Virus record (IMG/VR): IMGVR_UViG_3300030339_000027
Source of the DNA: an uncultured virus (IMG/VR IMGVR_UViG_3300030339_000027)
Lineage: Duplodnaviria > Heunggongvirae > Uroviricota > Caudoviricetes
Strand: one strand, 5' to 3'
DNA: 64,000 nt
The notes under the pieces were generated by a model. The model saw only the letters and a list, made by a program, of their open reading frames with translations. It was not told the DNA's origin and did no database searches. Positions within the stretch are counted from its first letter, which is position 1; each line of letters begins with the position of its first letter. The position numbers and the translations under genes were made by a program. This document shows positions 1 to 64,000 of this stretch, piece after piece.

Positions 1-1
1 T

Positions 2-3000
2 ACTGCTGGAGAAGAAATTAGAGTTCCTGTATACAGAGGAGTGTGGGACTATACTAAAATTTATTGGATAAATGACCAAGTTACTTTTAATGAAGTTATT
101 TATACTTGTATAGGAGATATTTTAACAGGTGTACCACAAACACAGAATCCAGAAGTAGATAGTAGATGGGAATCATCTGTATCTTCTTTAATGGTCACTC
201 TGTCTAATCCCTCAGTTGTAATAGGACTTGATAAAGATGGAGTATTAAAATCTGGAGAGATTGGAATCAATGGTAAGTCTACTTTATTCACTGTTTATAA
301 AGGAACTTTAGATGTCACTTCTCAATATAGTTTACGCTTAGGAAGTTATAGTGGAGTAACTTTAGATATCTTATCTAATAAATTATATATTAGTGCTCTT
401 TCTGATTTTACTCCAAAATCTTTATTAGTTACTTTAACAAAAAGTGGAGTAGATGTTAGAAGTTTGTTTTGGAGTCTTAGTTATTCAAAAGATGGACAAG
501 CTGGTGCTCCTGGAAATGATGGTGCACCTGGTAAAGATGGAACAAATGGTTCTCCTGGTGCAAAAGGAGATGTAGGGCCTTCTTTAACTTATGAGGGAGA
601 ATGGAGTTCTACAACACATTATTACAATAGAGTTACTGTACGCACTGTAGTTAAAAGAACTATTGCCTCAGTTATTACTTATTATATTACTAAGTTATCT
701 ACTACAGGAAATGATATAGATTTTGGCACTGCTCAGAATCCAGAAACACATCCAGCTTTATGGGAAACTTTTGCTGGACAATTTACTAGTGTAGCCACTG
801 GTTTATTATTAGCTGAGAATGCTGTAGTTAATATAGCTGCTAATAATACTTTGTACATAGGTGCAAGCGGTGCTGCAGGAATTTCAGCATTAGGATGGAA
901 AGGAGATAGTAATGGATTTCAATCTATGAGGACTGATAGTGGAGGAATAACTCCTTTAACTATTCTTAATGTAGATGGAAGTTTCATTACACAAAAAGGA
1001 ACTATTGGAGGATGGACTATTGATGCTACTAGTATTTCTAGTCCTGGTAATTTAATTAAGTTAAATTCTGCGGGACATATTGATATTCAAAGTACTGGTT
1101 ATTTAAACATTGGGAGTAATATCTCTTTAAAAGGAAATAGTGTCTCAAATTTTGGAGGGTTAAATATTGGAACTGATGGTACTTTATATGCTGATAAAGC
1201 TGGTACTCGCACATTTCAAATTAGTCCTAATGGGGATTTTCTATTCAATGGTAATTTTTATTTATCTAATCAGGCCGGTGGTAATGTTACTGCTGCATTC
1301 TCAGATTTATTTGATGTTATTTTAAACCCAGATGGTGTTACCATTAAAGCTTTAGTAAGTAAAGTAAATTTTGCTTCTAAAGGAGATATTACAGCATACC
1401 AAGTAGGTGCATTAGATTCTACTACAAATGGTGTCTTAGCTTTATTAACAGGGACAGGTCCTATTTATAAACCATCTGATACAGAAGTGGGTTTAAGATA
1501 TGATACAGGACAATTTCAATTATCAGGAGGAAATACTTTACAAATAATTCCTTCAGTTCTAATACCACAAAGTGCTTTAGATTTAAAATTAAACGTATCA
1601 CTAAAAGGTTCTGCAAATGGTTTAGCAGAATTAGATGCGAGTGGATTTGTAAAGAACACACAGTTACCTAGTTATGTAGATGACGTTTTAGAGTTCTCAA
1701 CAAAACCTTCTTTTCCTACAATAGGAGAGACTGGTAAAATTTATGTTGCATTAGATACAAATGTTACTTATAGATGGAGTGGTTCAGTATATGTTGTCAT
1801 TGGTTCTGACTTAGCTCTTGGAGAAACTTCTGCTTCAGCTTATCGTGGAGATAGAGGAAAGATTGCTTATGACCATACATTCTTAACAACAAATCCTCAT
1901 GGTGTTACTAAAGCACAAGTGGGTTTATCTTTAGTTGACAATACAGCCGATTCAACTAAATCAGTTAGTTATGCTTCAGCAGCAGGTACTGCAACAAATT
2001 GGAGTGGTTCGGGTGCATTAGGTTCAGCAGCATACGTTAACACTTCAAGTTTTGCACCTTCAGGTTATGGTGTTGGCGGTTCGCCTGTGGTTACAACTGA
2101 TGCAGACAATTATAAATTAACTGGAGATTATTATTTTGTAACACCTATAGCACATTCACCACAAGCATATTTTCAAGCTCATGTTATGGGTTCAAGCAAT
2201 GGCGACTTTGCTCAAATAGGAGTAGCTTCGACTAATGAATTTCATTTTAGATGGGGCACAGGTACATGGCACAAAGTATGGAATGATGGAAATTTAAACC
2301 GTTCAGACGTTGCTTTTGCTGCAAGTACAGGGTCATTTTATAGCAATGTGATAGTAAATAGCAATGCTGCTGATATTGTAGCATTAACACTAAACGCAAA
2401 TACAAATCACGGAGTCAGACAAAATTTTTATAATCAAAATGCTTCTGGTTTATATAATTTTCAGATTGGAAGTAATATAACTGCGAATAATGCTTTTGAA
2501 ATTTTAGCATCTACAGCATTGGACGGAAGCGGTTTTAGTAATGTTTTTAAAATTACAAATACAGGTGTAGCAACTTTTGCAAGTAGTATTAATCTTGGAG
2601 CATTACAACAAATAATTTGGGGTGGTGGTTACGGTTCAGGCAAACCATTGATTGAAGGTTCAGCCGCTGGAATGAATGTTTATCCCAAAGGAAATTTAAA
2701 TGATGGTATATTTAACGTAATTGGTACAATTAGGGCAACTGTAGCGGCATCTGTTGGGGGGTTCAGGGTTGATGGGGGTAATCCGCCAGATGGTTATGGA
2801 TTAGAAATATATTATGATGCCGCATCAAAGGAAACGAGATTTAATGCTCTTGATAGAGGTATAACCTATACTTGGCATCCAATGGTTTTTAATGCTTCAA
2901 ATTATGCATTTGGAGGTGTTGCAGTTTTTAATAATAGTGTTACTGTGCCTGTTTTACAAATTAATACAGCAGCTGGTGCAAATTCTCAAGATGCAATACT

Positions 3001-3901
3001 ATTAACAAAAGCAAATGGATATGGAACGGCAGCAATCCAACAGTATTATAGTACATATTTAGATTATGGTCTTGGATTATCAATACAAGGTGAAAATAAA
3101 TTTACACTTAATCAATTAGGTAATGCAGTTTTTAATGGTTCAGTTGCAGCAAAAAATTTAGCATCAGTTGGTGATTCAGGTGTTGCAGCAGGTGTTGCAA
3201 GTAGCTCAATAAGATTACTAGGTAATGGTTTAGCACATTCAAATATTGCTTGGCAACCAAATGAAAGAACAATATCTTTTCATACATCAATAGCAGGATT
3301 GGGATTAGATGATTATTGGGGTGCTGTTAGTCTTTATGCAGGTGGCGTTATTACAACTAATTCATCTTTTAAAACGACTTCACCTGTTTCATTAGTCGGT
3401 AATTATGATACAAATACAACAGAAGATAAATGTATTTGGACAATTGGAACAGGATGGAATACAGTTGCAACAATGTACGGTATTGGCTACGATTACGAAG
3501 TTCAATCAGGTTTTGGACATTCAATCTTTTTTAAAGCTGCTGGTAATAAGCATACTTGGATTAGTTTATCAACTGGTAATATCTATACAACTGGCTCATT
3601 TGTTGCAGGCGGTGAAATCACAGCCTATAGCGACAGACGTTTAAAATCAAACATTCAACCATTAACTTTAAGAGGTGATTTAAAACCAATGACATATGAA
3701 AAAGATGGTAAACAGTCAATTGGTTTTATTGCTCAGGACGTACAAGAACTTTATCCTGAGTTGGTGAAAGGTGAGGGTGAAGAAATGTTGAGTTTGAATT
3801 ATGGGCAATTAACAGCAGTTTTATATGCTGAGATATTAGAGTTAAAAAATAAGATTAAGAAACAAAATAAAAAACTTAAAAAATTAAAAAATGGAAAATG
3901 A
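2..3901 (+). CDS. Long tail fibre protein with collagen-like segment and C-terminal peptidase S74-type intramolecular chaperone domain (5'-truncated by window)
   Basis: Frame is open from base 2 (TAGEEIRVPVYRGVWDY...), so the track start at 41 is not the real start. G-X-Y run GQAGAPGNDGAPGKDGTNGSPGAKGDVGP (~494-580); Gly/Ser/Thr-rich beta segments; C-terminal YSDRRLKSNI...IGFIAQDVQELYPELV...LNYGQL + coiled coil, typical of the S74 chaperone. Confidence 0.85.
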   Translation, partial: TAGEEIRVPVYRGVWDYTKIYWINDQVTFNEVIYTCIGDILTGVPQTQNPEVDSRWESSVSSLMVTLSNPSVVIGLDKDGVLKSGEIGINGKSTLFTVYKGTLDVTSQYSLRLGSYSGVTLDILSNKLYISALSDFTPKSLLVTLTKSGVDVRSLFWSLSYSKDGQAGAPGNDGAPGKDGTNGSPGAKGDVGPSLTYEGEWSSTTHYYNRVTVRTVVKRTIASVITYYITKLSTTGNDIDFGTAQNPETHPALWETFAGQFTSVATGLLLAENAVVNIAANNTLYIGASGAAGISALGWKGDSNGFQSMRTDSGGITPLTILNVDGSFITQKGTIGGWTIDATSISSPGNLIKLNSAGHIDIQSTGYLNIGSNISLKGNSVSNFGGLNIGTDGTLYADKAGTRTFQISPNGDFLFNGNFYLSNQAGGNVTAAFSDLFDVILNPDGVTIKALVSKVNFASKGDITAYQVGALDSTTNGVLALLTGTGPIYKPSDTEVGLRYDTGQFQLSGGNTLQIIPSVLIPQSALDLKLNVSLKGSANGLAELDASGFVKNTQLPSYVDDVLEFSTKPSFPTIGETGKIYVALDTNVTYRWSGSVYVVIGSDLALGETSASAYRGDRGKIAYDHTFLTTNPHGVTKAQVGLSLVDNTADSTKSVSYASAAGTATNWSGSGALGSAAYVNTSSFAPSGYGVGGSPVVTTDADNYKLTGDYYFVTPIAHSPQAYFQAHVMGSSNGDFAQIGVASTNEFHFRWGTGTWHKVWNDGNLNRSDVAFAASTGSFYSNVIVNSNAADIVALTLNANTNHGVRQNFYNQNASGLYNFQIGSNITANNAFEILASTALDGSGFSNVFKITNTGVATFASSINLGALQQIIWGGGYGSGKPLIEGSAAGMNVYPKGNLNDGIFNVIGTIRATVAASVGGFRVDGGNPPDGYGLEIYYDAASKETRFNALDRGITYTWHPMVFNASNYAFGGVAVFNNSVTVPVLQINTAAGANSQDAILLTKANGYGTAAIQQYYSTYLDYGLGLSIQGENKFTLNQLGNAVFNGSVAAKNLASVGDSGVAAGVASSSIRLLGNGLAHSNIAWQPNERTISFHTSIAGLGLDDYWGAVSLYAGGVITTNSSFKTTSPVSLVGNYDTNTTEDKCIWTIGTGWNTVATMYGIGYDYEVQSGFGHSIFFKAAGNKHTWISLSTGNIYTTGSFVAGGEITAYSDRRLKSNIQPLTLRGDLKPMTYEKDGKQSIGFIAQDVQELYPELVKGEGEEMLSLNYGQLTAVLYAEILELKNKIKKQNKKLKKLKNGK

Positions 3902-4193
3902 AGTAAGAACAGAAATTGTGAAAACAACATTAACAGGCACCATTGAAGGTAAGAGTGTTGTGATTAATTATGAGAATGAATTAGGAAAATTACCAACAAA
4001 TGTAGGTGCTACTTGTAATATTCCAAATACAGAGAATCCTATGGAAAATACAAACATTAATGTTAGTGTAAATATTATGGGCAATAAAAATATCATTGTT
4101 AATGGAGCTCCTGCTCTTGGAAATATTTCTATGATATTATCAGGAATAGAATCTACTATACAAGGAATTTTAACTAATCCTCCAGTAGTATAG
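3891..4193 (+). CDS. Hypothetical protein (possible fibre-associated protein)
   Basis: 100-aa ORF overlapping the fibre stop codon and followed by a hairpin. Confidence 0.65.
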   Translation: MENEVRTEIVKTTLTGTIEGKSVVINYENELGKLPTNVGATCNIPNTENPMENTNINVSVNIMGNKNIIVNGAPALGNISMILSGIESTIQGILTNPPVV

Positions 4194-4200
4194 ATAAATT

Positions 4201-4233
4201 AAAATAAAGGGCACTTATGCGCTCTTTATTTTT
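4201..4233 (+). terminator. Probable intrinsic terminator
   Basis: AAAATAAAGGGCAC-TTAT-GCGCTCTTTATTTT imperfect stem-loop just after the stop at 4193. Confidence 0.55.
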
Positions 4234-4243
4234 AAAATATTTG

Positions 4244-4251
4244 TATCTTTG
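4244..4251 (+). promoter_or_regulatory. Bacteroidota-type -7 promoter element (TAnnTTTG)
   Basis: TATCTTTG(C) in intergenic space 27 nt before the ATG at 4278, directly after a terminator. Confidence 0.65.
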
Positions 4252-4277
4252 CACATTAATGAATTAATAATTTTAAT

Positions 4278-4718
4278 ATGACACACGCAGACATTAGATT
4301 CCTATGGGAAGCCTTGAACGTATTTATTAAATACGTCGCAGATAATGATATAAAAAATCACTATCTAAATTATGGATTAAAAAAGAATGGTATAATTCTT
4401 GAAAAAGAATTTAAGTTAATACAAGAAAGTACATCTCAGAGACTTATTGAATTAGAAAGAAAAGCTATTGAATTAGGTAATGCTAAACTATCTGATTCCA
4501 CAGAAAGAACTGATAGTACTCCATACCTTTTAGGATATGTAGAATTAACAGAAGAAGAAAAAGTAGAACATACTGTATTAGCACAGGAATTCAACACATT
4601 TTTACAGACTAAAAATGACACAAAATTATATATGTTGAAGTTTAGTGTAGAAGAAATGAAGAAATTACCTTTAACTTGGCAAATGAGTAATATTTTAGCC
4701 AATTTTGTAGAAGAATAA
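4278..4718 (+). CDS. Hypothetical protein
   Basis: 146-aa helical ORF with AT-rich leader, downstream of a promoter motif. Confidence 0.7.
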   Translation: MTHADIRFLWEALNVFIKYVADNDIKNHYLNYGLKKNGIILEKEFKLIQESTSQRLIELERKAIELGNAKLSDSTERTDSTPYLLGYVELTEEEKVEHTVLAQEFNTFLQTKNDTKLYMLKFSVEEMKKLPLTWQMSNILANFVEE

Positions 4719-4745
4719 AATTAAACCCCTTAATACCAATTGATT

Positions 4746-5276
4746 ATGAAAGAATTTAATGATTATTTTACAGTAATATTAGGTCATGAAGGGGGATTAG
4801 TGAATAACCCAAATGATCCAGGAGGTCAAACTAAATATGGAATCTCTTTATTATTTATAAAGGGACTTACTTTAGCTGATGGAGATATAGATCATGATGG
4901 AGATATAGATAGTAATGATATTAAAGCACTTACTATAGAAGATTCCAAGGAACTTTATAAAAAGTTCTTTTGGAATCCTTTGCATTTAGAGAAACTTGTA
5001 AATGAGGAACTAAAACTAAATTTATTTGATCACGGAGTAAATGCAGGGACTAAAACAGCAGTTAAATTACTACAAAGGATCCTATCATTAGATGATGATG
5101 GATCTATTGGTAACATGACTATTACTGCTGCCAATAATTACACAGGAAATATTATTGAGGAGTATAAGAAAGCACGAGAAAATTATTATTTAGCCATTAT
5201 AGCTAAAAATCCTAAACTTAGTGTATTCAAAAATGGCTGGTTCAATAGAATAAAAACAACAAAATTTAACTCATGA
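4746..5276 (+). CDS. Glycoside hydrolase family 108-type lysozyme (endolysin) with C-terminal peptidoglycan-binding region
   Basis: HEGGLVNNPNDPGGQTKYGIS, FDHGVNAG, AVKLLQRIL, DGSIGNMT and FKNGWFNRI motifs. ATG at 4746 preferred over TTG at 4740. Confidence 0.88.
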   Translation: MKEFNDYFTVILGHEGGLVNNPNDPGGQTKYGISLLFIKGLTLADGDIDHDGDIDSNDIKALTIEDSKELYKKFFWNPLHLEKLVNEELKLNLFDHGVNAGTKTAVKLLQRILSLDDDGSIGNMTITAANNYTGNIIEEYKKARENYYLAIIAKNPKLSVFKNGWFNRIKTTKFNS

Positions 5277-7504
5277 ACATTTTCAACTACGATAGTTCCG
5301 CTACTTATACTGAAAAAGAAAAACAATCTGAAGATTATCTAAAAGGATGTATTGATAAAGCTATTACAGAGTTAGTCTATGATAAAGACTATTTGCGTAA
5401 AGCATATAATTATTACAACTGTACTAGAGATAAAGATCAGTTCCGACATCTAGAAGAAAACTTTGGAATTGGAAGTTCTACAGCAGTAGAATTCATTCCT
5501 TTAGTACGTAGACATATTGATGCCCTAATTGGAGAATTACTTCAATCAAAACTTAGACCAAAAATTACATGTAAGGATTCAGAGACACTTTCTAAAATAG
5601 AAAGAGAGGCTCAAAAAGCTATTTACTCAGCAGAACTTAATAGAATTAAAATTCAACTCTCTGATAATATACAAGCTATATTTGGAGAAGGAAAAGAAGC
5701 AGTAGATAAAGCAAATGAAGAGGAACTTTCTAAACTAAAAGAAATTACTAAAAGGGATTTTATCTCAGAGTATGAAATAGCTGCTCAGAATATGATAGAA
5801 TTTTTTTTACAATCAAGAGAAGTAAATCTTTCTTTAAAAAGAGAAAATCTTTTTAAGGATATTCTTATTGGAGGACAGTGTTATTATAAATCTAAAACTA
5901 AAAAAGGATCTCCTGTACCAACAGTAGAAGTATTAAATCCTTTTGATGTGTTTCCAGAGTTAAATGTAAACTCCACTTATATTAACAAAAGTAGAAGAAT
6001 TGTATATGTGAAATACATGTGCAAGGAAGAAATTATAAACGAGTTTGGAGATGATATGTCTAAAGATGATTTAGATCTTTTACAAGATGTAAATCTAGAT
6101 AGTTTCTCACATAATGTTTATTATATACGGGCTGAATCTGGCGGTATTGTTTCTAATGTAGAGGCTACTATTCCAGGAACTTATCCGTACTACAATGATA
6201 GTTATGCTGGAAATAATAGATATCCAGTTTACTACGTAGAATGGTTAGAAAATAATAAAGTAAAAGTGGGAGAAAAAACTTTCTTTAGAATGGACCGTTA
6301 TAAAGGTGCTAGAATTGGAAGTGAAATTTATCTTAATATGGGAAAAGATGATACTGTATGTAGATCTATAGAAGATCCATATAATTGTACTCTCTCTATT
6401 AATGGTGTACAATTAACTACACGTTCTGGTAAACCATTTTCCATGGTATTGTCCACTGCTAATCTACAGGATAAATATGATATACTTCATTGGTATCGTG
6501 ACACTTTAATTGCAAATTCTGGAGTAAAAGGTGACTGGATTGATGTGGCTTTAGTTCCTACATTCTTAGGAAATACTCCTGAGGAAAGACTTCTAAAACA
6601 TGCTGCTTATAAAAAAGCTGGAAAAGCTTTATTTAATTCTGCCCAAGAAGGTAGAGGTGTTCCTATGAATACTACATTTGCAGGATTTGATGATACTGTT
6701 TCAGGACAATCAATCCAGGCAATACAACTTGCTATTACACAAACAGAAGATATATGTAGTGCTATTACTGGAGTATTTAGAGAAAAACTAGGAGATATAG
6801 AACAACATGATGCTGTAACGAATGTTGCGGTAGGAATGAGAAATTCTGCAGTAATTACAAAACAATATTTCAACACATTAAATGGAGTAGTAAAAGAGCT
6901 TCTCACAGATATGCTAAATCTATCAAAAGCTTCTTTAAAAAAAGAATTTAAAGGATCACTTATTTTAGGTAATAGATTAACTAGAATCTTTACAGTACTC
7001 CCAGAAAACATTTCTTTTACAGATCATGATATACATATTGGAGATTCTGAAGAAATTACTAGAGATATTGAGTTGATTAAAAATATGACTATGGAATTAA
7101 TGAAAGCAGGTCTTGTGGAACCAGAACTTATGTTCGAGACAATCACAACAGAGAGCTTGACTGAGTTTAAAGAAACCGGCTTAAATTCACTACATAGACA
7201 GAAAGAGGCACAAGGAGTTATGGCAAATCTACAACAACAAGTTGCTCAATATGAACAACAAATGAAAGAAGCCCAAACTCAAATCCAACAACTTTCCTCT
7301 AAAGTACAAGAAAAGGAACAAGCTGAAATTCAATTAAAACAAGCAGAACTTAAGATGAAAACTGAACAAGGTGCTGCTAAAATAAAGAATGATAAAGACT
7401 TTAATGATCAGACTGTAGGATTAAAAGAAAAACAAATACAAGCTGAAGTTCTACAACTTGCAGATAGTAACAAGAAAAATGACGAAATTAAAAATATAGG
7501 ATGA
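5273..7504 (+). CDS. Portal protein (crAss-like)
   Basis: 743 aa; AYNYYN, FIPLVRRHIDALIGE, EVLNPFD, AITGVFREKLG segments and a C-terminal Gln-rich coiled coil typical of P22-like/crAss portals; located upstream of the scaffold and capsid genes. Confidence 0.8.
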   Translation: MNIFNYDSSATYTEKEKQSEDYLKGCIDKAITELVYDKDYLRKAYNYYNCTRDKDQFRHLEENFGIGSSTAVEFIPLVRRHIDALIGELLQSKLRPKITCKDSETLSKIEREAQKAIYSAELNRIKIQLSDNIQAIFGEGKEAVDKANEEELSKLKEITKRDFISEYEIAAQNMIEFFLQSREVNLSLKRENLFKDILIGGQCYYKSKTKKGSPVPTVEVLNPFDVFPELNVNSTYINKSRRIVYVKYMCKEEIINEFGDDMSKDDLDLLQDVNLDSFSHNVYYIRAESGGIVSNVEATIPGTYPYYNDSYAGNNRYPVYYVEWLENNKVKVGEKTFFRMDRYKGARIGSEIYLNMGKDDTVCRSIEDPYNCTLSINGVQLTTRSGKPFSMVLSTANLQDKYDILHWYRDTLIANSGVKGDWIDVALVPTFLGNTPEERLLKHAAYKKAGKALFNSAQEGRGVPMNTTFAGFDDTVSGQSIQAIQLAITQTEDICSAITGVFREKLGDIEQHDAVTNVAVGMRNSAVITKQYFNTLNGVVKELLTDMLNLSKASLKKEFKGSLILGNRLTRIFTVLPENISFTDHDIHIGDSEEITRDIELIKNMTMELMKAGLVEPELMFETITTESLTEFKETGLNSLHRQKEAQGVMANLQQQVAQYEQQMKEAQTQIQQLSSKVQEKEQAEIQLKQAELKMKTEQGAAKIKNDKDFNDQTVGLKEKQIQAEVLQLADSNKKNDEIKNIG

Positions 7505-8070
7505 ACATAACAAATTATAAAACAGGCTTTACTATTGCTCCGTCAATACTAACAAATCAAATGGCAGTTACTATTGTAACCTATTTGTCAACAACAAGTA
7601 GTACTATATTAGCATCATTTGTTACTAATGATGAGATCAATTACGATTTTTTAAAAGACGGACTCTATGAGTTCTCCCAAATAATATTTTCTACTATAGT
7701 TACTCCTACTGGATATTATATTGCTAATAACAAAGTGTATTTAAACACAGTACTTGTACCAGATATGGTTACCTTATTAGATAATACAGCTATCACTAAA
7801 GACTCTGTAAAAATTGTAGTTATTAATGATATAGAAACTTGTTATTCTAATTTAATAAAAAAAGTCTTATCTAATAAATTATCTAAGATTTGTGATATTA
7901 CACATCATGAAGAAGAGATAAAAGATATTCTTCAAATGGCAATAACAGCCATCAAATATGCCTCAGAATTAGGTCTGATTTATCAAGCACAACGTATCGT
8001 TGAATCTATAATAAGTTCATGTGATATATGTGGTACTACTAATATTGAAAATTGCGGATGTAATGCGTGA
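7501..8070 (+). CDS. Hypothetical virion protein with Cys-rich C-terminus
   Basis: ATGA overlap with the portal stop; ends SCDICGTTNIENCGCNA. Confidence 0.65.
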   Translation: MNITNYKTGFTIAPSILTNQMAVTIVTYLSTTSSTILASFVTNDEINYDFLKDGLYEFSQIIFSTIVTPTGYYIANNKVYLNTVLVPDMVTLLDNTAITKDSVKIVVINDIETCYSNLIKKVLSNKLSKICDITHHEEEIKDILQMAITAIKYASELGLIYQAQRIVESIISSCDICGTTNIENCGCNA

Positions 8071-8230
8071 ATTAGAACTTAAATTACTAAATAGTTTTAT
8101 AAAAATTTTAGAATCTTATGAGGGAGGGAATCCCCTTCCTTATAAAAATTTAAAACTTTATATGGAATCTTATGAGATGAATATATTAACAGACCAAAAA
8201 TACTATGAATTCGTATGGGACAATTTATAA
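8063..8230 (+). CDS. Small hypothetical protein (~55 aa)
   Basis: In-frame ATG at 8063 overlaps the end of the previous gene, and the ORF bridges exactly to the next gene. Confidence 0.5.
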   Translation: MRELELKLLNSFIKILESYEGGNPLPYKNLKLYMESYEMNILTDQKYYEFVWDNL

Positions 8231-10821
8231 CAACAGTTGGTAATGTTACAATTACCACTCCTACTAGTGTTTCTATGCCAGATTATAATCTAGCAGAGAG
8301 CATTCTTATACCACTACAAAATCCTTATAATCCAGCTACTCTAAGTGTAACACAGGTTACAGGAACTTCCACAAAAGATCTAATGAGTCAAAAGGCTACT
8401 ACGGATGCAATTAATGGGGTACAAAATAATTTAACTAATGCTATTAATGCTTTACCTGCATTTCCACCAGAGACAGAGCCTGCATTTAATGCTTCTATTG
8501 CATTTAATTTAACATCTTCTGATCTCACTAATTTTAGAACAGCTTATGGATGGGGTAATCATGCGGGATTATATAGACCGATTGGTTATGTACCAGCTTG
8601 GAGTGAAATTTCTTCTAAACCTGTCTTTGCTACAGTAGCTACTACAGGAAGTTACAATGATTTAATAAATAAACCTACACTATTTAATGGAACATGGACC
8701 AGTTTAACTGGAAAACCTACTGCCTTAAGTGCCTTTACTAATGATTTATTATTTATTTCATCTTATACGGAAACTGACCCAACAGTTCCTTCCTATGTAA
8801 AATCAATTTCCTCTACTAATATAACCAATTGGAATACAGCAGTAACTAATTCGCATTTGCATGCTAATAAAACTGTACTTGATGGTATAGATGCTACGGC
8901 AGTAAGTAATTGGAATGGAAAACAACCTGCTGGGGCTTATTTAATTGCCTCTGATATTACAGGTAAAGAAAATATTTCTAACAAAGAAAATACAACTCTT
9001 GATACTTCTATCACTAAATATCCCACAAATAATTTAATCAAAACTTATGTAGATAATAAAACCACATCTTTAATTCCTACAAATAGTAAAATAATTCCTA
9101 CAGATTTTATATGGACTGGAGTTTTAACTGGATCAAATCAAACATGGATAATCACATTTAATCATGTTATTAGTGGAAATGTAACAATTCCTGCAAATGT
9201 AACTTTATATTTTATGGGAGGGTCTATTACAGGTATTACTACATTAACAGGAAACAATACTAAAATTATTGCGGATGATGCTAATATAATTTCAGCCACA
9301 ACTATAGCTGGAACTTGGACCACAGATCATACGTGGTTTAGATGGTTTGGGGCCAAAGGTGATGCTGCTACAGATGATTATGTTAAAGGTCAGCAGTTGC
9401 TTGATTGGGCATATTCTAATAATAGGATGAAAGTATGGATGGGTACTGGACGTTATAGGGTAGCAACAAGTGGTTTTACAATAAAAGTAGATTTTGAAGG
9501 ACAAGGGAATCATACATATGGTAATTCTAGTGAAATATACAACAGAACTACAAGTGGTTATGGAGTAAAAGTAGCAGAAAATTACATTACCCTACAGAAT
9601 TTTACAGTTTATGGAAATGCTACTGCTAATTTTGGAGTAGGTGCTACTTGTGGAGATGGTATATTAGTAGATGGTACAATCTATACTGGAATTCAGTATG
9701 TAACTTTTAAGAATGTAATTGCAATAAGAAATAGTTATGGATTTAGATTTACTGCAGGTGCCTGGTTAATAAACTTTTATGATTGTTATGCAGTTGAGAA
9801 TCTCTATGATGGATTTAATGCAGATTCAGGGGATGGTGGTGTAGTAAATACAGGTCAGAAAAATCATATAAATTGGTTTGGCTGTACATCTACTGGAAAT
9901 GGTCGTAATGGCTGGACTCTATGGGGAATGTCACTTCATTTATATGGATGCGATGCTGAATTAAACTACGCTCAAGGAGTTGACTTGAATAATGTACTCT
10001 CAAAAGATAGAACTTTTGATGTAGATTGTTTAAATACAATGATTTCAGGTTGTCACTTTGAAGGCAATGGTTATGGGGCTATCCATGTTAGTGGTGGAAT
10101 ATATAATACACACTACATGTATGTTAGAGGATTGATTATAGAGGGATGTTATATTTATGATGGCACAGCTTTAATGAAAGATAGTAGAGTAAATTCTTTA
10201 CTATTTGAAAGTTATGGTGCAGTAAATGAAGGAACAGGTGCTATACGTAATGTCAGAGTAGCTAATAATACATTTGCGGGAGACATGGCTGTACTATGTA
10301 ATTTTAATGGATTACTTGATGCACAATCATATATCGATTTACCTACTGATACTCATTTTATAAACTTTGGTAGAGCTACTAATCCAAATCAATATCGTAC
10401 TTTAGTTATTAATGGTTATTTTTATGCAAAAGGAGTTACTTGGACTAATCCATTAAGATCTGAGACAGTACCAACTGGAACTACAGTATCTTTTCCAATA
10501 ACATTACCTTCAAATTGTAATATTCAACAATATAAAATTTGGGTACAAACAGATGCTACTAATTATACAATTACTTTTAATACAATGGCTCGTGATGGTT
10601 TAACTGGAATTGGAGCATATGGTAATTCATTGATTTATACAGATGCTATTGCAGGAAATTCAGGAAGTAAACTTATAAACTCTTCCACTACTGGATCATA
10701 CACAGCTTCTAATAGAGTTATTGAGAGTAAAAATGATATGTATCTTAACATTACTGTTACGATTACTACTCCTGGAACTTATCTTTATTTAGGTAATCCT
10801 GTTATACTTTACAAACCTTAA
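8215..10821 (+). CDS. Fibre/spike protein with right-handed beta-helix (pectate-lyase-like) domain, putative polysaccharide depolymerase
   Basis: N-terminal shaft repeats (WSEISSKP, YNDLINKP, WTSLTGKP, TETDP), then WFGAKGDAATDD and Asn/Gly/Cys-laddered repeats (INFYDCYAVEN, MISGCHFEGN, IIEGCYI). Confidence 0.75.
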   Translation: MGQFITTVGNVTITTPTSVSMPDYNLAESILIPLQNPYNPATLSVTQVTGTSTKDLMSQKATTDAINGVQNNLTNAINALPAFPPETEPAFNASIAFNLTSSDLTNFRTAYGWGNHAGLYRPIGYVPAWSEISSKPVFATVATTGSYNDLINKPTLFNGTWTSLTGKPTALSAFTNDLLFISSYTETDPTVPSYVKSISSTNITNWNTAVTNSHLHANKTVLDGIDATAVSNWNGKQPAGAYLIASDITGKENISNKENTTLDTSITKYPTNNLIKTYVDNKTTSLIPTNSKIIPTDFIWTGVLTGSNQTWIITFNHVISGNVTIPANVTLYFMGGSITGITTLTGNNTKIIADDANIISATTIAGTWTTDHTWFRWFGAKGDAATDDYVKGQQLLDWAYSNNRMKVWMGTGRYRVATSGFTIKVDFEGQGNHTYGNSSEIYNRTTSGYGVKVAENYITLQNFTVYGNATANFGVGATCGDGILVDGTIYTGIQYVTFKNVIAIRNSYGFRFTAGAWLINFYDCYAVENLYDGFNADSGDGGVVNTGQKNHINWFGCTSTGNGRNGWTLWGMSLHLYGCDAELNYAQGVDLNNVLSKDRTFDVDCLNTMISGCHFEGNGYGAIHVSGGIYNTHYMYVRGLIIEGCYIYDGTALMKDSRVNSLLFESYGAVNEGTGAIRNVRVANNTFAGDMAVLCNFNGLLDAQSYIDLPTDTHFINFGRATNPNQYRTLVINGYFYAKGVTWTNPLRSETVPTGTTVSFPITLPSNCNIQQYKIWVQTDATNYTITFNTMARDGLTGIGAYGNSLIYTDAIAGNSGSKLINSSTTGSYTASNRVIESKNDMYLNITVTITTPGTYLYLGNPVILYKP

Positions 10822-10836
10822 AACTACAAATAAAAA

Positions 10837-10876
10837 ATCCATGGTTGTTTATTTTAAAAAGTAAATAATCATGGAT
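10837..10876. terminator. Intergenic inverted repeat, possible terminator
   Basis: ATCCATGGTTGTTTA...TAAATAATCATGGAT stem (G-U pairs allowed) after the stop at 10821. Confidence 0.45.
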
Positions 10877-10900
10877 AAATTAAATTTTTTTTAAATAAAG

Positions 10901-10932
10901 TTTGTGTTTGTAAATTAAAAAGTTTACATTTG
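10901..10932 (+). promoter_or_regulatory. Bacteroidota sigma-A-type promoter (-33 TTTG / -7 TAnnTTTG)
   Basis: TTTG at 10901-10904, 20-nt spacer, TACATTTG at 10925-10932, upstream of the scaffold-capsid unit. Confidence 0.8.
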
Positions 10933-10956
10933 CAAAATTAATTAATAGGAAATAAT

Positions 10957-12078
10957 ATGACACAACCCACAATGAAAGTTCTTGATGATAGTTATCTCAC
11001 GGACGACGATGATTTTGCAACTGGAAATCAAGATTTAAGTCCCATCGAACTAGACCCTATAGATCCTATAGAGGAAGGTGATGAAGGAGATATGACCATC
11101 CGCCAACTAAGCGCAGATGAACGTGATGCACCAGCACCCATACAAACACCCATAGACACAGATATTGTAGCACTTTTACTTAAAAATAAAGGTATAGTAG
11201 ATCCTACTCAAATTCTTTTTGAAGAAGAAGATGGTACTGAAACTACTCGTGATTTTAACACTTTAACTCAAGAAGAACAATTAGAACTTCTAGAAGCTAA
11301 TGATAGTGAAATTAATTACGGCCTGGAAGATACAGAAGTAGAAGCTGTAAATTATTTGAGAGAAAATAATGTAACTCTAGATGAACTTATTGCTTATCAT
11401 AGAAGAACAGCAGTAGAAGAATTTCAAAACTCAGGAGAAACCTCTTTTGAAATTGACGCCTTCACAGATGAAGAATTATATGTATTAGATTTAAAAGCTG
11501 AATTTGAAGATTTTACTAATGAAGAATTAGAAATCAAGTTGACTAAAGCTTTAGAAAGCCCTGATTTATTCAAAAAGGAAATAGATAAAATAAGGAGTAA
11601 ATATAAAACCTTAGAAGAAGAAGATAGAACAGCCTCTGCCGCCCTATTAACACAGGAACAAGAAGAAGCTTTTCAACAGATTACAAATGCTATAAGTGAC
11701 GTGGCAGCACGTACAGACGATATGTATGGCATAGACCTAGAAGAATCCGATAAGGAAGATATAATTAATTTAATAACAGATAGAGATTTAAACGGTGTAA
11801 CTCCGTTAGTTAAGGCACTTGATGATCCTGATAAATTATTTAAAGCAGCTTGGTTTATTGCCAAGGGAGAAGAGGCTTTTGATATTCTGCATAAATATTA
11901 CACAAAGCAGATTGAAGAAGTTAGAAAAACCTCACTACAAAAAGGAAGAGAAGAAGTTACGAAAGGTTTACAAACTAAACCTGTAAATAGAATTCCAACT
12001 ACCTCTACTACTAGACAAACTGCTCCAGCTAAAAAAGTCATGACAATGGATGACCTCTACAATAATATAAACGATTAA
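10957..12078 (+). CDS. Acidic capsid assembly/scaffold-like protein
   Basis: Extremely D/E-rich, helical 373-aa protein immediately upstream of the capsid gene, as in crAss-like gene order. Confidence 0.6.
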   Translation: MTQPTMKVLDDSYLTDDDDFATGNQDLSPIELDPIDPIEEGDEGDMTIRQLSADERDAPAPIQTPIDTDIVALLLKNKGIVDPTQILFEEEDGTETTRDFNTLTQEEQLELLEANDSEINYGLEDTEVEAVNYLRENNVTLDELIAYHRRTAVEEFQNSGETSFEIDAFTDEELYVLDLKAEFEDFTNEELEIKLTKALESPDLFKKEIDKIRSKYKTLEEEDRTASAALLTQEQEEAFQQITNAISDVAARTDDMYGIDLEESDKEDIINLITDRDLNGVTPLVKALDDPDKLFKAAWFIAKGEEAFDILHKYYTKQIEEVRKTSLQKGREEVTKGLQTKPVNRIPTTSTTRQTAPAKKVMTMDDLYNNIND

Positions 12079-12097
12079 TAACGTAACAAATTAAATT

Positions 12098-13522
12098 ATG
12101 GCTTTAGTAACAAGTTTTGTTAGTCAAGGTCCCTCAATGGGCCAAACTAAGACTTATGAAGACTTTGGAAAATTCCTTGGACTTCGCCCTCATAGACTAG
12201 GTATCGTCTCTAAAATGTATCCAAATCTAACAGCGTCATTCTTAACTGAATCGCTTATGAACATCTACTACAATGAAAACAAAGCTTCCAAATTCCAAAA
12301 CATTGATGCAATGGTATTTGAGTGGGAGATTGATGTTAACTTCATCAAACGTGTAGAATTTGCAGCTGTACCTACGGGAACAGGATTGAATGGTTCAGAT
12401 ATTATCATGCCATTCAAAGAAAGATATTACGAAAAATATGATACTTTTCGTATCGAAGGTTCTCGTCAGCAATGTTTTGTAAAGAGTTCTCCTATTCGTA
12501 AAGCTGATAACTACTGGGAAGTTGTTGTACAGTTAATCGATGCTGATTATTCATCAGTTCTTGATACTACTGCTACACAAGTAGGAAATACAACTCGTTG
12601 GATTTCTAACTACCATCCTGAATTATCAGAAGAAGGTTACACTAAGTATCAATCAAATATTGAAAGACATAGAAATCACATTTCTCTTCATAGAAATGAT
12701 GTATCTTTCTCTAGTCAGTTCGCTGCTTTAGAAGATGTATTTATTTCAATTGGACAACCAGATGCTGCTAATAACGGTAACTTCAAAGAAGTGGTTTACA
12801 AGATGAAGAAAAAAGAACAAGAATGTCTTGAATCTTTCATGTTGGCTAGAAATCAAGGAATGCTCTTTGGGAAATCTAACTTTGATAAGAATGGTAAATG
12901 CACCATTACTGATCCTAAAACAGGACGTGCTATCCCAATGGGAGATGGTCTTATTGCTCAAATTGAAAGATATGCTAACAAATATGCTTATGCTAAGTTA
13001 ACTATCAATGCATTCGATACGATGATTGAAACCATGCGTGAACGTGCAAAAGAACCAACGGGCAACCAATGGGTATTCGTTTGTAACGAGAAAATGTGGA
13101 CACAAATCCAAAGAACTCTTAGAGATTATCTTAAAGACTGGAAAACAAATGGTGTGTTCTTCTACTCGAAGAAAGCCGGTGGTATGGTAGAAGTAGGGGC
13201 AACCTTCGATACTTATAACTTCGGTGGTAACCAATTAACTTTCCACGTTGATAGAAGTTTAACATACGAATATCCTGATAAAGGCTACGGTTTATGTATT
13301 GACTTAACATCAGATAAAACTTCAGGTGTTCCTGCAGCTCAGATGTTCACACTTAAGGGTGGTGAATTCATCAGAGGCGTACTAAAAGGTGTTGGTGGAA
13401 TGGATGGTGTAACTTCAGGTGATGTAAATACTGCTGTCGCAGGTAGTAAGATTATTCACATGGGTTATGCAGGTATTGGAATTTACAATCCTTACCGTTC
13501 ATTTATCATGATGGAACAGTAA
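12098..13522 (+). CDS. Major capsid protein (crAss-like, HK97 fold)
   Basis: 474 aa; strongly biased codons (TTC/AAC/ATC/CGT) suggesting very high expression; ERHRNHISLHR, MLFGKSN, IPMGDGLIAQI, FHVDRSL segments; strong terminator follows. Confidence 0.85.
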   Translation: MALVTSFVSQGPSMGQTKTYEDFGKFLGLRPHRLGIVSKMYPNLTASFLTESLMNIYYNENKASKFQNIDAMVFEWEIDVNFIKRVEFAAVPTGTGLNGSDIIMPFKERYYEKYDTFRIEGSRQQCFVKSSPIRKADNYWEVVVQLIDADYSSVLDTTATQVGNTTRWISNYHPELSEEGYTKYQSNIERHRNHISLHRNDVSFSSQFAALEDVFISIGQPDAANNGNFKEVVYKMKKKEQECLESFMLARNQGMLFGKSNFDKNGKCTITDPKTGRAIPMGDGLIAQIERYANKYAYAKLTINAFDTMIETMRERAKEPTGNQWVFVCNEKMWTQIQRTLRDYLKDWKTNGVFFYSKKAGGMVEVGATFDTYNFGGNQLTFHVDRSLTYEYPDKGYGLCIDLTSDKTSGVPAAQMFTLKGGEFIRGVLKGVGGMDGVTSGDVNTAVAGSKIIHMGYAGIGIYNPYRSFIMMEQ

Positions 13523-13537
13523 TATATACAATAGATA

Positions 13538-13569
13538 AAAGGGGGCAGAAATGCTCCCTTTCTTTTTTT
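13538..13569 (+). terminator. Intrinsic terminator after capsid gene
   Basis: AAAGGGGGCA-GAAA-TGCTCCCTTT followed by CTTTTTTT. Confidence 0.85.
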
Positions 13570-13612
13570 ATAAATTTTTTACAAATCCTGCATCTATTTG
13601 AAAAATAATTCT

Positions 13613-13620
13613 TATATTTG
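13613..13620 (+). promoter_or_regulatory. Bacteroidota-type -7 promoter element
   Basis: TATATTTG(C) between the terminator and the ATG at 13648. Confidence 0.7.
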
Positions 13621-13647
13621 CGGAATTAACAATAATATTGAACTAAT

Positions 13648-14511
13648 ATGGAAAACAGAATTATTATTCGTAGTGTCTTTAAAATTACGAAATGTTACAT
13701 GGAACCTGCTAAGGATCCAAAAACCAACCGATTCCCTGACTCAGTAAGAGAAGTGAATTCTGCTGGTGATATGATCCTCTCAGAAGAAGATCGTAAATCA
13801 GGAAAATTTTTCGTGAAATCTACGGATGTCATTGAAATTACTGATGGTAAAGAATTTAACTTGGATGACCCAATCGATGTAGCACAGTGGGATTCTATTA
13901 AATTCTCAAAAAGAATTGCACAGGATAGAATGGAAAAAGATATCTTAGGAAATCTTTCAATTGATGGAAATGCATTACGTTATGGTACTGCAGAATTTTA
14001 CATCGAACATCCTGGACAAGAAACAAAACAAAAAATCAACAGAAAACTTATTATACACAAGGCCATTGGTTTTATCTTTGGAGATTCTCCAGAAGGTTTA
14101 TATCAGAAAGTTAGAATTCTAGGTCATGAAATGAAGGGCAGCTCAATTAGTGATGTGCAAGATTACTTGCATGCTATCGCAGAGAAAGATCCCGAAAAAG
14201 TAATTGATCTATATACAGGAGGTGATACTCAACTAAGAATTTTCTTGTTAGACTCAATTGATAAGAATGTAATCTTAAACAGAAATGGTTTATTCTATTA
14301 TGCTGATACTATTTTAGGAAGTGCTGATTCTGCAGTAATTAACTGGTTCAAGCAACCTGCTAACAAGACAATGGTAAACATTATTAAAGCAGAGACTTAT
14401 CCAGATTTAGTACTAAAAAATTATGCTACTAAACAAGAAGGAGTAACAGAATCTTTACCAATTAAAGAAGAAGTTTCTAATACTCAAACAACAAAACCAA
14501 TTAAAAAATAA
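13648..14511 (+). CDS. Conserved crAss-like protein downstream of the capsid gene (function unknown)
   Basis: 287-aa ORF in the position of the conserved post-MCP gene of crAss-like phages. Confidence 0.6.
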   Translation: MENRIIIRSVFKITKCYMEPAKDPKTNRFPDSVREVNSAGDMILSEEDRKSGKFFVKSTDVIEITDGKEFNLDDPIDVAQWDSIKFSKRIAQDRMEKDILGNLSIDGNALRYGTAEFYIEHPGQETKQKINRKLIIHKAIGFIFGDSPEGLYQKVRILGHEMKGSSISDVQDYLHAIAEKDPEKVIDLYTGGDTQLRIFLLDSIDKNVILNRNGLFYYADTILGSADSAVINWFKQPANKTMVNIIKAETYPDLVLKNYATKQEGVTESLPIKEEVSNTQTTKPIKK

Positions 14512-14516
14512 GAATT

Positions 14517-15287
14517 ATGACAGTAAGAGAAGTTTATGATTATCTTTTGACCGAGAGCAATAAAGTAGAAGCTCCTTCTATATTACTGGATTCTTTCAAT
14601 TATTTTTTAGGGAAAGCAATAAATGAAACAACTAATCAATGGTATGCTTTTTATGAGCAAAACCAATTAGTTACTGATAACTTAAGGGTACTCACACGCC
14701 CGGCCACATTAGTTAATGCAAATATATCTACGGGAGACTTTTACAAGCTTCCTGTAGATTACTGGCATCTTTTACCAGGTGGTATAGTGAATTTTGTACA
14801 AGCAGATGGAGCAACTCCCTGTGATGCAACTTGGCAATCAACTCCTATTAAATTAGATAGTCAAATAAACTCAGGTATACTTAAAGATTATTATACAAAG
14901 CCATCTTATAAGAGGCCCTATTTGTATATGCATGAGTTTCATAACACTACAACAGTTGGAGGAGTTACTACCACAACCATTTATGAAATTGAGATTAAAG
15001 CCGGTAAAAAAAATATTTATAAACCGACTACTCTATATATAGATTATTTAAAAAAGCCCAATCTCCCTAATAAAACTCTAAAGGAGACGGACCCAACTAA
15101 CCTCTACCTTACATTTGAAGAGTTAGAGTCAGATACAGATATCTCTCAAAAACTAGAATTCCCAGAGAATTATTGTTATGAGATTGTCAACAAATTAACA
15201 GCACTTGTTCTGGAGCAAACTGGAGATCCTAGATTGCAAAACAATATTCCATTAAATCAAACAATGGTGCCTCCAAAACAGGGATAG
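14517..15287 (+). CDS. Tail ring/adaptor (head-tail connector-like) protein
   Basis: MTVREVYDYLL N-terminal helix, YKLPVDY, YIDYLKKP and LEFPENYCYEIV motifs typical of tubular/adaptor ring proteins. Confidence 0.6.
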   Translation: MTVREVYDYLLTESNKVEAPSILLDSFNYFLGKAINETTNQWYAFYEQNQLVTDNLRVLTRPATLVNANISTGDFYKLPVDYWHLLPGGIVNFVQADGATPCDATWQSTPIKLDSQINSGILKDYYTKPSYKRPYLYMHEFHNTTTVGGVTTTTIYEIEIKAGKKNIYKPTTLYIDYLKKPNLPNKTLKETDPTNLYLTFEELESDTDISQKLEFPENYCYEIVNKLTALVLEQTGDPRLQNNIPLNQTMVPPKQG

Positions 15288-15320
15288 ATAATGCTTTATT
15301 AATTTAAAATATTTTAAACT

Positions 15321-16298
15321 ATGTTTAATTTTACAACTGAAACAATTTTAAACGACCTATCTAAAGTTAAAGGTCTAATTGGAGCTCTTACTGCTCCAGC
15401 ATCAGGATTCAACTGGGATCCAGGTATTGAAGCTACTAAAAAAGCTCTTTACGTAGAACGTATTAACAAATTTATCGTTGGTGGTACTGACGATTACGTT
15501 AAAGGTGCAAAAGTATACAAACGTGTAGCCACTGCTGCTACTCTTGCTCAAAGTAAGATCACTATTCCAACAGTCGTTGTTGGTAATCTATACAGAGTTG
15601 GTGTACAAGTTTCTACAAACGGATATGCAGACGGACAATTTGCTCGTGACAGGACTACTTATGGTAAACCTTTCTACATTGAGCAAATAGCTACTGCTAC
15701 TACTGCTGCTACTTTAGCTACAGCTCTTGCTGCTGCTTGGAACAAGACTTTTGCAACTTATGATAACTTTATCACTGCTACAGTTTCCACAGCTGATTTG
15801 ATTTTTACCTCACTAGGTAATCCATTCATTCAGTTCAAAACAATTACATTTGAACAATTAGATTTAATCACAGGATTAGCAACTGATCAAGGACTTGCTG
15901 TTACTAACGTTGCTGTAGGACAAGCTTCTTTCGGAGATTACACAGATTTACTTAGAAATCATAGATTACCTACTCTTGATAATTTCCGTCCATTTGGTGA
16001 AAACCAGGAAGAATTACCAGCAGTTGGAGCAACCTATAATCAATATACTTTAGAGTATATTGCAGCACGTGGATCTATGGACCCATCTAGTGTTGGTGGA
16101 CTTGCAACTTCTAAAACAACACACGTTTTCTATGTAAACGCAGCTGCTCCAACAGTTATTCGTCACTTACAAGGAACTACAGGACAGACAGGAGCATATT
16201 CTTTTGATATGATTCTAAAAGCACAGGGTTTAAGCATCATTGATGCACAGACTGGAGCTGATTTAACTGCAGGTGTTACTCTTCCAACTGAAGCATAA
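15321..16298 (+). CDS. Abundant virion protein, probable auxiliary capsid (decoration) protein
   Basis: 325 aa, Ala/Thr-rich, capsid-like biased codon usage, own terminator; YNQYTLEY...THVFYV C-terminal strands. Confidence 0.6.
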   Translation: MFNFTTETILNDLSKVKGLIGALTAPASGFNWDPGIEATKKALYVERINKFIVGGTDDYVKGAKVYKRVATAATLAQSKITIPTVVVGNLYRVGVQVSTNGYADGQFARDRTTYGKPFYIEQIATATTAATLATALAAAWNKTFATYDNFITATVSTADLIFTSLGNPFIQFKTITFEQLDLITGLATDQGLAVTNVAVGQASFGDYTDLLRNHRLPTLDNFRPFGENQEELPAVGATYNQYTLEYIAARGSMDPSSVGGLATSKTTHVFYVNAAAPTVIRHLQGTTGQTGAYSFDMILKAQGLSIIDAQTGADLTAGVTLPTEA

Positions 16299-16324
16299 GA
16301 TTATTTTTATAGACTAATTAACCG

Positions 16325-16357
16325 AAAGGTAGGTAGGGTAACCTATCTACCTTTTTT
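16325..16357 (+). terminator. Intrinsic terminator
   Basis: AAAGGTAGGTAGG-GTAA-CCTATCTACCTTT followed by TTT. Confidence 0.85.
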
Positions 16358-16369
16358 AATATAACACCA

Positions 16370-17047
16370 ATGACACTAGAACAATTAACTTCTGCTGTAT
16401 ATAATAACATAGTCTCTGGTTTAAAAGGAACAAATGCTAACGTACCTGTGGCACATGAACATATAGAAGATTCAATCATTGCGGAGAGGCTTTTAATAAT
16501 CAAGGAATATATGATTAAGGGAATTCTCCCAAGAAGGGATCTTTTAATTACAATTCCTTGTTTAGCATTAGAGTGTTTTCCAATAGAGAGATGTCCAGCT
16601 TCATGTGGAGTAACTAAAGCTGGGACTAATTATTTACATTTTGAACTTCCACAAATTATACAAGACTTTGGAGAAGAAGCTATCGATTTTATAGGTTCTA
16701 AGGACCATATGAATCCTTTTAAAGTTTACTTGGACAATAGTTTCATCTATAATAAATATCGCACTAGAAGGTCTAATAAGCCCTACGTTTGGGTAGATAC
16801 TACTCCTAATAGAAATGGAAAATATGATGTATATGTATTTAATGCACCTTTGATGAAGGAAATTACAGCAGTGATTATTCCAAAGGATCCTAGGCAAATT
16901 TCTGAGTATGCTTGTTGTCCAGATGAACTTGACTACTTCTCATTCTTTTCTGCTGATATAGAGAAAAGAGTATCCGAAAAGTTTTTGAGATATTACAGAG
17001 AAGTCGTATATTTGCATCAACCAAGTGATAATTCAATTAAACCTTAA
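16370..17047 (+). CDS. Tail ring protein (putative)
   Basis: MTLEQLTSAV start, Cys cluster (CLALECFPIERCPASC), ELPQII and VIIPKDP motifs; position in the tail block. Confidence 0.55.
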   Translation: MTLEQLTSAVYNNIVSGLKGTNANVPVAHEHIEDSIIAERLLIIKEYMIKGILPRRDLLITIPCLALECFPIERCPASCGVTKAGTNYLHFELPQIIQDFGEEAIDFIGSKDHMNPFKVYLDNSFIYNKYRTRRSNKPYVWVDTTPNRNGKYDVYVFNAPLMKEITAVIIPKDPRQISEYACCPDELDYFSFFSADIEKRVSEKFLRYYREVVYLHQPSDNSIKP

Positions 17048-17049
17048 CT

Positions 17050-17739
17050 ATGGAAAAATTTCCCTTTTATACTGCAATGACTATGGTAAAAGATTTCTGG
17101 GGAGTCTCTTTAACTCCCGATGATTTTGAATCTTATGCTTACAATGCATGGAACCACATAGGTAATAAAGACACTAAACTTTATAGATATACCACAACTA
17201 TTTCTGGGGGATATATAGATCTCCCTTGTAATGTAGATATTATAGAATCTGTAAACTCTACTATGGAAGATTTTTACAAACCAGAAAATGTTACTAGAGA
17301 AGACTATTCTAATTTAACAGCACAGTCCTATATAGAAAGTAGAAAAACAGATCAATCTCCTTATTATCAAAGAGGAAAACAACTTAAATATGAGCGCTCA
17401 GGTAATACATTGTATTTTCCCACAGCAAATCAAATAGACGTTGTTATACTTTATAAAGGAGTGCTAGTAGATGATGATGGATTACCTTCATTAAATTTTA
17501 AAGAAATTGAAGCAATTGCAAACTATTGTGCTTTTATATATTACAGAAAAAAAGGATCAATGACTAAAGATAGTGCTCTGTTGCAAGTATCACAATTAGC
17601 CCAAACAGCTTGGCAAAAAAGCTGTGATGATGCCAGAACTCCTATTGAATTATCTCAAAACTTTATGAATGATCTTTTAGATGTACAATCTAGTTGGGAT
17701 CGTAAACGTTTTGGTAAATCATTTAAACCACTTAAATAA
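17050..17739 (+). CDS. Tail ring/tubular protein (putative)
   Basis: IDLPCNVDIIESV, VILYKGVLVDDDGLP and EAIANYC motifs resembling tail tubular proteins. Confidence 0.6.
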   Translation: MEKFPFYTAMTMVKDFWGVSLTPDDFESYAYNAWNHIGNKDTKLYRYTTTISGGYIDLPCNVDIIESVNSTMEDFYKPENVTREDYSNLTAQSYIESRKTDQSPYYQRGKQLKYERSGNTLYFPTANQIDVVILYKGVLVDDDGLPSLNFKEIEAIANYCAFIYYRKKGSMTKDSALLQVSQLAQTAWQKSCDDARTPIELSQNFMNDLLDVQSSWDRKRFGKSFKPLK

Positions 17740-18188
17740 TGTATAGACAAGCACACGCTTTTTCTCAACTAGATTTATTTCATACTTATGATGTTAATAA
17801 TTTAAAGTTTAAGGAAAATTGTGGAACACATAGAGAAATCAAAGCAATTTATAAATACGAATCAAAAAGTAACTTAGTTGCTAAGATTTTTCTAGCTTTA
17901 ATAAAGCTAATAATAAAAGATATGGTTAAGGGTGGGCATACATTTCATTTACCTACTAAAACTATAGCAATGTTTACCTGGAAGAAAATGCAAGATGATA
18001 GATTTAAAAGAGCATATACGGGAGGTAATTTTCCTAATTTAGATTTCATACAGGCCAATTTTACAATATTTACTCCTATTATGAAATTCTATTATAGAAA
18101 ACAATTTGTAGAAAAAGATATGATTCCTTCGTCAGATTTAAAAGGAGAAATTATAGAAAAAACTAATAATGGATTTAAATATTGTTGA
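17739..18188 (+). CDS. HU/IHF-like DNA-binding protein (putative)
   Basis: Basic; helix LVAKIFLALIKLIIKDMVKGG, then strand HTFHLP and a closing F...PSSDLK segment consistent with the HU/IHF layout; crAss tail blocks carry IHF-like genes. Confidence 0.5.
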   Translation: MYRQAHAFSQLDLFHTYDVNNLKFKENCGTHREIKAIYKYESKSNLVAKIFLALIKLIIKDMVKGGHTFHLPTKTIAMFTWKKMQDDRFKRAYTGGNFPNLDFIQANFTIFTPIMKFYYRKQFVEKDMIPSSDLKGEIIEKTNNGFKYC

Positions 18189-18190
18189 GG

Positions 18191-18748
18191 ATGGCACAAA
18201 AAAAATATGAAGATTATGCACAAGAACTCTATAAATTATTCCCGCACATAGAAGAAAAATCTATAGATGATATAGCAAATTTTGGATTAAAAAAAATTTA
18301 TCATTATGCAAAAACAGGAGGAGATATATTCTTAAGAGTTCTATCATTTTATTTATTTATTGGGAATTATAAAAAAGAGGGAGAAAATCAGTGGATTAGT
18401 AGTACACACAGAGAACATATTAAAAGAAGAAAGCTATTTAAAGAGAAAAAAATTGCTTGGAATAGAAAGCATTATTTTGGACTCACAGAAGAAGAAAACT
18501 CTGAGTTTTTGAAAAATAAAACTCTTCCCATTATTTCTCTTTATAAATTAATGAAAGAATGTGCTATAAGAAAGGATATTAGATATATCTATCAAACTGA
18601 TTTAGGTTACACACAAATTGATAAAAAAGTCCTTTGGTCTGAAAAAAGAGAAAACTTTTCCATAGATGATTGTATTCCCTCTAAAGAAGGGACTATACTA
18701 TTAGAGAAAAGAAAGAATAATAGGGAGTTAAAATTAAAAACTTTATAA
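18191..18748 (+). CDS. Second HU/IHF-like basic protein (putative)
   Basis: YAQELYKLFPHIEEKSIDDIANFGLKKIYHYAKTGGDIFLR helix-helix-strand start. ATG at 18191 preferred over TTG at 18182. Confidence 0.45.
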   Translation: MAQKKYEDYAQELYKLFPHIEEKSIDDIANFGLKKIYHYAKTGGDIFLRVLSFYLFIGNYKKEGENQWISSTHREHIKRRKLFKEKKIAWNRKHYFGLTEEENSEFLKNKTLPIISLYKLMKECAIRKDIRYIYQTDLGYTQIDKKVLWSEKRENFSIDDCIPSKEGTILLEKRKNNRELKLKTL

Positions 18749-21700
18749 ATGAAAAAAATCACACAGAATAGTTTTGGTAAAGGCATGAACATGGATCTTA
18801 ATCCATTATCTACACCAAAGGATGTACTAACAGACTGCTTAAATGGAACTATCATCACATATAATGGAGATGAATTTAATCTTCAGACTGAATTAGGAAA
18901 TGTACAAGTAAGAGTTACTGGTGCAGACACAGAAGATCCAGATGCTCTTCCACAAGGATTTATTCCTCTGGGAATTAAAGAGTATAATGGAATCATGTAT
19001 ATAGTAGCCCATAATCCATTTACCAAGGAAACGAGAGTTGGAAGTTTACCTTCTCCTCAAAGATATGTGGTTGTTAGTGATGGTGATAACTTAACTACTA
19101 AAACTATAGCTGATTTATGGGGAGATTCTGCTGGACTAAAACAATCTATTAGTATAAACCATGGAATGAATTTATTAACTTCATTTATTACAAGTGGAGA
19201 TAAATTTAGAATTGCTTTAACTCTTGATGGATTAACTTGGGCTCATGCACACGAACTTTTAACTAAGTTTGTGAATAACTATGCCCCTACCTCAGTAAAT
19301 GGAAAAGACAGGGGAACTGGTTATTTTAACTTCAACTATTATGTCATGGACATAGATGGTAATTTAACTCCTATTCCATTAAGTCTTTCTCCTAATTTTA
19401 CAGGTGATTATTCTGATATAGATTTCACACCATCTCCTGGTTTAGGTGGAATAAATGGTGTTTATAAAGTATACAAAGATGATGCTAAGGCTGTTATTGT
19501 AGTGATAATGACTCCATGTACTTTAGAGGCATTTGATTTTACACTTGCTGGGGATAATACAGGAAATATTTTAAAATCTAAAATTATTTTCAATAAAAGT
19601 TCTATTATTGAGAACTCTGCTATTAAAGTCAAGACAATAAAAATAAAAACAACTAGTTCTGAGGGAACTACTATTGCTGATAAATATTTTGATTATGAAG
19701 CATATCAAAATGGCACAATGGAAGTTATCATTACTAAAGAAGATGTGCCAAATACTGCTGTGTCTTTTACAGCAGGTACTGTATTAACAGTAACTTGCAC
19801 TCCTATAGATCAATTTGGTAGAGAATTGATTGATCTTACTGTGACCAAAACTTATGAGATCAGTTCTTTACCTTTAGGTATAGACGCTCATAGTCATTTT
19901 ACTTACGTTTTAAATGATAATGATACTATTACAATAAAATATAATTTCTTGTATAAAGGACAGGTAGGAATTGTAAATACGAATATTGAGTTTTATGATT
20001 TTTGGTCCAACATAAGTACTTTAAAGATGGATATACCAATAGTAGATGGTGAATGCTCAGTGACCCTTTCTTTATCTGCTGCTCCTGCTTCTAAAATATT
20101 TGATGGAACTACACAAGGTGGTTATCCTACCTCAGGTATAGAAACTTCTGTATCTACTCAAAAAATAATGGCCTCTGGTAATAGAAAAACTAGAACAACT
20201 ATTCTTAGAAAAAATCACTGTTACTTAATTAGAATATTTGGAACAGAAACTGTTGATTATAATATCTTTCAGTTATTATATACCTTACCAATTCCTAAAT
20301 TTGTAAATACAAATGCTAAGAATTTTGGTTCAATTGATATTGTACAAGGTTTACTTCAAAATGGCAATTATGATCTTGATTTTGTAGGAACACAATTAGC
20401 AGACAGTACTCAGGGACTATTAACATTAACAAATACTCCAGTTTTTACTGCCAATACAACAAATTATAATCCAATTTCTGGAGATCCTACAGATGCATAT
20501 CGTTTATATGGTGGCCCAGTTTTTAATGAATATTACAAACCATCTACAGAAGCTTTAAAAAAGACAAATTGGTCTTATGTGGACTCTTATTATAGAAATC
20601 CATATGATGGACTTTTCTATAACGGATTAGATAGTGTTATTACTAATATAGGATATCATAATTTCTCAGAAATATCAATGAAGTTAGGATTTACAAATTC
20701 TAATGTAACTTTTAGTCCAACTTTATTTCCAGCTGGTAATGCATATCTTTCAACTCCTTTAAGTACTGGAGGATCTCCTAAAGACTTTAAATTTAAACTC
20801 TTAAGTAATTGTAATATTACCACTGCAAATCAAACAGGAACTATTAAATTAATACCTTATAGTAAAGTGAATTCTGGTACTCCTCTTTTATTTGGAGAAG
20901 TGGACCATACTTTATTTAAAAAGAGTATACAAATAAAAGGGAACTTAATAAATTTTACCACTAACATATTTGATAAAGACTTTACTTATAGTAATTTCCC
21001 AGACATAGTTACTAATTTTACTTGGTTAAAAGGAGGGGTAGATAATACTGCTAGTACTTCAGCTACAGTAAAAGCAAGTTTAACTACAACTGATATTTTA
21101 GACACAGTTACTCTCTCAAATATTACCTTAGCATCACAAAGATTAACCACTGCCCCATCTCTATTCTCTTCTTATAATAAAACTTTTGCAAGAAATAAGA
21201 ACTTTAGATATTTTACATGGGAATCTGCTCAAACTGCTAAATCTAAAAGATACAATGCTAACTCATATGCTACATTAAGTGATTATACTGATTTTAAATT
21301 AGTTGGAGGAGATGATAATGCCAGAAGTTTTACTATTATAGTTCCACCGACTGGATCATTAGTAAATAAAATTGTTACATATGCTTGTACCTTAGGTATA
21401 GATATTAATCTTTCTTTAGAATTATCTGATATTTATAGTACAGATTTAATTTACACAGCTATTCAAAATATAGGAGTGCTTGTAGATCAAATTACTGGAA
21501 ATAAAATCTCAGAAGTTAGAACAGGTGTTACCTTTACTCCTACTCAATTCGTAATTGGTTGTAACTCATCTTCTGCGGGAAATAATGTTTTGCAAACTAT
21601 TTACCAAGTATACAAAACTAATACTCCTATTTATGTAGATCTATTAGTATCAGATCCAGCAATAGCATTAAATGTCTACAATCAATTATGGCTTTCTGAT

Positions 21701-22942
21701 TTAGTAACTAGACCTTATATTGGTATGGTAGGGTCAACTTATTTAGATGATCTATGTGTATATCAAAGTTATAAGGAAACTATCTTAGCACAATATGCTG
21801 ATAGTGCAAATATTGATTATGTGTCTACAGGAACAGATACTTTAGATTTAACGGCCAATAATGTAATTTATAATACTAATACTCCAGTAATAGATAAGTC
21901 TCTTAGATACTTAACTAAAACTTGTTTTGGATCTGCTACTTTAATGCCATTTACTCTTAAATCCATGGATGATATTATAACTAATTGGAAGAGTAATAAC
22001 GCAAGTTTCCAAATTTTGTATAACTTTGCCAAAGTAGATGGGGGAGATAGAAACATTCCTTGGAATTATATAAGTCTTCCTATCTGCACAGTACCTCTTA
22101 GAAACACTAGAATACAATTGAATGCTGGAAGTCCTGTAGCAATGCAAAATATCTTTACAAATAGTAAAACACGATTAGAAGCTTCTACTCCTTTAATTTC
22201 ACAAACAGGAATTACTCCAGTAATTAAATCGGTATTATCAGGTGATCTATATACAGTACAAACTACAAATCCTTATTTCTCTTTAATAGATAGTAATGCC
22301 TCAAATAATATAAATAATACTGTACTAAAAATTCCTGTAATTAATACCACAACTTTAGCTGGTAGAATTATGCAAACAGAAAATGCATATGGAATTGACA
22401 AATATTTAGTAGATCCTCCAAGTATAACAGAAATTACAAATGGAAGAACCTATACAGCAGGAGAAAGTTTTGGAGGAGGAATTATATTTTATGTAGATGG
22501 CACAGGAAAACATGGTTTAATAGTAGCAAAAGAAGATTGCAGTGTTGGTATATTCTGGGCTAGAAATTCTGGATGTACTTGTGGAGCAACTTATACAACA
22601 GGAGCTTCAGGTACAGTCATTGGAACTGGTTATACAAATACAAATATTATTAGTGCTAATTGTTGTGCTAGTCCATATGCAGTTTCAACTTGTTTGAGTT
22701 ACAGTTCTAATGGTTACATTGATTGGTTTTTTCCAAGTGTCTCTGAGATGCAAAGAATGTATACTGCAGGAATGTTAAGTAAAGGAATTGGAATTAGTAC
22801 AAGTCAAGATTACTGGACTTCAAGTGAATCTACTGGAGGTACAAGTGACCATTATGCTTTTATGTATAATTTTGGAAGTAATACTTCTGCAGCAGTATTA
22901 AAAAATAATGATCGTAGAGTAAGAGCAATTAGAAAATTTTAA
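18749..22942 (+). CDS. Tail protein: N-terminal part of muzzle/tail-stabilisation protein, long beta-rich extension, C-terminal C-type-lectin-like (DUF1566/Lcl-like) domain
   Basis: Start NSFGKGMNMDLNPLSTPKDVLTDCLNG resembles the start of P22-gp10-like stabilisation proteins; end GGIIFYVDGTGKHGLIVA...DWFFPSVSEM...YWTSSE...VRAIRKF. Confidence 0.65.
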   Translation: MKKITQNSFGKGMNMDLNPLSTPKDVLTDCLNGTIITYNGDEFNLQTELGNVQVRVTGADTEDPDALPQGFIPLGIKEYNGIMYIVAHNPFTKETRVGSLPSPQRYVVVSDGDNLTTKTIADLWGDSAGLKQSISINHGMNLLTSFITSGDKFRIALTLDGLTWAHAHELLTKFVNNYAPTSVNGKDRGTGYFNFNYYVMDIDGNLTPIPLSLSPNFTGDYSDIDFTPSPGLGGINGVYKVYKDDAKAVIVVIMTPCTLEAFDFTLAGDNTGNILKSKIIFNKSSIIENSAIKVKTIKIKTTSSEGTTIADKYFDYEAYQNGTMEVIITKEDVPNTAVSFTAGTVLTVTCTPIDQFGRELIDLTVTKTYEISSLPLGIDAHSHFTYVLNDNDTITIKYNFLYKGQVGIVNTNIEFYDFWSNISTLKMDIPIVDGECSVTLSLSAAPASKIFDGTTQGGYPTSGIETSVSTQKIMASGNRKTRTTILRKNHCYLIRIFGTETVDYNIFQLLYTLPIPKFVNTNAKNFGSIDIVQGLLQNGNYDLDFVGTQLADSTQGLLTLTNTPVFTANTTNYNPISGDPTDAYRLYGGPVFNEYYKPSTEALKKTNWSYVDSYYRNPYDGLFYNGLDSVITNIGYHNFSEISMKLGFTNSNVTFSPTLFPAGNAYLSTPLSTGGSPKDFKFKLLSNCNITTANQTGTIKLIPYSKVNSGTPLLFGEVDHTLFKKSIQIKGNLINFTTNIFDKDFTYSNFPDIVTNFTWLKGGVDNTASTSATVKASLTTTDILDTVTLSNITLASQRLTTAPSLFSSYNKTFARNKNFRYFTWESAQTAKSKRYNANSYATLSDYTDFKLVGGDDNARSFTIIVPPTGSLVNKIVTYACTLGIDINLSLELSDIYSTDLIYTAIQNIGVLVDQITGNKISEVRTGVTFTPTQFVIGCNSSSAGNNVLQTIYQVYKTNTPIYVDLLVSDPAIALNVYNQLWLSDLVTRPYIGMVGSTYLDDLCVYQSYKETILAQYADSANIDYVSTGTDTLDLTANNVIYNTNTPVIDKSLRYLTKTCFGSATLMPFTLKSMDDIITNWKSNNASFQILYNFAKVDGGDRNIPWNYISLPICTVPLRNTRIQLNAGSPVAMQNIFTNSKTRLEASTPLISQTGITPVIKSVLSGDLYTVQTTNPYFSLIDSNASNNINNTVLKIPVINTTTLAGRIMQTENAYGIDKYLVDPPSITEITNGRTYTAGESFGGGIIFYVDGTGKHGLIVAKEDCSVGIFWARNSGCTCGATYTTGASGTVIGTGYTNTNIISANCCASPYAVSTCLSYSSNGYIDWFFPSVSEMQRMYTAGMLSKGIGISTSQDYWTSSESTGGTSDHYAFMYNFGSNTSAAVLKNNDRRVRAIRKF

Positions 22943-22951
22943 AAATAAAAT

Positions 22952-25900
22952 ATGATAAAACTTTATTACACAGGGTTAGATCTACCTGAAATAGATCCAA
23001 ATACATATACTACTCTGTTATTAGATTTAGCTAGTAGACTTTCTTACACTTTACCAGTGGATTTTAAGTTTGAATTTAATGTATTACTAGATAAAAATTT
23101 AATTGAGGGAGATCTCTCTTATGTTTTTAAACCATTCCAAAACATTAGATATTCTGGAAATACTGATGAAATAGCTGGGAAAATTAGTGGAGAGTTAATT
23201 GATTTTTCTACTACTAAATTGGATTATTCTATTAACTATCCAGTAGAAATTGAAATTCAACCCTCATATGATGGAACTGTAAACTTAATTCTCTCTGATA
23301 ATCACACTCCTCCTAGGTTAATTAACTCTAGATTTAGTGTAACTGAGGGTCGTCGTTTCTATATTGTAGATAGAGAAGGTAATAAAGATACTAATATTTA
23401 TGATGATGATAAAATTGATAATCAAACTCGCTTATATAAAACCATTAATAGAATTCCCAAACTTGAATTTTTAGGATTAGATAATGATGGTAAATTAAAT
23501 GTGGGTAATTATGTTTTTTATTTTAGATTAGTAGATGCTGATGGAAATGAAACTGATATAATCACAGAAAGTGGTATAATTAGTTGCCACATTGGTAATA
23601 TTAATGATCCTAAATCTATTAGAGGAGGAATGGGTAATGAAAACAGTGGTAAAGCATTAACATTTAGACTGACCAATCTAGATAGTAATTATAATTTTTT
23701 AAACATTTATTACTCACGTAGTACCTCAGATTATTCTGAAAAAGAGATTACTACTTATTATAAAATTGATACTAAATTTACTATTAAATCTCAGTCTATT
23801 GATTTAAAGATTACTGGTTTTGAAGCCATTTCTCCAATTACTAAAGAGAGTATTAATGTTCAATATAATATAATTGATAGAAATAAAACTCTAGCTCAAG
23901 CTCAGAATATGTTATTTCTCTCAAATATTCATAGAACTACAATTCCATATAGAGAATTAAAGGACCTATCTTTAAGAATTTTACCTTTTCCAGAACAATC
24001 TATGAATATTGGGGCATTAACTCCAGAATACACACCAATTTCTGAGGGTAAATTTGCTTATTTTGATAGTAATAATGTGTATGAATACACAGGATATTGG
24101 GATGAGGAAATGTATAGATTAGCTATAGTCTACATTATGAAAGATTATTCTTTATCTGATCCTTACAATATTAGAGGTAAAGATTTTAGTAATAATTCAG
24201 TTATGACTATTTCCCCAAGTAATCCTTACACTAATTTCTATTCAGAAAAACCTTTATATGATGGTAAAGGAAATAGACTTTATATTGAGGAAGAAGATAA
24301 TTTATTAGTGGGATCTAAATATAAATTGGAGAATACTAAAGGTGTAATTAAAATTGGAGGTATGGGAATTACCTCACAAATTACCAATTCTGAAACTAAA
24401 CCTATTACTATTAAAGTAGTGGTTCCAATTGATGTACAAACAGAATTAAAAAAATATACTAAAGGTTTCTTTCTTGTAAGACAAAAAAGGATCCCAACTA
24501 TCTTGTGCCAAGGTTTATCTATTGGCCATGATAAAATGTCTGGATTACCTTTACTTCCTGAATATAGTAATGACGTTAAAAAATTAGTACATACTGTACA
24601 AGGAGTTCATATTTATAAACCAAAATACTCTTCAAATTATGCAAATACTTCTTATACAAGTATTAATGCAGCTTTAAAAGACACTTCTTTCTATAGACTT
24701 CCTTCAAAAGGCGAGAGTTTTTTTACCTTTGTAAATGATAGTATTTTAAAGAGTGCCTCTATAGAAAATCTAAATCCAGGAGGTGCACTTTTAGTACCAG
24801 ATGCTTTATTAAATTCTGAGTATCTCTCACAAATGTTTAGCGGTTCAGATTTCTCATTAACAAGTGCTAAATTTAAAACTATAAGTGGTGGATTTCAAAG
24901 ATACTTCTCAGCCACAGATGTTCCTGTAAATAAAACTTTAGAGGAATTAGATGATTTAGCCACACATTTCGTAATTACTGATTACACTGAAAACTTAATA
25001 CCTTCCTCAGAAAAATCAAAATTAATTTTAGTTCCTGAGGATACTACTTCTATTAGTTTGGATACTTCCTACTATTCTACACGCGCTGGAGAAGCAGAGG
25101 AAGCTTGGAGATTTTCTGCATTCTTAAAAAAAGAATTAGAAATTGTTGAAACTGATGTAACTCTAGATGGAGTTACTTATAAAAAAGAATCTAATGATTT
25201 AATTAGAGGAGTATTTACACCTTTTATTGGAGCTTTGGGTACTTTAAAAACTTCCGGGGGTTTTTATAATATTAGAACACTTGGTTACTCAGATAATAAT
25301 GTCTCTGATTATTTCAAAGTACGTTATAATGATAATTCTCCATTCATGGCTATTTCAGATAGATATGATTGGGATCGTTTTGATATAGATGCTGTCCCAC
25401 AAGACACTTATAAAACTTTAAGTTTATACAGAGGAGATTGTTTTATTAACCAGGTTTCTGTAAGAATGTTAAGAAATTTTCAAGATCCTGAATCACCTGT
25501 AAATGATATAATAGTAGATGTTAATACTTTAGAAAATTTTAAAGGATATGGAGTAAAACTTACTGATACATTAGAGCTTAATAAAGAAAGTCTTGAGAAA
25601 ATTAATAGAGGAGATGTAAATGCTGTTAGATTAGGATACTGGGCAACTTTTAAATTTTGTAGTAACATTAATTTTGCTTTTAGATGTGTTGATCCTACTT
25701 ATATCTCAGAGTATGCTCTAGCAGGCAGGCCCAGGTCATTCCATCCTTTATATAGTAGAAGTTTGTCGGGTACAGCTAAGATAGCAGATTCTGGAGCTAT
25801 GAATGTAGGTTATAACTCAACTACTTCTGATAAATATTATTATTCAGTCACAGACATTCCTGCTATTAAAAATGATTTTACAAATCGTGTAATGTACTCA

Positions 25901-28285
25901 CAAGTACATGTAACAGATGCTTTTAAAAATGGTTTTAGAATTTTTGAAGGATTAAATTATAGAGATTATACAATTGAATTTGGAGCTATTACTAAGATTA
26001 TTTCTTGGTTTGGTAACTTAATAGTTGTGTTTGAAGCTGGTGTAGGTATTCTCCCAATCAATGAGAGAACTTTAGCTGGACAATCTGAAGGTGAGAATGT
26101 TTATCTTCGTAATGCTGGTGTACTTCCAGAAAAACCAATGATGGTTTCTCATGGTATAGGCAGTGCTTGGTCTGATTCTATTCAGATTTCTAAAAATTAT
26201 ATTTATGGAGTAGATGCTGTTGCAAAAAAAATCTGGAGAACTGATGGTAAGAAATTCGAAGTAGTTTCTGATTTTAGAGTACAAAAATTCTTGAATGATA
26301 ATATCTCTTTTACTATTTATGATAAAACTCCTTTAATTGGTTTACGTAATGTAGTTACCCATTATAATATATTTAAAAATGACTTAATGTTTACCTTCTA
26401 TGATCAAACATTTAATGAGGAGGAAAAAGCATGGAGTTTATGTTACAATGAACAATTAAATAATTGGGTTACAAGATTTTCTTGGATGCCTGCATTCTCT
26501 GAGAATATTAGCAACACCTTCTTTACATTTGCTAGAGGTACTTGTAAAGTGACTTCAATGATTTCTAAATCAATTGATACAGCAGATGGTCTTGGTAATA
26601 TCTATATTAATTCTATACAAGAGAACAAATTAAATACAGGAGATTATCTCTCATTATTTTATGAGAAAAATTTAGAGGACACTCTCCCAGTTGTTACCGG
26701 CACAATAGTACAAGGAACTGTTTTATCAACTCCTCTCTCTATTGTAGAAACTACTCCAATTTTATTTTCAGATGGGCCTTCTTCTAATAAACATCCTATG
26801 TATTCTGGAACTAATTACTCTTCTGGATATGATAAAGTTTGGACATTTACTCCAGAATCAGGGAAATTACTAACAGTATATGATAAACAGAATATATTAT
26901 TAGCTCTTTCTGATAATAGTAAACTGTATTTTTACAGGTCTGCTAATAGTTTAAATACAATAACTTATGGACAAGATGAATTAATAGATATTCACGTTAA
27001 TGGTGATGTAATTTCCAATATGCAAACTACTTTAGCTAAGCCTAATTTAAAAATTAATTTTGTAGTAGCTCCTGTTACTTTATACAGTACTCCAGAGTTA
27101 AATAAAGTACAGGCAGACTCCATTGCAAGAGATGGATGGTTATTTGCAATAGGTTGTATAAATTCTGCATCTGCTTCCCTTGATACTCAGGAATATTTCC
27201 TAACTTTGCAGGGAAAAGAATTGTATAAGAATCCTACTTTTAATTATAGTTTCGCAGGTAATGCCAGTACAACTGTTTATGATAATCAGTATTTTGAAAT
27301 TAATAAAAACACAGCTATTGTAGATGGTAAAACTGTAGAGAGTAGTTATATAGCTATTAATCCACAAGCACTTTATGCAGATACTCCTGATGTGAAATTT
27401 ACAAAATTGCTAAACTTCTTTGATAGAATATATTTTGCATTTTTAGTAAACTTAAATGTAATTTTAAATCCTCTCGGAAATCAAGGTACTACTGGAGTTT
27501 CTGGAAGTGATAAATTTCAAGATTCTTTATATATTAGACCTAGTTTAGAAACATTAACTAGCTTACTTACTTTATTTAGTAATAGTTTAACTTGTCCTCC
27601 TTTAAGAGGAACTAGAGGTGTTTTAGCCCCTGATATTCCATTAACAGAAACTCAAAGACTTGCTTTAGTAAGTTCATTAACAAAAACTATTGAGAGATAT
27701 AAAGCTAATACTACTACTAATTTGTGGAAACATGGACAATCAGGTATTTTTGAGCACGAAGGAGAATTTCTTCCAGCTAATTGGTATGGTGAACAACATC
27801 CTTTTGAATTTGAGTTTGTAGTAAATGGTGATGAATTAGGTATACATAAAATGTTTGATAATCTTAAAATTATCTCTAATAAAGTACAACCTTCTTCCTT
27901 TGAATTTCAAATAGTAGGAGATGTTTATGATTTTACCTCAAATAATGGAGAAATAACTAAAGATCCTATGTTCCCATATGGAGATAAATATACTTTAATG
28001 AATGCTTTACAAGTAGAATATGTAAAGACAAAAGAAAAGAGATTGCTCATGCATCAACCCGCAATTAATGTAGATACAGTGGGTTTACGTAAAGGAAATG
28101 TTTATTATAAAGAAGATATGTGGGAAGTTCAAATACAACCTATTAAAGTTAAAAAAGTATCTTCTGGAAAAATGACAGAAACTAAAATCAGAGATAAATA
28201 TTGTATAGTAAAAATACAATATACTGGAGATCAGTTAGCAATCATTACTGCACTCCAGACTTTATATACATTAAGTTACTCATAA
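22952..28285 (+). CDS. Muzzle/tail-stabilisation protein, main body
   Basis: 1777 aa, beta-rich; IQPSYDGTVNLILSDNHTPPRLINSRF, YRGDCFI, FGAITKI, IYGVDAVAKKIW, LCYNEQLNNWVTRFSW, KMFDNLKIISN and KIRDKY motifs. Confidence 0.7.
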   Translation: MIKLYYTGLDLPEIDPNTYTTLLLDLASRLSYTLPVDFKFEFNVLLDKNLIEGDLSYVFKPFQNIRYSGNTDEIAGKISGELIDFSTTKLDYSINYPVEIEIQPSYDGTVNLILSDNHTPPRLINSRFSVTEGRRFYIVDREGNKDTNIYDDDKIDNQTRLYKTINRIPKLEFLGLDNDGKLNVGNYVFYFRLVDADGNETDIITESGIISCHIGNINDPKSIRGGMGNENSGKALTFRLTNLDSNYNFLNIYYSRSTSDYSEKEITTYYKIDTKFTIKSQSIDLKITGFEAISPITKESINVQYNIIDRNKTLAQAQNMLFLSNIHRTTIPYRELKDLSLRILPFPEQSMNIGALTPEYTPISEGKFAYFDSNNVYEYTGYWDEEMYRLAIVYIMKDYSLSDPYNIRGKDFSNNSVMTISPSNPYTNFYSEKPLYDGKGNRLYIEEEDNLLVGSKYKLENTKGVIKIGGMGITSQITNSETKPITIKVVVPIDVQTELKKYTKGFFLVRQKRIPTILCQGLSIGHDKMSGLPLLPEYSNDVKKLVHTVQGVHIYKPKYSSNYANTSYTSINAALKDTSFYRLPSKGESFFTFVNDSILKSASIENLNPGGALLVPDALLNSEYLSQMFSGSDFSLTSAKFKTISGGFQRYFSATDVPVNKTLEELDDLATHFVITDYTENLIPSSEKSKLILVPEDTTSISLDTSYYSTRAGEAEEAWRFSAFLKKELEIVETDVTLDGVTYKKESNDLIRGVFTPFIGALGTLKTSGGFYNIRTLGYSDNNVSDYFKVRYNDNSPFMAISDRYDWDRFDIDAVPQDTYKTLSLYRGDCFINQVSVRMLRNFQDPESPVNDIIVDVNTLENFKGYGVKLTDTLELNKESLEKINRGDVNAVRLGYWATFKFCSNINFAFRCVDPTYISEYALAGRPRSFHPLYSRSLSGTAKIADSGAMNVGYNSTTSDKYYYSVTDIPAIKNDFTNRVMYSQVHVTDAFKNGFRIFEGLNYRDYTIEFGAITKIISWFGNLIVVFEAGVGILPINERTLAGQSEGENVYLRNAGVLPEKPMMVSHGIGSAWSDSIQISKNYIYGVDAVAKKIWRTDGKKFEVVSDFRVQKFLNDNISFTIYDKTPLIGLRNVVTHYNIFKNDLMFTFYDQTFNEEEKAWSLCYNEQLNNWVTRFSWMPAFSENISNTFFTFARGTCKVTSMISKSIDTADGLGNIYINSIQENKLNTGDYLSLFYEKNLEDTLPVVTGTIVQGTVLSTPLSIVETTPILFSDGPSSNKHPMYSGTNYSSGYDKVWTFTPESGKLLTVYDKQNILLALSDNSKLYFYRSANSLNTITYGQDELIDIHVNGDVISNMQTTLAKPNLKINFVVAPVTLYSTPELNKVQADSIARDGWLFAIGCINSASASLDTQEYFLTLQGKELYKNPTFNYSFAGNASTTVYDNQYFEINKNTAIVDGKTVESSYIAINPQALYADTPDVKFTKLLNFFDRIYFAFLVNLNVILNPLGNQGTTGVSGSDKFQDSLYIRPSLETLTSLLTLFSNSLTCPPLRGTRGVLAPDIPLTETQRLALVSSLTKTIERYKANTTTNLWKHGQSGIFEHEGEFLPANWYGEQHPFEFEFVVNGDELGIHKMFDNLKIISNKVQPSSFEFQIVGDVYDFTSNNGEITKDPMFPYGDKYTLMNALQVEYVKTKEKRLLMHQPAINVDTVGLRKGNVYYKEDMWEVQIQPIKVKKVSSGKMTETKIRDKYCIVKIQYTGDQLAIITALQTLYTLSYS

Positions 28286-28299
28286 TAAATTAAATAAAT

Positions 28300-29337
28300 A
28301 TGGCAGATCCATTGACATCAGATCCTAAACAGCAACAATATACACCATTTAAAGCTTCCGATATTTTAAGTATCGGGAGCATATTTGGAGATGGTTCAGC
28401 TGGAGGAGGAAAAAGAGCATCATTAGTAGACGGATTAATTAATTCTGGAGTTACAGGAGCAATGGCTTATGAACAGAATAACACTAAAGGTGGTACTAAA
28501 TTTCAACAAGGTTTAAATAAGAACGCTGCTATTTTTAGTGGCGTTACTGGAGCAATTAGTATGATTCCAGGCGTAGGTACTGCTATTAGTGCAGGATTAA
28601 CAGGAGCAAATTATTTATTAGGTAAAACAGCTAAAAATGCCAATAGAATTGGATTAGGTTCTACTTTAGGAACTTCTTCTGGATACGGGGGAACTGCTTC
28701 TAATATAGGAGAGCAGGCTAGTAACATTTCTGCTTATAATAATGCAGGAGGTACTAAATTGTTTGGGGGAAATAGAGGAAAACTTAATGAAATTACAAAA
28801 AAACTAAAAGGATTTCAAAGTACAGCAACAGGAATAGTACAAAATGCTCAAAGACAAATGGCAGCAATTCCAGGAGCAGCACAAAATATTGGTATGCAAA
28901 ATGAAATTAATTTTAAAGGCCTCCCAGAAGTAGCAATTGGTAAAAAAGGATTAAAATTAAATACAGAATTCTTAAAAGAATTTAGAGCTTTTAAAGCTGG
29001 CGGTAGTATTGAACTTATTAAAGGTTCTCCTCAAAATGTGATTGTTGATGGTAAACTTCATAAAGAGTTAAATCACATGGAAGATGTTACTGATACTGAA
29101 ATTACTAAAAAAGGGGTTCCTGTTTTAGAAATGGAAGAGGGAGGTCAACTAGGAGAGCAGACTGCTGAGTTAGAAAGAGATGAAATTATTTTTCATCTTC
29201 AATTAACAAGAACTCTAGAAGAACTAGAAAAAGAAGGTACAGATGAGGCTATGATTAAAGCTGGTAAGATTCTTGCAAAAGAAATCTTAAAAAATACCAA
29301 AGACTCTAGAAGTAAACTATTAAAAAATATACAATGA
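28300..29337 (+). CDS. Internal virion (cargo/pilot-like) protein
   Basis: Gly/Ala-rich hydrophobic hairpin (GVTGAISMIPGVGTAISAGLTGA), then a charged C-terminal domain (GKLHKELNH...AELERDEIIF). Confidence 0.5.
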   Translation: MADPLTSDPKQQQYTPFKASDILSIGSIFGDGSAGGGKRASLVDGLINSGVTGAMAYEQNNTKGGTKFQQGLNKNAAIFSGVTGAISMIPGVGTAISAGLTGANYLLGKTAKNANRIGLGSTLGTSSGYGGTASNIGEQASNISAYNNAGGTKLFGGNRGKLNEITKKLKGFQSTATGIVQNAQRQMAAIPGAAQNIGMQNEINFKGLPEVAIGKKGLKLNTEFLKEFRAFKAGGSIELIKGSPQNVIVDGKLHKELNHMEDVTDTEITKKGVPVLEMEEGGQLGEQTAELERDEIIFHLQLTRTLEELEKEGTDEAMIKAGKILAKEILKNTKDSRSKLLKNIQ

Positions 29338-29936
29338 TAACAATAGAAGTTAACGATAAAGTCTATAAAGTAGAAGTGGCTCAAACAGATGAAGAAAAAG
29401 AAAAGGGATTACAAAATGTACAAAGTCTCCCAGAAGATGAAGGATTACTATTTGATTATGGTGAACCACAATCTGTGTCTTTTTGGATGGACCAGACTTT
29501 AATTCCCCTGGATATCATCTTTATTGATGAGTATGGAGAAGTAATATCAGTAATAGAAGGAAAACCAAATGATAGAACTCCTATTACAGAGGAAAACGTA
29601 TGTTATGTATTGGAATTAAATGCAGGATCAGGTGTTAGTAAAGGAGATGATGTAGATCTTTCTGAATTAGAAGAGGATTATCAAGACGAAGAAGATGAAG
29701 AAACTGCAGAACCTACACCTAATAAAATGCATGTATTAACTGAGAATGGGGAATCTCAGATGGAATTGGACGGTGGAGAAAGAATCTTTTCTAGAATTCA
29801 CACTAGAAAATTAATATCTCTCTCAAAAAAAGCTACTAAATCTAAGAAAGATTCAGATTATAAAAAATTAGGTAAAAAAGTTTTCGATTATATTGACAAA
29901 CAAAATACTCAGAAACAGGAATTCACGCAAGTATAA
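29334..29936 (+). CDS. DUF192-domain protein with acidic linker and extra C-terminal domain
   Basis: VEVAQTDEEKEKGL, GLLFDY, FWMDQTLIPLDIIFID and YVLELNAG are DUF192 signature segments. Confidence 0.85.
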   Translation: MITIEVNDKVYKVEVAQTDEEKEKGLQNVQSLPEDEGLLFDYGEPQSVSFWMDQTLIPLDIIFIDEYGEVISVIEGKPNDRTPITEENVCYVLELNAGSGVSKGDDVDLSELEEDYQDEEDEETAEPTPNKMHVLTENGESQMELDGGERIFSRIHTRKLISLSKKATKSKKDSDYKKLGKKVFDYIDKQNTQKQEFTQV

Positions 29937-29941
29937 ACGAG

Positions 29942-29970
29942 AAAAGCCGGAGACTTTACTCCGGCTTATT
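29942..29970. terminator. Intrinsic terminator, probably bidirectional
   Basis: AAGCCGGAG-ACTTTA-CTCCGGCTT perfect 9-bp stem, AAAA on the left and TTATT on the right. Confidence 0.75.
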
Positions 29971-30064
29971 GCTTTGAGATATTTAAATGGGTTAAAGAGA
30001 GTCTATTAAGACATACCTACTTTCTGTTTTGTAAACTCAAAGTCTATACCACAAATATAAGTAT

Positions 30065-30090
30065 TATTTTCAAGTAACCTCTTGAAAATA
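30065..30090. promoter_or_regulatory. Perfect 10-bp inverted repeat, possible operator
   Basis: TATTTTCAAG-TAACCT-CTTGAAAATA, lying between two divergent TAnnTTTG elements. Confidence 0.45.
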
Positions 30091-30103
30091 TTATTTATTT
30101 ACT

Positions 30104-30135
30104 ATTGTACTTTACCAAAAATTTGAGTACTTTTG
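30104..30135 (+). promoter_or_regulatory. Bacteroidota-type promoter for the cargo/giant-protein operon
   Basis: ATTG at 30104-30107, 20-nt spacer, TACTTTTG at 30128-30135. Confidence 0.6.
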
Positions 30136-30181
30136 GCATCGTATATATACAACAGAATGTTTAATTAAACTATTATTTACT

Positions 30182-30613
30182 ATGAAATTTAAAGTCAAGT
30201 ATTTACAAGAAGGAGGCCCAGTTGCCCCAGAACAAGGTGGAGCACCTGCTGCACCAGAACAAGGTGGAGCTCCCGCAGAAGGCGGGGCACCAGCTGAAGG
30301 AGGTGGTGGACAAGATCCTCTAATGCAAATTGCAGAAATGTTTTCACAAGCACTACAATCACAAGATTGCGCAGCGTTATCACAAGGAGCTCAAATGTTT
30401 CTACAGTTGATTTCTCAAGCACAAGGTGGTGGCGCAGGCGGAGCACAAGGTGGAGCACCTCCAGAACAACCAGTCTATATGAAAAAAGGTGGAAAATTTG
30501 TTCTAAAAGGTAAAAAACCCGGAAAATTTACTAAGTTCCAAGATGACGGAACTAAAGGGGCCAATTCTACAGAAATGGAGAAAAAAGGTGGTAAAATGAG
30601 CAAAAAATGCTAA
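30182..30613 (+). CDS. Small low-complexity internal virion protein
   Basis: PEQGGAP/AEGGAP repeats, a central helix (DPLMQIAEMFSQALQSQDCAALSQGAQMFLQLI) and KKGGK motifs. Confidence 0.65.
   Translation: MKFKVKYLQEGGPVAPEQGGAPAAPEQGGAPAEGGAPAEGGGGQDPLMQIAEMFSQALQSQDCAALSQGAQMFLQLISQAQGGGAGGAQGGAPPEQPVYMKKGGKFVLKGKKPGKFTKFQDDGTKGANSTEMEKKGGKMSKKC
30227..30310 (+). repeat. Degenerate coding tandem repeat (PEQGGAP/AEGGAP x4)
   Basis: CCAGAACAAGGTGGAGC occurs twice, followed by two diverged units. Confidence 0.7.
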
Positions 30614-30626
30614 TTATTAAAACAAG

Positions 30627-30660
30627 GAAAGAGAGCAGGGAAATATCTCTGCTTTTTTTC
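30627..30660 (+). terminator. Intrinsic terminator/attenuator
   Basis: GAGAGCAGGGA-AATA-TCTCTGCTTTTTTT. Confidence 0.75.
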
Positions 30661-30678
30661 TATTAAATTAATTTCACT

Positions 30679-33600
30679 ATGGGACAAGTACCAAAAAATA
30701 TAATATATGCTGAAGCCGGGACTAAATTAACTTTTAATGTTAATGGAAAGGATGTTGCTTTAGATAAAGAAGCAGTTGAAGCTGCAGGAGCACAGAGTTT
30801 TGATGAATTGGTAAAAGCAGGAGAATTGACTGAGAGGGATCGTCCTTCTTTTATGAAAACTGTTGGAAATTTTTCTTCACAAGCTCAAACTGGTAAATAT
30901 AAATTAAATACAGCAGGACCATCTTCTCTTATATCTATGGATTATGAAGGCCCTACTACTAATGCATTAATGGGAAAAACAGAAACTGGAGAAGCTTCTG
31001 AGAGAACCGCTGCTGGCAGATTTCTTTCTAAAAGACTTAAAAATGATGAGGCTAGCCATATGGGTAGACTTAATACTATTTTAGGCACTAAGATAGGCGC
31101 AATGGCATTAGGAGAACAAGAAAAAACTAATAAAGCTGAGGAAGCTACAAAAGTTAAAGCTGATTTACAAGCTAAAACTGCAGCTGATGCAGAAATTACA
31201 AAATATGCAGGAAAACCTCAACAATTTGCTGAGTATATGAATGCAAAATTAGGAGGTGGTCATAATGATGCTGTTGTTGCAGCAATGTCTCCTGATGAAA
31301 AATTAAGACATGCCAAAGAATATTTTGAAACTGTTTATCCTCAAGTGGGTAAATATGAAAAAAGTAAAGGCATTGATTTCTCAGAAATTGAAAAAAGTAA
31401 GAAACCTGATGGAACCTATGATTACAATTCAGATTTCTTTACCAACTTTTATGGTAGATTATATGAGGATGAGGGTAGAAAACAAATGCAAGATTATTTT
31501 GGAATCTCTCCAGTTCAAAAAGAACAAGAGACTCAAGATTTACTTAAAAAAGCCACAGAAGAAGCAGATGCAAATGCAGCAACAGCTAATCCTAATTATC
31601 ATGCAGTTGGAGAAAATTTAGTAAGTAAATCTCCCCGTATTAATATAGGAGGTTTAAATTATCATGCAGTACTTTCTAAGGATCCTAAAACAGGCAAACA
31701 ATCTTTAGAGTATGTAAGTCTCCCTGAAAATTTAGCTAGTGCTAAACATGATGCAATGTATACAGAATTAAAATCTGCTAAACGTATTCAAACTACACCG
31801 GGAGCTAATGGGGAAATCTTATTAAGAATGGATGGCAAATTATATCATATTCCAAAAGTAGGAGAAAATATTAAAGCAAGGCCTTCTGAAACATTTACAG
31901 GAGAAAGTCCAATTAAAACTGATATAACACAGTTAGTTCCTAGTTTAAAAAATTTTAGTTTAAACCCAACTAATGCTAATATTGCTAAACCTACAAAAAA
32001 ATATACACGCACAGAAGATCCAGTTAATAAATGGTTGCATTCTGCAATAGGGATGGATAAAGATGGGGGAGTTATTACCTTACAAGCAGGTGGTGTTTTT
32101 GAAAATAATATTCAAAAAAGACTTGCTGAAGAAGATGCTTATGAAGCAACTTTAAATAAACCTGAAACTACAACATCTCCAGAAACTTCTCCAGCAGCAC
32201 AAGTAATTGCTAGTACAAAAGGAAAGACTTTACCAGGAGTAAAAGGAAAAGGAGCTCCTACTATTAAAGATTTATATGGAGCAGCTACTGATGATAATGT
32301 AGAATTATCTGAGGCAGATAAACTAGATGCAGGAGCATTAGCCAGTGACTTTGCAGGTCTTGTTATAGGACTTACAGCAGGTGGAATAGGTGGATCTGCA
32401 GTATCATCTGGTTTAGGATTAGCCTCTACTATTGCTACTGCTAAAGCTGATTATTTAAGGGATGGTACTTTTGGTATGGATGATCTTATTAAAACGGGTC
32501 TATCTTTAACAGCTGATGCTGCCACTTTATTTCCTTATTTAGGAGAAGGAGCTCAATCTTTAAAAATTGTACAACATCTTCCCAAAGTTGCTAAACTTTT
32601 AAAATATGCTGGTTATGCAGGATTAGGAGCAGGAGCTTTGCAATTAGCTGATAAAATTCAATCTGGAGAAAAATCTATTACAGACTTAGATACTAATGAT
32701 TTAAAATTAATTATTGGTGGTTTAAGAATGGCTTCTGCTGGAACTAGTATGGGAAAAACTGTTAAAAGTCAACCTGTAGAAGAGTTTGAGGGAAGAGTTA
32801 TAAATCCTGCAGGACAAGAAGTTCCAGCTACTTTTAAAAGAGTTGGAGATAGTTTTGTAACAGCTGATGAGGCTTTAAAAGATATGAAACCTGTGATGGA
32901 AAAAACTAAATTTGGTTTAGGTAAACCTAGAATTGCAGGAAGTGCTGCTAGTGAAGTAAAAGTAACTCCAGAAGAAACAGAATCCTCTTCTTTCTTAGGA
33001 AGAAAAGCTATGGAAAGAAGGAATACTATGAGGACTGGTTTGAATAAAGAAGATAAAGCTAAAGAAATTGAATCTTTAATGCAGACTCAAAAAGCTAAAG
33101 ATTTAGAAGCAATGACTACTAGAAAAGCAAAAAGTGCAGAAGGAGAAGCTCTTAAAAAAGAACCACCTAAAACACCTATCCCTACTATTATTAGAAGTAA
33201 TAAACGTGTTCCTCCTGTAGATAAAACGCCTATTACACCAGCACCTACTAGAGAAAATATTTTACAAGATATTTCTAAACAACCATTATCTCCTAAAGTA
33301 CAACAAATATTAGATAGAGTATCAGTACCAGTTCCTACCACTTCATCTGTGAATAAACCTACAGTGAAAGTTCCTAGAGTTAGTCCTGGTTCTAAAAAAG
33401 AGTGGGAAGCTGCAAAACAGTCTGAAAAAGAAACTGTTAAAATGCATAAAGCAGAAAGAAAAGGAATTAAAAACAAAACAATAGCTCCTAGACATCAAGA
33501 TTCTACATTAGCTTCTATTAATAGAAAATATCATAAAGGTGGTATCTTATATGCACAAGCTGGTACTACATTAGGAATGCAGTATGATCCAGAATCAGAT

Positions 33601-34773
33601 TATATAACACCAGGAACTGGAAAGTCTAATTTTATAATGAATACTTTAATTCCTAAATTAGCAGGATTTTCTATTAAACAACCTTTAAATACTAAAACTC
33701 CAGACACCTTACTAGAATCTACAGCAAGAACTAGAAGGGCCACAGCAAATGGTGGATTCCCAACTTTAATGCAACAAAGATTAACACCTCAACCGATTGT
33801 ATCACATCCAGTTATACCAACAAAAAGTAGTGCTTTAGTGCAACCAAGTTCTGGGGGTTTAGGTAATTTAAAAGTAAATCTTAATAATAAATCTGCTATA
33901 CAAGCAGCAGAAGCTATGAGAGTACTACTTTTAAATAAAAAAATAGGTCAGAGAGACACAAGAGTAGAAGCTCCTTTAGTATCAGCACCAGCCGAGGTAG
34001 CAATGCCTGTGAGAGGTGATATGTTAACAGAAGCTGCTTTTGAGCAACAAGCCAATCAAATTAGAGGAAGTTATAGACCTACTTCAGATGCTACTAGAAA
34101 TTTAGCAGAACGTTCTTCTTTAGAACAACAAGCTGGACAACGAATGGCACAAGGAGTTGCAGCTGATGCACAAGCTAGACAAACTTCTCAAGGTAGATCT
34201 ATAGAAAATCTACTAAGAAATAATGAATTAAGATCTAGAACAACTGGTCAAAATACAGAGAGTTTAGCTAGAGCAGTACAAGGACAAAGACAAGCAGAAA
34301 TTGCAAAAGGAGAAGAACAGACTGCAAATACAGATACTCTTTTGGCTTCTCAAATAACTGATAAGAAAAGTGAGATGCAACAAAAAGAGGGAATCATTAA
34401 AAAGATGAAGATGGATCAACTCCAAAGGACTCTTGATATGTCCCCTGAATTTAGAGGATTACAACAACAATATTATCAAGAAAGTTTAAAGGGACAAGTT
34501 TCTCCTGAAACTCAAGCACGTTATGATAGATACCAACAAGCATTAGATAGAGGTACTAGCCAAGTTTATGGTTTACCTACATTTAAAACTGGAGGTTCTA
34601 CTGATGAAGTAGCCAAGTATGAAATGGATATGTATAAAGAAAGAAAAAAAGATAATAAAGAAGTAAATCAAATTTCTAATAAGTGGAAAGAAAAAGTTTC
34701 TGATAAAAAACAAGATATCTCTGTTAAAGTTTCTAAAGAACTCACAGATTTTATCGCAAAAATTTTGAAATAA
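30679..34773 (+). CDS. Large internal cargo (ejection) protein with putative transmembrane segments
   Basis: 1364 aa; Gly/Ala-rich hydrophobic block (DFAGLVIGLTAGGIGGSAVSSGLGLASTIA), Pro-rich linker and Gln/Ala-rich coiled-coil tail. Confidence 0.6.
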   Translation: MGQVPKNIIYAEAGTKLTFNVNGKDVALDKEAVEAAGAQSFDELVKAGELTERDRPSFMKTVGNFSSQAQTGKYKLNTAGPSSLISMDYEGPTTNALMGKTETGEASERTAAGRFLSKRLKNDEASHMGRLNTILGTKIGAMALGEQEKTNKAEEATKVKADLQAKTAADAEITKYAGKPQQFAEYMNAKLGGGHNDAVVAAMSPDEKLRHAKEYFETVYPQVGKYEKSKGIDFSEIEKSKKPDGTYDYNSDFFTNFYGRLYEDEGRKQMQDYFGISPVQKEQETQDLLKKATEEADANAATANPNYHAVGENLVSKSPRINIGGLNYHAVLSKDPKTGKQSLEYVSLPENLASAKHDAMYTELKSAKRIQTTPGANGEILLRMDGKLYHIPKVGENIKARPSETFTGESPIKTDITQLVPSLKNFSLNPTNANIAKPTKKYTRTEDPVNKWLHSAIGMDKDGGVITLQAGGVFENNIQKRLAEEDAYEATLNKPETTTSPETSPAAQVIASTKGKTLPGVKGKGAPTIKDLYGAATDDNVELSEADKLDAGALASDFAGLVIGLTAGGIGGSAVSSGLGLASTIATAKADYLRDGTFGMDDLIKTGLSLTADAATLFPYLGEGAQSLKIVQHLPKVAKLLKYAGYAGLGAGALQLADKIQSGEKSITDLDTNDLKLIIGGLRMASAGTSMGKTVKSQPVEEFEGRVINPAGQEVPATFKRVGDSFVTADEALKDMKPVMEKTKFGLGKPRIAGSAASEVKVTPEETESSSFLGRKAMERRNTMRTGLNKEDKAKEIESLMQTQKAKDLEAMTTRKAKSAEGEALKKEPPKTPIPTIIRSNKRVPPVDKTPITPAPTRENILQDISKQPLSPKVQQILDRVSVPVPTTSSVNKPTVKVPRVSPGSKKEWEAAKQSEKETVKMHKAERKGIKNKTIAPRHQDSTLASINRKYHKGGILYAQAGTTLGMQYDPESDYITPGTGKSNFIMNTLIPKLAGFSIKQPLNTKTPDTLLESTARTRRATANGGFPTLMQQRLTPQPIVSHPVIPTKSSALVQPSSGGLGNLKVNLNNKSAIQAAEAMRVLLLNKKIGQRDTRVEAPLVSAPAEVAMPVRGDMLTEAAFEQQANQIRGSYRPTSDATRNLAERSSLEQQAGQRMAQGVAADAQARQTSQGRSIENLLRNNELRSRTTGQNTESLARAVQGQRQAEIAKGEEQTANTDTLLASQITDKKSEMQQKEGIIKKMKMDQLQRTLDMSPEFRGLQQQYYQESLKGQVSPETQARYDRYQQALDRGTSQVYGLPTFKTGGSTDEVAKYEMDMYKERKKDNKEVNQISNKWKEKVSDKKQDISVKVSKELTDFIAKILK

Positions 34774-36591
34774 ATGAGAATAAATATACAGAAATTACAA
34801 GCAGGAGGAGGTCTATTAACTTATAGACCAACTCCTTCCTTTCAGCAACAAGAAGCTCCTCCTGCTCCTCCAGCAGAAGCTCCAATCAGTGATGATCTAT
34901 TAGATAAGATGGTAGGAGCTGGTATCACTAATGATGTTATGGAATATGCTAATGAGGTCAATGCAAAATTTAATGCTTATAGTACAATGCCTGAGTCATT
35001 AAGAAATTCTAGTGTGGGACGTACCATCAGACAGAGTTTAAAGGGAGATAGAGGAAGACTAAATGAAATTCTTAGGTCTAAAAAATACTTTGATGATACT
35101 ATTGAAACTAAGAAAAAGGCTATGTCAGAGTACGCTATTAAAGATGGCCAAGTACTTGTAAAAGATGCTGATAATAATATAGCCAATATGTCTTTAGCCC
35201 AATACTCTCAAAATCTTCAAAGTGAAGAACCTAAATATAAAGCAATGACTAATGATGAGTTAAGAATTGCTAGAGAAACTGATCCCAGATTTGCTGGTAA
35301 TAACACATTAATTGATATACTCTCCCATGCTACATCTACAGATGAAGTTACTGAAAGAGTTAGGAAAGCTTTAACTGATATAGGTAGTTTTACTAAAGGT
35401 CAAGCAGATGTATCTTATGAGCAACAGCAGATAGCAGATGGAGCCAATGCAGCTCTTAATAAAGGACTATCTTACGTTAAAACATCAGAGGGTGAATTTA
35501 AGCAATCTAACGCTGAGAATTTAAAAAGAGCTGGTAATGCTATGTGGGCTAATTTGGATCCAGATTCTAAGGATTTACTTAGAATGAAAGTAGTTCAAAC
35601 TAATTTGTATAAACCTGAACAAATAGAGAGCGCGGCAATGGGATTAGCGTTATCTTTGTTGCACCCAAAAGAAACCGAAATAGACAAATCAACTTCTGGG
35701 GAAGGTAAACCTGGTACTACTAAAACTGGTGGTGCAGGTTCTGCTAATAAAGCAATCTTAGGATATTGGAAAGCTTCCGTTACGGGAGAAGGAGTTCCTG
35801 AAGAAATTTCTGTATTAAATGGAGATAGTAATAGAGTAGTGATGAAGGGTTGGACTATGGGACCTATGGAGACTGATAAAAAAATGCTAAAAGGTCCAAC
35901 AAGTATTGATAAAATTCCTGAATTAGGAAGTATTGGTGAGATGAATAGTGTATACTTCGGTGATAAACGAGTAGATTCAAGTAAATTTGATTCAGTTATA
36001 TATGATAATACTAAACCAGCTATAGTCATGATGCCTTTTAAAGAACAGGATGATGGAAGCATTATGCCAGACTTAGAAAGAGCTAGTGATTTAGAAGATG
36101 CTCAACAAATCATCAAAAAACAAAATATTACATCACCAGAGATTAAAAAAGAAATTTACAGACAGCATAATTTTAATAGTTTTGATAGTAAAGGAGAACC
36201 TACACAAGATGTAGAAGTAAGACCTTTCTTTACTTTCTCTGCTTTTTCAAATTCTAATGCTATTGAAGGAGATTCTAAATGGTTTAGTCCAAAAGATGAT
36301 AGATATGATTGGTATAAAAAACAATTCGAAGAAGGTCCTAAAAAGACGGTTTCCTCTTCTTATTTTGACACCTCAATGTTTGCAGGATGGGCTAAACCAG
36401 ATGTATTAAAAGGAATGATTTATATACCAGTAAGAAAGGGAGCTGCATTCCTCTCAAATTATGCAGATCAAACAGAAGTTAAATTGCCTACTGAATTTGA
36501 AACAAATGAAGCATACGCAGGAAGCAAAAGAGCAGCTCCTGAATTTAGACAATTAGACAAAAAAACAAACTTAAGTTCAAGCACATTATAA
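34774..36591 (+). CDS. Internal cargo protein
   Basis: 605 aa, abuts the previous stop, begins with the KLQAGG motif shared with neighbouring proteins. Confidence 0.55.
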   Translation: MRINIQKLQAGGGLLTYRPTPSFQQQEAPPAPPAEAPISDDLLDKMVGAGITNDVMEYANEVNAKFNAYSTMPESLRNSSVGRTIRQSLKGDRGRLNEILRSKKYFDDTIETKKKAMSEYAIKDGQVLVKDADNNIANMSLAQYSQNLQSEEPKYKAMTNDELRIARETDPRFAGNNTLIDILSHATSTDEVTERVRKALTDIGSFTKGQADVSYEQQQIADGANAALNKGLSYVKTSEGEFKQSNAENLKRAGNAMWANLDPDSKDLLRMKVVQTNLYKPEQIESAAMGLALSLLHPKETEIDKSTSGEGKPGTTKTGGAGSANKAILGYWKASVTGEGVPEEISVLNGDSNRVVMKGWTMGPMETDKKMLKGPTSIDKIPELGSIGEMNSVYFGDKRVDSSKFDSVIYDNTKPAIVMMPFKEQDDGSIMPDLERASDLEDAQQIIKKQNITSPEIKKEIYRQHNFNSFDSKGEPTQDVEVRPFFTFSAFSNSNAIEGDSKWFSPKDDRYDWYKKQFEEGPKKTVSSSYFDTSMFAGWAKPDVLKGMIYIPVRKGAAFLSNYADQTEVKLPTEFETNEAYAGSKRAAPEFRQLDKKTNLSSSTL

Positions 36592-36592
36592 T

Positions 36593-39500
36593 ATGGAAAA
36601 TACTAAAGATACCAATGATTGGGTAGCCGCTAATTTAGCATTACCTGGAGCTCCTATAGAGGAATTTAAACAGAATAATATCACTCCAGAGAATACTACT
36701 TTAAAAGACAAAGACTTCTATAAAGGGACAAAAACAATACAAGAAACTTTCACTAATCCCGAGAATGGTAAATTTGATGATGATAAATACAATCAATTTT
36801 ATAATTCTATGCTATTCACTTATAATGAATATGCTAATCAAGATGCAGTAGGTAAAGCAGATAAAGACTTTGACTACGCACCCTTTGACATGTTTGCACC
36901 GCAAAATGCCAAAAGAGTACAGGATTTATATAAAATAGAAAAAGTAAGAAATCCTTTTAAAACAAAAGTTGGTATTGAGGATTTTAATTATAAAAGTAAA
37001 CCCGCACTTTCTTTAGAGGAAATAGCTCAGGATAATAATGTTAGAGACCATCTTACTGGAAAAGTATTAGATTGGACTCCTAATGATGATAGTGCCACAG
37101 GTATTTTTGATTTTCTAAAAAGACCTACTTTAGTAGTGGGGCAATATGATGAAGATGGGGAACACTATGATGAGTTTGAAGGAAGAAAAATTAAACACAG
37201 AAAAGGCGATTATAAATTAGATGCAGATGGTAAACCTTATTTTGAAACTTTAGGAGATAGAGAAGTTTATAATAGAGAAGTTTTAAATTGGTCTGATACT
37301 CTAACAAAAGAAGGTACTTGGTTAAATAAGTATGACTTCATGGATTCAGATGGTTTAGATAAATCTCATATTGGCAGTGTTATGAAAATGGCTGCCAAAG
37401 TAACTCCTTTATTCATACCTGGCGTGGGTGAAATTTATGCTGCTGGTATTTTAGGAGTAGATTTAATGAATGTAGTCCCAATTCTATTAAAAGCTGGAAT
37501 AGGTTCTGTAATTGGAGATAGAGATACTGATAAAGATTACTGGAAAACAATGAATAAAGTACAAGGAGTTGGTAAAACTCTCTCTGCTAATTCTGTTTCA
37601 GATTACGCTAAAACCAGTACATTTTCTTTTGAGAATATAAGTTCTATGTTGGGTGATGTATTTACACAATTATACACACAAAGAGCTATAGCCTCTATTC
37701 CTAAATATATAGGAATGAATAAAGCTAGTGTAGAACCTTTAAAAGAAGTAGCTGAGCATTTTGATGATGCTACTATAGCTAAAATATTTGAGGGGTCTCT
37801 TACCACTGGTGAACGTCATATGATACTTGAAAAAGTACCAGAAGCTGCTAATTACATTGATAGGGCAGTTAAATCTGCTAAGTTATCTAGAGCACTAGCT
37901 ACAACTTATATGTCAGCTACGTCGGCTGCAGGTGTCGCAGATCAAGCCAAAGCAATAGGTCTTGATGAGAGAGACACAGGTCTTTTATATTTAGGAACTT
38001 CTTTAGGCTTTTTTGGTATGATGACTTCATTGCCAATTGGAGAATGGGCTTTGAAAGGAATTGGTCTTGAAGAAACTGGTTTATTAGTTAATAGAGGTAT
38101 TAAAGATGCTGCACAACCTTTTGTAGAGGATCTTAAGAAACTAGGTAGTACTATGGTAAAAACACCAAGAGATTTTCAAAAAATCTTTAAAATAGGTAAA
38201 GCCATTGGTGATGCTGTAGGAAAAAAACTTAGTCATGTGGATGGTTATTTAGGAGCTATGGCTTCTGAGGGAACAGAAGAAGTCACAGAACAAGTTATGC
38301 AAGATTCTATTACTAATATTTATAATGGATTAGCTTCCTTAGGAATAACTTCAACTCAAGATCCTAAAAAACAGTTTACTTACGGAGATACCTCTGATAT
38401 AGTTGCAAACTATGCCATGAACTTTTTTGGTGGTGTAGCAGGTGGAGCTATGTTTAGATTTCATGATCAAATTGCAAATGGCAGTAGAGAAAATGATGAA
38501 TCTACTAAAGATATTTACTGGTTAATTAGAAATGGTTATAAAGATAAATTAGATGCTGCTACTAATAAATTAATTCAAAAGGGATACTTTGGAAGTACTA
38601 CATTAACAGCTGAACAGGTAGATATAGATCTTCCAGGAGCTGGGAGAAAGACAGTTATGCGTCCTAAAAGAGATGGTGATTTATCTCAAAATGAAGTTAT
38701 AGGTAGAACTATGTTGGGGCTATTTAATAATGTCCAGAATCAAATATTTCAAGAAGGAATTCAACCTGATAGTGCTCTTACCAGAGTGCTTGATGCTAGA
38801 TACGATTTAATAGTAAAAGATTTAAAAGTGAATAGTTCTCTTTATGAGGACCATACTGCTCTTGTAAATGATATTTTAGGATTAAATAATGATATTGCTA
38901 AAGCTTTAGCAGTTCCAGCAGATTTAAACTCTCCTGAATCAACTGTATTAGCTACTGCAGAATCTGTAAATGCTATGCAGATAAAATTAGCAGAAAAAAG
39001 AGAAGCTTTAAAGTTGATTACTTCAGGAGAGGCCTTTCCCTCATATCAAAGCCAGGCTTTATTTAATATGAGTCAGGTACTTAATGGTGCTTTTGGAAAT
39101 ACATCTGCTGATGATTTAGCTTGGAATAAATATAAAAAACATTATAGAGGACTTAATGAAACTGAGAAGAAAGACATTGATGAAGAATATGTTGCTTGGA
39201 AAGCTGCTAATAAAAAAGATGCACTTAAATCGGGTTATCGTACATTTAATTTTCTTAATGAAAAATTCTCTCCTAGATTAGCAGAACTAGCTAAATATGC
39301 AGAACAAAGAAAAGGACACTATACATTAGTAGATGAATTAGGTAATAAAAATAAGTTTAATCTCTCTGCAAATACATTAGCTGAGATTAGCAAATCTAAA
39401 AGTTATTTAGGTAAAACTTTAACTGTTAGTGAAGCATTAAATGATGCTATTAAAGGAAAAAAAGATGTTAATTCTATTTTAAAAGCAGTGGATGATATTA

Positions 39501-42500
39501 TGGGATTTGTTACCAATCCTAGTATTGACAGACTTGATAAGAATTTTACCAATGAAATGAGGGATGTATTTGACGGGCTCACTTTAAATGATTTAATTGG
39601 AGAAAATGCATCTTTATTTGATACATTAAGTGAGGATGAAAACTTTAATGAAGAGGGATTACCTGGAACTGATTATGACTTATTAAGTATAGATGATCTT
39701 TTAAATGAGAATCTTACAAGTGTTTTTAATAAACTAGACGCTGCTAAATTACATAATAAAGATAATCAACGTGCATTAAATACAATCACTAAAATCACTT
39801 CTTATATATTAGGTAATCCTAATGTTAATTTGATGAATAGTAAAAAAGCAGAATTTGAACAAGCTGTGCACGGAAGAACTATTAATACTTTAAATGAATT
39901 ATTAGACCAGTTTGATTTTTTACAAAATGGAACTAAATCTACTATTACTCAATTATTAACAAATGAGTTTGAAGCTTTAGGAAAAGTAAATGATATCAAT
40001 GATTATCAAATATATAATCCTAATACTATTGAAAATTTAGAAAGTGCTAAAGTATTACTTGAACGTTTACAAGCTTTAGTTATTGCCTCAACAGAATATG
40101 ATCATAAAAAACATGGTATCTCAGGTTATAATAGTATAATCAATAATACATTTAAAGGATCTCAATTAGGAATTATCACACAAGAACAAGCTACTCCTTT
40201 ATTAAAAGAAATTCAACAAATTAATGCAAAAATTGAATTATTTTTAACACTCTCTGCATTTAATAAAGAGAGTAAAGTGAAAAATAATATAGCTTCTGGT
40301 ATAAATATGGAGACTCTGTTCTTTGGACATTTACAAGAAGGTTCTTTTAGAAATATGTTGGATAGTTTAAAAATAGAAGAAGAAGAATTCATTACTCCTG
40401 ATATGGCTAAATCTATCGAGGATGCTAAAACCATAAAAAGATCTTTAGAAATTAAACAATCTAAAGAAGGAGAACTTCCATCTTCAGATGAAGAAGTATT
40501 TCAATTTGAAGCAGAACGTTTAAAAATAAATAAAGTATTCTTTGAGAGAGTAAAAGAACTTAATTTAAAATATGGAGAAGATAAAATACACGAATTACTC
40601 TTTAATAATACGTTAGCTAAACAATTATTTCCAGTAGCACAAATGAGTCATGCTACTCCTACTAATTTTAATACTACTACAACTCAAATTCAACCTTTAG
40701 ATTTATTTATATGGTGGAATACAATGGTTACAGAGGATCCTGCAGAATTCTATACTGAATTAAGAGGAGATGAAACAGAACCAGGTAAATATGATGGAAT
40801 AGAAACAAGTAAATATGTTCCATTTTATGCACAAGAGTATTCTGCTAAAATTATATTAAGTTTTCTTGATAATAAAAGTTGGATAAATAAATCTCTTAAT
40901 TATTTAGGAGGAGTTGATACAGAAGGCGCTGCTATTACTGGTACTTTTATGGGTAAATTACATGAAACCTTTAAAAATCTGGTATTTGTAAATGGTGTTC
41001 CTGGTGCTGGTAAATCATCTGCTGTTGGTTATACCGTAGCTAAAATATTGAAAAAGAGAGGTAAAACTTTCTGGACTGCTGGCGCTTATGATACACAAGC
41101 AAAACAATTGGAAACTCTATTAGAAAATCCAACTGCAAATGTTTCTTTTAATAAAACACGCTTATTAGCACAATTTCTTATTCCAGAAGCTGTTACAGAA
41201 ATTACTAATTCTAATGCTTCTTGTTTAGGCAAAGGAAGTATGACTGATATTGTAACTAAATTAGCTGAAAATAAATTAATTAAACTTAATAGAGTAGTAG
41301 AGAAACAAGAGGGAAAAGAATATGAAAAACTTAAGGTAGGTGAAATTAAACCAGAAGCATTCTTAGAAATAAACAGAAGTACTTTACCAGCAGCAATTTT
41401 TTTAGATGAGATTACTCATTTATCTATGATTGAATTAGAAGCATTACGTCAATCCTTAATACGTTTAGGAGAAGATGCTCCTCTTATAATAGGTTTAGGA
41501 GATTCACTTCAAAATGGTTTTAGAATTGCAGGGGAAGATCATAATATGGATATGTTTAGAACTTGGAATACTCCAAAATTAGCCGGATCATTAAGAACAT
41601 CTAATGATTTAAAGAATACTAATCTTATCAATACAGTTGCTAGATATAGTATGATTACAGAGGCTTATGATAAAGTATTTACTGAACAAAGTGTAGACTA
41701 TGCTGCAGTTAAAGCTAATATTGAAAGCATGCATAATCCTGATGATGAATCTACTTGGTATAAATTAGGTCACCATACTAATGAGATGGGAATTGTATTT
41801 GGAGAAAAGGTATCTAATGCTTTAGGAGTGTCTAAAGATTTAAAAAATATCTTAGATAATACAATTGGAACTGTGGGATTTATCACTGATAATAATACCT
41901 CAGAAAATGAAATTTTATCTGGATTAACTCCTTCTCAAAAAAGTAGATTAGACATTAAAAGTATAACTGATGTACAAGGTTTAGAATATGATCACATAGT
42001 AATAGATGTGGATTGGAATGCTTTAGCTCAAGATACTCCTATGGGTCCGCTTAACTTTATTTCAAATGTTTATACTTTAACTACTCGTTCTAGAGTTGGG
42101 AGTTTAATATTGGATAGAAATTTTAGTACCAACAATTATTTAGTAGTTAAATCTCAAGAAGCTAATCAAGTAATTGATGTTACTTTAGATAAAGAAATTC
42201 TTAAAAAATTTAAAGAAAAAAGAGTAGAAGATGTAACTAAATTAGCTAATTTTTTTGAAGGTACTACTTCTGTGACTCCTAAGATTAAATCTAAAGACGT
42301 TACTCCAGCTATTCTTCCTGTATCTGCTACTGAAAGTTTTGCTCAAGAAATTAAGAGAATGGACGAGGAAATTGAGGCAGCTGAAGCTGGTAATAGTTCT
42401 ACAAATAGACAAATGCCCACATTAGATCTAGCTCAAAAAAATACTCATTTAATGACTTACCCTTACTATGAGAGAGTAGGAGTTCCTGGAGAAGATGCTC

Positions 42501-44749
42501 TTATCTTTGGTTTAGAAGATGGAGAAAAACCTGATTTAAAATTCCTTATGGATATTAAAAACTCTGTATTCTATGGGGCAGGTGAAGATAAAATTATGGA
42601 AATCCTTAAAAATAAAGGAATTGATAATATTGATAGTTTAAAAGTAGTTGTGAGAGCTTCTATGTATAATCCTGTTACCGATACTGACAATTCTAAAGTT
42701 GTAAGTGGTAAAAGGGATGCTGATCAAGAGTTAACTACAAAAGATGTGTTTTTAAGGACGGCTTTAAGAATTGAACGTTCTGATAATACTGGAAAGTTAT
42801 CGCCCTTTTATATTACTTTAGGTGTATTTTCTTCTCCTAAAAGTACTTCAAAATATGATTATAAAAATGATGCTAAATTAAGTGATGTACTTAAAGATGT
42901 TACTGCTAAAGCAGAATTAGCTTTAAAAACTTCACCTAGTGTTGATTTAACAATTAATCATAGTAATCCTCTTGAGTTATTAAAATATACTACTAATATT
43001 CAACTTGATTATTTAGAAAATCCAATTAGTTTTAAAGATTTTAAAGAAGATCTTAGTAGATCAGCTGTAGTTTCTCCTATTCATATTTTTACTGGACATA
43101 ACAGTGCAGTAGCAGGCAGTCCCTCACAAAATCAGAGATTAAATGAGTGGATTAAAAAGGGAAATAACTCAGCTAAAGAAAGATCATTGGCCGGGAGGGC
43201 AGTAGTATTTGTATCTTTTGATAATAATTTAAAGTCTAGTGAATTAGCAGATAAATTTGCAGAAGAGATTATGACTAATAGTCCTAATCCTAGAGTAAAA
43301 GCTGTGATGTTAAATTCTAAAGGAACTGATCCTAAAATTTGGTTCGAAAATGCTTGGAATACTTTAGCAGATGCTAAAAAGAAACCTACTGAAAGAGTTG
43401 CGATGGGAACTTTAGCATCTCAACATATGGCTACTTTTATGGCTAGTACTATTAAAATGATGGCAGACTCTTCTAAATATACAGGAAAAACAGAGATCAT
43501 TAAGACTATTGCAAAGACTATAATTGAGAGACTTGGTACTGGTGAGGGTAATATGAATATTTTAGAAATAGATAGAAATGCAGAAGAAGCATTTAGATGT
43601 AAAGTTAAAGCTTATACGGATGATAAAATTAAAAATCCAGAAGAGTACTTAGCCTCAGCTGCTGCTGGTTATCTTAAATTAAAACCAAATCAAAGAATCT
43701 CTGCTTTTAACTTTAACCATACTTATAGATTATTAGTAGGCATGGGTATAGCAATGAATGGAGGTTTACACTCTGAAAGTGCAGAAGTTAAGCAGTATTT
43801 TGAACCTATTTCTAAATATACAACTCAATATGGAGAATTTTTAGAAGAATTTTATAGTTTACTTAGAAAGGAATTTGTACATGGTATATTTTCACATCCT
43901 TCTTATAATATTAGAGGGCCACGTACTAATAATGATTATGCTCAAATAGTAGAAAATGAAGAGGATGATTTTGAAGTAACAGCTCGTGCTACACTTCCTA
44001 ATTCACTTTTAAATCTTCAATTAGTTATGGATAATAAACAGTCTTTAAATAAAGAACAAACTGAAAAATCTAGAAATTTATCAAGTATCTCTGATTATAT
44101 AACTTTAAGACAAAATAGTATGTCTACAGAAATGATTGAGGAATTTATTAGAGGAGCTGGTGCCATTAGAAACTTATATGATGTAGGAAAAGAAACCTCT
44201 GTTGCTGCAATTATGTCAAATATTGACGCTCTTTATGATAAATTATCAAAAGCAGTGTATACTACCTCTAATTTAATAGACGGTATTAATAAAATGCAAT
44301 GGACTAATACTGAAGTCTCTCAAAAAGATGTAAGTAATCCTGAGAATAAAATTCAGAATAATGGGGATGGTTCTTTTGTAGTTACAGGAAATAATGGTAA
44401 ATTTGACTTCGAAATAAAATATAATATGAATGAATCAATCGAAGAAAATAAAATGAAAATCACTACTAATGAAAGACCTATTCCTTTAGAAGAAGTTGGT
44501 AACCTTATACAAAAAACTACTGATTTAGTAAATAAATTTAAAATGCAATACTCAGACATTATTCCTGAGGATATATTTGCAAATGTATTAAGTGCTCTAT
44601 CAACAGGAACAAGAGAAATAGTACCAGGAAGTGCAATGCAAATGGCATTTGCACAATTATCTGCACAAGCTCTTACATTAGATGATGAAGCATTACTAAA
44701 AACTTTACATGACTACACTAATACAAAAGACATCAATACTTGTAACTAA
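36593..44749 (+). CDS. Giant virion protein with N-terminal hydrophobic region and central superfamily-1 helicase-like domain
   Basis: Walker A GVPGAGKS (40994-41017), Walker B IFLDE, LGDSLQ, SLRTSN, DVQGLEYD and YTLTTRSR (42071-42094), in SF1 motif order. Confidence 0.8.
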   Translation: MENTKDTNDWVAANLALPGAPIEEFKQNNITPENTTLKDKDFYKGTKTIQETFTNPENGKFDDDKYNQFYNSMLFTYNEYANQDAVGKADKDFDYAPFDMFAPQNAKRVQDLYKIEKVRNPFKTKVGIEDFNYKSKPALSLEEIAQDNNVRDHLTGKVLDWTPNDDSATGIFDFLKRPTLVVGQYDEDGEHYDEFEGRKIKHRKGDYKLDADGKPYFETLGDREVYNREVLNWSDTLTKEGTWLNKYDFMDSDGLDKSHIGSVMKMAAKVTPLFIPGVGEIYAAGILGVDLMNVVPILLKAGIGSVIGDRDTDKDYWKTMNKVQGVGKTLSANSVSDYAKTSTFSFENISSMLGDVFTQLYTQRAIASIPKYIGMNKASVEPLKEVAEHFDDATIAKIFEGSLTTGERHMILEKVPEAANYIDRAVKSAKLSRALATTYMSATSAAGVADQAKAIGLDERDTGLLYLGTSLGFFGMMTSLPIGEWALKGIGLEETGLLVNRGIKDAAQPFVEDLKKLGSTMVKTPRDFQKIFKIGKAIGDAVGKKLSHVDGYLGAMASEGTEEVTEQVMQDSITNIYNGLASLGITSTQDPKKQFTYGDTSDIVANYAMNFFGGVAGGAMFRFHDQIANGSRENDESTKDIYWLIRNGYKDKLDAATNKLIQKGYFGSTTLTAEQVDIDLPGAGRKTVMRPKRDGDLSQNEVIGRTMLGLFNNVQNQIFQEGIQPDSALTRVLDARYDLIVKDLKVNSSLYEDHTALVNDILGLNNDIAKALAVPADLNSPESTVLATAESVNAMQIKLAEKREALKLITSGEAFPSYQSQALFNMSQVLNGAFGNTSADDLAWNKYKKHYRGLNETEKKDIDEEYVAWKAANKKDALKSGYRTFNFLNEKFSPRLAELAKYAEQRKGHYTLVDELGNKNKFNLSANTLAEISKSKSYLGKTLTVSEALNDAIKGKKDVNSILKAVDDIMGFVTNPSIDRLDKNFTNEMRDVFDGLTLNDLIGENASLFDTLSEDENFNEEGLPGTDYDLLSIDDLLNENLTSVFNKLDAAKLHNKDNQRALNTITKITSYILGNPNVNLMNSKKAEFEQAVHGRTINTLNELLDQFDFLQNGTKSTITQLLTNEFEALGKVNDINDYQIYNPNTIENLESAKVLLERLQALVIASTEYDHKKHGISGYNSIINNTFKGSQLGIITQEQATPLLKEIQQINAKIELFLTLSAFNKESKVKNNIASGINMETLFFGHLQEGSFRNMLDSLKIEEEEFITPDMAKSIEDAKTIKRSLEIKQSKEGELPSSDEEVFQFEAERLKINKVFFERVKELNLKYGEDKIHELLFNNTLAKQLFPVAQMSHATPTNFNTTTTQIQPLDLFIWWNTMVTEDPAEFYTELRGDETEPGKYDGIETSKYVPFYAQEYSAKIILSFLDNKSWINKSLNYLGGVDTEGAAITGTFMGKLHETFKNLVFVNGVPGAGKSSAVGYTVAKILKKRGKTFWTAGAYDTQAKQLETLLENPTANVSFNKTRLLAQFLIPEAVTEITNSNASCLGKGSMTDIVTKLAENKLIKLNRVVEKQEGKEYEKLKVGEIKPEAFLEINRSTLPAAIFLDEITHLSMIELEALRQSLIRLGEDAPLIIGLGDSLQNGFRIAGEDHNMDMFRTWNTPKLAGSLRTSNDLKNTNLINTVARYSMITEAYDKVFTEQSVDYAAVKANIESMHNPDDESTWYKLGHHTNEMGIVFGEKVSNALGVSKDLKNILDNTIGTVGFITDNNTSENEILSGLTPSQKSRLDIKSITDVQGLEYDHIVIDVDWNALAQDTPMGPLNFISNVYTLTTRSRVGSLILDRNFSTNNYLVVKSQEANQVIDVTLDKEILKKFKEKRVEDVTKLANFFEGTTSVTPKIKSKDVTPAILPVSATESFAQEIKRMDEEIEAAEAGNSSTNRQMPTLDLAQKNTHLMTYPYYERVGVPGEDALIFGLEDGEKPDLKFLMDIKNSVFYGAGEDKIMEILKNKGIDNIDSLKVVVRASMYNPVTDTDNSKVVSGKRDADQELTTKDVFLRTALRIERSDNTGKLSPFYITLGVFSSPKSTSKYDYKNDAKLSDVLKDVTAKAELALKTSPSVDLTINHSNPLELLKYTTNIQLDYLENPISFKDFKEDLSRSAVVSPIHIFTGHNSAVAGSPSQNQRLNEWIKKGNNSAKERSLAGRAVVFVSFDNNLKSSELADKFAEEIMTNSPNPRVKAVMLNSKGTDPKIWFENAWNTLADAKKKPTERVAMGTLASQHMATFMASTIKMMADSSKYTGKTEIIKTIAKTIIERLGTGEGNMNILEIDRNAEEAFRCKVKAYTDDKIKNPEEYLASAAAGYLKLKPNQRISAFNFNHTYRLLVGMGIAMNGGLHSESAEVKQYFEPISKYTTQYGEFLEEFYSLLRKEFVHGIFSHPSYNIRGPRTNNDYAQIVENEEDDFEVTARATLPNSLLNLQLVMDNKQSLNKEQTEKSRNLSSISDYITLRQNSMSTEMIEEFIRGAGAIRNLYDVGKETSVAAIMSNIDALYDKLSKAVYTTSNLIDGINKMQWTNTEVSQKDVSNPENKIQNNGDGSFVVTGNNGKFDFEIKYNMNESIEENKMKITTNERPIPLEEVGNLIQKTTDLVNKFKMQYSDIIPEDIFANVLSALSTGTREIVPGSAMQMAFAQLSAQALTLDDEALLKTLHDYTNTKDINTCN

Positions 44750-47700
44750 TGAGAAATAACTGCGGTTTAATATCAACGAACGCGTCCATCGAACTGATGG
44801 GCGTGTTTAATAATTTTATAAAAACACTCTATAAAAAAGGAGCAAAAAATAACTATGCAAGATTAGAGGATAAAATTGCAGAATATCTATATGACAAACA
44901 TAGGAAAGACGACAAAAATGATGCTTTAACTCCTGAGGAGAGTCATTTTATTGAACAACAGTTTATTTTATATACAGCTGCTGTTAAACCTATTTTAACT
45001 AAAAGTAGAATAGATACAAAATTTGCAGAAAAAATATGGGGAGATTCTACAGCCGTTAAACCTATAGAATTGTTTTTGGCTGATGTACAGAAAGCATTAA
45101 TAGAGGGGAGTGAAACTACATTAACAGAAAAAGTTAAAAATTTATATGAAGTTTCTCCAGAAGATACTTCTTTAATTCCAGCTCCTAAAGAAGAATTAAT
45201 TCCAACACCTCCATTAGAAGGTGAAACTAAAATTACTAAATTCACAGATATTAGTAATAAAATGGATTTAAAAGAAGTTTTTGCAAATGCAAATACTGCT
45301 TATTTATTATTAGAGAGAAGAGTTTCTAATCATATTGTTAGGAATTATTTAATCAATCAAGAAACAGGAGTGTATAACTCTTCAAGTAATTCTGTTGATA
45401 AATCTGTAAAAGCTAATAAAACAAGAATCTATAAAGAACTTATTAAGAATTTTGAGCAAAAGGGAATTAAATTTGTTGATAGTGAGAGAGATTATTACGT
45501 TAATGGAAGAATTAATGATAACATTAAGAGTGTATTAGATAGAATTGCTGATTATTATAAAAAATATGATGGGACTGGTATAACTAATATCAAATTAGAA
45601 GAATGGACACAAAATAATATAAATGAGATTTCTGATTTTATAAATTTTGTTACTATCTCTAACTTTGATAATTTGCTTTTATCTTATGGGAAAGGTATAT
45701 TCAAAATTTCTGATAGTTACCTAAACTCAGCTAATGAAAAGTATGATGAACCTAAATATGTTTTAGATATTGCTAGTAATATCAATGATAGTATATTTCA
45801 AACAGGTGAATATAACTTATCTGATGAACAATCATCATTGTTTAAGATGTTTATCTCATCTATGCCTTCTGTTACATTTGATAAACAAGTTTCTCATGAT
45901 AAAGAAATTGATTTGAATACTGTAAATACAGTAATGGCTAAATTATTACATGGAAATCTATTAGAAGGGGCTCCTATATATGATCCAACAAATAGTATGG
46001 AAAGTATGAAAGCTTTACTTGAATTTGCCATCAATAATTTTACAGGAGAAGGTAAAAAAATAAAGAGTTTTGATAAAATTGAAAAAGACACTTTACTCTC
46101 AGTTTATATGTACTTTTTCAGAAATAATGATGAACTTACTACTAAACATCCTAAAGTTCTATTAAATAACTCATTAAGATCAGCTATACAAGTAGCTTAT
46201 GGTAATGATACTGAATCTGGATTTAAAAATATCCCCTCATTTTATCATTTAGCCTCAAATAGTGAAGTTATTTCTGGGATGGACTACTTTAATGTTATAG
46301 TAAGTAACTTTGATAAAACATACTTAAATGAGTACACAGAGTATACCTACGATAAAGACCGAGGAACCATTACTGTAAATAGTCCTACTGAAAGATTAAT
46401 TAATAGTTCAGAAATTCAATTCACTAATAATTTAAATAATTTTATTAATCAAGAGTTTAATAAGACTTTCTTAGAAAATAGATATAAAGATGTTACTATT
46501 GAAGGTAAAGAGTCTGATATGCCTACAGTAAGATTTGAATTATCTAAAGGAGTATTTATTACAGCTAATTTAGCAAACGGTGGTATCTCAATTACAGATG
46601 GTATTAAAACTACTGATTCTAAAGCACTTGATTTTAAAATAAGTCCTATACAAGAACAAAAATTAGTAGAAATTTTAAATAAAATCTTACCCCAATTACA
46701 ATTAAGAGATGATAAAGGAAATGACTTTTATTATCCTCTTTTTACTCAAGTATTTTCTCCTACTCTGGATGATCATGTAGAAGCATTAACAGCTCTAGCT
46801 AAAGTGGCTGGATATGTAGCTTATACTTCATCTATGGTTAATGAAATAGGTAAAGATGGTTTATTAGGTAGTAAATGGATGAAAAATTTTGGAGCAGACA
46901 AGTCACCTTATATTAAAGATGATGAGGAGTTTTCTATTGCCAGAATGTTTCCAGGTTATAGTGATATAGCTAAAAATATTGGTAAAGGACTCTCTATTAT
47001 TAATGGTGAAACACATAAAGCTGTAATTAAAGTAGGTAATGTTACTGTTCCTACAATTGGAGAAGTAAGACATTTATATGCTCTTCCTAAATGGAGGAAT
47101 TGGTTAATCAAGCAAAATGGTAATAAATTAACTGGAATGCCTATTGCTAGTAATCTATTTATGAGAAATCCTGATTTTTTAAAAGGATTTAAAATTAGAA
47201 GTTTTGTAAAATCAGGTGATAATGTGAAACATTCCTCAGAGATGGCACCACTTGAAATAGCAACTACTTTCATAATGCATGACTATATAGCAGCTGCTAA
47301 TAAATACAATGAAGTTTACATTCAATCTACAGTATTCGCTGATAAAAATAGCCATAATAGTGTAGTTGTAAAACTAAATGAAGAAATTCAAATCCCAGGA
47401 ATTACTAATAAAATCTCTCTCTCAAATGTAACAGCTACTGAATTAAAACAAGCTGCTTTTTTGAATAATGCTACTTATTATAAAGCTATCTCAGATAAGT
47501 TAACTTCTACTTATATACCAGTGCTACAGACTCTATTGCCTGGGACTACAATTGAATCTACTTTACAAGGAGTTCATGATGCCATGAGCAAAGTTCAAGA
47601 ACAGGATTTTAGAAATGCTTTTTATAAACATTATAATGGAAGTGAGTATATTATTGAAGATTTAGGAATAGAAAAGAATAAAAAAGATGGCACATGTGGT

Positions 47701-50700
47701 TTATCTCCTTTATTAATTTACTATACTGAAATGTATACTGATAAATCAAAAACTACTCCTGCTTTTACAAAAATGATGAAAGCTAACGAATTGCTTTTTG
47801 CTAAAAGTTTAAACTCATATAATATGAATATTGAGTACATGGATGGTAAAGGAAGTCTTAATCCTTTATTTATTCGTAAGGGTACCTCAACTATTTTTGA
47901 TACTTTAAAAATAGCAGATGAAAAAACAGGAGATAGAATTACTAAAGAGAATTTTGAAAAAAATTGGGTAGATCCTTCTACAAAATACTTAACCATTTAT
48001 AAAGGAGGAGAATTAAATCCTTTGCTTAGACATTATTTTTACATGGATAACTATATTTCTGAGAATTTATCTCAAGCTAGTATGGGGACTATTCATAATC
48101 ATCCATTTAAAGGAAAAGCTAAGGCTAAACCTGGTACTTTTGAGTTCTTTACTGAAATAGAATCTGCTAAAACAGCTGCTATGTATAAAAGACAACTTCA
48201 AGGTACTCCCATGAAACCTTTGAATTTAAATTTAATCAATGGTGTACGTGAAACTATGAGTTCTGTATTTTTAACTGATATAAATAATCCAGTTTATACT
48301 AGTTTTGGAATTAAAGATAAGATGACAGTAACTGACGGTTCAGCGCAAGTAACCCCTTTACAATATATTCTACAAAACAATTCATTACTAGAAAATTCAG
48401 TTGGTCCTAATGCTAAGATGTTTAGTTTATTTATGGATCCAAAGTATAACTCATATGGTTTAACTAAATATGCAGAATTTGGTATTACTAATGAAATGAT
48501 TCAAAATTCTAAAGGTTCTACTTATGATCTTATGAATTTAATAGAAAAAAGTTACAGGTATAAACCTTTTACTAGGAGTATTACTATTGAGGAATTTAAT
48601 CCTAATACATTTGATTATGATAAAACTTTAGTACAATATACTCCAGATATCTTAAAAGATTTTAAGGGTAATAATATAACTATTGAAACAATTGCTCCTA
48701 ATGGATTATTCTATGTAAAAAATGATCAAGTATATGAGATTAAATCTTTAACAAGAGGTACTACTATAACTCAACCTTCTGGAGAAGTAATAGTAGCAAA
48801 AGGAGAATCAAATGATTTTCAGGTGCAGGCTATAAATTTAACCACTGGAATGGCCGAAGTTCCTAAATCTGTTAAAATAAATGATTTATTTGATTTATGG
48901 CAAGCTTTGGGGGCCGAAAATTCAGTATCTATTGATAAAGAAGGACAATATTCTGGTAGTAGAAATCCTGGAGAGACATTAAACTTTACTGAATCTGATG
49001 CTTCTCATTATGCTTTAGCAGAATTTGTAAATAGAGTAGGCCATAAAATGGATTCTAATCAAAAGGTTAATTTAATCAATAAATATGGTTTAAGAGATCT
49101 ATCAGATCCACATACTAATGCTATATACTCTAAAGAAACTGAGGCTAATTTTGTAAAATTATTTCCAGAGTTTAAAGTAAATAAAACTGACTTTAAAGTA
49201 CACAATCAGACAAATACATGGCAACCTTTAAAAGCAATGTTCATTGGAAAATATATCCACACATCTGCACAAAAGTCAGGTGCTATAAATGTGCATAATA
49301 TCGATGATGTGTATAACCAAACAAAACCAATTTATCCAGTAGATGTTCCAGCAATTTCTACAGGATTACTTATGACTACAGAGCATGAAGTAGAAGGCTC
49401 AGAGATCACTAAAATGACTCAAATCTATAGTGCTATAGAATTTATGGGTGATTCACATAATGTGTCTAGTGGGGTTTATAATGCCATTGCTGACGTCTTA
49501 AATATTAAACTTAAATCTTTATTTGATGCTACTGAATTCCAAAATGTAAATAAAGAGGCATTATATAAAGAAGTTACTGACAATTTGATTCGCACATTTA
49601 ACTCTAAAGACCAACAATCTATTGGTAAGTTCATTGGACAGATGGTAGAAAGAAATTCAGACGAGATAAAAGCATTTACAGCTCAAGCCAAAGAAGCCGA
49701 AGCTATCACAGAAGATGCTACAGGTGAAGAGCCTGGAGTAGCTAGTACTATGAGTATGAGTATAGTTAGAGATGGTAAAAGAATGCCTTTTAGTACTTAT
49801 ATGTACAGTTCTTTTATATCTCTTATGAGTAATTTTTTAAATAAAGAGGCTATTAAAGATAAACAGTCTGGCATTGCCTCTCCTATTAAACCTTCTGGAG
49901 GTATGCTTCAAGTGTATGATTCAGAAGATATTAATGGTAAAAAAGATGTACTTTTAAGAAAAAATTACGATAAATTAAATGCTGCTGAAAATATAGTGGA
50001 AGCCCCAATTACTATTGGAGAGATTTCTTTAAATGATTGGGTAAGAGAAAGTGATGGTAAAACTATGAAAGAGTATCAAGTAAATACTCCAGAAAAGTTA
50101 ATTGCACTTAAAAGAAAGGATACAGGAGAATCTGTTCCAGTTCAAACTTTTAAAGGATTTTGGACAAGAGGTACAGTACAAAATGATACTAATAATGTTT
50201 ATCTATTTGGCGATAATACTAACGATAGGATGGTTACTAAATATATTCCTGGGGCAACCCAAGCTGTTATTAGAGGACTTCCTAATGCTATAGGAATTGA
50301 TACAAAGAGAGATAGAGGTACTACAAGTAAATCATTCTTAACAGATGCTGATCTTCCTTGGTTTAAATCACATGTAGACGAGCAATTAAAGAAAGCACAA
50401 GCTTTAGGTAAACCTATTATCCTTCCAGAAGATGGAATTGGAACTGGAAAAGCTATGTTAAAAGAGAAAGCTCCTGCATTATTTGCATACTTAAATGAGG
50501 CTCTATCTAAATTAGAAACAACTAAACCTTCAAAAGTAAAATTTGTAAAATTATATGGTAAACCAAGAGATTTACAACCACCACTTTTAACTTTTAAAGT
50601 TATAGGTAAAGGAATGAAAGAATCTCCTATGTCTATTTATGAATTACCTGATTTTGCAATGGTTTATGACTATAAAGAAATTTTGGAAGATAAAAAACCC

Positions 50701-52353
50701 ATGACTGCAGAGTTAGGTTCTTTTTTAACTAAGAGATTTCCAGGAGAAAATATTGAGAAATTAATGAAGAATACCAAATTAGTAAACAATGCTTTACGAG
50801 TTAATATTCAAAGTATTTTTAATAGAATTGATACTCAACATAATGTCTTAATTAACGGAAAAGAGTATCCAGTAGAAGTGTTAACACGTTCTTCTGGGGA
50901 AGCCATTGGCCCAAATATTTATAGAACTATGTTTGACTTACCTAAGGGAACTTCAGTTAATCAAGTTACTGAAGATTTCTTATTTCAAAGAATGTATGAT
51001 AAATCTAAACCTGCTATCAATGATAAAAGTTGTTATGCTTACGTACAGAATCCAAATGGAAATCATATCTACATTTTTAATAAAGTTCCAACTGAATTTA
51101 CAGAATATACTCAAGGTAAACAGATAAAAGAAATTAATGGACAGTATTGGGTAGTAGATGGTAATGGTGATCCCAGATATATAGCCCCATCAGGTCTTAC
51201 AGGTACAGCACTTATTGGTGGAAAAAGAGTAGAAGTAATTGTCACTAATGATTTACCAAGTCTTCAAAAAACTCTTCAAGAGACTAAAAATTATGACAAA
51301 AGTTTACAAACTGGTAGAATTTATAATGTCAACGAAAATAATGATGCTATTCTTAAAGAAGAGTGTGCTATTCTAGCTAAAAAAAGATTTTCTAGTTTTA
51401 GAACCACTTTAAATTATATTGCAGCACGTATTCCCGGACAAGGTTTCCAATCATTTACTGATTTAAAACTTGTAGACTTTATTCATACAGAAGGTAATAC
51501 AGTTATGACTAACCATTTTACTTCCTGGTTAAAAGGAGAGGATTATGATATTGATAAAGGATTCTGGCTTGGATTAACTCTTAAAAATGGAATTGTAGTA
51601 GGTTGGGCTAATGAATTTGATTATAGCTCAGAAGAATCTCTTATAGCTTCTATGTCTCTGCCTTATCCTGATAAAAAATGGAGAAGTTTAGACACAGAAG
51701 ATAGTATTGATGATCCTGCAGAAGTTACACTTACTAACGAAGAAGTAGATAGCCTATTTGAAGAAAATATGTCCAAATTACGTAGTGATACTTTAGTTAA
51801 ATTAGGTAATATTGATAATTATAATTTCTTAGGAGAAAATCACACAGCTTATGAAGTACAAGAAAAAGTTAATGAATACTTTATGCAAACTATACCTTTA
51901 AATGCTATGGAAGATGCTGTTAAGAATAAAATGGCTTGGGGTATTAGAGATGCTGTAGTTAAACCTGTAAACTTAAATCATACAGAGTCTCCTATTGGAA
52001 TGGAAGAACTTAGAGATGAAGCCACGGAAGCTAATAGAGTTGTAAGTAATAATAATCCAATGAGTAAGGCTGATTTTCAATATGCAAACATGGTTGGTAA
52101 GAATGTAATTGGTATTGCAGCTGTTGCATTAAAGATTTGGAGTGCTGCTTCTTTCTACGGAAATGATAAAGTAAAAAAGGGAGAATTTGCTTCTATATTA
52201 ATGGATAAAAATCTCAAAATTAACGGAAAAAATCGTTATATTGCGAGCCAAGCAAACCTTAACTTTAGTGCGAAGGCTTCTACTGTAATTACAGATGAAT
52301 ATATTGCTGATCAAGTAGGTAAAAATAATATTGAGGAAAATTGTAATGGATAA
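44749..52353 (+). CDS. Virion-packaged two-barrel DNA-directed RNA polymerase, main catalytic polypeptide
   Basis: TDG (48331-48339), ARIPGQ (~51424-51441), catalytic GEDYDIDK (51535-51558; crAss-type D(F/Y)DID variant of NADFDGD) and GKNVIGIAA (~52096); TAATG coupling to the previous gene. Confidence 0.88.
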   Translation: MRNNCGLISTNASIELMGVFNNFIKTLYKKGAKNNYARLEDKIAEYLYDKHRKDDKNDALTPEESHFIEQQFILYTAAVKPILTKSRIDTKFAEKIWGDSTAVKPIELFLADVQKALIEGSETTLTEKVKNLYEVSPEDTSLIPAPKEELIPTPPLEGETKITKFTDISNKMDLKEVFANANTAYLLLERRVSNHIVRNYLINQETGVYNSSSNSVDKSVKANKTRIYKELIKNFEQKGIKFVDSERDYYVNGRINDNIKSVLDRIADYYKKYDGTGITNIKLEEWTQNNINEISDFINFVTISNFDNLLLSYGKGIFKISDSYLNSANEKYDEPKYVLDIASNINDSIFQTGEYNLSDEQSSLFKMFISSMPSVTFDKQVSHDKEIDLNTVNTVMAKLLHGNLLEGAPIYDPTNSMESMKALLEFAINNFTGEGKKIKSFDKIEKDTLLSVYMYFFRNNDELTTKHPKVLLNNSLRSAIQVAYGNDTESGFKNIPSFYHLASNSEVISGMDYFNVIVSNFDKTYLNEYTEYTYDKDRGTITVNSPTERLINSSEIQFTNNLNNFINQEFNKTFLENRYKDVTIEGKESDMPTVRFELSKGVFITANLANGGISITDGIKTTDSKALDFKISPIQEQKLVEILNKILPQLQLRDDKGNDFYYPLFTQVFSPTLDDHVEALTALAKVAGYVAYTSSMVNEIGKDGLLGSKWMKNFGADKSPYIKDDEEFSIARMFPGYSDIAKNIGKGLSIINGETHKAVIKVGNVTVPTIGEVRHLYALPKWRNWLIKQNGNKLTGMPIASNLFMRNPDFLKGFKIRSFVKSGDNVKHSSEMAPLEIATTFIMHDYIAAANKYNEVYIQSTVFADKNSHNSVVVKLNEEIQIPGITNKISLSNVTATELKQAAFLNNATYYKAISDKLTSTYIPVLQTLLPGTTIESTLQGVHDAMSKVQEQDFRNAFYKHYNGSEYIIEDLGIEKNKKDGTCGLSPLLIYYTEMYTDKSKTTPAFTKMMKANELLFAKSLNSYNMNIEYMDGKGSLNPLFIRKGTSTIFDTLKIADEKTGDRITKENFEKNWVDPSTKYLTIYKGGELNPLLRHYFYMDNYISENLSQASMGTIHNHPFKGKAKAKPGTFEFFTEIESAKTAAMYKRQLQGTPMKPLNLNLINGVRETMSSVFLTDINNPVYTSFGIKDKMTVTDGSAQVTPLQYILQNNSLLENSVGPNAKMFSLFMDPKYNSYGLTKYAEFGITNEMIQNSKGSTYDLMNLIEKSYRYKPFTRSITIEEFNPNTFDYDKTLVQYTPDILKDFKGNNITIETIAPNGLFYVKNDQVYEIKSLTRGTTITQPSGEVIVAKGESNDFQVQAINLTTGMAEVPKSVKINDLFDLWQALGAENSVSIDKEGQYSGSRNPGETLNFTESDASHYALAEFVNRVGHKMDSNQKVNLINKYGLRDLSDPHTNAIYSKETEANFVKLFPEFKVNKTDFKVHNQTNTWQPLKAMFIGKYIHTSAQKSGAINVHNIDDVYNQTKPIYPVDVPAISTGLLMTTEHEVEGSEITKMTQIYSAIEFMGDSHNVSSGVYNAIADVLNIKLKSLFDATEFQNVNKEALYKEVTDNLIRTFNSKDQQSIGKFIGQMVERNSDEIKAFTAQAKEAEAITEDATGEEPGVASTMSMSIVRDGKRMPFSTYMYSSFISLMSNFLNKEAIKDKQSGIASPIKPSGGMLQVYDSEDINGKKDVLLRKNYDKLNAAENIVEAPITIGEISLNDWVRESDGKTMKEYQVNTPEKLIALKRKDTGESVPVQTFKGFWTRGTVQNDTNNVYLFGDNTNDRMVTKYIPGATQAVIRGLPNAIGIDTKRDRGTTSKSFLTDADLPWFKSHVDEQLKKAQALGKPIILPEDGIGTGKAMLKEKAPALFAYLNEALSKLETTKPSKVKFVKLYGKPRDLQPPLLTFKVIGKGMKESPMSIYELPDFAMVYDYKEILEDKKPMTAELGSFLTKRFPGENIEKLMKNTKLVNNALRVNIQSIFNRIDTQHNVLINGKEYPVEVLTRSSGEAIGPNIYRTMFDLPKGTSVNQVTEDFLFQRMYDKSKPAINDKSCYAYVQNPNGNHIYIFNKVPTEFTEYTQGKQIKEINGQYWVVDGNGDPRYIAPSGLTGTALIGGKRVEVIVTNDLPSLQKTLQETKNYDKSLQTGRIYNVNENNDAILKEECAILAKKRFSSFRTTLNYIAARIPGQGFQSFTDLKLVDFIHTEGNTVMTNHFTSWLKGEDYDIDKGFWLGLTLKNGIVVGWANEFDYSSEESLIASMSLPYPDKKWRSLDTEDSIDDPAEVTLTNEEVDSLFEENMSKLRSDTLVKLGNIDNYNFLGENHTAYEVQEKVNEYFMQTIPLNAMEDAVKNKMAWGIRDAVVKPVNLNHTESPIGMEELRDEATEANRVVSNNNPMSKADFQYANMVGKNVIGIAAVALKIWSAASFYGNDKVKKGEFASILMDKNLKINGKNRYIASQANLNFSAKASTVITDEYIADQVGKNNIEENCNG

Positions 52354-54853
52354 AGGATGTATACATACATACAAAGGCGTAGAATATAGGAATTATCAAG
52401 ATTTAAAAAATGCATTAATTGAGGAGCAGAGTAGTCACTACTTTGCTCCTTTTATGGCTGCAGTTTTAGAAAAATTAAAGAATAATCCCGATATAACGGG
52501 CGTGCAAGAGATTGAAAAGGTCGTGAAAGAAATTTCTGATCAATTTATGTTGAAAGAAGATGTTAGTTTAACTTTGAGTCAGTTATTAAGTGCTGCTACT
52601 GATAATGCTAAAGAATTAATCTTAGCTAAAATTAATGCAGGACCTGAAACTGCTGGAGTTTATGCATACTTAACCATGTTAGGAGTTCCTTTTAAAGAAA
52701 TTGCTCAAATGATGAAGAGTGATGCAGTTAAATGGGTTATTGAGAATTCTCGTAAAAATATTTTTGATAAACAAACTGATTTTAATAGTATTAAAAGTTC
52801 TATTAAAGAGTTTGAAAATGGCCCTAACGTATATAAATATTTAGATTTTGATAGGGCCAATATTTTTTCTAATATTCTAAGAGATAGTTTAAAAAATAGT
52901 ACTTTTTTAGGAGCACTTCCTTATGGTAATATATTTAAAGATCCCGAAGTAATTAAGATTCTCTCTAATACTGATAAAAAGAAAGGCCCAGTCGTAAAAA
53001 TGCATTCTATAGGTGCTTTAATGTCTCCTATAGATATTACAAGTAAAGTTGGAGATACAATAGTAACTAAATCTTTAGATTTTAATATTTCTAGAGAAGA
53101 TATTAGTGAATTTTACAAAACTTTGCAAGAAGGTAATTTTATAAAAGAGTCATATGAACCTGTAGTTAATAAATATACAGAAGACGAGGATATGGATATG
53201 GGTTGGGAAGATGGTGAAATTAGAAGTAATAAAATTCCTGTAAAAATTGAGGTATCTAGATTTATACAAAAAATGATAGAATATTTAGATAAAGCTCCAG
53301 AAGGAGACATATCTGAATTTGCTAATATTATGGAAGATTCAAAAGAAGTTCTTATCTTAGGTAGAATGCTTTCTATAAATCAAGGTATTAAAACTGATAG
53401 TTACTCTCAATATGCTTTTTTTCAGAGAGTTACTGATTATATAATTGAAAAAAGCAAAGGTAAAATGTCTTTAGAAACTCCAGAGAAAATGATGTCTGAG
53501 ATGATGGAAGAAATGCCTACTCATAGAGTAGACCCTAAATTTTTAGAAGAAGTTATGAAAAGATTCGATTTTAAAAAATTTTTAGGGATAGGTTTAACAC
53601 AAGAAGACGCTACTATTTATAGAGAAACTAGTAAATTGTGGTATAATAAGATTAAATCCTCCTTTAATATTTTAGCTATTGTCTCTGATACTCCCCATTT
53701 TAATGCAATGCTAGGAGTTTCCTCTTTAATGGAAAATATGAAAAGCATGCTCTCAGTTAAAGCAAAATTAGTTGATAAATTAATTAAAGATGTTTATGAT
53801 AAACATATTATAGCTTCAGATTTAACTGAGGAACAGATGGAGTATAAAACAATTGCTGATAAGGACTATTTTAAAATTATGGATTTTGCAAATGATTCTA
53901 TTATATTAAAGTGGATTCGTTCTTTAGACGACTCTAAGAGAATTTTTGCACATGATTCAAATACTTATCACACTATTGTTGATAATAAGATTGTTAAAGT
54001 TACTGAAGAAAATAGGGAGAGATATCCACGTAAAATTGATGTTAGTAGTGCTGAGGGAAGACTAGATTTTATAGACATGGTTCATGAGATGATGTCTGTG
54101 TTAAAAGATGGAAAATTCTTAGTTAATGGTGAGTATAAAGAACATCCTCTTCTAAAAAACAATGCTTTTATACATTCATTCGATATTGATAAGAAAAGAG
54201 ATCCTTTAACTGGTAAAAACAATAAGTTCTATAAGCTTCCTATGAATATATTAAATGTAAATGAAGCTAATACTCATAAGTTTAATAGTTACTTAATTGG
54301 ATTTTCAGACTTAGCTAAAATTGAGTATAATGGAGTTAATATACAGAATTTATTATTCTTATATAATACTTTTATTCACAGGGATAAAATTAATAGAGAC
54401 TCTTTAACAAAATTGTTTGAATCTTCTACCTCTGGTATTGAACATACTATGATGGGTGATTTTATTAAATGGGCTGGAGATTTTGATTGGAATGAAAAAG
54501 AATTACAATCTTTATCCGAATCTAAAGAGTATGATTATGATATAGACGATATTATAATTAAAGGATTGGCTACTAAGATCTTCTCAAAAAACTTGGATAG
54601 AAATGTAGGAAAATATGCTTATGCAGTCTTGTATAATGCTTCTACAGGAGAGTCTACAAAGCAATATTATGAGTGGAACAATAGTGCTAGTACTTATCAA
54701 AAATATGATCACTTTAGTAGTGATTTAGCAATAGCTTCTAGTGCGGGATCACAAATTGGAGTACAAAGAGGAAATGCAAATGACTTTAATGCTACTTTAA
54801 GAGAAATCTCAAATAGAGGAATAATAATAAACAATGTAAAAATAGAATGTTAA
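52346..54853 (+). CDS. C-terminal part of the virion RNA polymerase (bridge-helix-like region) encoded as a separate gene
   Basis: LSQLLSAATDNAKELILAKINA near the N-terminus. ATG at 52346 overlapping the previous stop is preferred over TTG at 52331. Confidence 0.65.
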   Translation: MDKGCIHTYKGVEYRNYQDLKNALIEEQSSHYFAPFMAAVLEKLKNNPDITGVQEIEKVVKEISDQFMLKEDVSLTLSQLLSAATDNAKELILAKINAGPETAGVYAYLTMLGVPFKEIAQMMKSDAVKWVIENSRKNIFDKQTDFNSIKSSIKEFENGPNVYKYLDFDRANIFSNILRDSLKNSTFLGALPYGNIFKDPEVIKILSNTDKKKGPVVKMHSIGALMSPIDITSKVGDTIVTKSLDFNISREDISEFYKTLQEGNFIKESYEPVVNKYTEDEDMDMGWEDGEIRSNKIPVKIEVSRFIQKMIEYLDKAPEGDISEFANIMEDSKEVLILGRMLSINQGIKTDSYSQYAFFQRVTDYIIEKSKGKMSLETPEKMMSEMMEEMPTHRVDPKFLEEVMKRFDFKKFLGIGLTQEDATIYRETSKLWYNKIKSSFNILAIVSDTPHFNAMLGVSSLMENMKSMLSVKAKLVDKLIKDVYDKHIIASDLTEEQMEYKTIADKDYFKIMDFANDSIILKWIRSLDDSKRIFAHDSNTYHTIVDNKIVKVTEENRERYPRKIDVSSAEGRLDFIDMVHEMMSVLKDGKFLVNGEYKEHPLLKNNAFIHSFDIDKKRDPLTGKNNKFYKLPMNILNVNEANTHKFNSYLIGFSDLAKIEYNGVNIQNLLFLYNTFIHRDKINRDSLTKLFESSTSGIEHTMMGDFIKWAGDFDWNEKELQSLSESKEYDYDIDDIIIKGLATKIFSKNLDRNVGKYAYAVLYNASTGESTKQYYEWNNSASTYQKYDHFSSDLAIASSAGSQIGVQRGNANDFNATLREISNRGIIINNVKIEC

Positions 54854-54854
54854 C

Positions 54855-57800
54855 ATGGCATGTACACTAACGTTCACTTTAGGTGGAATAAAATATAATA
54901 TACCTGCAGAAGGTAATCTTGCTGATTATGACGGAAAAAACCTCACAGATATATTAGGATCTTTAGATTCTCATACACAAATTAATTTATTAGAGAATAT
55001 TTTAAAATATTCTAACATTCAGCCGTATGATTATGAAGAAAATCCAACTGTAACTAATTTAATAGCTTCTAATAATATTCCGAATATTAGTGTAAGCAAG
55101 TTAACAGAAAAATTAGGAGATTTAGTTTTACCTGATGGATCTAATCATTTTAAATTACGTCAAGTAGTTTTAAGTATGTTAAATGAAAAGACTGATAAAA
55201 TATCTTTAGTTTCTGCACAAATCACAGATGGTTCCAAAAAAGGACATGGAGTATTTATTTCACAAACTGGAAGTATCTATGTGCATGCTAAACCTAATGA
55301 TAAAATTGATACTCTTGAGGATTATTTTTTAGGAAAGGATAGCAAAGTCTTACTAGAACGTCTTGCTCATGAATTAACTCATAGTAAATTAGATGCATTA
55401 ATGGTTAATCAACCAGAACTTGCCAAGGAATTAGTTGAGGAATGGAATTCAAAAAAAGGAGGATTATCTGATGAATTTAAGAGTATTAAAAGTAGTATTG
55501 ACAAGTTAAAAACAAATGAAGCAAAAGCAAACGAAATTATTGCTTATTACTTTAGTGATTTCCAATTACAAGGGGCTTATCAAAGTAAAACACTAGAAGA
55601 TGCTTTTAAAAGTATGGTTTCAAATATAATTCCATTAGAAACAATAGTTTCTACTTCTACTCCTGGCTATTTTGATTCTTCCAATCCATATGAGGATTAT
55701 GACCATTCTAGATATAAGAATCATTGGGATGATCCTGTTTGGCAATATAGACATCCTGAATTAGAACCTCCATTCACAGGAGATACTAATGCTTCTCTTC
55801 AAAAAATGGTTGCAGAGATAGATCCAACTTCTGAGAATTACCAAGCAGATAAAGCTAAACAAATCTTAGCTAGATTTAATGCTAATACCTCTGATATTCA
55901 AGAAAATTCTGAATTTAAATACCAGAAATATGATGTTTCTTATGGAGCACCTATTGTTATTGATGATTTTAATAGAGATATTCAAATCTTAAGATTAGCA
56001 GAAAATGACTTGGTATTAGTAAGTAAAGATATCTTCCTAAATCCCAAAACAAAAGAATGGGAAGCTAGGCCTACTAAAAAAGGTGAGGAAAAGTCTTCAT
56101 ATCGTCCTGTTATTAGTACTTATATTAATGCTAATAATGAAGTAATGATTAATCTACCTATTAAAGATGGTAGTGGTAAAACATATTCTCTACCAGCTAA
56201 GTTTGTAGAAAGTTTACGTAAATATGATGGAGATTTAATAGATACTCCTTATAATAAAGAAAAAGCTAAAGAATATGCAGATTGGATGGTTGCTAATGTA
56301 AATTCAGCATATGGTGATGATCCTGCCGATAGTTCTATAATTAGAACTATAGATATTACTTCTAAAACTGGAAAAAGCTTTCAAATTTCAGTGGCTTCTA
56401 ACTATGAATCTTATGGATTTAAATTTTATAACCAAGAATCTGCTAGAGAAATCTATGATGGAGCTGAAGTTGGAGATGTAGTTAAAGTGTTTATAAAAGA
56501 AAAAGGAGATAAGAAAGCGGGAGGATATCGCGCTAAAATACTACGTAAATTTGGAAACTCAGTTGAAGTAGTTACTTCTAAAGGTGCTGTACTTATTGTA
56601 AAACCCTCTGCTATCAATGAGGTAATCTATTTAAAAGAAAATCATCCAGACTTTTTATCACAAGTAGAAAATATTGATAAAGGGACTATTAGCCAAGATC
56701 TTATTGATGATGGTAATAGTCAATTTAGAAAATATCGTAAAGTAAATTTTGTATCACAAAATAAAAAAGATGGGGAATTTCAAGATAAGATTAATGATTA
56801 TTTTGATATTTATTCAAAAGAAGATTCTGCTATTAAAGTAGAGAGACGTCGCGCTGAAGTTAAAAAACTTAAAGCCGGAGATCTTATAAAGGTTAAATGG
56901 TATTACACAGATACAAAAACTAAAGAAGATAGAGAAGTGTCACACTGGTATCCAGTAGTTACTAAAACCTCTGATTTAGTTTACTATTACAATTCTACTT
57001 CTGAGAAAGTATCTTCTGTGAATATTTTAGATGGTAAAGGATATGAAATCTATGGATTAGCTATAAATAATACAAATTCTTCTAAATTATTTGATGAATT
57101 TAATGAAATCAGAAAAAGTATAGAAGGATTACGTAGAGATGATACTGGTACATTACTCTCAGATGATGCTATTAAAAATAACTTAGGAGAAGCTCTTAGA
57201 AATGCAGAACCATCTAGTTTACAAGACATTTATCATATCACAGAAATAGAAGATGTAGATGAAGTAGCAGCTGGAGAAGATAATGACCTTAAATTATCAG
57301 TATCTCAAGTACAAAGAGGTAGTATTGTTAAAGCCTATGTATTTGATATAGATGAAGAAGGTAGAGACAAAAAAACTAAAATTTATAAATGGTTTGTAGT
57401 AACTGGCTTTGATGAAAACACTGGAAGACCTATATGTGTTACACAAACTAAAGATAAAAATGGTAAAACTGGTGTATATAAAGAATATCCAATTGAATTT
57501 CAGAATATTAAAGCAATAGGTCATAGATTAACTGATAATGCTGATTTAGGAATTTATGGAAATAAAACTCTAAAAGAATACTTAGATAAGTTAAGAAAAA
57601 CTTTTGATACTATTAGTGAACCTATTTTTATTACTCAAGCTGAAACTCCTAAATATGAGAGATCAAATAGAACTTTTAACACAGCTTTATATGGTTTACT
57701 TAAAAACGGAAAGATGGGTTATGCAGTGTCTGATAAATATGTAATAGAACAATTTAAAGATAAGACTGATTTTGAAGAATGGAAGAAAAATACACCAGAA

Positions 57801-59039
57801 GCTAAAGGATTAACCTGGACTTATACTGAACCTAAGTTGTATATTTTAAGAGGTAAACAATATATGAAGAAACTCTATATGAATTACTTAGAAGTACACG
57901 GTTTACTTAATTATGAACCCAACATACATGATAGTGTAAGAATTGGTGATATAGTTACTGAAACATGGAAGTACCAAGGAGATGATGTTAAAATGGACTC
58001 TATGATTACTGCTAAAACTCCTACAGGATTATGGGTGGAACGTTTAGGAAAAAGTCCTTCAGGGGATTCTATTTCGGTTAGAAAAAAGATATATAGACAT
58101 AGAGAAGGAGTTGAATATCCTCAGATCTCAGATGTATACTTACATAAAAAACGTGATACTACCTCAACTTCTAGAGAAGACGCTAAAAGTAGACAAACTA
58201 ATCTTTTAATTGGTAATACTCAGTATGAAGAGAAGATTAAAAATCTAGATCAGGAAACTAAAGAAAGAAAAGCAAGTACTTTAAAAAAACCACTTAAAGC
58301 TTCTTTAGATACTGATAATTTCTATAAGAGTAGAGATTCGGAAAGTAAGATTATGGAAATTGTAGATAAACTACAATCTACTTATAATGTGCCTATTATA
58401 ATGCTTAGAACTAATGAGATTGCTCAAAGTTTTGGTGATATTTTAGGAACTGATGCTACTAAAGTTAGAGGATTTATAAATGAGGGTAAAGTTTATATAA
58501 ATTTAGATAAAGCTTCTTCTGCAGAACCTCTACATGAGATGGCACATATTATATTAGAGAGTATTAAAGCCAATGACTATAATTTATATCAAACGGTTAT
58601 TAATTCTGTTAAGTCTCATCCATACTATGATGCTATAGCTAAAAATTATCCTAATAGGGCCCCGGAAGACTTAGATGAAGAAGTATTTGTTTCTATTTTT
58701 GGAGAAAAATATAGAACAGTTACTCATAATCAATATAATAAGTCTTGGTATGATCAAAATGAAAGTATATTTACAAATATCTGGAATTATATGAAAAATA
58801 CTTTTGCTTCTATTTTTGACAATAAATCTATCTTGGATATTCCAAATGAAAAGCTTGCTATGATGCCTTTAGACGAATTAATTAGTACCTTTGGGGACAA
58901 TTTGATGGAAGGTAAATTTAAACACGTTTTAAATTATGATACATCAACTCTTGAGAGAAAAGTGACCAATTTAAAGACAAATCTTTTATCAAATGAAGAT
59001 GAATCAGAAAGTTACCTTAGAAAAACTTGTAATACTTAA
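54855..59039 (+). CDS. Giant virion protein with two zincin-like (HExxH) metallopeptidase motifs and central KOW/SH3-like repeats
   Basis: LAHELTH (55368-55382) followed by NEIIAY; LHEMAH (58533-58547) preceded by GFINEGKVYIN and followed by DEEVFV. Confidence 0.72.
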   Translation: MACTLTFTLGGIKYNIPAEGNLADYDGKNLTDILGSLDSHTQINLLENILKYSNIQPYDYEENPTVTNLIASNNIPNISVSKLTEKLGDLVLPDGSNHFKLRQVVLSMLNEKTDKISLVSAQITDGSKKGHGVFISQTGSIYVHAKPNDKIDTLEDYFLGKDSKVLLERLAHELTHSKLDALMVNQPELAKELVEEWNSKKGGLSDEFKSIKSSIDKLKTNEAKANEIIAYYFSDFQLQGAYQSKTLEDAFKSMVSNIIPLETIVSTSTPGYFDSSNPYEDYDHSRYKNHWDDPVWQYRHPELEPPFTGDTNASLQKMVAEIDPTSENYQADKAKQILARFNANTSDIQENSEFKYQKYDVSYGAPIVIDDFNRDIQILRLAENDLVLVSKDIFLNPKTKEWEARPTKKGEEKSSYRPVISTYINANNEVMINLPIKDGSGKTYSLPAKFVESLRKYDGDLIDTPYNKEKAKEYADWMVANVNSAYGDDPADSSIIRTIDITSKTGKSFQISVASNYESYGFKFYNQESAREIYDGAEVGDVVKVFIKEKGDKKAGGYRAKILRKFGNSVEVVTSKGAVLIVKPSAINEVIYLKENHPDFLSQVENIDKGTISQDLIDDGNSQFRKYRKVNFVSQNKKDGEFQDKINDYFDIYSKEDSAIKVERRRAEVKKLKAGDLIKVKWYYTDTKTKEDREVSHWYPVVTKTSDLVYYYNSTSEKVSSVNILDGKGYEIYGLAINNTNSSKLFDEFNEIRKSIEGLRRDDTGTLLSDDAIKNNLGEALRNAEPSSLQDIYHITEIEDVDEVAAGEDNDLKLSVSQVQRGSIVKAYVFDIDEEGRDKKTKIYKWFVVTGFDENTGRPICVTQTKDKNGKTGVYKEYPIEFQNIKAIGHRLTDNADLGIYGNKTLKEYLDKLRKTFDTISEPIFITQAETPKYERSNRTFNTALYGLLKNGKMGYAVSDKYVIEQFKDKTDFEEWKKNTPEAKGLTWTYTEPKLYILRGKQYMKKLYMNYLEVHGLLNYEPNIHDSVRIGDIVTETWKYQGDDVKMDSMITAKTPTGLWVERLGKSPSGDSISVRKKIYRHREGVEYPQISDVYLHKKRDTTSTSREDAKSRQTNLLIGNTQYEEKIKNLDQETKERKASTLKKPLKASLDTDNFYKSRDSESKIMEIVDKLQSTYNVPIIMLRTNEIAQSFGDILGTDATKVRGFINEGKVYINLDKASSAEPLHEMAHIILESIKANDYNLYQTVINSVKSHPYYDAIAKNYPNRAPEDLDEEVFVSIFGEKYRTVTHNQYNKSWYDQNESIFTNIWNYMKNTFASIFDNKSILDIPNEKLAMMPLDELISTFGDNLMEGKFKHVLNYDTSTLERKVTNLKTNLLSNEDESESYLRKTCNT

Positions 59040-59049
59040 AATAATATAA

Positions 59050-62000
59050 ATGAGTAAATGTAAATTCACCTTAACAGTAAAAGGTAATAATATAGAATTT
59101 GATACTGAAGAACAATTAAATTCATATCTTAAAACCAATTATGACACTCTTTCTAGAGGTCATATTGGCGGAGATGTGGAATTATCTACTGTATTAGAAG
59201 GGAAAGAAAAGACAAAATTAGAACAAACTGTGGCTAAATTACAAACCATTGCTTCAAAGACTCCTGAGATAACTACTGTAGAGTTTAACGAGAATGGTGA
59301 GAGAGTAATTAAATCAGCCTATGAAGGTGTTACTAAAAGAATAAAGCGTCTTGCAAAAGCCGGGGGATTACCTGTGACTTATTATGATGAAAAAAATTAT
59401 ATTGATAATAGATTGATTCAAATACGAAGCGCACTTCGTAGGGGGGTAGGTCCGGAAACTTTAAAGGCAGACTATGCTAATATTATCTCTAAATTTACCA
59501 CAGGAGTTGAGCAATTAAAAGGAGCAGAGTCTGAAACTTATGATAAGCTAACTAAAGCTCTTATTATGCCTTTAATTATTAAAGAACAGGCACAAAGAAA
59601 ATTATTGGGAACATTTGGAACAAACTTACATAGAATGGCAGAGACATACTTTGCAAACAGATTAGAAAACTCAGATAAGTCTTTTTCCATTGGTAATTTC
59701 CCCGCAGGTATTACAAATCTTTCTACAGAAGGAAAAGAAAATTATTTACAGTATTTAAAAGAATTAACTAACTTTTTAAAGTCAGAACATGGAGATGATG
59801 TAGTTCTTCTCCCAGAATATAAAATATTTGATGATGCTACCAAATTAGTAGGAATTATTGACTTATTAGCAATAGATAGTATGGGTAAAGTTCATATTTA
59901 TGACTTTAAAGCCTCATATAAAGATCCTTCTGATTGGCATTCAGCTAAACAGATTGAATTTAAATATCAATTAGGCATTTATTCTAATATGTTGAAAAAT
60001 AAAGGATTTGATGTACGTGGAATACAGGTTTTACCTATTACCATGCTTGATATTAATTTTGATGATGAAACTATTCCAAGATTAGCCGAACATCTTCCTT
60101 TTGATGCAAGTCCCTCTGAAGATATTAAATATAATATCAATAATAGTGTTATTCCTTTAACAACTGCTGCTTTCTTTGAATCTACATCTAATAGTCATGC
60201 TATTATCACTGAAAATCTAAAAAAGGCTTGGGGATACAATTTAAAATTAAAATCATCCTACGCTAATGTTCAAGCTTTTAAAGATAGTAGTAGAGTTACA
60301 ACTGATATAAATAAACCTGGAGTATTCACTTTCTGGGATAATATTAAACGTAAGTTTATTGATAATACTGCTGAGAGTTTAGATAAAAACATTGAGAATT
60401 ACTTAAAATCAGAAGCTGAGGCAACCTCTTCTGAGTTACTCCGTTTTAAAGATTGGATGATTGCCTCTATTGCTGGGAAAAAACAACTTATAGACTTCAA
60501 AAGAAGAAGTGAGATAGGTAATATTCATATGGTAAGAGCTTTTGAAAAATATACTAAAGGAGGATGGACTTTAGTTGCAGATGATGCAGATCTAGATAGT
60601 TTAGGACTTTTAATGTTTGTAAATGAATCTAATAAGTCCGTAGAATTTGTATCTTATACAGTAAATGCTTTAAATAAAAAGGTTAAACTTCCAATTGGTT
60701 CTACTATAGTAGGAAACTTTATTTCTGATGGTAAAGGACTTGAATTACCTGATTTATTACCAGCTACAAATGGCAACATAGAATTATTAAAGACTTATTT
60801 CTATATTAATGAAAATGCAGAAAAATTAAAAGATTTTACTGTAGGTAGAGTTATGGCTTATAATCCAATTAATTCTGAATTTGTAGTAAATAACAATGAT
60901 GTGCTTAAAACTAATTTTGGATATTTAATCTCTAGATTAGAAGGTAAAAATACAACTTTAGAAGTAAATACTACTGATAAATTATTAGCTCTTCATAATC
61001 AATTTGTTGAAATTATAACTGAACCTTCTACTTCACAATCAGAAAAAGATTTAGTGAATAAATACTTAACCACTTTAAATGATTACCAGAACACTGGCCG
61101 TATGGAGAGTCTTAAAATTATACAAAAAGATTTACATATGTTATTGAACAAATATGGTCAACATAAAGTAAATAGTTTTATGTTATTTGAGGAAAAACTC
61201 TATGGTATGATCAGTGAGGCTATTGTAGCAGAAGCTGACTTAAGAATTTCTACCTCAGAAAAAGATATTCCTAAATATAGTGCAAATGGTACTATGCTTT
61301 CTAATCCTGGAAGTATTGGCTCTCGTAATTTACGTGTATTTGTGGATGTAATTAAGTTATCTATGCATAAAATACGTAGAAGACAAACTGAATTCAAAGC
61401 AACTAACGTTGAGATCTTTGATAAGTATCTAACTTCTAAAGGAAAAACTAATTTACGTAGAGCTACTGTTGGAGACAACATTAGGGCTTATGATTCTTTG
61501 TTTGAGGGAAATTCTCCTAATAAAGAACTTATTTTAAAGAATCCATATGATAAAAATACTCCACTAAATAATGAGGAAAGAGAATTTTTAAAGTATTTCT
61601 TAAAAGAAATTAATTTTAGAAGATTTAACACTCAATCTCTTGATTCTGAAACAGCTCAAGACATGATTTCAAGTAAGGAATGGTTTAAATTGCCTTTATT
61701 AAGAGCATCTAGTTCTTCAAAAGCTTCTAATATGAGTCTTAAAGGATTAAGAGATGCTACTACAGAAAATTGGAATAGTTTCTTAAATACTAATCACTTA
61801 TTTGATGAGAAAGATGAACAAGCTGTAAAAAACAGAAGTGAGGATATGTTTACTATGTTTAATGAGTTTAATTTTCATGCACATCCTGATGCTCGTATGA
61901 AATTGATCGAGCAGCAGAGTCCTAATGCATTTGAAACTAATTTAGAGAGAGTTTTAGACAATTTTGTATTTTCCGCTATTAGAAAAGAAGAATATGATGA

Positions 62001-63480
62001 CATGTTACCTATTGCTAATGCTGTACGTACTACTATCGCTTATAATGGATTTGGAGTAAACATTCCAGTTCCTAATGCCTTAGAATTTATGGATAAGTAC
62101 TCACAAGCAGCTGTTTTCAATGAAAAATCTATACCACCTGAATTAAGAGGAGTATACAAAGGGATTAGTATAATTAAGGATATTACTAGTAAAATGAACT
62201 TAGGTATTAACCCATTAAGTGGTTTTGTTAATACTTTACAGGGTTTATGGGGTAATGTGTCTAGAATTACTGCTGGTAAGTACCCAAACATGTTCGGAAA
62301 AGAAGATTATTTTTGGGCTTTGAATCATTTTTGCAAAGATTCCTCTGAATCTATGACTAAATTGACTGTTTTGGAGAATTTAAACATGATTTATGGTATC
62401 AATAATATGGATATTAATATCCTCTCAGAGGTCATGTCAAAGAATAATAGTGGTCTTTTAAACTTCAAATCCAAGTATTTATACTGGATGGCGTATGCTC
62501 CTGACTATTTTAATCGTATGACTCTTTTTATTGCTCAAATGCATAAAGATGGTTGTTTTGAAGCTCATAAGATGGTTGGAAACCAAATGGTATATGATTG
62601 GACACTTGATAAAAGATTCTCTGAGTATGCTAAAGGAAACACTTCACACCCAGACTATAATAATCAATTCTCTTTATATATGGCTGTTTTAGCTGATTTT
62701 AATAAAGAAGGGTATGCCTTAACAAAAGGACAAGCACTACCTTATGCTTATACTGGAGCGCAAAGAGAGAGTATGAAAATGTTCTCTGATAGTATTCATG
62801 GTTACTATGACCATGAAAGTAAAACACTTGCAAATAATACTATTTTAGGGGTTTTATTCTTTCAGTTTAAGACCTGGATTACTGCTAAAAAAGATCAATG
62901 GGCTCTTCATCCTGATACATATGCTATTGGGGATTATGGACCACTTGTCTTAGATGGGGTAAAGCAATTTATAGATAAAGATGGAAATCAGACTACTGAA
63001 GATACTGGTATGCCTATGATGAAAATGCAAGGCTCTTTTCAAGAGGGTATATTATATTCATTAAAAGGTATGGCTCAAGATTTTCAAGAAGCTAAATGGG
63101 ATATTGGTAAATTATGGGAAATGACGAAAGAACATCCTGAGAGAATGTCTAATATGAAATTAATGCTTTTTGATTTAGGAGTAGTTATAGCTATGGCAAT
63201 TACAACAGGTCTTATTGATTGGGATCAACTAAAAAAAGATGACACTTATGCTTATACTATGTATAGAGCCATTATCAGATCTAGTTCAGATTTAAATGTT
63301 TTAAATAACGTTACCACTGTATTAGATATGAAAAAGTCACCATTTATGTCGTTTAACTATATGGGAGATTTAATTTATGGGATGGGACCTGTATTAACAG
63401 GTGATCAAGATTTCTCTAAATATCTCTTCACAAATACTGGTCTTTTGAGGCCGTTTACACCGCTGCTTGCAACAAAGTAA
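59050..63480 (+). CDS. Giant virion protein with PD-(D/E)xK nuclease domain and helical, partly hydrophobic C-terminal region
   Basis: FGTNLHRMAE...PEYKI...GIIDLLAID...IYDFKAS...YQLGIY is a RecB/AddB-like nuclease signature. Confidence 0.78.
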   Translation: MSKCKFTLTVKGNNIEFDTEEQLNSYLKTNYDTLSRGHIGGDVELSTVLEGKEKTKLEQTVAKLQTIASKTPEITTVEFNENGERVIKSAYEGVTKRIKRLAKAGGLPVTYYDEKNYIDNRLIQIRSALRRGVGPETLKADYANIISKFTTGVEQLKGAESETYDKLTKALIMPLIIKEQAQRKLLGTFGTNLHRMAETYFANRLENSDKSFSIGNFPAGITNLSTEGKENYLQYLKELTNFLKSEHGDDVVLLPEYKIFDDATKLVGIIDLLAIDSMGKVHIYDFKASYKDPSDWHSAKQIEFKYQLGIYSNMLKNKGFDVRGIQVLPITMLDINFDDETIPRLAEHLPFDASPSEDIKYNINNSVIPLTTAAFFESTSNSHAIITENLKKAWGYNLKLKSSYANVQAFKDSSRVTTDINKPGVFTFWDNIKRKFIDNTAESLDKNIENYLKSEAEATSSELLRFKDWMIASIAGKKQLIDFKRRSEIGNIHMVRAFEKYTKGGWTLVADDADLDSLGLLMFVNESNKSVEFVSYTVNALNKKVKLPIGSTIVGNFISDGKGLELPDLLPATNGNIELLKTYFYINENAEKLKDFTVGRVMAYNPINSEFVVNNNDVLKTNFGYLISRLEGKNTTLEVNTTDKLLALHNQFVEIITEPSTSQSEKDLVNKYLTTLNDYQNTGRMESLKIIQKDLHMLLNKYGQHKVNSFMLFEEKLYGMISEAIVAEADLRISTSEKDIPKYSANGTMLSNPGSIGSRNLRVFVDVIKLSMHKIRRRQTEFKATNVEIFDKYLTSKGKTNLRRATVGDNIRAYDSLFEGNSPNKELILKNPYDKNTPLNNEEREFLKYFLKEINFRRFNTQSLDSETAQDMISSKEWFKLPLLRASSSSKASNMSLKGLRDATTENWNSFLNTNHLFDEKDEQAVKNRSEDMFTMFNEFNFHAHPDARMKLIEQQSPNAFETNLERVLDNFVFSAIRKEEYDDMLPIANAVRTTIAYNGFGVNIPVPNALEFMDKYSQAAVFNEKSIPPELRGVYKGISIIKDITSKMNLGINPLSGFVNTLQGLWGNVSRITAGKYPNMFGKEDYFWALNHFCKDSSESMTKLTVLENLNMIYGINNMDINILSEVMSKNNSGLLNFKSKYLYWMAYAPDYFNRMTLFIAQMHKDGCFEAHKMVGNQMVYDWTLDKRFSEYAKGNTSHPDYNNQFSLYMAVLADFNKEGYALTKGQALPYAYTGAQRESMKMFSDSIHGYYDHESKTLANNTILGVLFFQFKTWITAKKDQWALHPDTYAIGDYGPLVLDGVKQFIDKDGNQTTEDTGMPMMKMQGSFQEGILYSLKGMAQDFQEAKWDIGKLWEMTKEHPERMSNMKLMLFDLGVVIAMAITTGLIDWDQLKKDDTYAYTMYRAIIRSSSDLNVLNNVTTVLDMKKSPFMSFNYMGDLIYGMGPVLTGDQDFSKYLFTNTGLLRPFTPLLATK

Positions 63481-63520
63481 AAAAATAGCCCCTTAGAAAT
63501 TTCTTTCTAAGGGGCTTTTA
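63481..63520. terminator. Bidirectional terminator between convergent genes
   Basis: AGCCCCTTAGAAA-TTTC-TTTCTAAGGGGCT 13-bp stem with an A-run on the left and a T-run on the right. Confidence 0.88.
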
Positions 63521-63523
63521 ATT

Positions 63524-64000
63524 TTATGAGGAAAACATTTTAAAATATTCAGTGATTGAGGTACCTAAAGCATCTACAAAACCTTTTTTAGCTCGATCTG
63601 AATGTTTAGTACCATCAAACCAATCTTTTACTGTACCTGTGCCAAGTAAATGAGCTGCAGCAGCCATTCCATTCTCTGTAATTGGTATTCCTTTGAAACT
63701 AGTGCCTATATACTTCAAGTAAGGGGTCAACTTTTTAAGATTAATAGTTTTATAATTCAAAGCAGCATTATGTTGTGCATTTAAATCTGTATCATAATCT
63801 TGAGCAAGAATACCCACAGTTTTTAAACTATCATCATTAAATTGATATAGTCCTCTGTAAGATCCTTGTGTAGCAGTAGGTATTAAAGAGGATTCTCTTA
63901 ATCCTAATTTATATAAATAGTCTTTATTATACTCAGAAGTAGGTAACTGCTTTATTGATTGTATACTCTGTTGGACAGTTGGATTATTGGTATTAAAAGG
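63524..64000 (-). CDS. Lysozyme-like/lytic transglycosylase domain protein (5'-truncated by window)
   Basis: Frame is open to base 64000: ...YLYKLGLRESS...SYRGLYQF...GMAAAAHLLGTGTV... (catalytic ES, GLYQF and AAAH motifs). The ORF track shows only the last 97 aa. Confidence 0.7.
   Translation of the reverse strand, partial: PFNTNNPTVQQSIQSIKQLPTSEYNKDYLYKLGLRESSLIPTATQGSYRGLYQFNDDSLKTVGILAQDYDTDLNAQHNAALNYKTINLKKLTPYLKYIGTSFKGIPITENGMAAAAHLLGTGTVKDWFDGTKHSDRAKKGFVDALGTSITEYFKMFSS

Follow-up and report, generated by a model that had tools for sequence, protein, structure and literature searches.

Paired terminal cysteines in a five-gene crassvirus array suggest a possible head-to-tail disulfide chain of cargo proteins

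Introduction

No phages are more abundant in the human gut than crassviruses. How more than 1 MDa of protein, including a polymerase, is delivered through the narrow crassvirus tail is an open question (PMC10172136). Five genes for giant proteins in a 64,000-nucleotide stretch from an uncultured virus (IMG/VR IMGVR_UViG_3300030339_000027; the whole stretch is hereafter the window) raise a more specific question: why should cysteine-poor proteins carry a cysteine at every end that faces a neighbor in the array? An earlier sequence-only reading of the window had proposed that these cysteines join the proteins by intermolecular disulfides. In this study, we draw on the ORFs of the window, related loci from other lineages, cultured phages and published virion structures to assess this proposal and its competitors.

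The five-gene array and its cysteines

The five genes all lie on the plus strand. The first chain protein, w1 (36593..44749, 2718 aa), is gp47-like and is followed by w2 (44749..52353, 2534 aa), which carries a DYDID motif and DUF7831; by w3 (52346..54853, 835 aa from its ATG, with an alternative TTG start at 52331), which corresponds to the C-terminal part of an RNA polymerase (RNAP)-bearing protein; by w4 (54855..59039, 1394 aa), with an HExxH motif at aa 1227-1231 in its conserved C-terminal domain; and by the last chain protein, the gp49-like w5 (59050..63480, 1476 aa), with a PD-(D/E)XK nuclease domain at aa 186-341. Together they comprise 8,957 aa (1,012 kDa) and 16 cysteines: 1544, 2336 and 2717 in w1; 5, 983, 2095, 2206 and 2532 in w2; 5 and 835, and no others, in w3; 3, 861 and 1392 in w4; and 4, 1095 and 1169 in w5. 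Eight of the 16 lie 1–5 residues from the eight neighbor-facing termini, that is, at the four junctions. On the plus strand, the facing codons are 44741-44743 (C2717 of w1, followed by one asparagine and the stop) and 44761-44763 (w2 C5); 52342-52344 (w2 C2532) and 52358 (w3 C5); 54848 (w3 C835) and 54861 (w4 C3); and 59028 (w4 C1392) and 59059 (w5 C4). The C-terminal offsets in w1 to w4 are thus -2, -3, -1 and -3, and the N-terminal positions in w2 to w5 are 5, 5, 3 and 4. The two outer termini, MENTKDTNDW of w1 and PLLATK of w5, contain no cysteine. The inventory of the sequence-only reading, which placed cysteines on both sides of all four junctions, none at the outer ends, only two (both terminal) in the ~835-aa protein, and about 16, eight of them terminal, in ~8,950 residues, is reproduced by this recount down to the ORFs and the position of every junction codon.

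The probability of finding cysteine by chance at all eight facing termini is ~2e-18 given the cysteine frequency of w1-w5 themselves and ~2e-15 given the window-wide frequency of 0.43%. Among 162 other ORFs of at least 150 aa from 19 representative loci, a background set that includes spurious ORFs, 11 have a cysteine in the first 7 residues and 15 in the last 6; no ORF carries one at each end. Interior cysteine is depleted in the chain proteins, at 0.24% over 85,436 residues versus 1.7% in the background ORFs, and the junction-facing ends nearly always bear one. Elsewhere in the window, the ORF at 30182-30613 ends in ...KKC, an orphan terminal cysteine with no evident partner.

Identity of the array proteins

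The best explanation of w1-w5 is that they are internal cargo of a crassvirus, namely a gp47-like protein, a split virion RNA polymerase, a zincin-motif protein and a nuclease-bearing gp49-like protein. The same genome contains matches to the Pfam families Crass_capsid (12098-13522, E 1.6e-15) and crAss_MUZ (22952-28285, E 2.6e-26). The w1 protein is 27% identical to a 2967-aa protein of MT835470. The DYDID motif at w2 aa 2265 is of the RNAP catalytic type and has as counterparts DFDVD in crAss001 gp50 and DFDID in phi14:2 g066; in 17 lineages, regions homologous to w2 sit in RNAP-bearing ORFs. The DxDxD motif of relatives hosts a group I intron. As to similarity to solved phi14:2 gp66, searches of w1 and w2 against the PDB with phmmer gave no matches, and a fold search with w3 placed 6vr4_A at rank 50 (E 2.2). 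Among cultured relatives, crAss001 gp47, gp49 and gp50 were detected in virions by mass spectrometry (PMC10172136), and the record notes of phi14:2 g065-g067 state MS/MS.

Conservation of the terminal cysteines

The arrays of relatives, which are 20-30% identical and were translated with table 11, TAG=Q or TGA=W, were scored automatically for a cysteine in the last 6 residues of the upstream and the first 7 of the downstream protein. In 19 lineages, chosen by hand on the basis of terminal peptides and identities rather than by formal clustering, 39 of 41 junctions are Cys/Cys by this test and the remaining two pass on inspection: in lineage L048 an upstream ATG (MLKC...) restores the pair, and in L052 the C-terminal cysteine lies at -8. 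The N-terminal cysteine occupies position 3 in 24 cases, 4 in 10, 5 in five and 6 in one; the C-terminal one lies at -1 (14), -2 (22), -3 (4) or -8 (1). The last protein has a C-terminal cysteine in 0 of 19 lineages. At further loci that reach the w1/w2 junction it is Cys/Cys in 5/5 (7/26 loci examined), and the w1 homologues examined whole contain exactly one cysteine, close to the C-terminus. The w4 alignment (20 sequences) has only six invariant columns, C3 and C1392 among them; w3 C835 is one of 13 such columns (19 sequences), w3 C5 not being conserved; and w5 C4 is one of 31 and, across 21 sequences, is invariant alongside five other residues in the nuclease domain, nuclease-site residues among them.

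Cultured and named phages extend this picture. In crAss001, gp47 has a single cysteine (2339 of 2341 residues), gp50 has three (5, 1334 and 2404, the last at -9) and gp49 has one, at position 5; the gp47 gene is convergent to gp50 and gp49, and the gp50 start lies ~11.5 kb off on the other strand. In phi14:2 the one cysteine of g067 is its last residue, the RNAP g066 has only C3 and C2179, and g065 only C3. DAC15 gp078, gp076 and gp077 also obey the terminal-cysteine rule. In IAS virus, gp055 ends in ...LILCNGD, yet the annotated gp056 start has no cysteine, and the record contains ambiguous bases there. As annotated, crAss002 gp33 and MW067002 QOR56529 likewise begin without an N-terminal cysteine; on re-reading, both would fit the rule only with an internal M-S-C as the translation start. 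FpV4 gp30 and a 674-aa protein of Lbo-JY46 start with MKKKC, again orphan cysteines with no evident partner.

The sequence-only reading had asked whether terminal cysteines are conserved and paired in homologous arrays; with all 41 junctions accounted for, these comparisons support the view that the terminal cysteines act as inter-protein pairs and that the rule is kept across the phage order.

Split and fused genes

If the cysteines substitute for covalent continuity, they should come and go in pairs as genes split or fuse, as the sequence-only reading had anticipated, and they do. The regions corresponding to w2 and w3 are in one ORF in 17/17 other lineages, and where the linker between them could be bracketed within at most 100 residues it contains no cysteine (10/10). 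Judged from these sequences, the w2/w3 split is specific to the lineage of the window. In FpV4, the 4287-aa gp32, whose RNAP region follows ~2,600 N-terminal residues, has its only cysteine at 4286, and its interior is therefore cysteine-free; the 2748-aa protein of Lbo-JY46 has a single cysteine at position 4. In short, separate genes consistently carry the cysteines, and fused versions of these regions lack them.

A proposed disulfide chain

We consider the best reading, with a probability of about 65%, to be that the cargo proteins are joined in the virion by head-to-tail disulfides. Each C-terminal cysteine would form an intermolecular disulfide with the cysteine at position 3-5 of the next protein, so that the particle would contain one covalent chain, w1-w2-w3-w4-w5, of ~1 MDa and 1:1 stoichiometry, in which disulfides take the place of the peptide bond that joins these modules in lineages with fused genes. 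These particular cysteines would have to be oxidized within the particle; with stubs this short (at most 5 residues), the chain may be slender enough to travel through the tail as a single thread; and reductants of the host cytoplasm would part the pieces after entry. Of the original proposal, what stands is that the cysteines behave as inter-protein pairs, given their conservation, the split and fused genes, crAss001 and the analogy with cyanopodophage A4 (discussed below); the physical bond in this virus is something that we infer. Counting against the chain are the cysteines set further in (crAss001 gp50 and L052), the IAS virus, crAss002 and MW067002 starts described above, and the orphan terminal cysteines.

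The same reading had suggested that short docking strands, seen as a C-x-x-T..G pattern, aid the pairing. The letters are present in three N-termini as described, and an AlphaFold2 model of w5 residues 1-480 has strands at 6-10 and 13-17 followed by a helix at 20-35, at moderate confidence (pLDDT 59-75, single chain). The w3 model shows no such hairpin, residues 1-16 being without structure; both of its cysteine-bearing tails have pLDDT below 50, and tail geometry is therefore not readable from it.

A broader extension is tentative, and we lean against it as a whole. In it, Crassvirales, together with some relatives from beyond the order, would package the RNA polymerase and its companion enzymes in the form of an ordered, disulfide-stitched polymer of up to ~1 MDa that would be led by the cysteine-free N-terminus of the gp47-like protein, threaded as a single string and unstitched into active pieces by the reducing host cytoplasm. 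As part of this extension, since a disulfide could replace a peptide bond, giant genes could split, fuse or gain links with the chain unbroken; the 333-aa protein of lineage L020 is a possible added link.

Alternative explanations

The bonds may be real and yet only staple a static internal core, coming apart or rearranging before ejection or in its course, with no translocation of a single thread. Two observations favor this: the A4 bond is described as stabilizing, within a five-fold ring, the insertion of the gp27 C-terminal helix into a gp26 cleft (PMC12002296), and the protein before the last one in our arrays has a conserved, helix-like ending, ...L-x-E-x-C. A staple could be placed anywhere in an interface, however, and the cysteines here lie 1-3 (rarely 8-9) residues from the C-terminus and at position 3-6 N-terminally, appearing exactly where fused relatives have a peptide bond. 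We regard static staples as unlikely, though deserving of weight.

Paired cysteines could also hold a metal ion or cluster that bridges the neighbors, without a disulfide. A shared metal site would equally fit paired conservation, and the gut is largely anoxic; but there is only one cysteine per terminus, the alignments show no further conserved ligand (His, Cys or Asp) beside it, A4 shows a disulfide (PMC12002296) and crAss001 virions do form disulfides (PMC10172136), which makes metal binding improbable. A similarly small probability attaches to some other chemistry or signal (acylation, a thioester, another partner or a packaging tag) to which pairing would be only indirectly related. Orphan terminal cysteines in neighboring proteins are what this would lead one to expect; against it, both cysteines are gained or lost jointly at split and fused sites, the first protein lacks an N-terminal and the last a C-terminal cysteine in every lineage examined, and position 3-6 leaves no signal peptide or lipobox context.

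That the middle proteins close on themselves through an intramolecular N-to-C disulfide is suggested by the cysteines at both ends of w2, w3 and w4, but is very improbable: w1, w5 and both proteins of the two-protein systems of A4, Lbo-JY46, FpV4 and crAss002 have one terminal cysteine each, and the A4 bond is intermolecular (PMC12002296). We give next to no weight to the idea that the cysteine codons merely reflect a nucleotide signal where genes meet, such as one for translational coupling or a promoter. Although TGTAA occurs at 3/4 C-terminal cysteine codons in the window, the codons are both TGT (65) and TGC (16), junction spacing varies from -17 to +29 nt, the cysteine is invariant as a residue whichever of three genetic codes is used, and crAss001, DAC15 and IAS virus already contradict it, crAss001 gp47 retaining its cysteine in a gene not adjacent to the second one, which excludes a DNA-level junction motif.

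Two familiar roles of terminal cysteines were rejected. Intein halves are ~100 and ~35 aa long and flank catalytic Cys and Asn. Cysteines at most 5 residues from the termini leave no room for split inteins, and Pfam gave no intein family in w1-w5. Bacterial lipoprotein cysteines were set aside too, with no signal peptide or lipobox and the cysteine at position 3-5, straight after the start methionine.

Significance

One conserved cysteine per facing end yields a concrete hypothesis of how the cargo could be packaged stoichiometrically, ejected in order and released. The rule is also of use in annotation, as it predicts where translation of giant genes (crAss002 gp33 and MW067002 QOR56529) truly starts and tells which neighboring proteins are members of the cargo chain.

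Comparison with known systems

The closest precedent for the proposed disulfides is the A4 pre-ejectosome, in which a disulfide between gp27 Cys1715 and gp26 Cys5 is seen by cryo-EM (PNAS 2025, PMC12002296). In the A-4L record (Anabaena phage A-4L is A4) these are the only cysteines of the two proteins, 3 residues from the C-terminus of gp27 (NPCQF) and at position 5 of gp26 (MSKHC), and both are internal ejection proteins (PMC12002296), as in the array here. Unlike the array, A4 has one link between two proteins of a 42-kb podophage, and the portions of the paper available to us describe a stabilizing bond, not a chain rule, and mention neither RNA polymerase nor crassviruses (PMC12002296). 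A4 gp27 and gp26 are not detectably related to w4 and w5 (BLAST E > 0.1; hhalign probabilities 0.1% and 0.04%), PDB profile searches did not match 9k3a and it was absent from the top 50 of the w5 N-terminal fold search; the precedent is therefore one of analogy. The claim that no such system had been described needs qualifying: searches among open-access PMC papers and bioRxiv yielded no description of the terminal-cysteine pattern for Crassvirales, but for A4 one such link is published (PMC12002296).

Within Crassvirales, the array resembles crAss001 gp47/gp50/gp49 and phi14:2 gp67/gp66/gp65 in its DxDxD motif, gp49-like last protein, zincin motif and terminal cysteines, and resembles the Crassvirales cargo module in its genome context with crass capsid and muzzle Pfam families; the module has five genes here versus three in crAss001 and phi14:2. 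The available text of the crAss001 and phi14:2 papers does not mention the terminal cysteines. Inter-subunit disulfides have been described in the tail and portal-vertex proteins of crAss001 virions (the gp57 dimer, tail hub and ring proteins); they are intermolecular, but join ordered components of the capsid and tail and not the cargo proteins (PMC10172136). In Schitoviridae, the giant virion RNAP and its companions (N4 gp50, DEV gp71-73) are also strongly cysteine-depleted, an avoidance read as adaptation to envelope passage (PMC11445570); those proteins are essentially cysteine-free, whereas here one cysteine is kept per junction-facing end. Finally, the fused giant polyproteins found in other lineages share the modules, their order and the covalent continuity of the cargo, and cleavage after synthesis has been proposed for them (Drobysheva et al., bioRxiv 2020.03.07.982082); what a peptide bond and a proposed protease do there would be done here by a disulfide and its reduction.

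A five-protein array with cysteines at its facing termini

The window belongs to a crAss-like phage genome and derives from a 67-kb fragment rated 38% complete. Pfam places a crassvirus major capsid protein (12098-13522) and a muzzle protein (22952-28285) upstream of five co-directional ORFs, w1 to w5, which occupy 36593-63480 and together encode 8,957 residues (1,012.5 kDa). The first, w1 (2718 aa), has a Cys at -2 from its C-terminus and none at its N-terminus; w2 (2534 aa) carries Cys at position 5 and at -3 from the C-terminus, w3 (835 aa) at position 5 and at -1 with no other Cys, and w4 (1394 aa) at position 3 and at -3, while w5 (1476 aa) has a Cys at position 4 and a Cys-free C-terminus. 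The array holds 16 Cys, eight of them at junction-facing termini; the probability that all eight facing termini would carry one by chance is about 2e-18 given the Cys frequency of w1-w5 themselves and about 2e-15 given the window-wide frequency of 0.43%. The Cys coordinates reported by the sequence-only reading all proved correct on rechecking, as did its claims that Cys stands on both sides of every junction and at neither outer end, and its counts of about 16 Cys, eight of them terminal, with two terminal Cys only in the ~835-aa protein.

The ORFs just upstream of w1 (28300-29337, 30679-34773 and 34774-36591) lack Cys. Upstream proteins in the window and in two relative loci (L069, L083) are likewise Cys-free, and several open with a K-x-Q-x-G-G-like motif (MKFKVKYLQEGG, MRINIQKLQA, MEIINKIQKLQGGG). 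A 143-aa Gly/Ala/Pro-rich ORF of the window (30182-30613) has an orphan C-terminal Cys (...MSKKC). Proteins upstream of the chain in phages FpV4 (gp30, L094 2054-3850) and Lbo-JY46 (L064 2626-4650) each have their sole Cys at position 5 (MKKKC...), with no evident partner.

Identity of the chain proteins

The counterpart of w1 in relatives is their gp47-like first protein. In w2, a DYDID motif at aa 2265, of the DxDxD type of crAss virion RNA polymerases (RNAP), is accompanied by DUF7831, and w3 continues the w2 region, the two forming one polypeptide in other lineages. A second DYDID pentapeptide occurs in w3 (aa 730, window 54533-54547). The w4 C-terminal domain is conserved, with an HExxH motif (aa 1227-1231, window 58533-58547) nearly invariant in 20 sequences; this is probably the zincin-like protease domain described for this cargo module in the phi14:2 preprint (bioRxiv 10.1101/2020.03.07.982082). 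The N-terminal part of w5 contains a PD-(D/E)XK nuclease domain (Pfam; aa 186-341, window 59605-60072), and an AF2 model of residues 1-480 (mean pLDDT 71.4) matches the nucleases Exo5, MGME1 and Cas4 in Foldseek (E 2e-4); its C-terminal part resembles crAss001 gp49. PHROGs gave no match for w1, w2, w3 or w4, and searching the PDB by sequence with w1, w2 and profiles A2, A3 and A7 yielded nothing of use.

In some relatives a group I intron, accompanied by a LAGLIDADG homing endonuclease ORF, splits the RNAP gene inside the DYDID motif; it lies at 18061-19098 of MT835470 (L004) and is present in L007-type loci too. The Rfam RF00028 matches are weak (E 0.003 and 0.011), and in L008 and other sister contigs the RNAP ORF is uninterrupted at the site.

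Conservation of the terminal cysteines

All termini of w1-w5 are kept in close relatives at ~80% identity, and a w5 profile search reached 55 IMG/VR loci at 22-30% identity. The giant ORFs of the window are open under table 11; open frames require TAG to be read as Gln in 12 of the 55 loci (L029, L031, L033, L034, L036, L038-L040, L048, L051, L053, L058) and TGA as Trp in four (L052, L054-L056). Junctions were read in a single locus per lineage for 19 lineages, chosen by hand on identity values and terminal peptide sequences without formal clustering; the count takes in protein-to-protein junctions and omits three boundaries between homing-endonuclease ORF and RNAP exon 2 (L007, L041, L052), the three junctions of the window that precede w1, and L035, whose middle ORF has an in-frame stop and which was read by hand. 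Across these hand-picked lineages, Cys is found within both the last six and the first seven residues at 39 of 41 junctions. One exception (L048) would conform with an ATG start lying five codons further upstream (MLKC...), and the other (L052) has its C-terminal Cys at -8. The N-terminal Cys lies at position 3, 4, 5 or 6 in 24, 10, 5 and 1 cases, respectively, and the C-terminal one at -1, -2, -3 or -8 in 14, 22, 4 and 1. The last chain protein has no C-terminal Cys in any of the 19 lineages.

At the other end of the chain, a w1 profile scan matched 26 loci, of which seven were read: the w1/w2 junction is Cys/Cys in all five that reach it, whole w1 homologues contain a single Cys in 2,860-3,008 residues, and an N-terminal Cys is absent from all seven homologues. 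In alignments of 20 sequences, C4 of w5 is one of 31 invariant columns, and C3 and C1392 of w4 are two of six; C835 of w3 is one of 13. Among 21 sequences, C4 of w5 is invariant along with five conserved residues of the nuclease domain. Interior Cys amounts to 0.24% in chain proteins vs 1.7% in 162 further ORFs from these loci; among the latter, a Cys stands at the N-terminus in 11, at the C-terminus in 15 and at both ends in none.

The pattern extends to named phages. In crAss001, gp47 (2341 aa) has its sole Cys at 2339, gp50 (2412 aa) has Cys at 5, 1334 and 2404, and gp49 (1349 aa) has its sole Cys at 5. In DAC15, the sole Cys of gp078 is residue 2220 of 2222, gp076 starts MSKTC and ends ...NKIC, and gp077 starts MSKC. 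In phi14:2, g067 has its sole Cys as last residue, the g066 RNAP has C3 and C2179 only and g065 has C3 only. FpV4 and Leptolyngbya phage Lbo-JY46 conform at one junction each. IAS virus conforms at two; at its third, where the sequence contains ambiguous bases, the protein is annotated with a Cys-free N-terminus. For crAss002 and the p-crAssphage-like genome MW067002, the one junction each conforms only with an internal M-S-C start instead of the annotated one. Such an in-frame M-S-C lies 33 residues inside crAss002 gp33 (L063 8163) and 21 residues inside MW067002 QOR56529 (L093 13286); its use would make both N-termini match those of all relatives, and both genes are probably annotated with a start that lies too far upstream. 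Just downstream of its giant RNAP genes, MW067002 has two thioredoxin-annotated genes (26970-27248 and 27974-28237), which may be relevant to the thiol chemistry of the cargo.

Proposed disulfide linkage of the cargo

We propose, with a probability of roughly 0.65, that the facing Cys form intermolecular disulfides joining w1-w2-w3-w4-w5 in fixed order at 1:1 stoichiometry, the bonds forming after the particle exits the reducing cytoplasm. The chain might then travel through the tail as a single thread and be cut by cytoplasmic reductants; this full account, from disulfide chain to reductive cutting, is a tentative one that we think somewhat more apt to fail than to hold. A narrower explanation, in which the disulfide only holds a static internal core together, is plausible and is how the ejection proteins of cyanopodophage A4 are described (PMC12002296), and we consider it unlikely here.

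The sequence-only reading had also remarked on a shared N-terminal hairpin pattern. The w5 model supports the remark at moderate confidence, with a beta-hairpin and then a helix directly after Cys4. This support is confined to w5; both tails of the w3 model (mean pLDDT 64.7) are undefined, and Foldseek found nothing for it in the PDB (best E 0.22).

Gene splits, fusions and the level of selection

The w2/w3 cut is restricted to the window's lineage, the region being a single ORF in all 17 of the other representative lineages. In ten of these the w2-w3 linker can be bracketed within 100 residues or fewer and contains no Cys; in the remaining seven, long unaligned stretches contain 0-3 and say nothing on the point. 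The idea that the two Cys descend from a C-x(n)-C loop present before the split is therefore rejected, the fused forms lacking Cys at the site. An additional 333-aa chain protein is found in the L020 lineage (7222-8223); it has no BLAST relatives among the other representative lineages and bears Cys at both ends (MSAKNC... and ...RKGCE). FpV4 gp32 (4287 aa), with its RNAP region in the C-terminal half, has its sole Cys at 4286, and a 2748-aa protein of Lbo-JY46 has its sole Cys at position 4; since the first ~2,600 residues of gp32 have no BLAST match to gp47, we do not claim a gp47-RNAP fusion. From the split and fused forms it follows that the two Cys appear and disappear as a pair with the gene boundary, the covariation for which the sequence-only reading had proposed a test. 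Stubs this short, with Cys placed exactly at the peptide bond of fused relatives, suggest selection for an unbroken covalent cargo.

A nucleotide motif as the origin of the terminal Cys is rejected. In crAss001, gp47 is encoded on the strand opposite to that of gp50 and gp49, so that the gp47 3' end does not adjoin the gp50 start, and the Cys pattern is still complete; junction Cys codons are mixed (65 TGT, 16 TGC) and junction spacing spans -17 to +29 nt. Selection thus acts on the protein. Intein and lipoprotein readings are both dismissed by the positions of the Cys at the termini.

Comparison with known systems

Full-text searches of open-access PMC and bioRxiv found no description of a terminal-Cys rule for Crassvirales. 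The portion of the phi14:2 preprint consulted contains neither 'cysteine' nor 'disulfide' and does not mention terminal Cys (bioRxiv 10.1101/2020.03.07.982082). For crAss001 particles, inter-subunit disulfides are reported in structural proteins, and terminal Cys go unmentioned in the portion of that paper considered; its Extended Data Table 2 lists the disulfides and may include or exclude the cargo proteins (PMC10172136). The sequence-only reading knew of no description of such a system, to which one qualification applies: a single similar link is published for A4. Cryo-EM of the A4 pre-ejectosome shows a disulfide between gp27 Cys1715 and gp26 Cys5, with the gp27 C-terminal helix inserted in a cleft of gp26 (PMC12002296), and gp27 (1717 aa) and gp26 (1114 aa), as recorded for A-4L, have one Cys each, at these positions. 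The A4 link is of the kind proposed for the w1-w5 junctions; its proteins have no detectable homology to w4 and w5 (BLAST E > 0.1; hhalign probability < 1%), and gp26 (PDB 9k3a_A) does not appear among the 50 best folds matching the model of the w5 N-terminal part. Schitoviridae ejection proteins differ in having essentially no Cys, an avoidance read as an adaptation to transit (PMC11445570). Beside the single link of A4, the window offers five proteins with four proposed links, and a split of the polymerase that is peculiar to its lineage.

Follow-up and report, generated by a model that had tools for sequence, protein, structure and literature searches.

A Virion RNA Polymerase Gene of a CrAss-Like Phage, Cut between Bridge Helix and Trigger Loop, and the Cysteine-Tipped Protein Ends at the Break

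Giant Cargo Genes of the Locus

The window, the whole stretch of 64,000 nucleotides analyzed here, is part of a crAss-like phage, as indicated by a Crass_capsid major capsid protein (56.9 bits, for a cut-off of 27) and a portal protein. The 23 sequencing runs listed with the stretch or a part of it are all peat metagenomes, with no RNA run among them. The nearest relatives are large phages that have recoded stop codons and inserts in the DxDxD motif of the polymerase gene. Large genomes, recoded stops, DxDxD inserts and fragmented RNA polymerase genes are also ascribed to zeta-group crAss-like phages in the available text of PMC7886860, and from the fit to this description the phage is presumed to belong to that group.

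Five giant ORFs on the plus strand form a cargo block at 36593-63480. The first (36593..44749; 2,718 aa) has weak matches to P-loop helicases and ends in TCN*, at junction 1. It is followed by the two genes with which this study is concerned, ORF A (44749..52353; 2,534 aa), the N-terminal chain of a virion RNA polymerase, which starts with MRNNC (Cys 5) and ends in NCNG (Cys 2532), and ORF B (52346..54853; 835 aa), its C-terminal chain, in which Cys is found only at residues 5 and 835. Further downstream are a gene of 1,394 aa (54855..59039) that starts with MAC and ends in KTCNT, and the last giant gene (59050..63480; 1,476 aa), which starts with MSKC, carries a PD-(D/E)xK domain (27.5 bits, cut-off 22), and has no Cys at its far end. 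The polymerase is thereby encoded inside the giant cargo block of a crAss-like phage. A DUF7831 domain (87 bits) lies in ORF A at residues 1800-1917 (50146-50500), upstream of the catalytic motif, and a PHROGs search returned nothing for ORF A or ORF B.

Position of the Cut in the Catalytic Core

The catalytic DYDID motif occupies residues 2265-2269 of ORF A (51541..51555, plus strand) and corresponds to DFDID, residues 1361-1365, of gp66 of phage phi14:2. The bridge helix follows at residues 2436-2466 (52054..52146), with GKNVIGIAA starting at residue 2450 (nt 52096). After a conserved ANxN motif, a new C-terminal tail begins at approximately 52264 and runs to 52353; it resembles the tails found at the last junction of the block and terminates in ...EENCNG*, with Cys 2532 at 52342-52344 and the TAA codon at 52351-52353. 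ORF B opens at the ATG at 52346, in the +1 frame relative to A, and begins with MDKGC. Its new N-terminal head, which extends to approximately 52435, contains Cys 5 (52358-52360) and then YKG..Y..YQDLK.AL. The trigger loop lies at residues 72-110 of B (52559..52675), with SAATDNAK at 82-89. These coordinates bear out the first-pass annotation, which had placed DYDID and GKNVIGIAA near the end of ORF A and SAATDNAK some 80 aa into ORF B. It had also described the ATG as overlapping the stop codon; the two ORFs do overlap, by 8 nt, but the ATG lies just before the stop codon rather than on it. A Shine-Dalgarno-like GAGGA/GGAG is present 7-8 nt ahead of the ATG of B, both in the window (52333-52337) and in the relative L088 (1347-1350). 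A CG-rich patch remarked upon at 52490-52530 amounts to 3 CpG in 41 nt, which is matched by 0.9% of the 41-nt windows of the block, and it is absent from the 81% identical relative L004, although nearly the same residues are encoded there; it was dismissed as noise.

In gp66, the bridge helix has been assigned to residues 1529-1559 and the trigger loop to residues 1598-1636 (10.1101/2020.03.07.982082). When a profile of 53 relatives was compared with gp66, GKxxIGIxA fell on the bridge-helix sequence GKSGVGITAN and SAATDNAK on NAFVDNAK, which belongs to the trigger loop, so that the two elements of the window correspond to the gp66 intervals just given. The profile match proper starts at DIDK and extends as far as the bridge helix (with one target at E 2e-7), and the trigger stretch, although weak at 2.2 bits, is exact in its motif. 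Like the gp66 family, the pair of ORFs thus has the D[FY]D[IV]D motif and homologs of both bridge helix and trigger loop, but the catalytic core is not contained in one polypeptide, as the trigger loop sits on ORF B. With the bridge helix on A and the trigger loop on B, the gp66 alignment places the cut between these two elements. Locating the break by alignment to gp66 had been proposed beforehand, and it displaces the original labels by one element: AxxDxAK had been attributed to the bridge-helix region and the break set between catalytic loop and bridge helix, whereas GKNVIGIAA aligns to the bridge helix, AxxDxAK to the trigger loop, and the break comes after the former and before the latter.

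Structure prediction is consistent with this assignment. A model of the unsplit core of the relative L055 (pLDDT 75, falling below 50 at 286-315, between the two helices), which takes in only the DxDxD end of the second double-psi barrel, had the gp66 structure (PDB 6VR4) as its best match by VIA, at a middling level (Z 6.6, rmsd 9.6, 260 residues aligned), and as its first match by Foldseek (E 0.031). For the model of ORF B (pLDDT 74), 6VR4 was again the best VIA match (Z 10.2, rmsd 4.7, 406 residues aligned, up to residue 2100; Z 6.0 for the next row), and it was not among the rows listed by Foldseek. The pLDDT of this model is below 50 in the head (residues 1-29) and in the trigger loop (74-88), and hence no fold is claimed for the head. 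PDB sequence searches with A, B, and a 24-row profile yielded only weak ferritin rows and no 6VR4.

The likeness to gp66 (KC821624 gp077) thus comprises the order of the DxDxD loop, bridge helix and trigger loop in the alignment, the top structural matches of the predicted models, and a matching position within a block of giant virion genes; in gp66, Cys occurs only at residues 3 and 2179. The difference is that a single chain of 2,180 aa makes up gp66, and here there are two, of 2,534 and 835 aa, cut after the bridge helix and before the trigger loop. That A and B form a two-chain enzyme is very likely.

Conservation of the Split in a Peat-Phage Clade

The integrity of the junction was checked with contigs, rather than reads, from 4 of the 23 runs (X5, X7, X8, and X16). 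An independent X5 contig spans 51700-52886 with 0 differences, and an X7 contig spans 52282-52797 with 3 substitutions and no gap; no listed piece from X8 or X16 bridges the junction. The indel that might have simulated a break is absent from both independent contigs, and the split is not an assembly error. The same junction is found in L004 and L005 (81% identity), where the tail Cys codon differs synonymously (TGT/TGC). In L088 (54% identity), both ORFs are intact and the split is kept with other letters: A ends in KEKCNEL, B starts with MSCKYTYKG, and the overlap measures 11 nt. The real gene fission that had been suspected is borne out by the contigs and by its retention at 81% and 54% identity.

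In a tree of the A-side core (25 rows), which was rooted on phi14:2 at the end of a very long branch, the three split forms make up a single clade (support 95/99) among unsplit rows, the nearest of which, L055, is joined to them with weaker support (92/96). Among 120 listed of 152 homologs of B, five stand-alone B proteins, that of the window included, start with M[DN]KGC, down to 54% identity. Outside the clade, 78 loci were inspected, of which 76 come from the 80 best IMG/VR matches out of 214 (many of them near-duplicates) and two from GenBank. The DxDxD and DNAK motifs are in one frame in 47 of them (43 distinct), 302-354 codons apart, with eight reading through recoded TAG or TGA. The other 31 have no intact DxDxD nearby; an insert interrupts the motif in 29 of these, and the frame that follows the insert carries both later elements. 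Bridge helix and trigger loop share one frame in the 78 related loci. Likewise, the best 150 of 869 matches among 50% clusters brought 128 new proteins, 59 of them longer than 2,500 aa; in 55 of these a single chain carries DxDxD and, downstream of it, DNAK, and four fell outside the search pattern; no new Cys-headed B was found among the 128. A search of IMG/VR with the head module recovered only this clade and one chance match (L098). The expectation that these motifs follow one another in a single chain elsewhere thus holds for the relatives, for phi14:2, and for crAss001. To judge from the tree and these comparisons, the gene was cut once, in the ancestor of this peat-phage clade, and the split is old.

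The insert in the catalytic motif was found in 29 of the 82 listed loci. It is mostly ~1.07 kb long, follows GSD(Y/F), ends with ...AAACG before DIDK, and looks like a group I intron. Its carriers are L001, L010, L013, L016, L017, L021, L022, L024, L027-L035, L051, L052, L054, L063, L067-L069, L071, L073, L074, L076, and L078, in which it lies near 8000-9200 (near 20200-21280 in L001).

Terminal Cysteines at the Cargo Junctions

The five giant ORFs of the window contain 16 Cys among 8,957 residues, eight of which are found at the eight junction-facing ends, and no Cys occurs within 12 residues of the two outer ends of the block. The break in the polymerase carries the same signature, Cys 2532 and Cys 5, as had been pointed out at the outset, and the chance of a Cys at both ends of a new junction is ~3e-5. 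Cys 835, at the other end of ORF B, is invariant in 53 rows. The two cargo genes that precede the giant block (30679-36591; 1,364 and 605 aa) have zero Cys, so that a chain linked by terminal Cys would begin only at 36593.

The rule extends to the relatives. From 93 distinct pairs of adjacent large ORFs, chosen regardless of Cys, 17 near-duplicates and five pairs situated >9 kb upstream were set aside (four of the five lie upstream of the block without a Cys pair, and one has the pair). All 71 remaining distinct junctions have a Cys in the last 6 residues of one protein and in the first 12 residues of the next, with one Cys conserved per end. The tail Cys is followed by 0-5 residues without a fixed motif and is encoded by TGT in 51 cases and TGC in 20; the head Cys is encoded by TGT in 68 of 71, and the gaps between ORFs range from -11 to +14 nt. 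In phi14:2, gp078, gp077, and gp076 have 4 Cys among 5,398 residues, all at junction ends. In crAss001 (L092, 16120-34724), the terminal Cys of gp47, gp50, and gp49, which are virion-borne cargo proteins (PMC10172136), are kept in chain order even though gp47 is on the opposite strand, and gp50 has DxDxD, bridge helix and trigger motif in one unsplit chain. In six TGA-recoded loci that lack the middle gene (L048, L053, L054, L058, L060, and L075), the polymerase is directly followed by the last gene, with the Cys pair kept.

L002 (3982-13256) has its upstream helicase-like giant gene divided into pieces of 1,540 and 1,555 aa. When set against an unsplit relative, these match residues 8-1294 and 1391-2687, and a Cys pair is present at the new junction; by these matches, this single record represents a second, independent fission with a Cys pair. 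In L036 (12147-14797), where relatives have one gene of ~800 aa, there are two (333 and 549 aa), with a Cys at each of their ends, but only the second piece matched the unsplit relatives, and fission is unproven in this case.

A cause at the DNA level, namely TGT next to TAA or ATG, was considered for the Cys and rejected in view of the variety of codons and gaps and the strand reversal in crAss001, though a DNA-level bias could add to the TGT skew of the head codons. The strand of gp47 in crAss001, the codon and gap variety, and the pair in L002 argue for selection on the proteins rather than on the DNA.

Size and Origin of the New Ends

From the GK motif to the trigger motif, 167 residues are counted across the break, as compared with 106-143 in 25 unsplit loci. 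The excess of ~25-60 residues (<200 nt) is too small for an intron or an intein. The earlier suggestion that a short joining module was gained at the break agrees with this count, both new ends being capped with Cys and kept as such in relatives. The 16 residues that precede the tail Cys score best on the profile of last-junction tails (3.8, 9.3, and 9.6 bits, with background fractions of 0.0015, 0.0002, and 0.0002) and below zero on those of the other two junction classes, and it is plausible that the tail was copied from the last junction of the block. For the head, comparison with last-junction heads gave a weak signal in L088, whose score is reached by 10 of 863 background segments, and no signal in the window, where 258 of the 863 reach it, and a copy from the same source is unproven.

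The junction segments are under purifying selection relative to L004, the first 30 codons of B showing 5 synonymous and 2 replacement codon changes. Although the length of the overlap differs (8 and 11 nt), the Cys pair persists down to 54% identity, which likewise shows selection. The fission had been put forward as independent support for a linkage of the cargo proteins. Its retention does testify to selection, but a junction that was copied may have brought the pair along complete, which detracts from the independence.

Models for the Joining of the Two Chains

According to the model that we favor, the gene was cut in a variable insertion that lies on the surface between bridge helix and trigger loop, and the ends so produced acquired short extensions tipped with Cys, a tail on one side and a head on the other, probably as copies of a different junction in the cargo block. 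Translation of the two chains would be coupled, and both would then be packaged; tail and head would dock, and the two Cys would form a disulfide once the particle is oxidized. The halves would thereby remain, along with the other giant cargo proteins, in a single head-to-tail chain, be ejected together at 1:1, and refold in the cell into one enzyme through the interface of bridge helix and trigger loop. A fission would not survive unless its new ends bore this clasp as well. The reducing environment of the cytoplasm does not allow disulfides to form, and packaging must therefore rest on non-covalent docking. A co-fold of the last 338 residues of A with the first 210 of B (17-row alignments), run without controls, scored 0.17 against a mark of 0.32 and was given weight on neither side. 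We infer the donor junction, the packaging of both chains, their activity, the docking and the disulfide, and consider the account as a whole, a two-chain virion RNA polymerase docked and disulfide-tied into the cargo chain, to be moderately probable.

Two known systems provide precedents. In the archaeal Rpo1N/Rpo1C (A'/A'') pair, a natural split is found between bridge helix and trigger loop as well (PMC8131849, PMC2675907), and a functional enzyme with this cut therefore has a precedent. The archaeal enzyme is a cellular multisubunit polymerase, the available texts of these two papers make no mention of terminal Cys modules, and the likeness is convergent, not inherited. In the pre-ejectosome of cyanopodophage A4, a disulfide joins Cys1715, at the C-terminus of gp27, to Cys5, at the N-terminus of gp26 (PMC12002296), which is the placement of Cys seen here. 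The A4 case involves a single bond and no polymerase, and the phage, which is T7-like, belongs to another order, whereas the block described here has four serial junctions, one of them inside an enzyme core. For crAss001, virion disulfides are named for tail and vertex proteins only, and no cargo-to-cargo bonds are reported, in the available text of PMC10172136.

Alternatively, the two-chain polymerase might be real but its ends joined by a zinc clasp or by purely non-covalent docking, with the Cys not engaged in a disulfide. A non-covalent step is required anyway before oxidation, and His 7 is found next to Cys 5 in the B head of the window and of P0002-P0005. This His is absent in L088, however, and one conserved Cys per end over the 71 junctions does not supply enough ligands for a single pair to hold a zinc site, which makes this explanation rather unlikely.

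It is quite improbable that the Cys ends are instead ligated by a peptide or thioester bond, as in trans-splicing, so that a single chain is restored. An N-terminal Cys that faces a C-terminal Asn-Cys-Asn bears what we take to be a faint likeness to splicing chemistry, which would favor ligation. Cargo is moreover encoded as one polyprotein in some crAss-like phages (10.1101/2020.03.07.982082), crAss002 gp33 having 4,245 aa. Nevertheless, the extra residues are too few for an intein domain, a Pfam search of the window gave no Hint match such as a split intein would have, the residues beyond the tail Cys follow no fixed motif, and gp66 works as a free chain (10.1101/2020.03.07.982082).

A programmed +1 frameshift or slippage that yields one chain appears less probable still. 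All three split forms share an offset of +1, and zeta-group polymerase genes with internal frameshifts have been described (PMC7886860). On the other hand, the frame of B is open before its ATG for just 4 codons in L088 and 9 in the window, the longest base run is 3-5 nt (none over 3 in L088), and the length of the overlap varies while the start Met and the two Cys are retained, just as ordinary junctions retain them.

Finally, a self-splicing intron, an assembly error or a decaying gene, for which the intron-like inserts at DxDxD in the same gene might be invoked, is largely refuted and hardly credible, as independent contigs bridge the junction gap-free, the excess is of less than 200 nt in a segment conserved as protein, Rfam gave 0 matches up to E 1 at the A/B break, where a group I intron would be expected to match, and both ORFs are intact at 54% identity. 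The zeta-group breaks of PMC7886860 are described in its available text as intron-like or unexplained; the break between A and B has no insert and has capped protein ends.

Significance for Crass-Like Phages

Precedents exist for the enzyme family and, separately, for the split site. We did not find their combination or the Cys rule in the literature consulted, which included the available texts of PMC10136315, 10.1101/2022.12.01.518664, PMC13434306, and the supplement of PMC7886860, but neither the bioRxiv supplements nor, for PMC10172136 and PMC7886860 (Supplementary Fig. 13), figures or extended-data tables.

CrAss-like phages are the most abundant gut viruses, and how megadaltons of protein are packed and ejected in order through a narrow tail is an open question (PMC10172136, PMC13434306). 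The Cys at each new end hints at an end-to-end tether, and the terminal-Cys rule offers a simple test in the cultured phages phi14:2 and crAss001. A further consequence of the split is a two-barrel polymerase that would have its trigger loop on a separable chain, which would permit a direct assay of the role of this loop in the family; the split also repeats, by convergence, the archaeal site. In a broader view, on which we are evenly divided, the Crassvirales may link their giant injected proteins, the polymerase among them, by way of terminal Cys into a single covalent thread that runs head to tail, with a portable tail-stop-start-head cassette that permits cuts inside a catalytic core to be relinked at the protein level. 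If this is true, the locus would represent a natural experiment in cutting inside a catalytic core and relinking the pieces as proteins.
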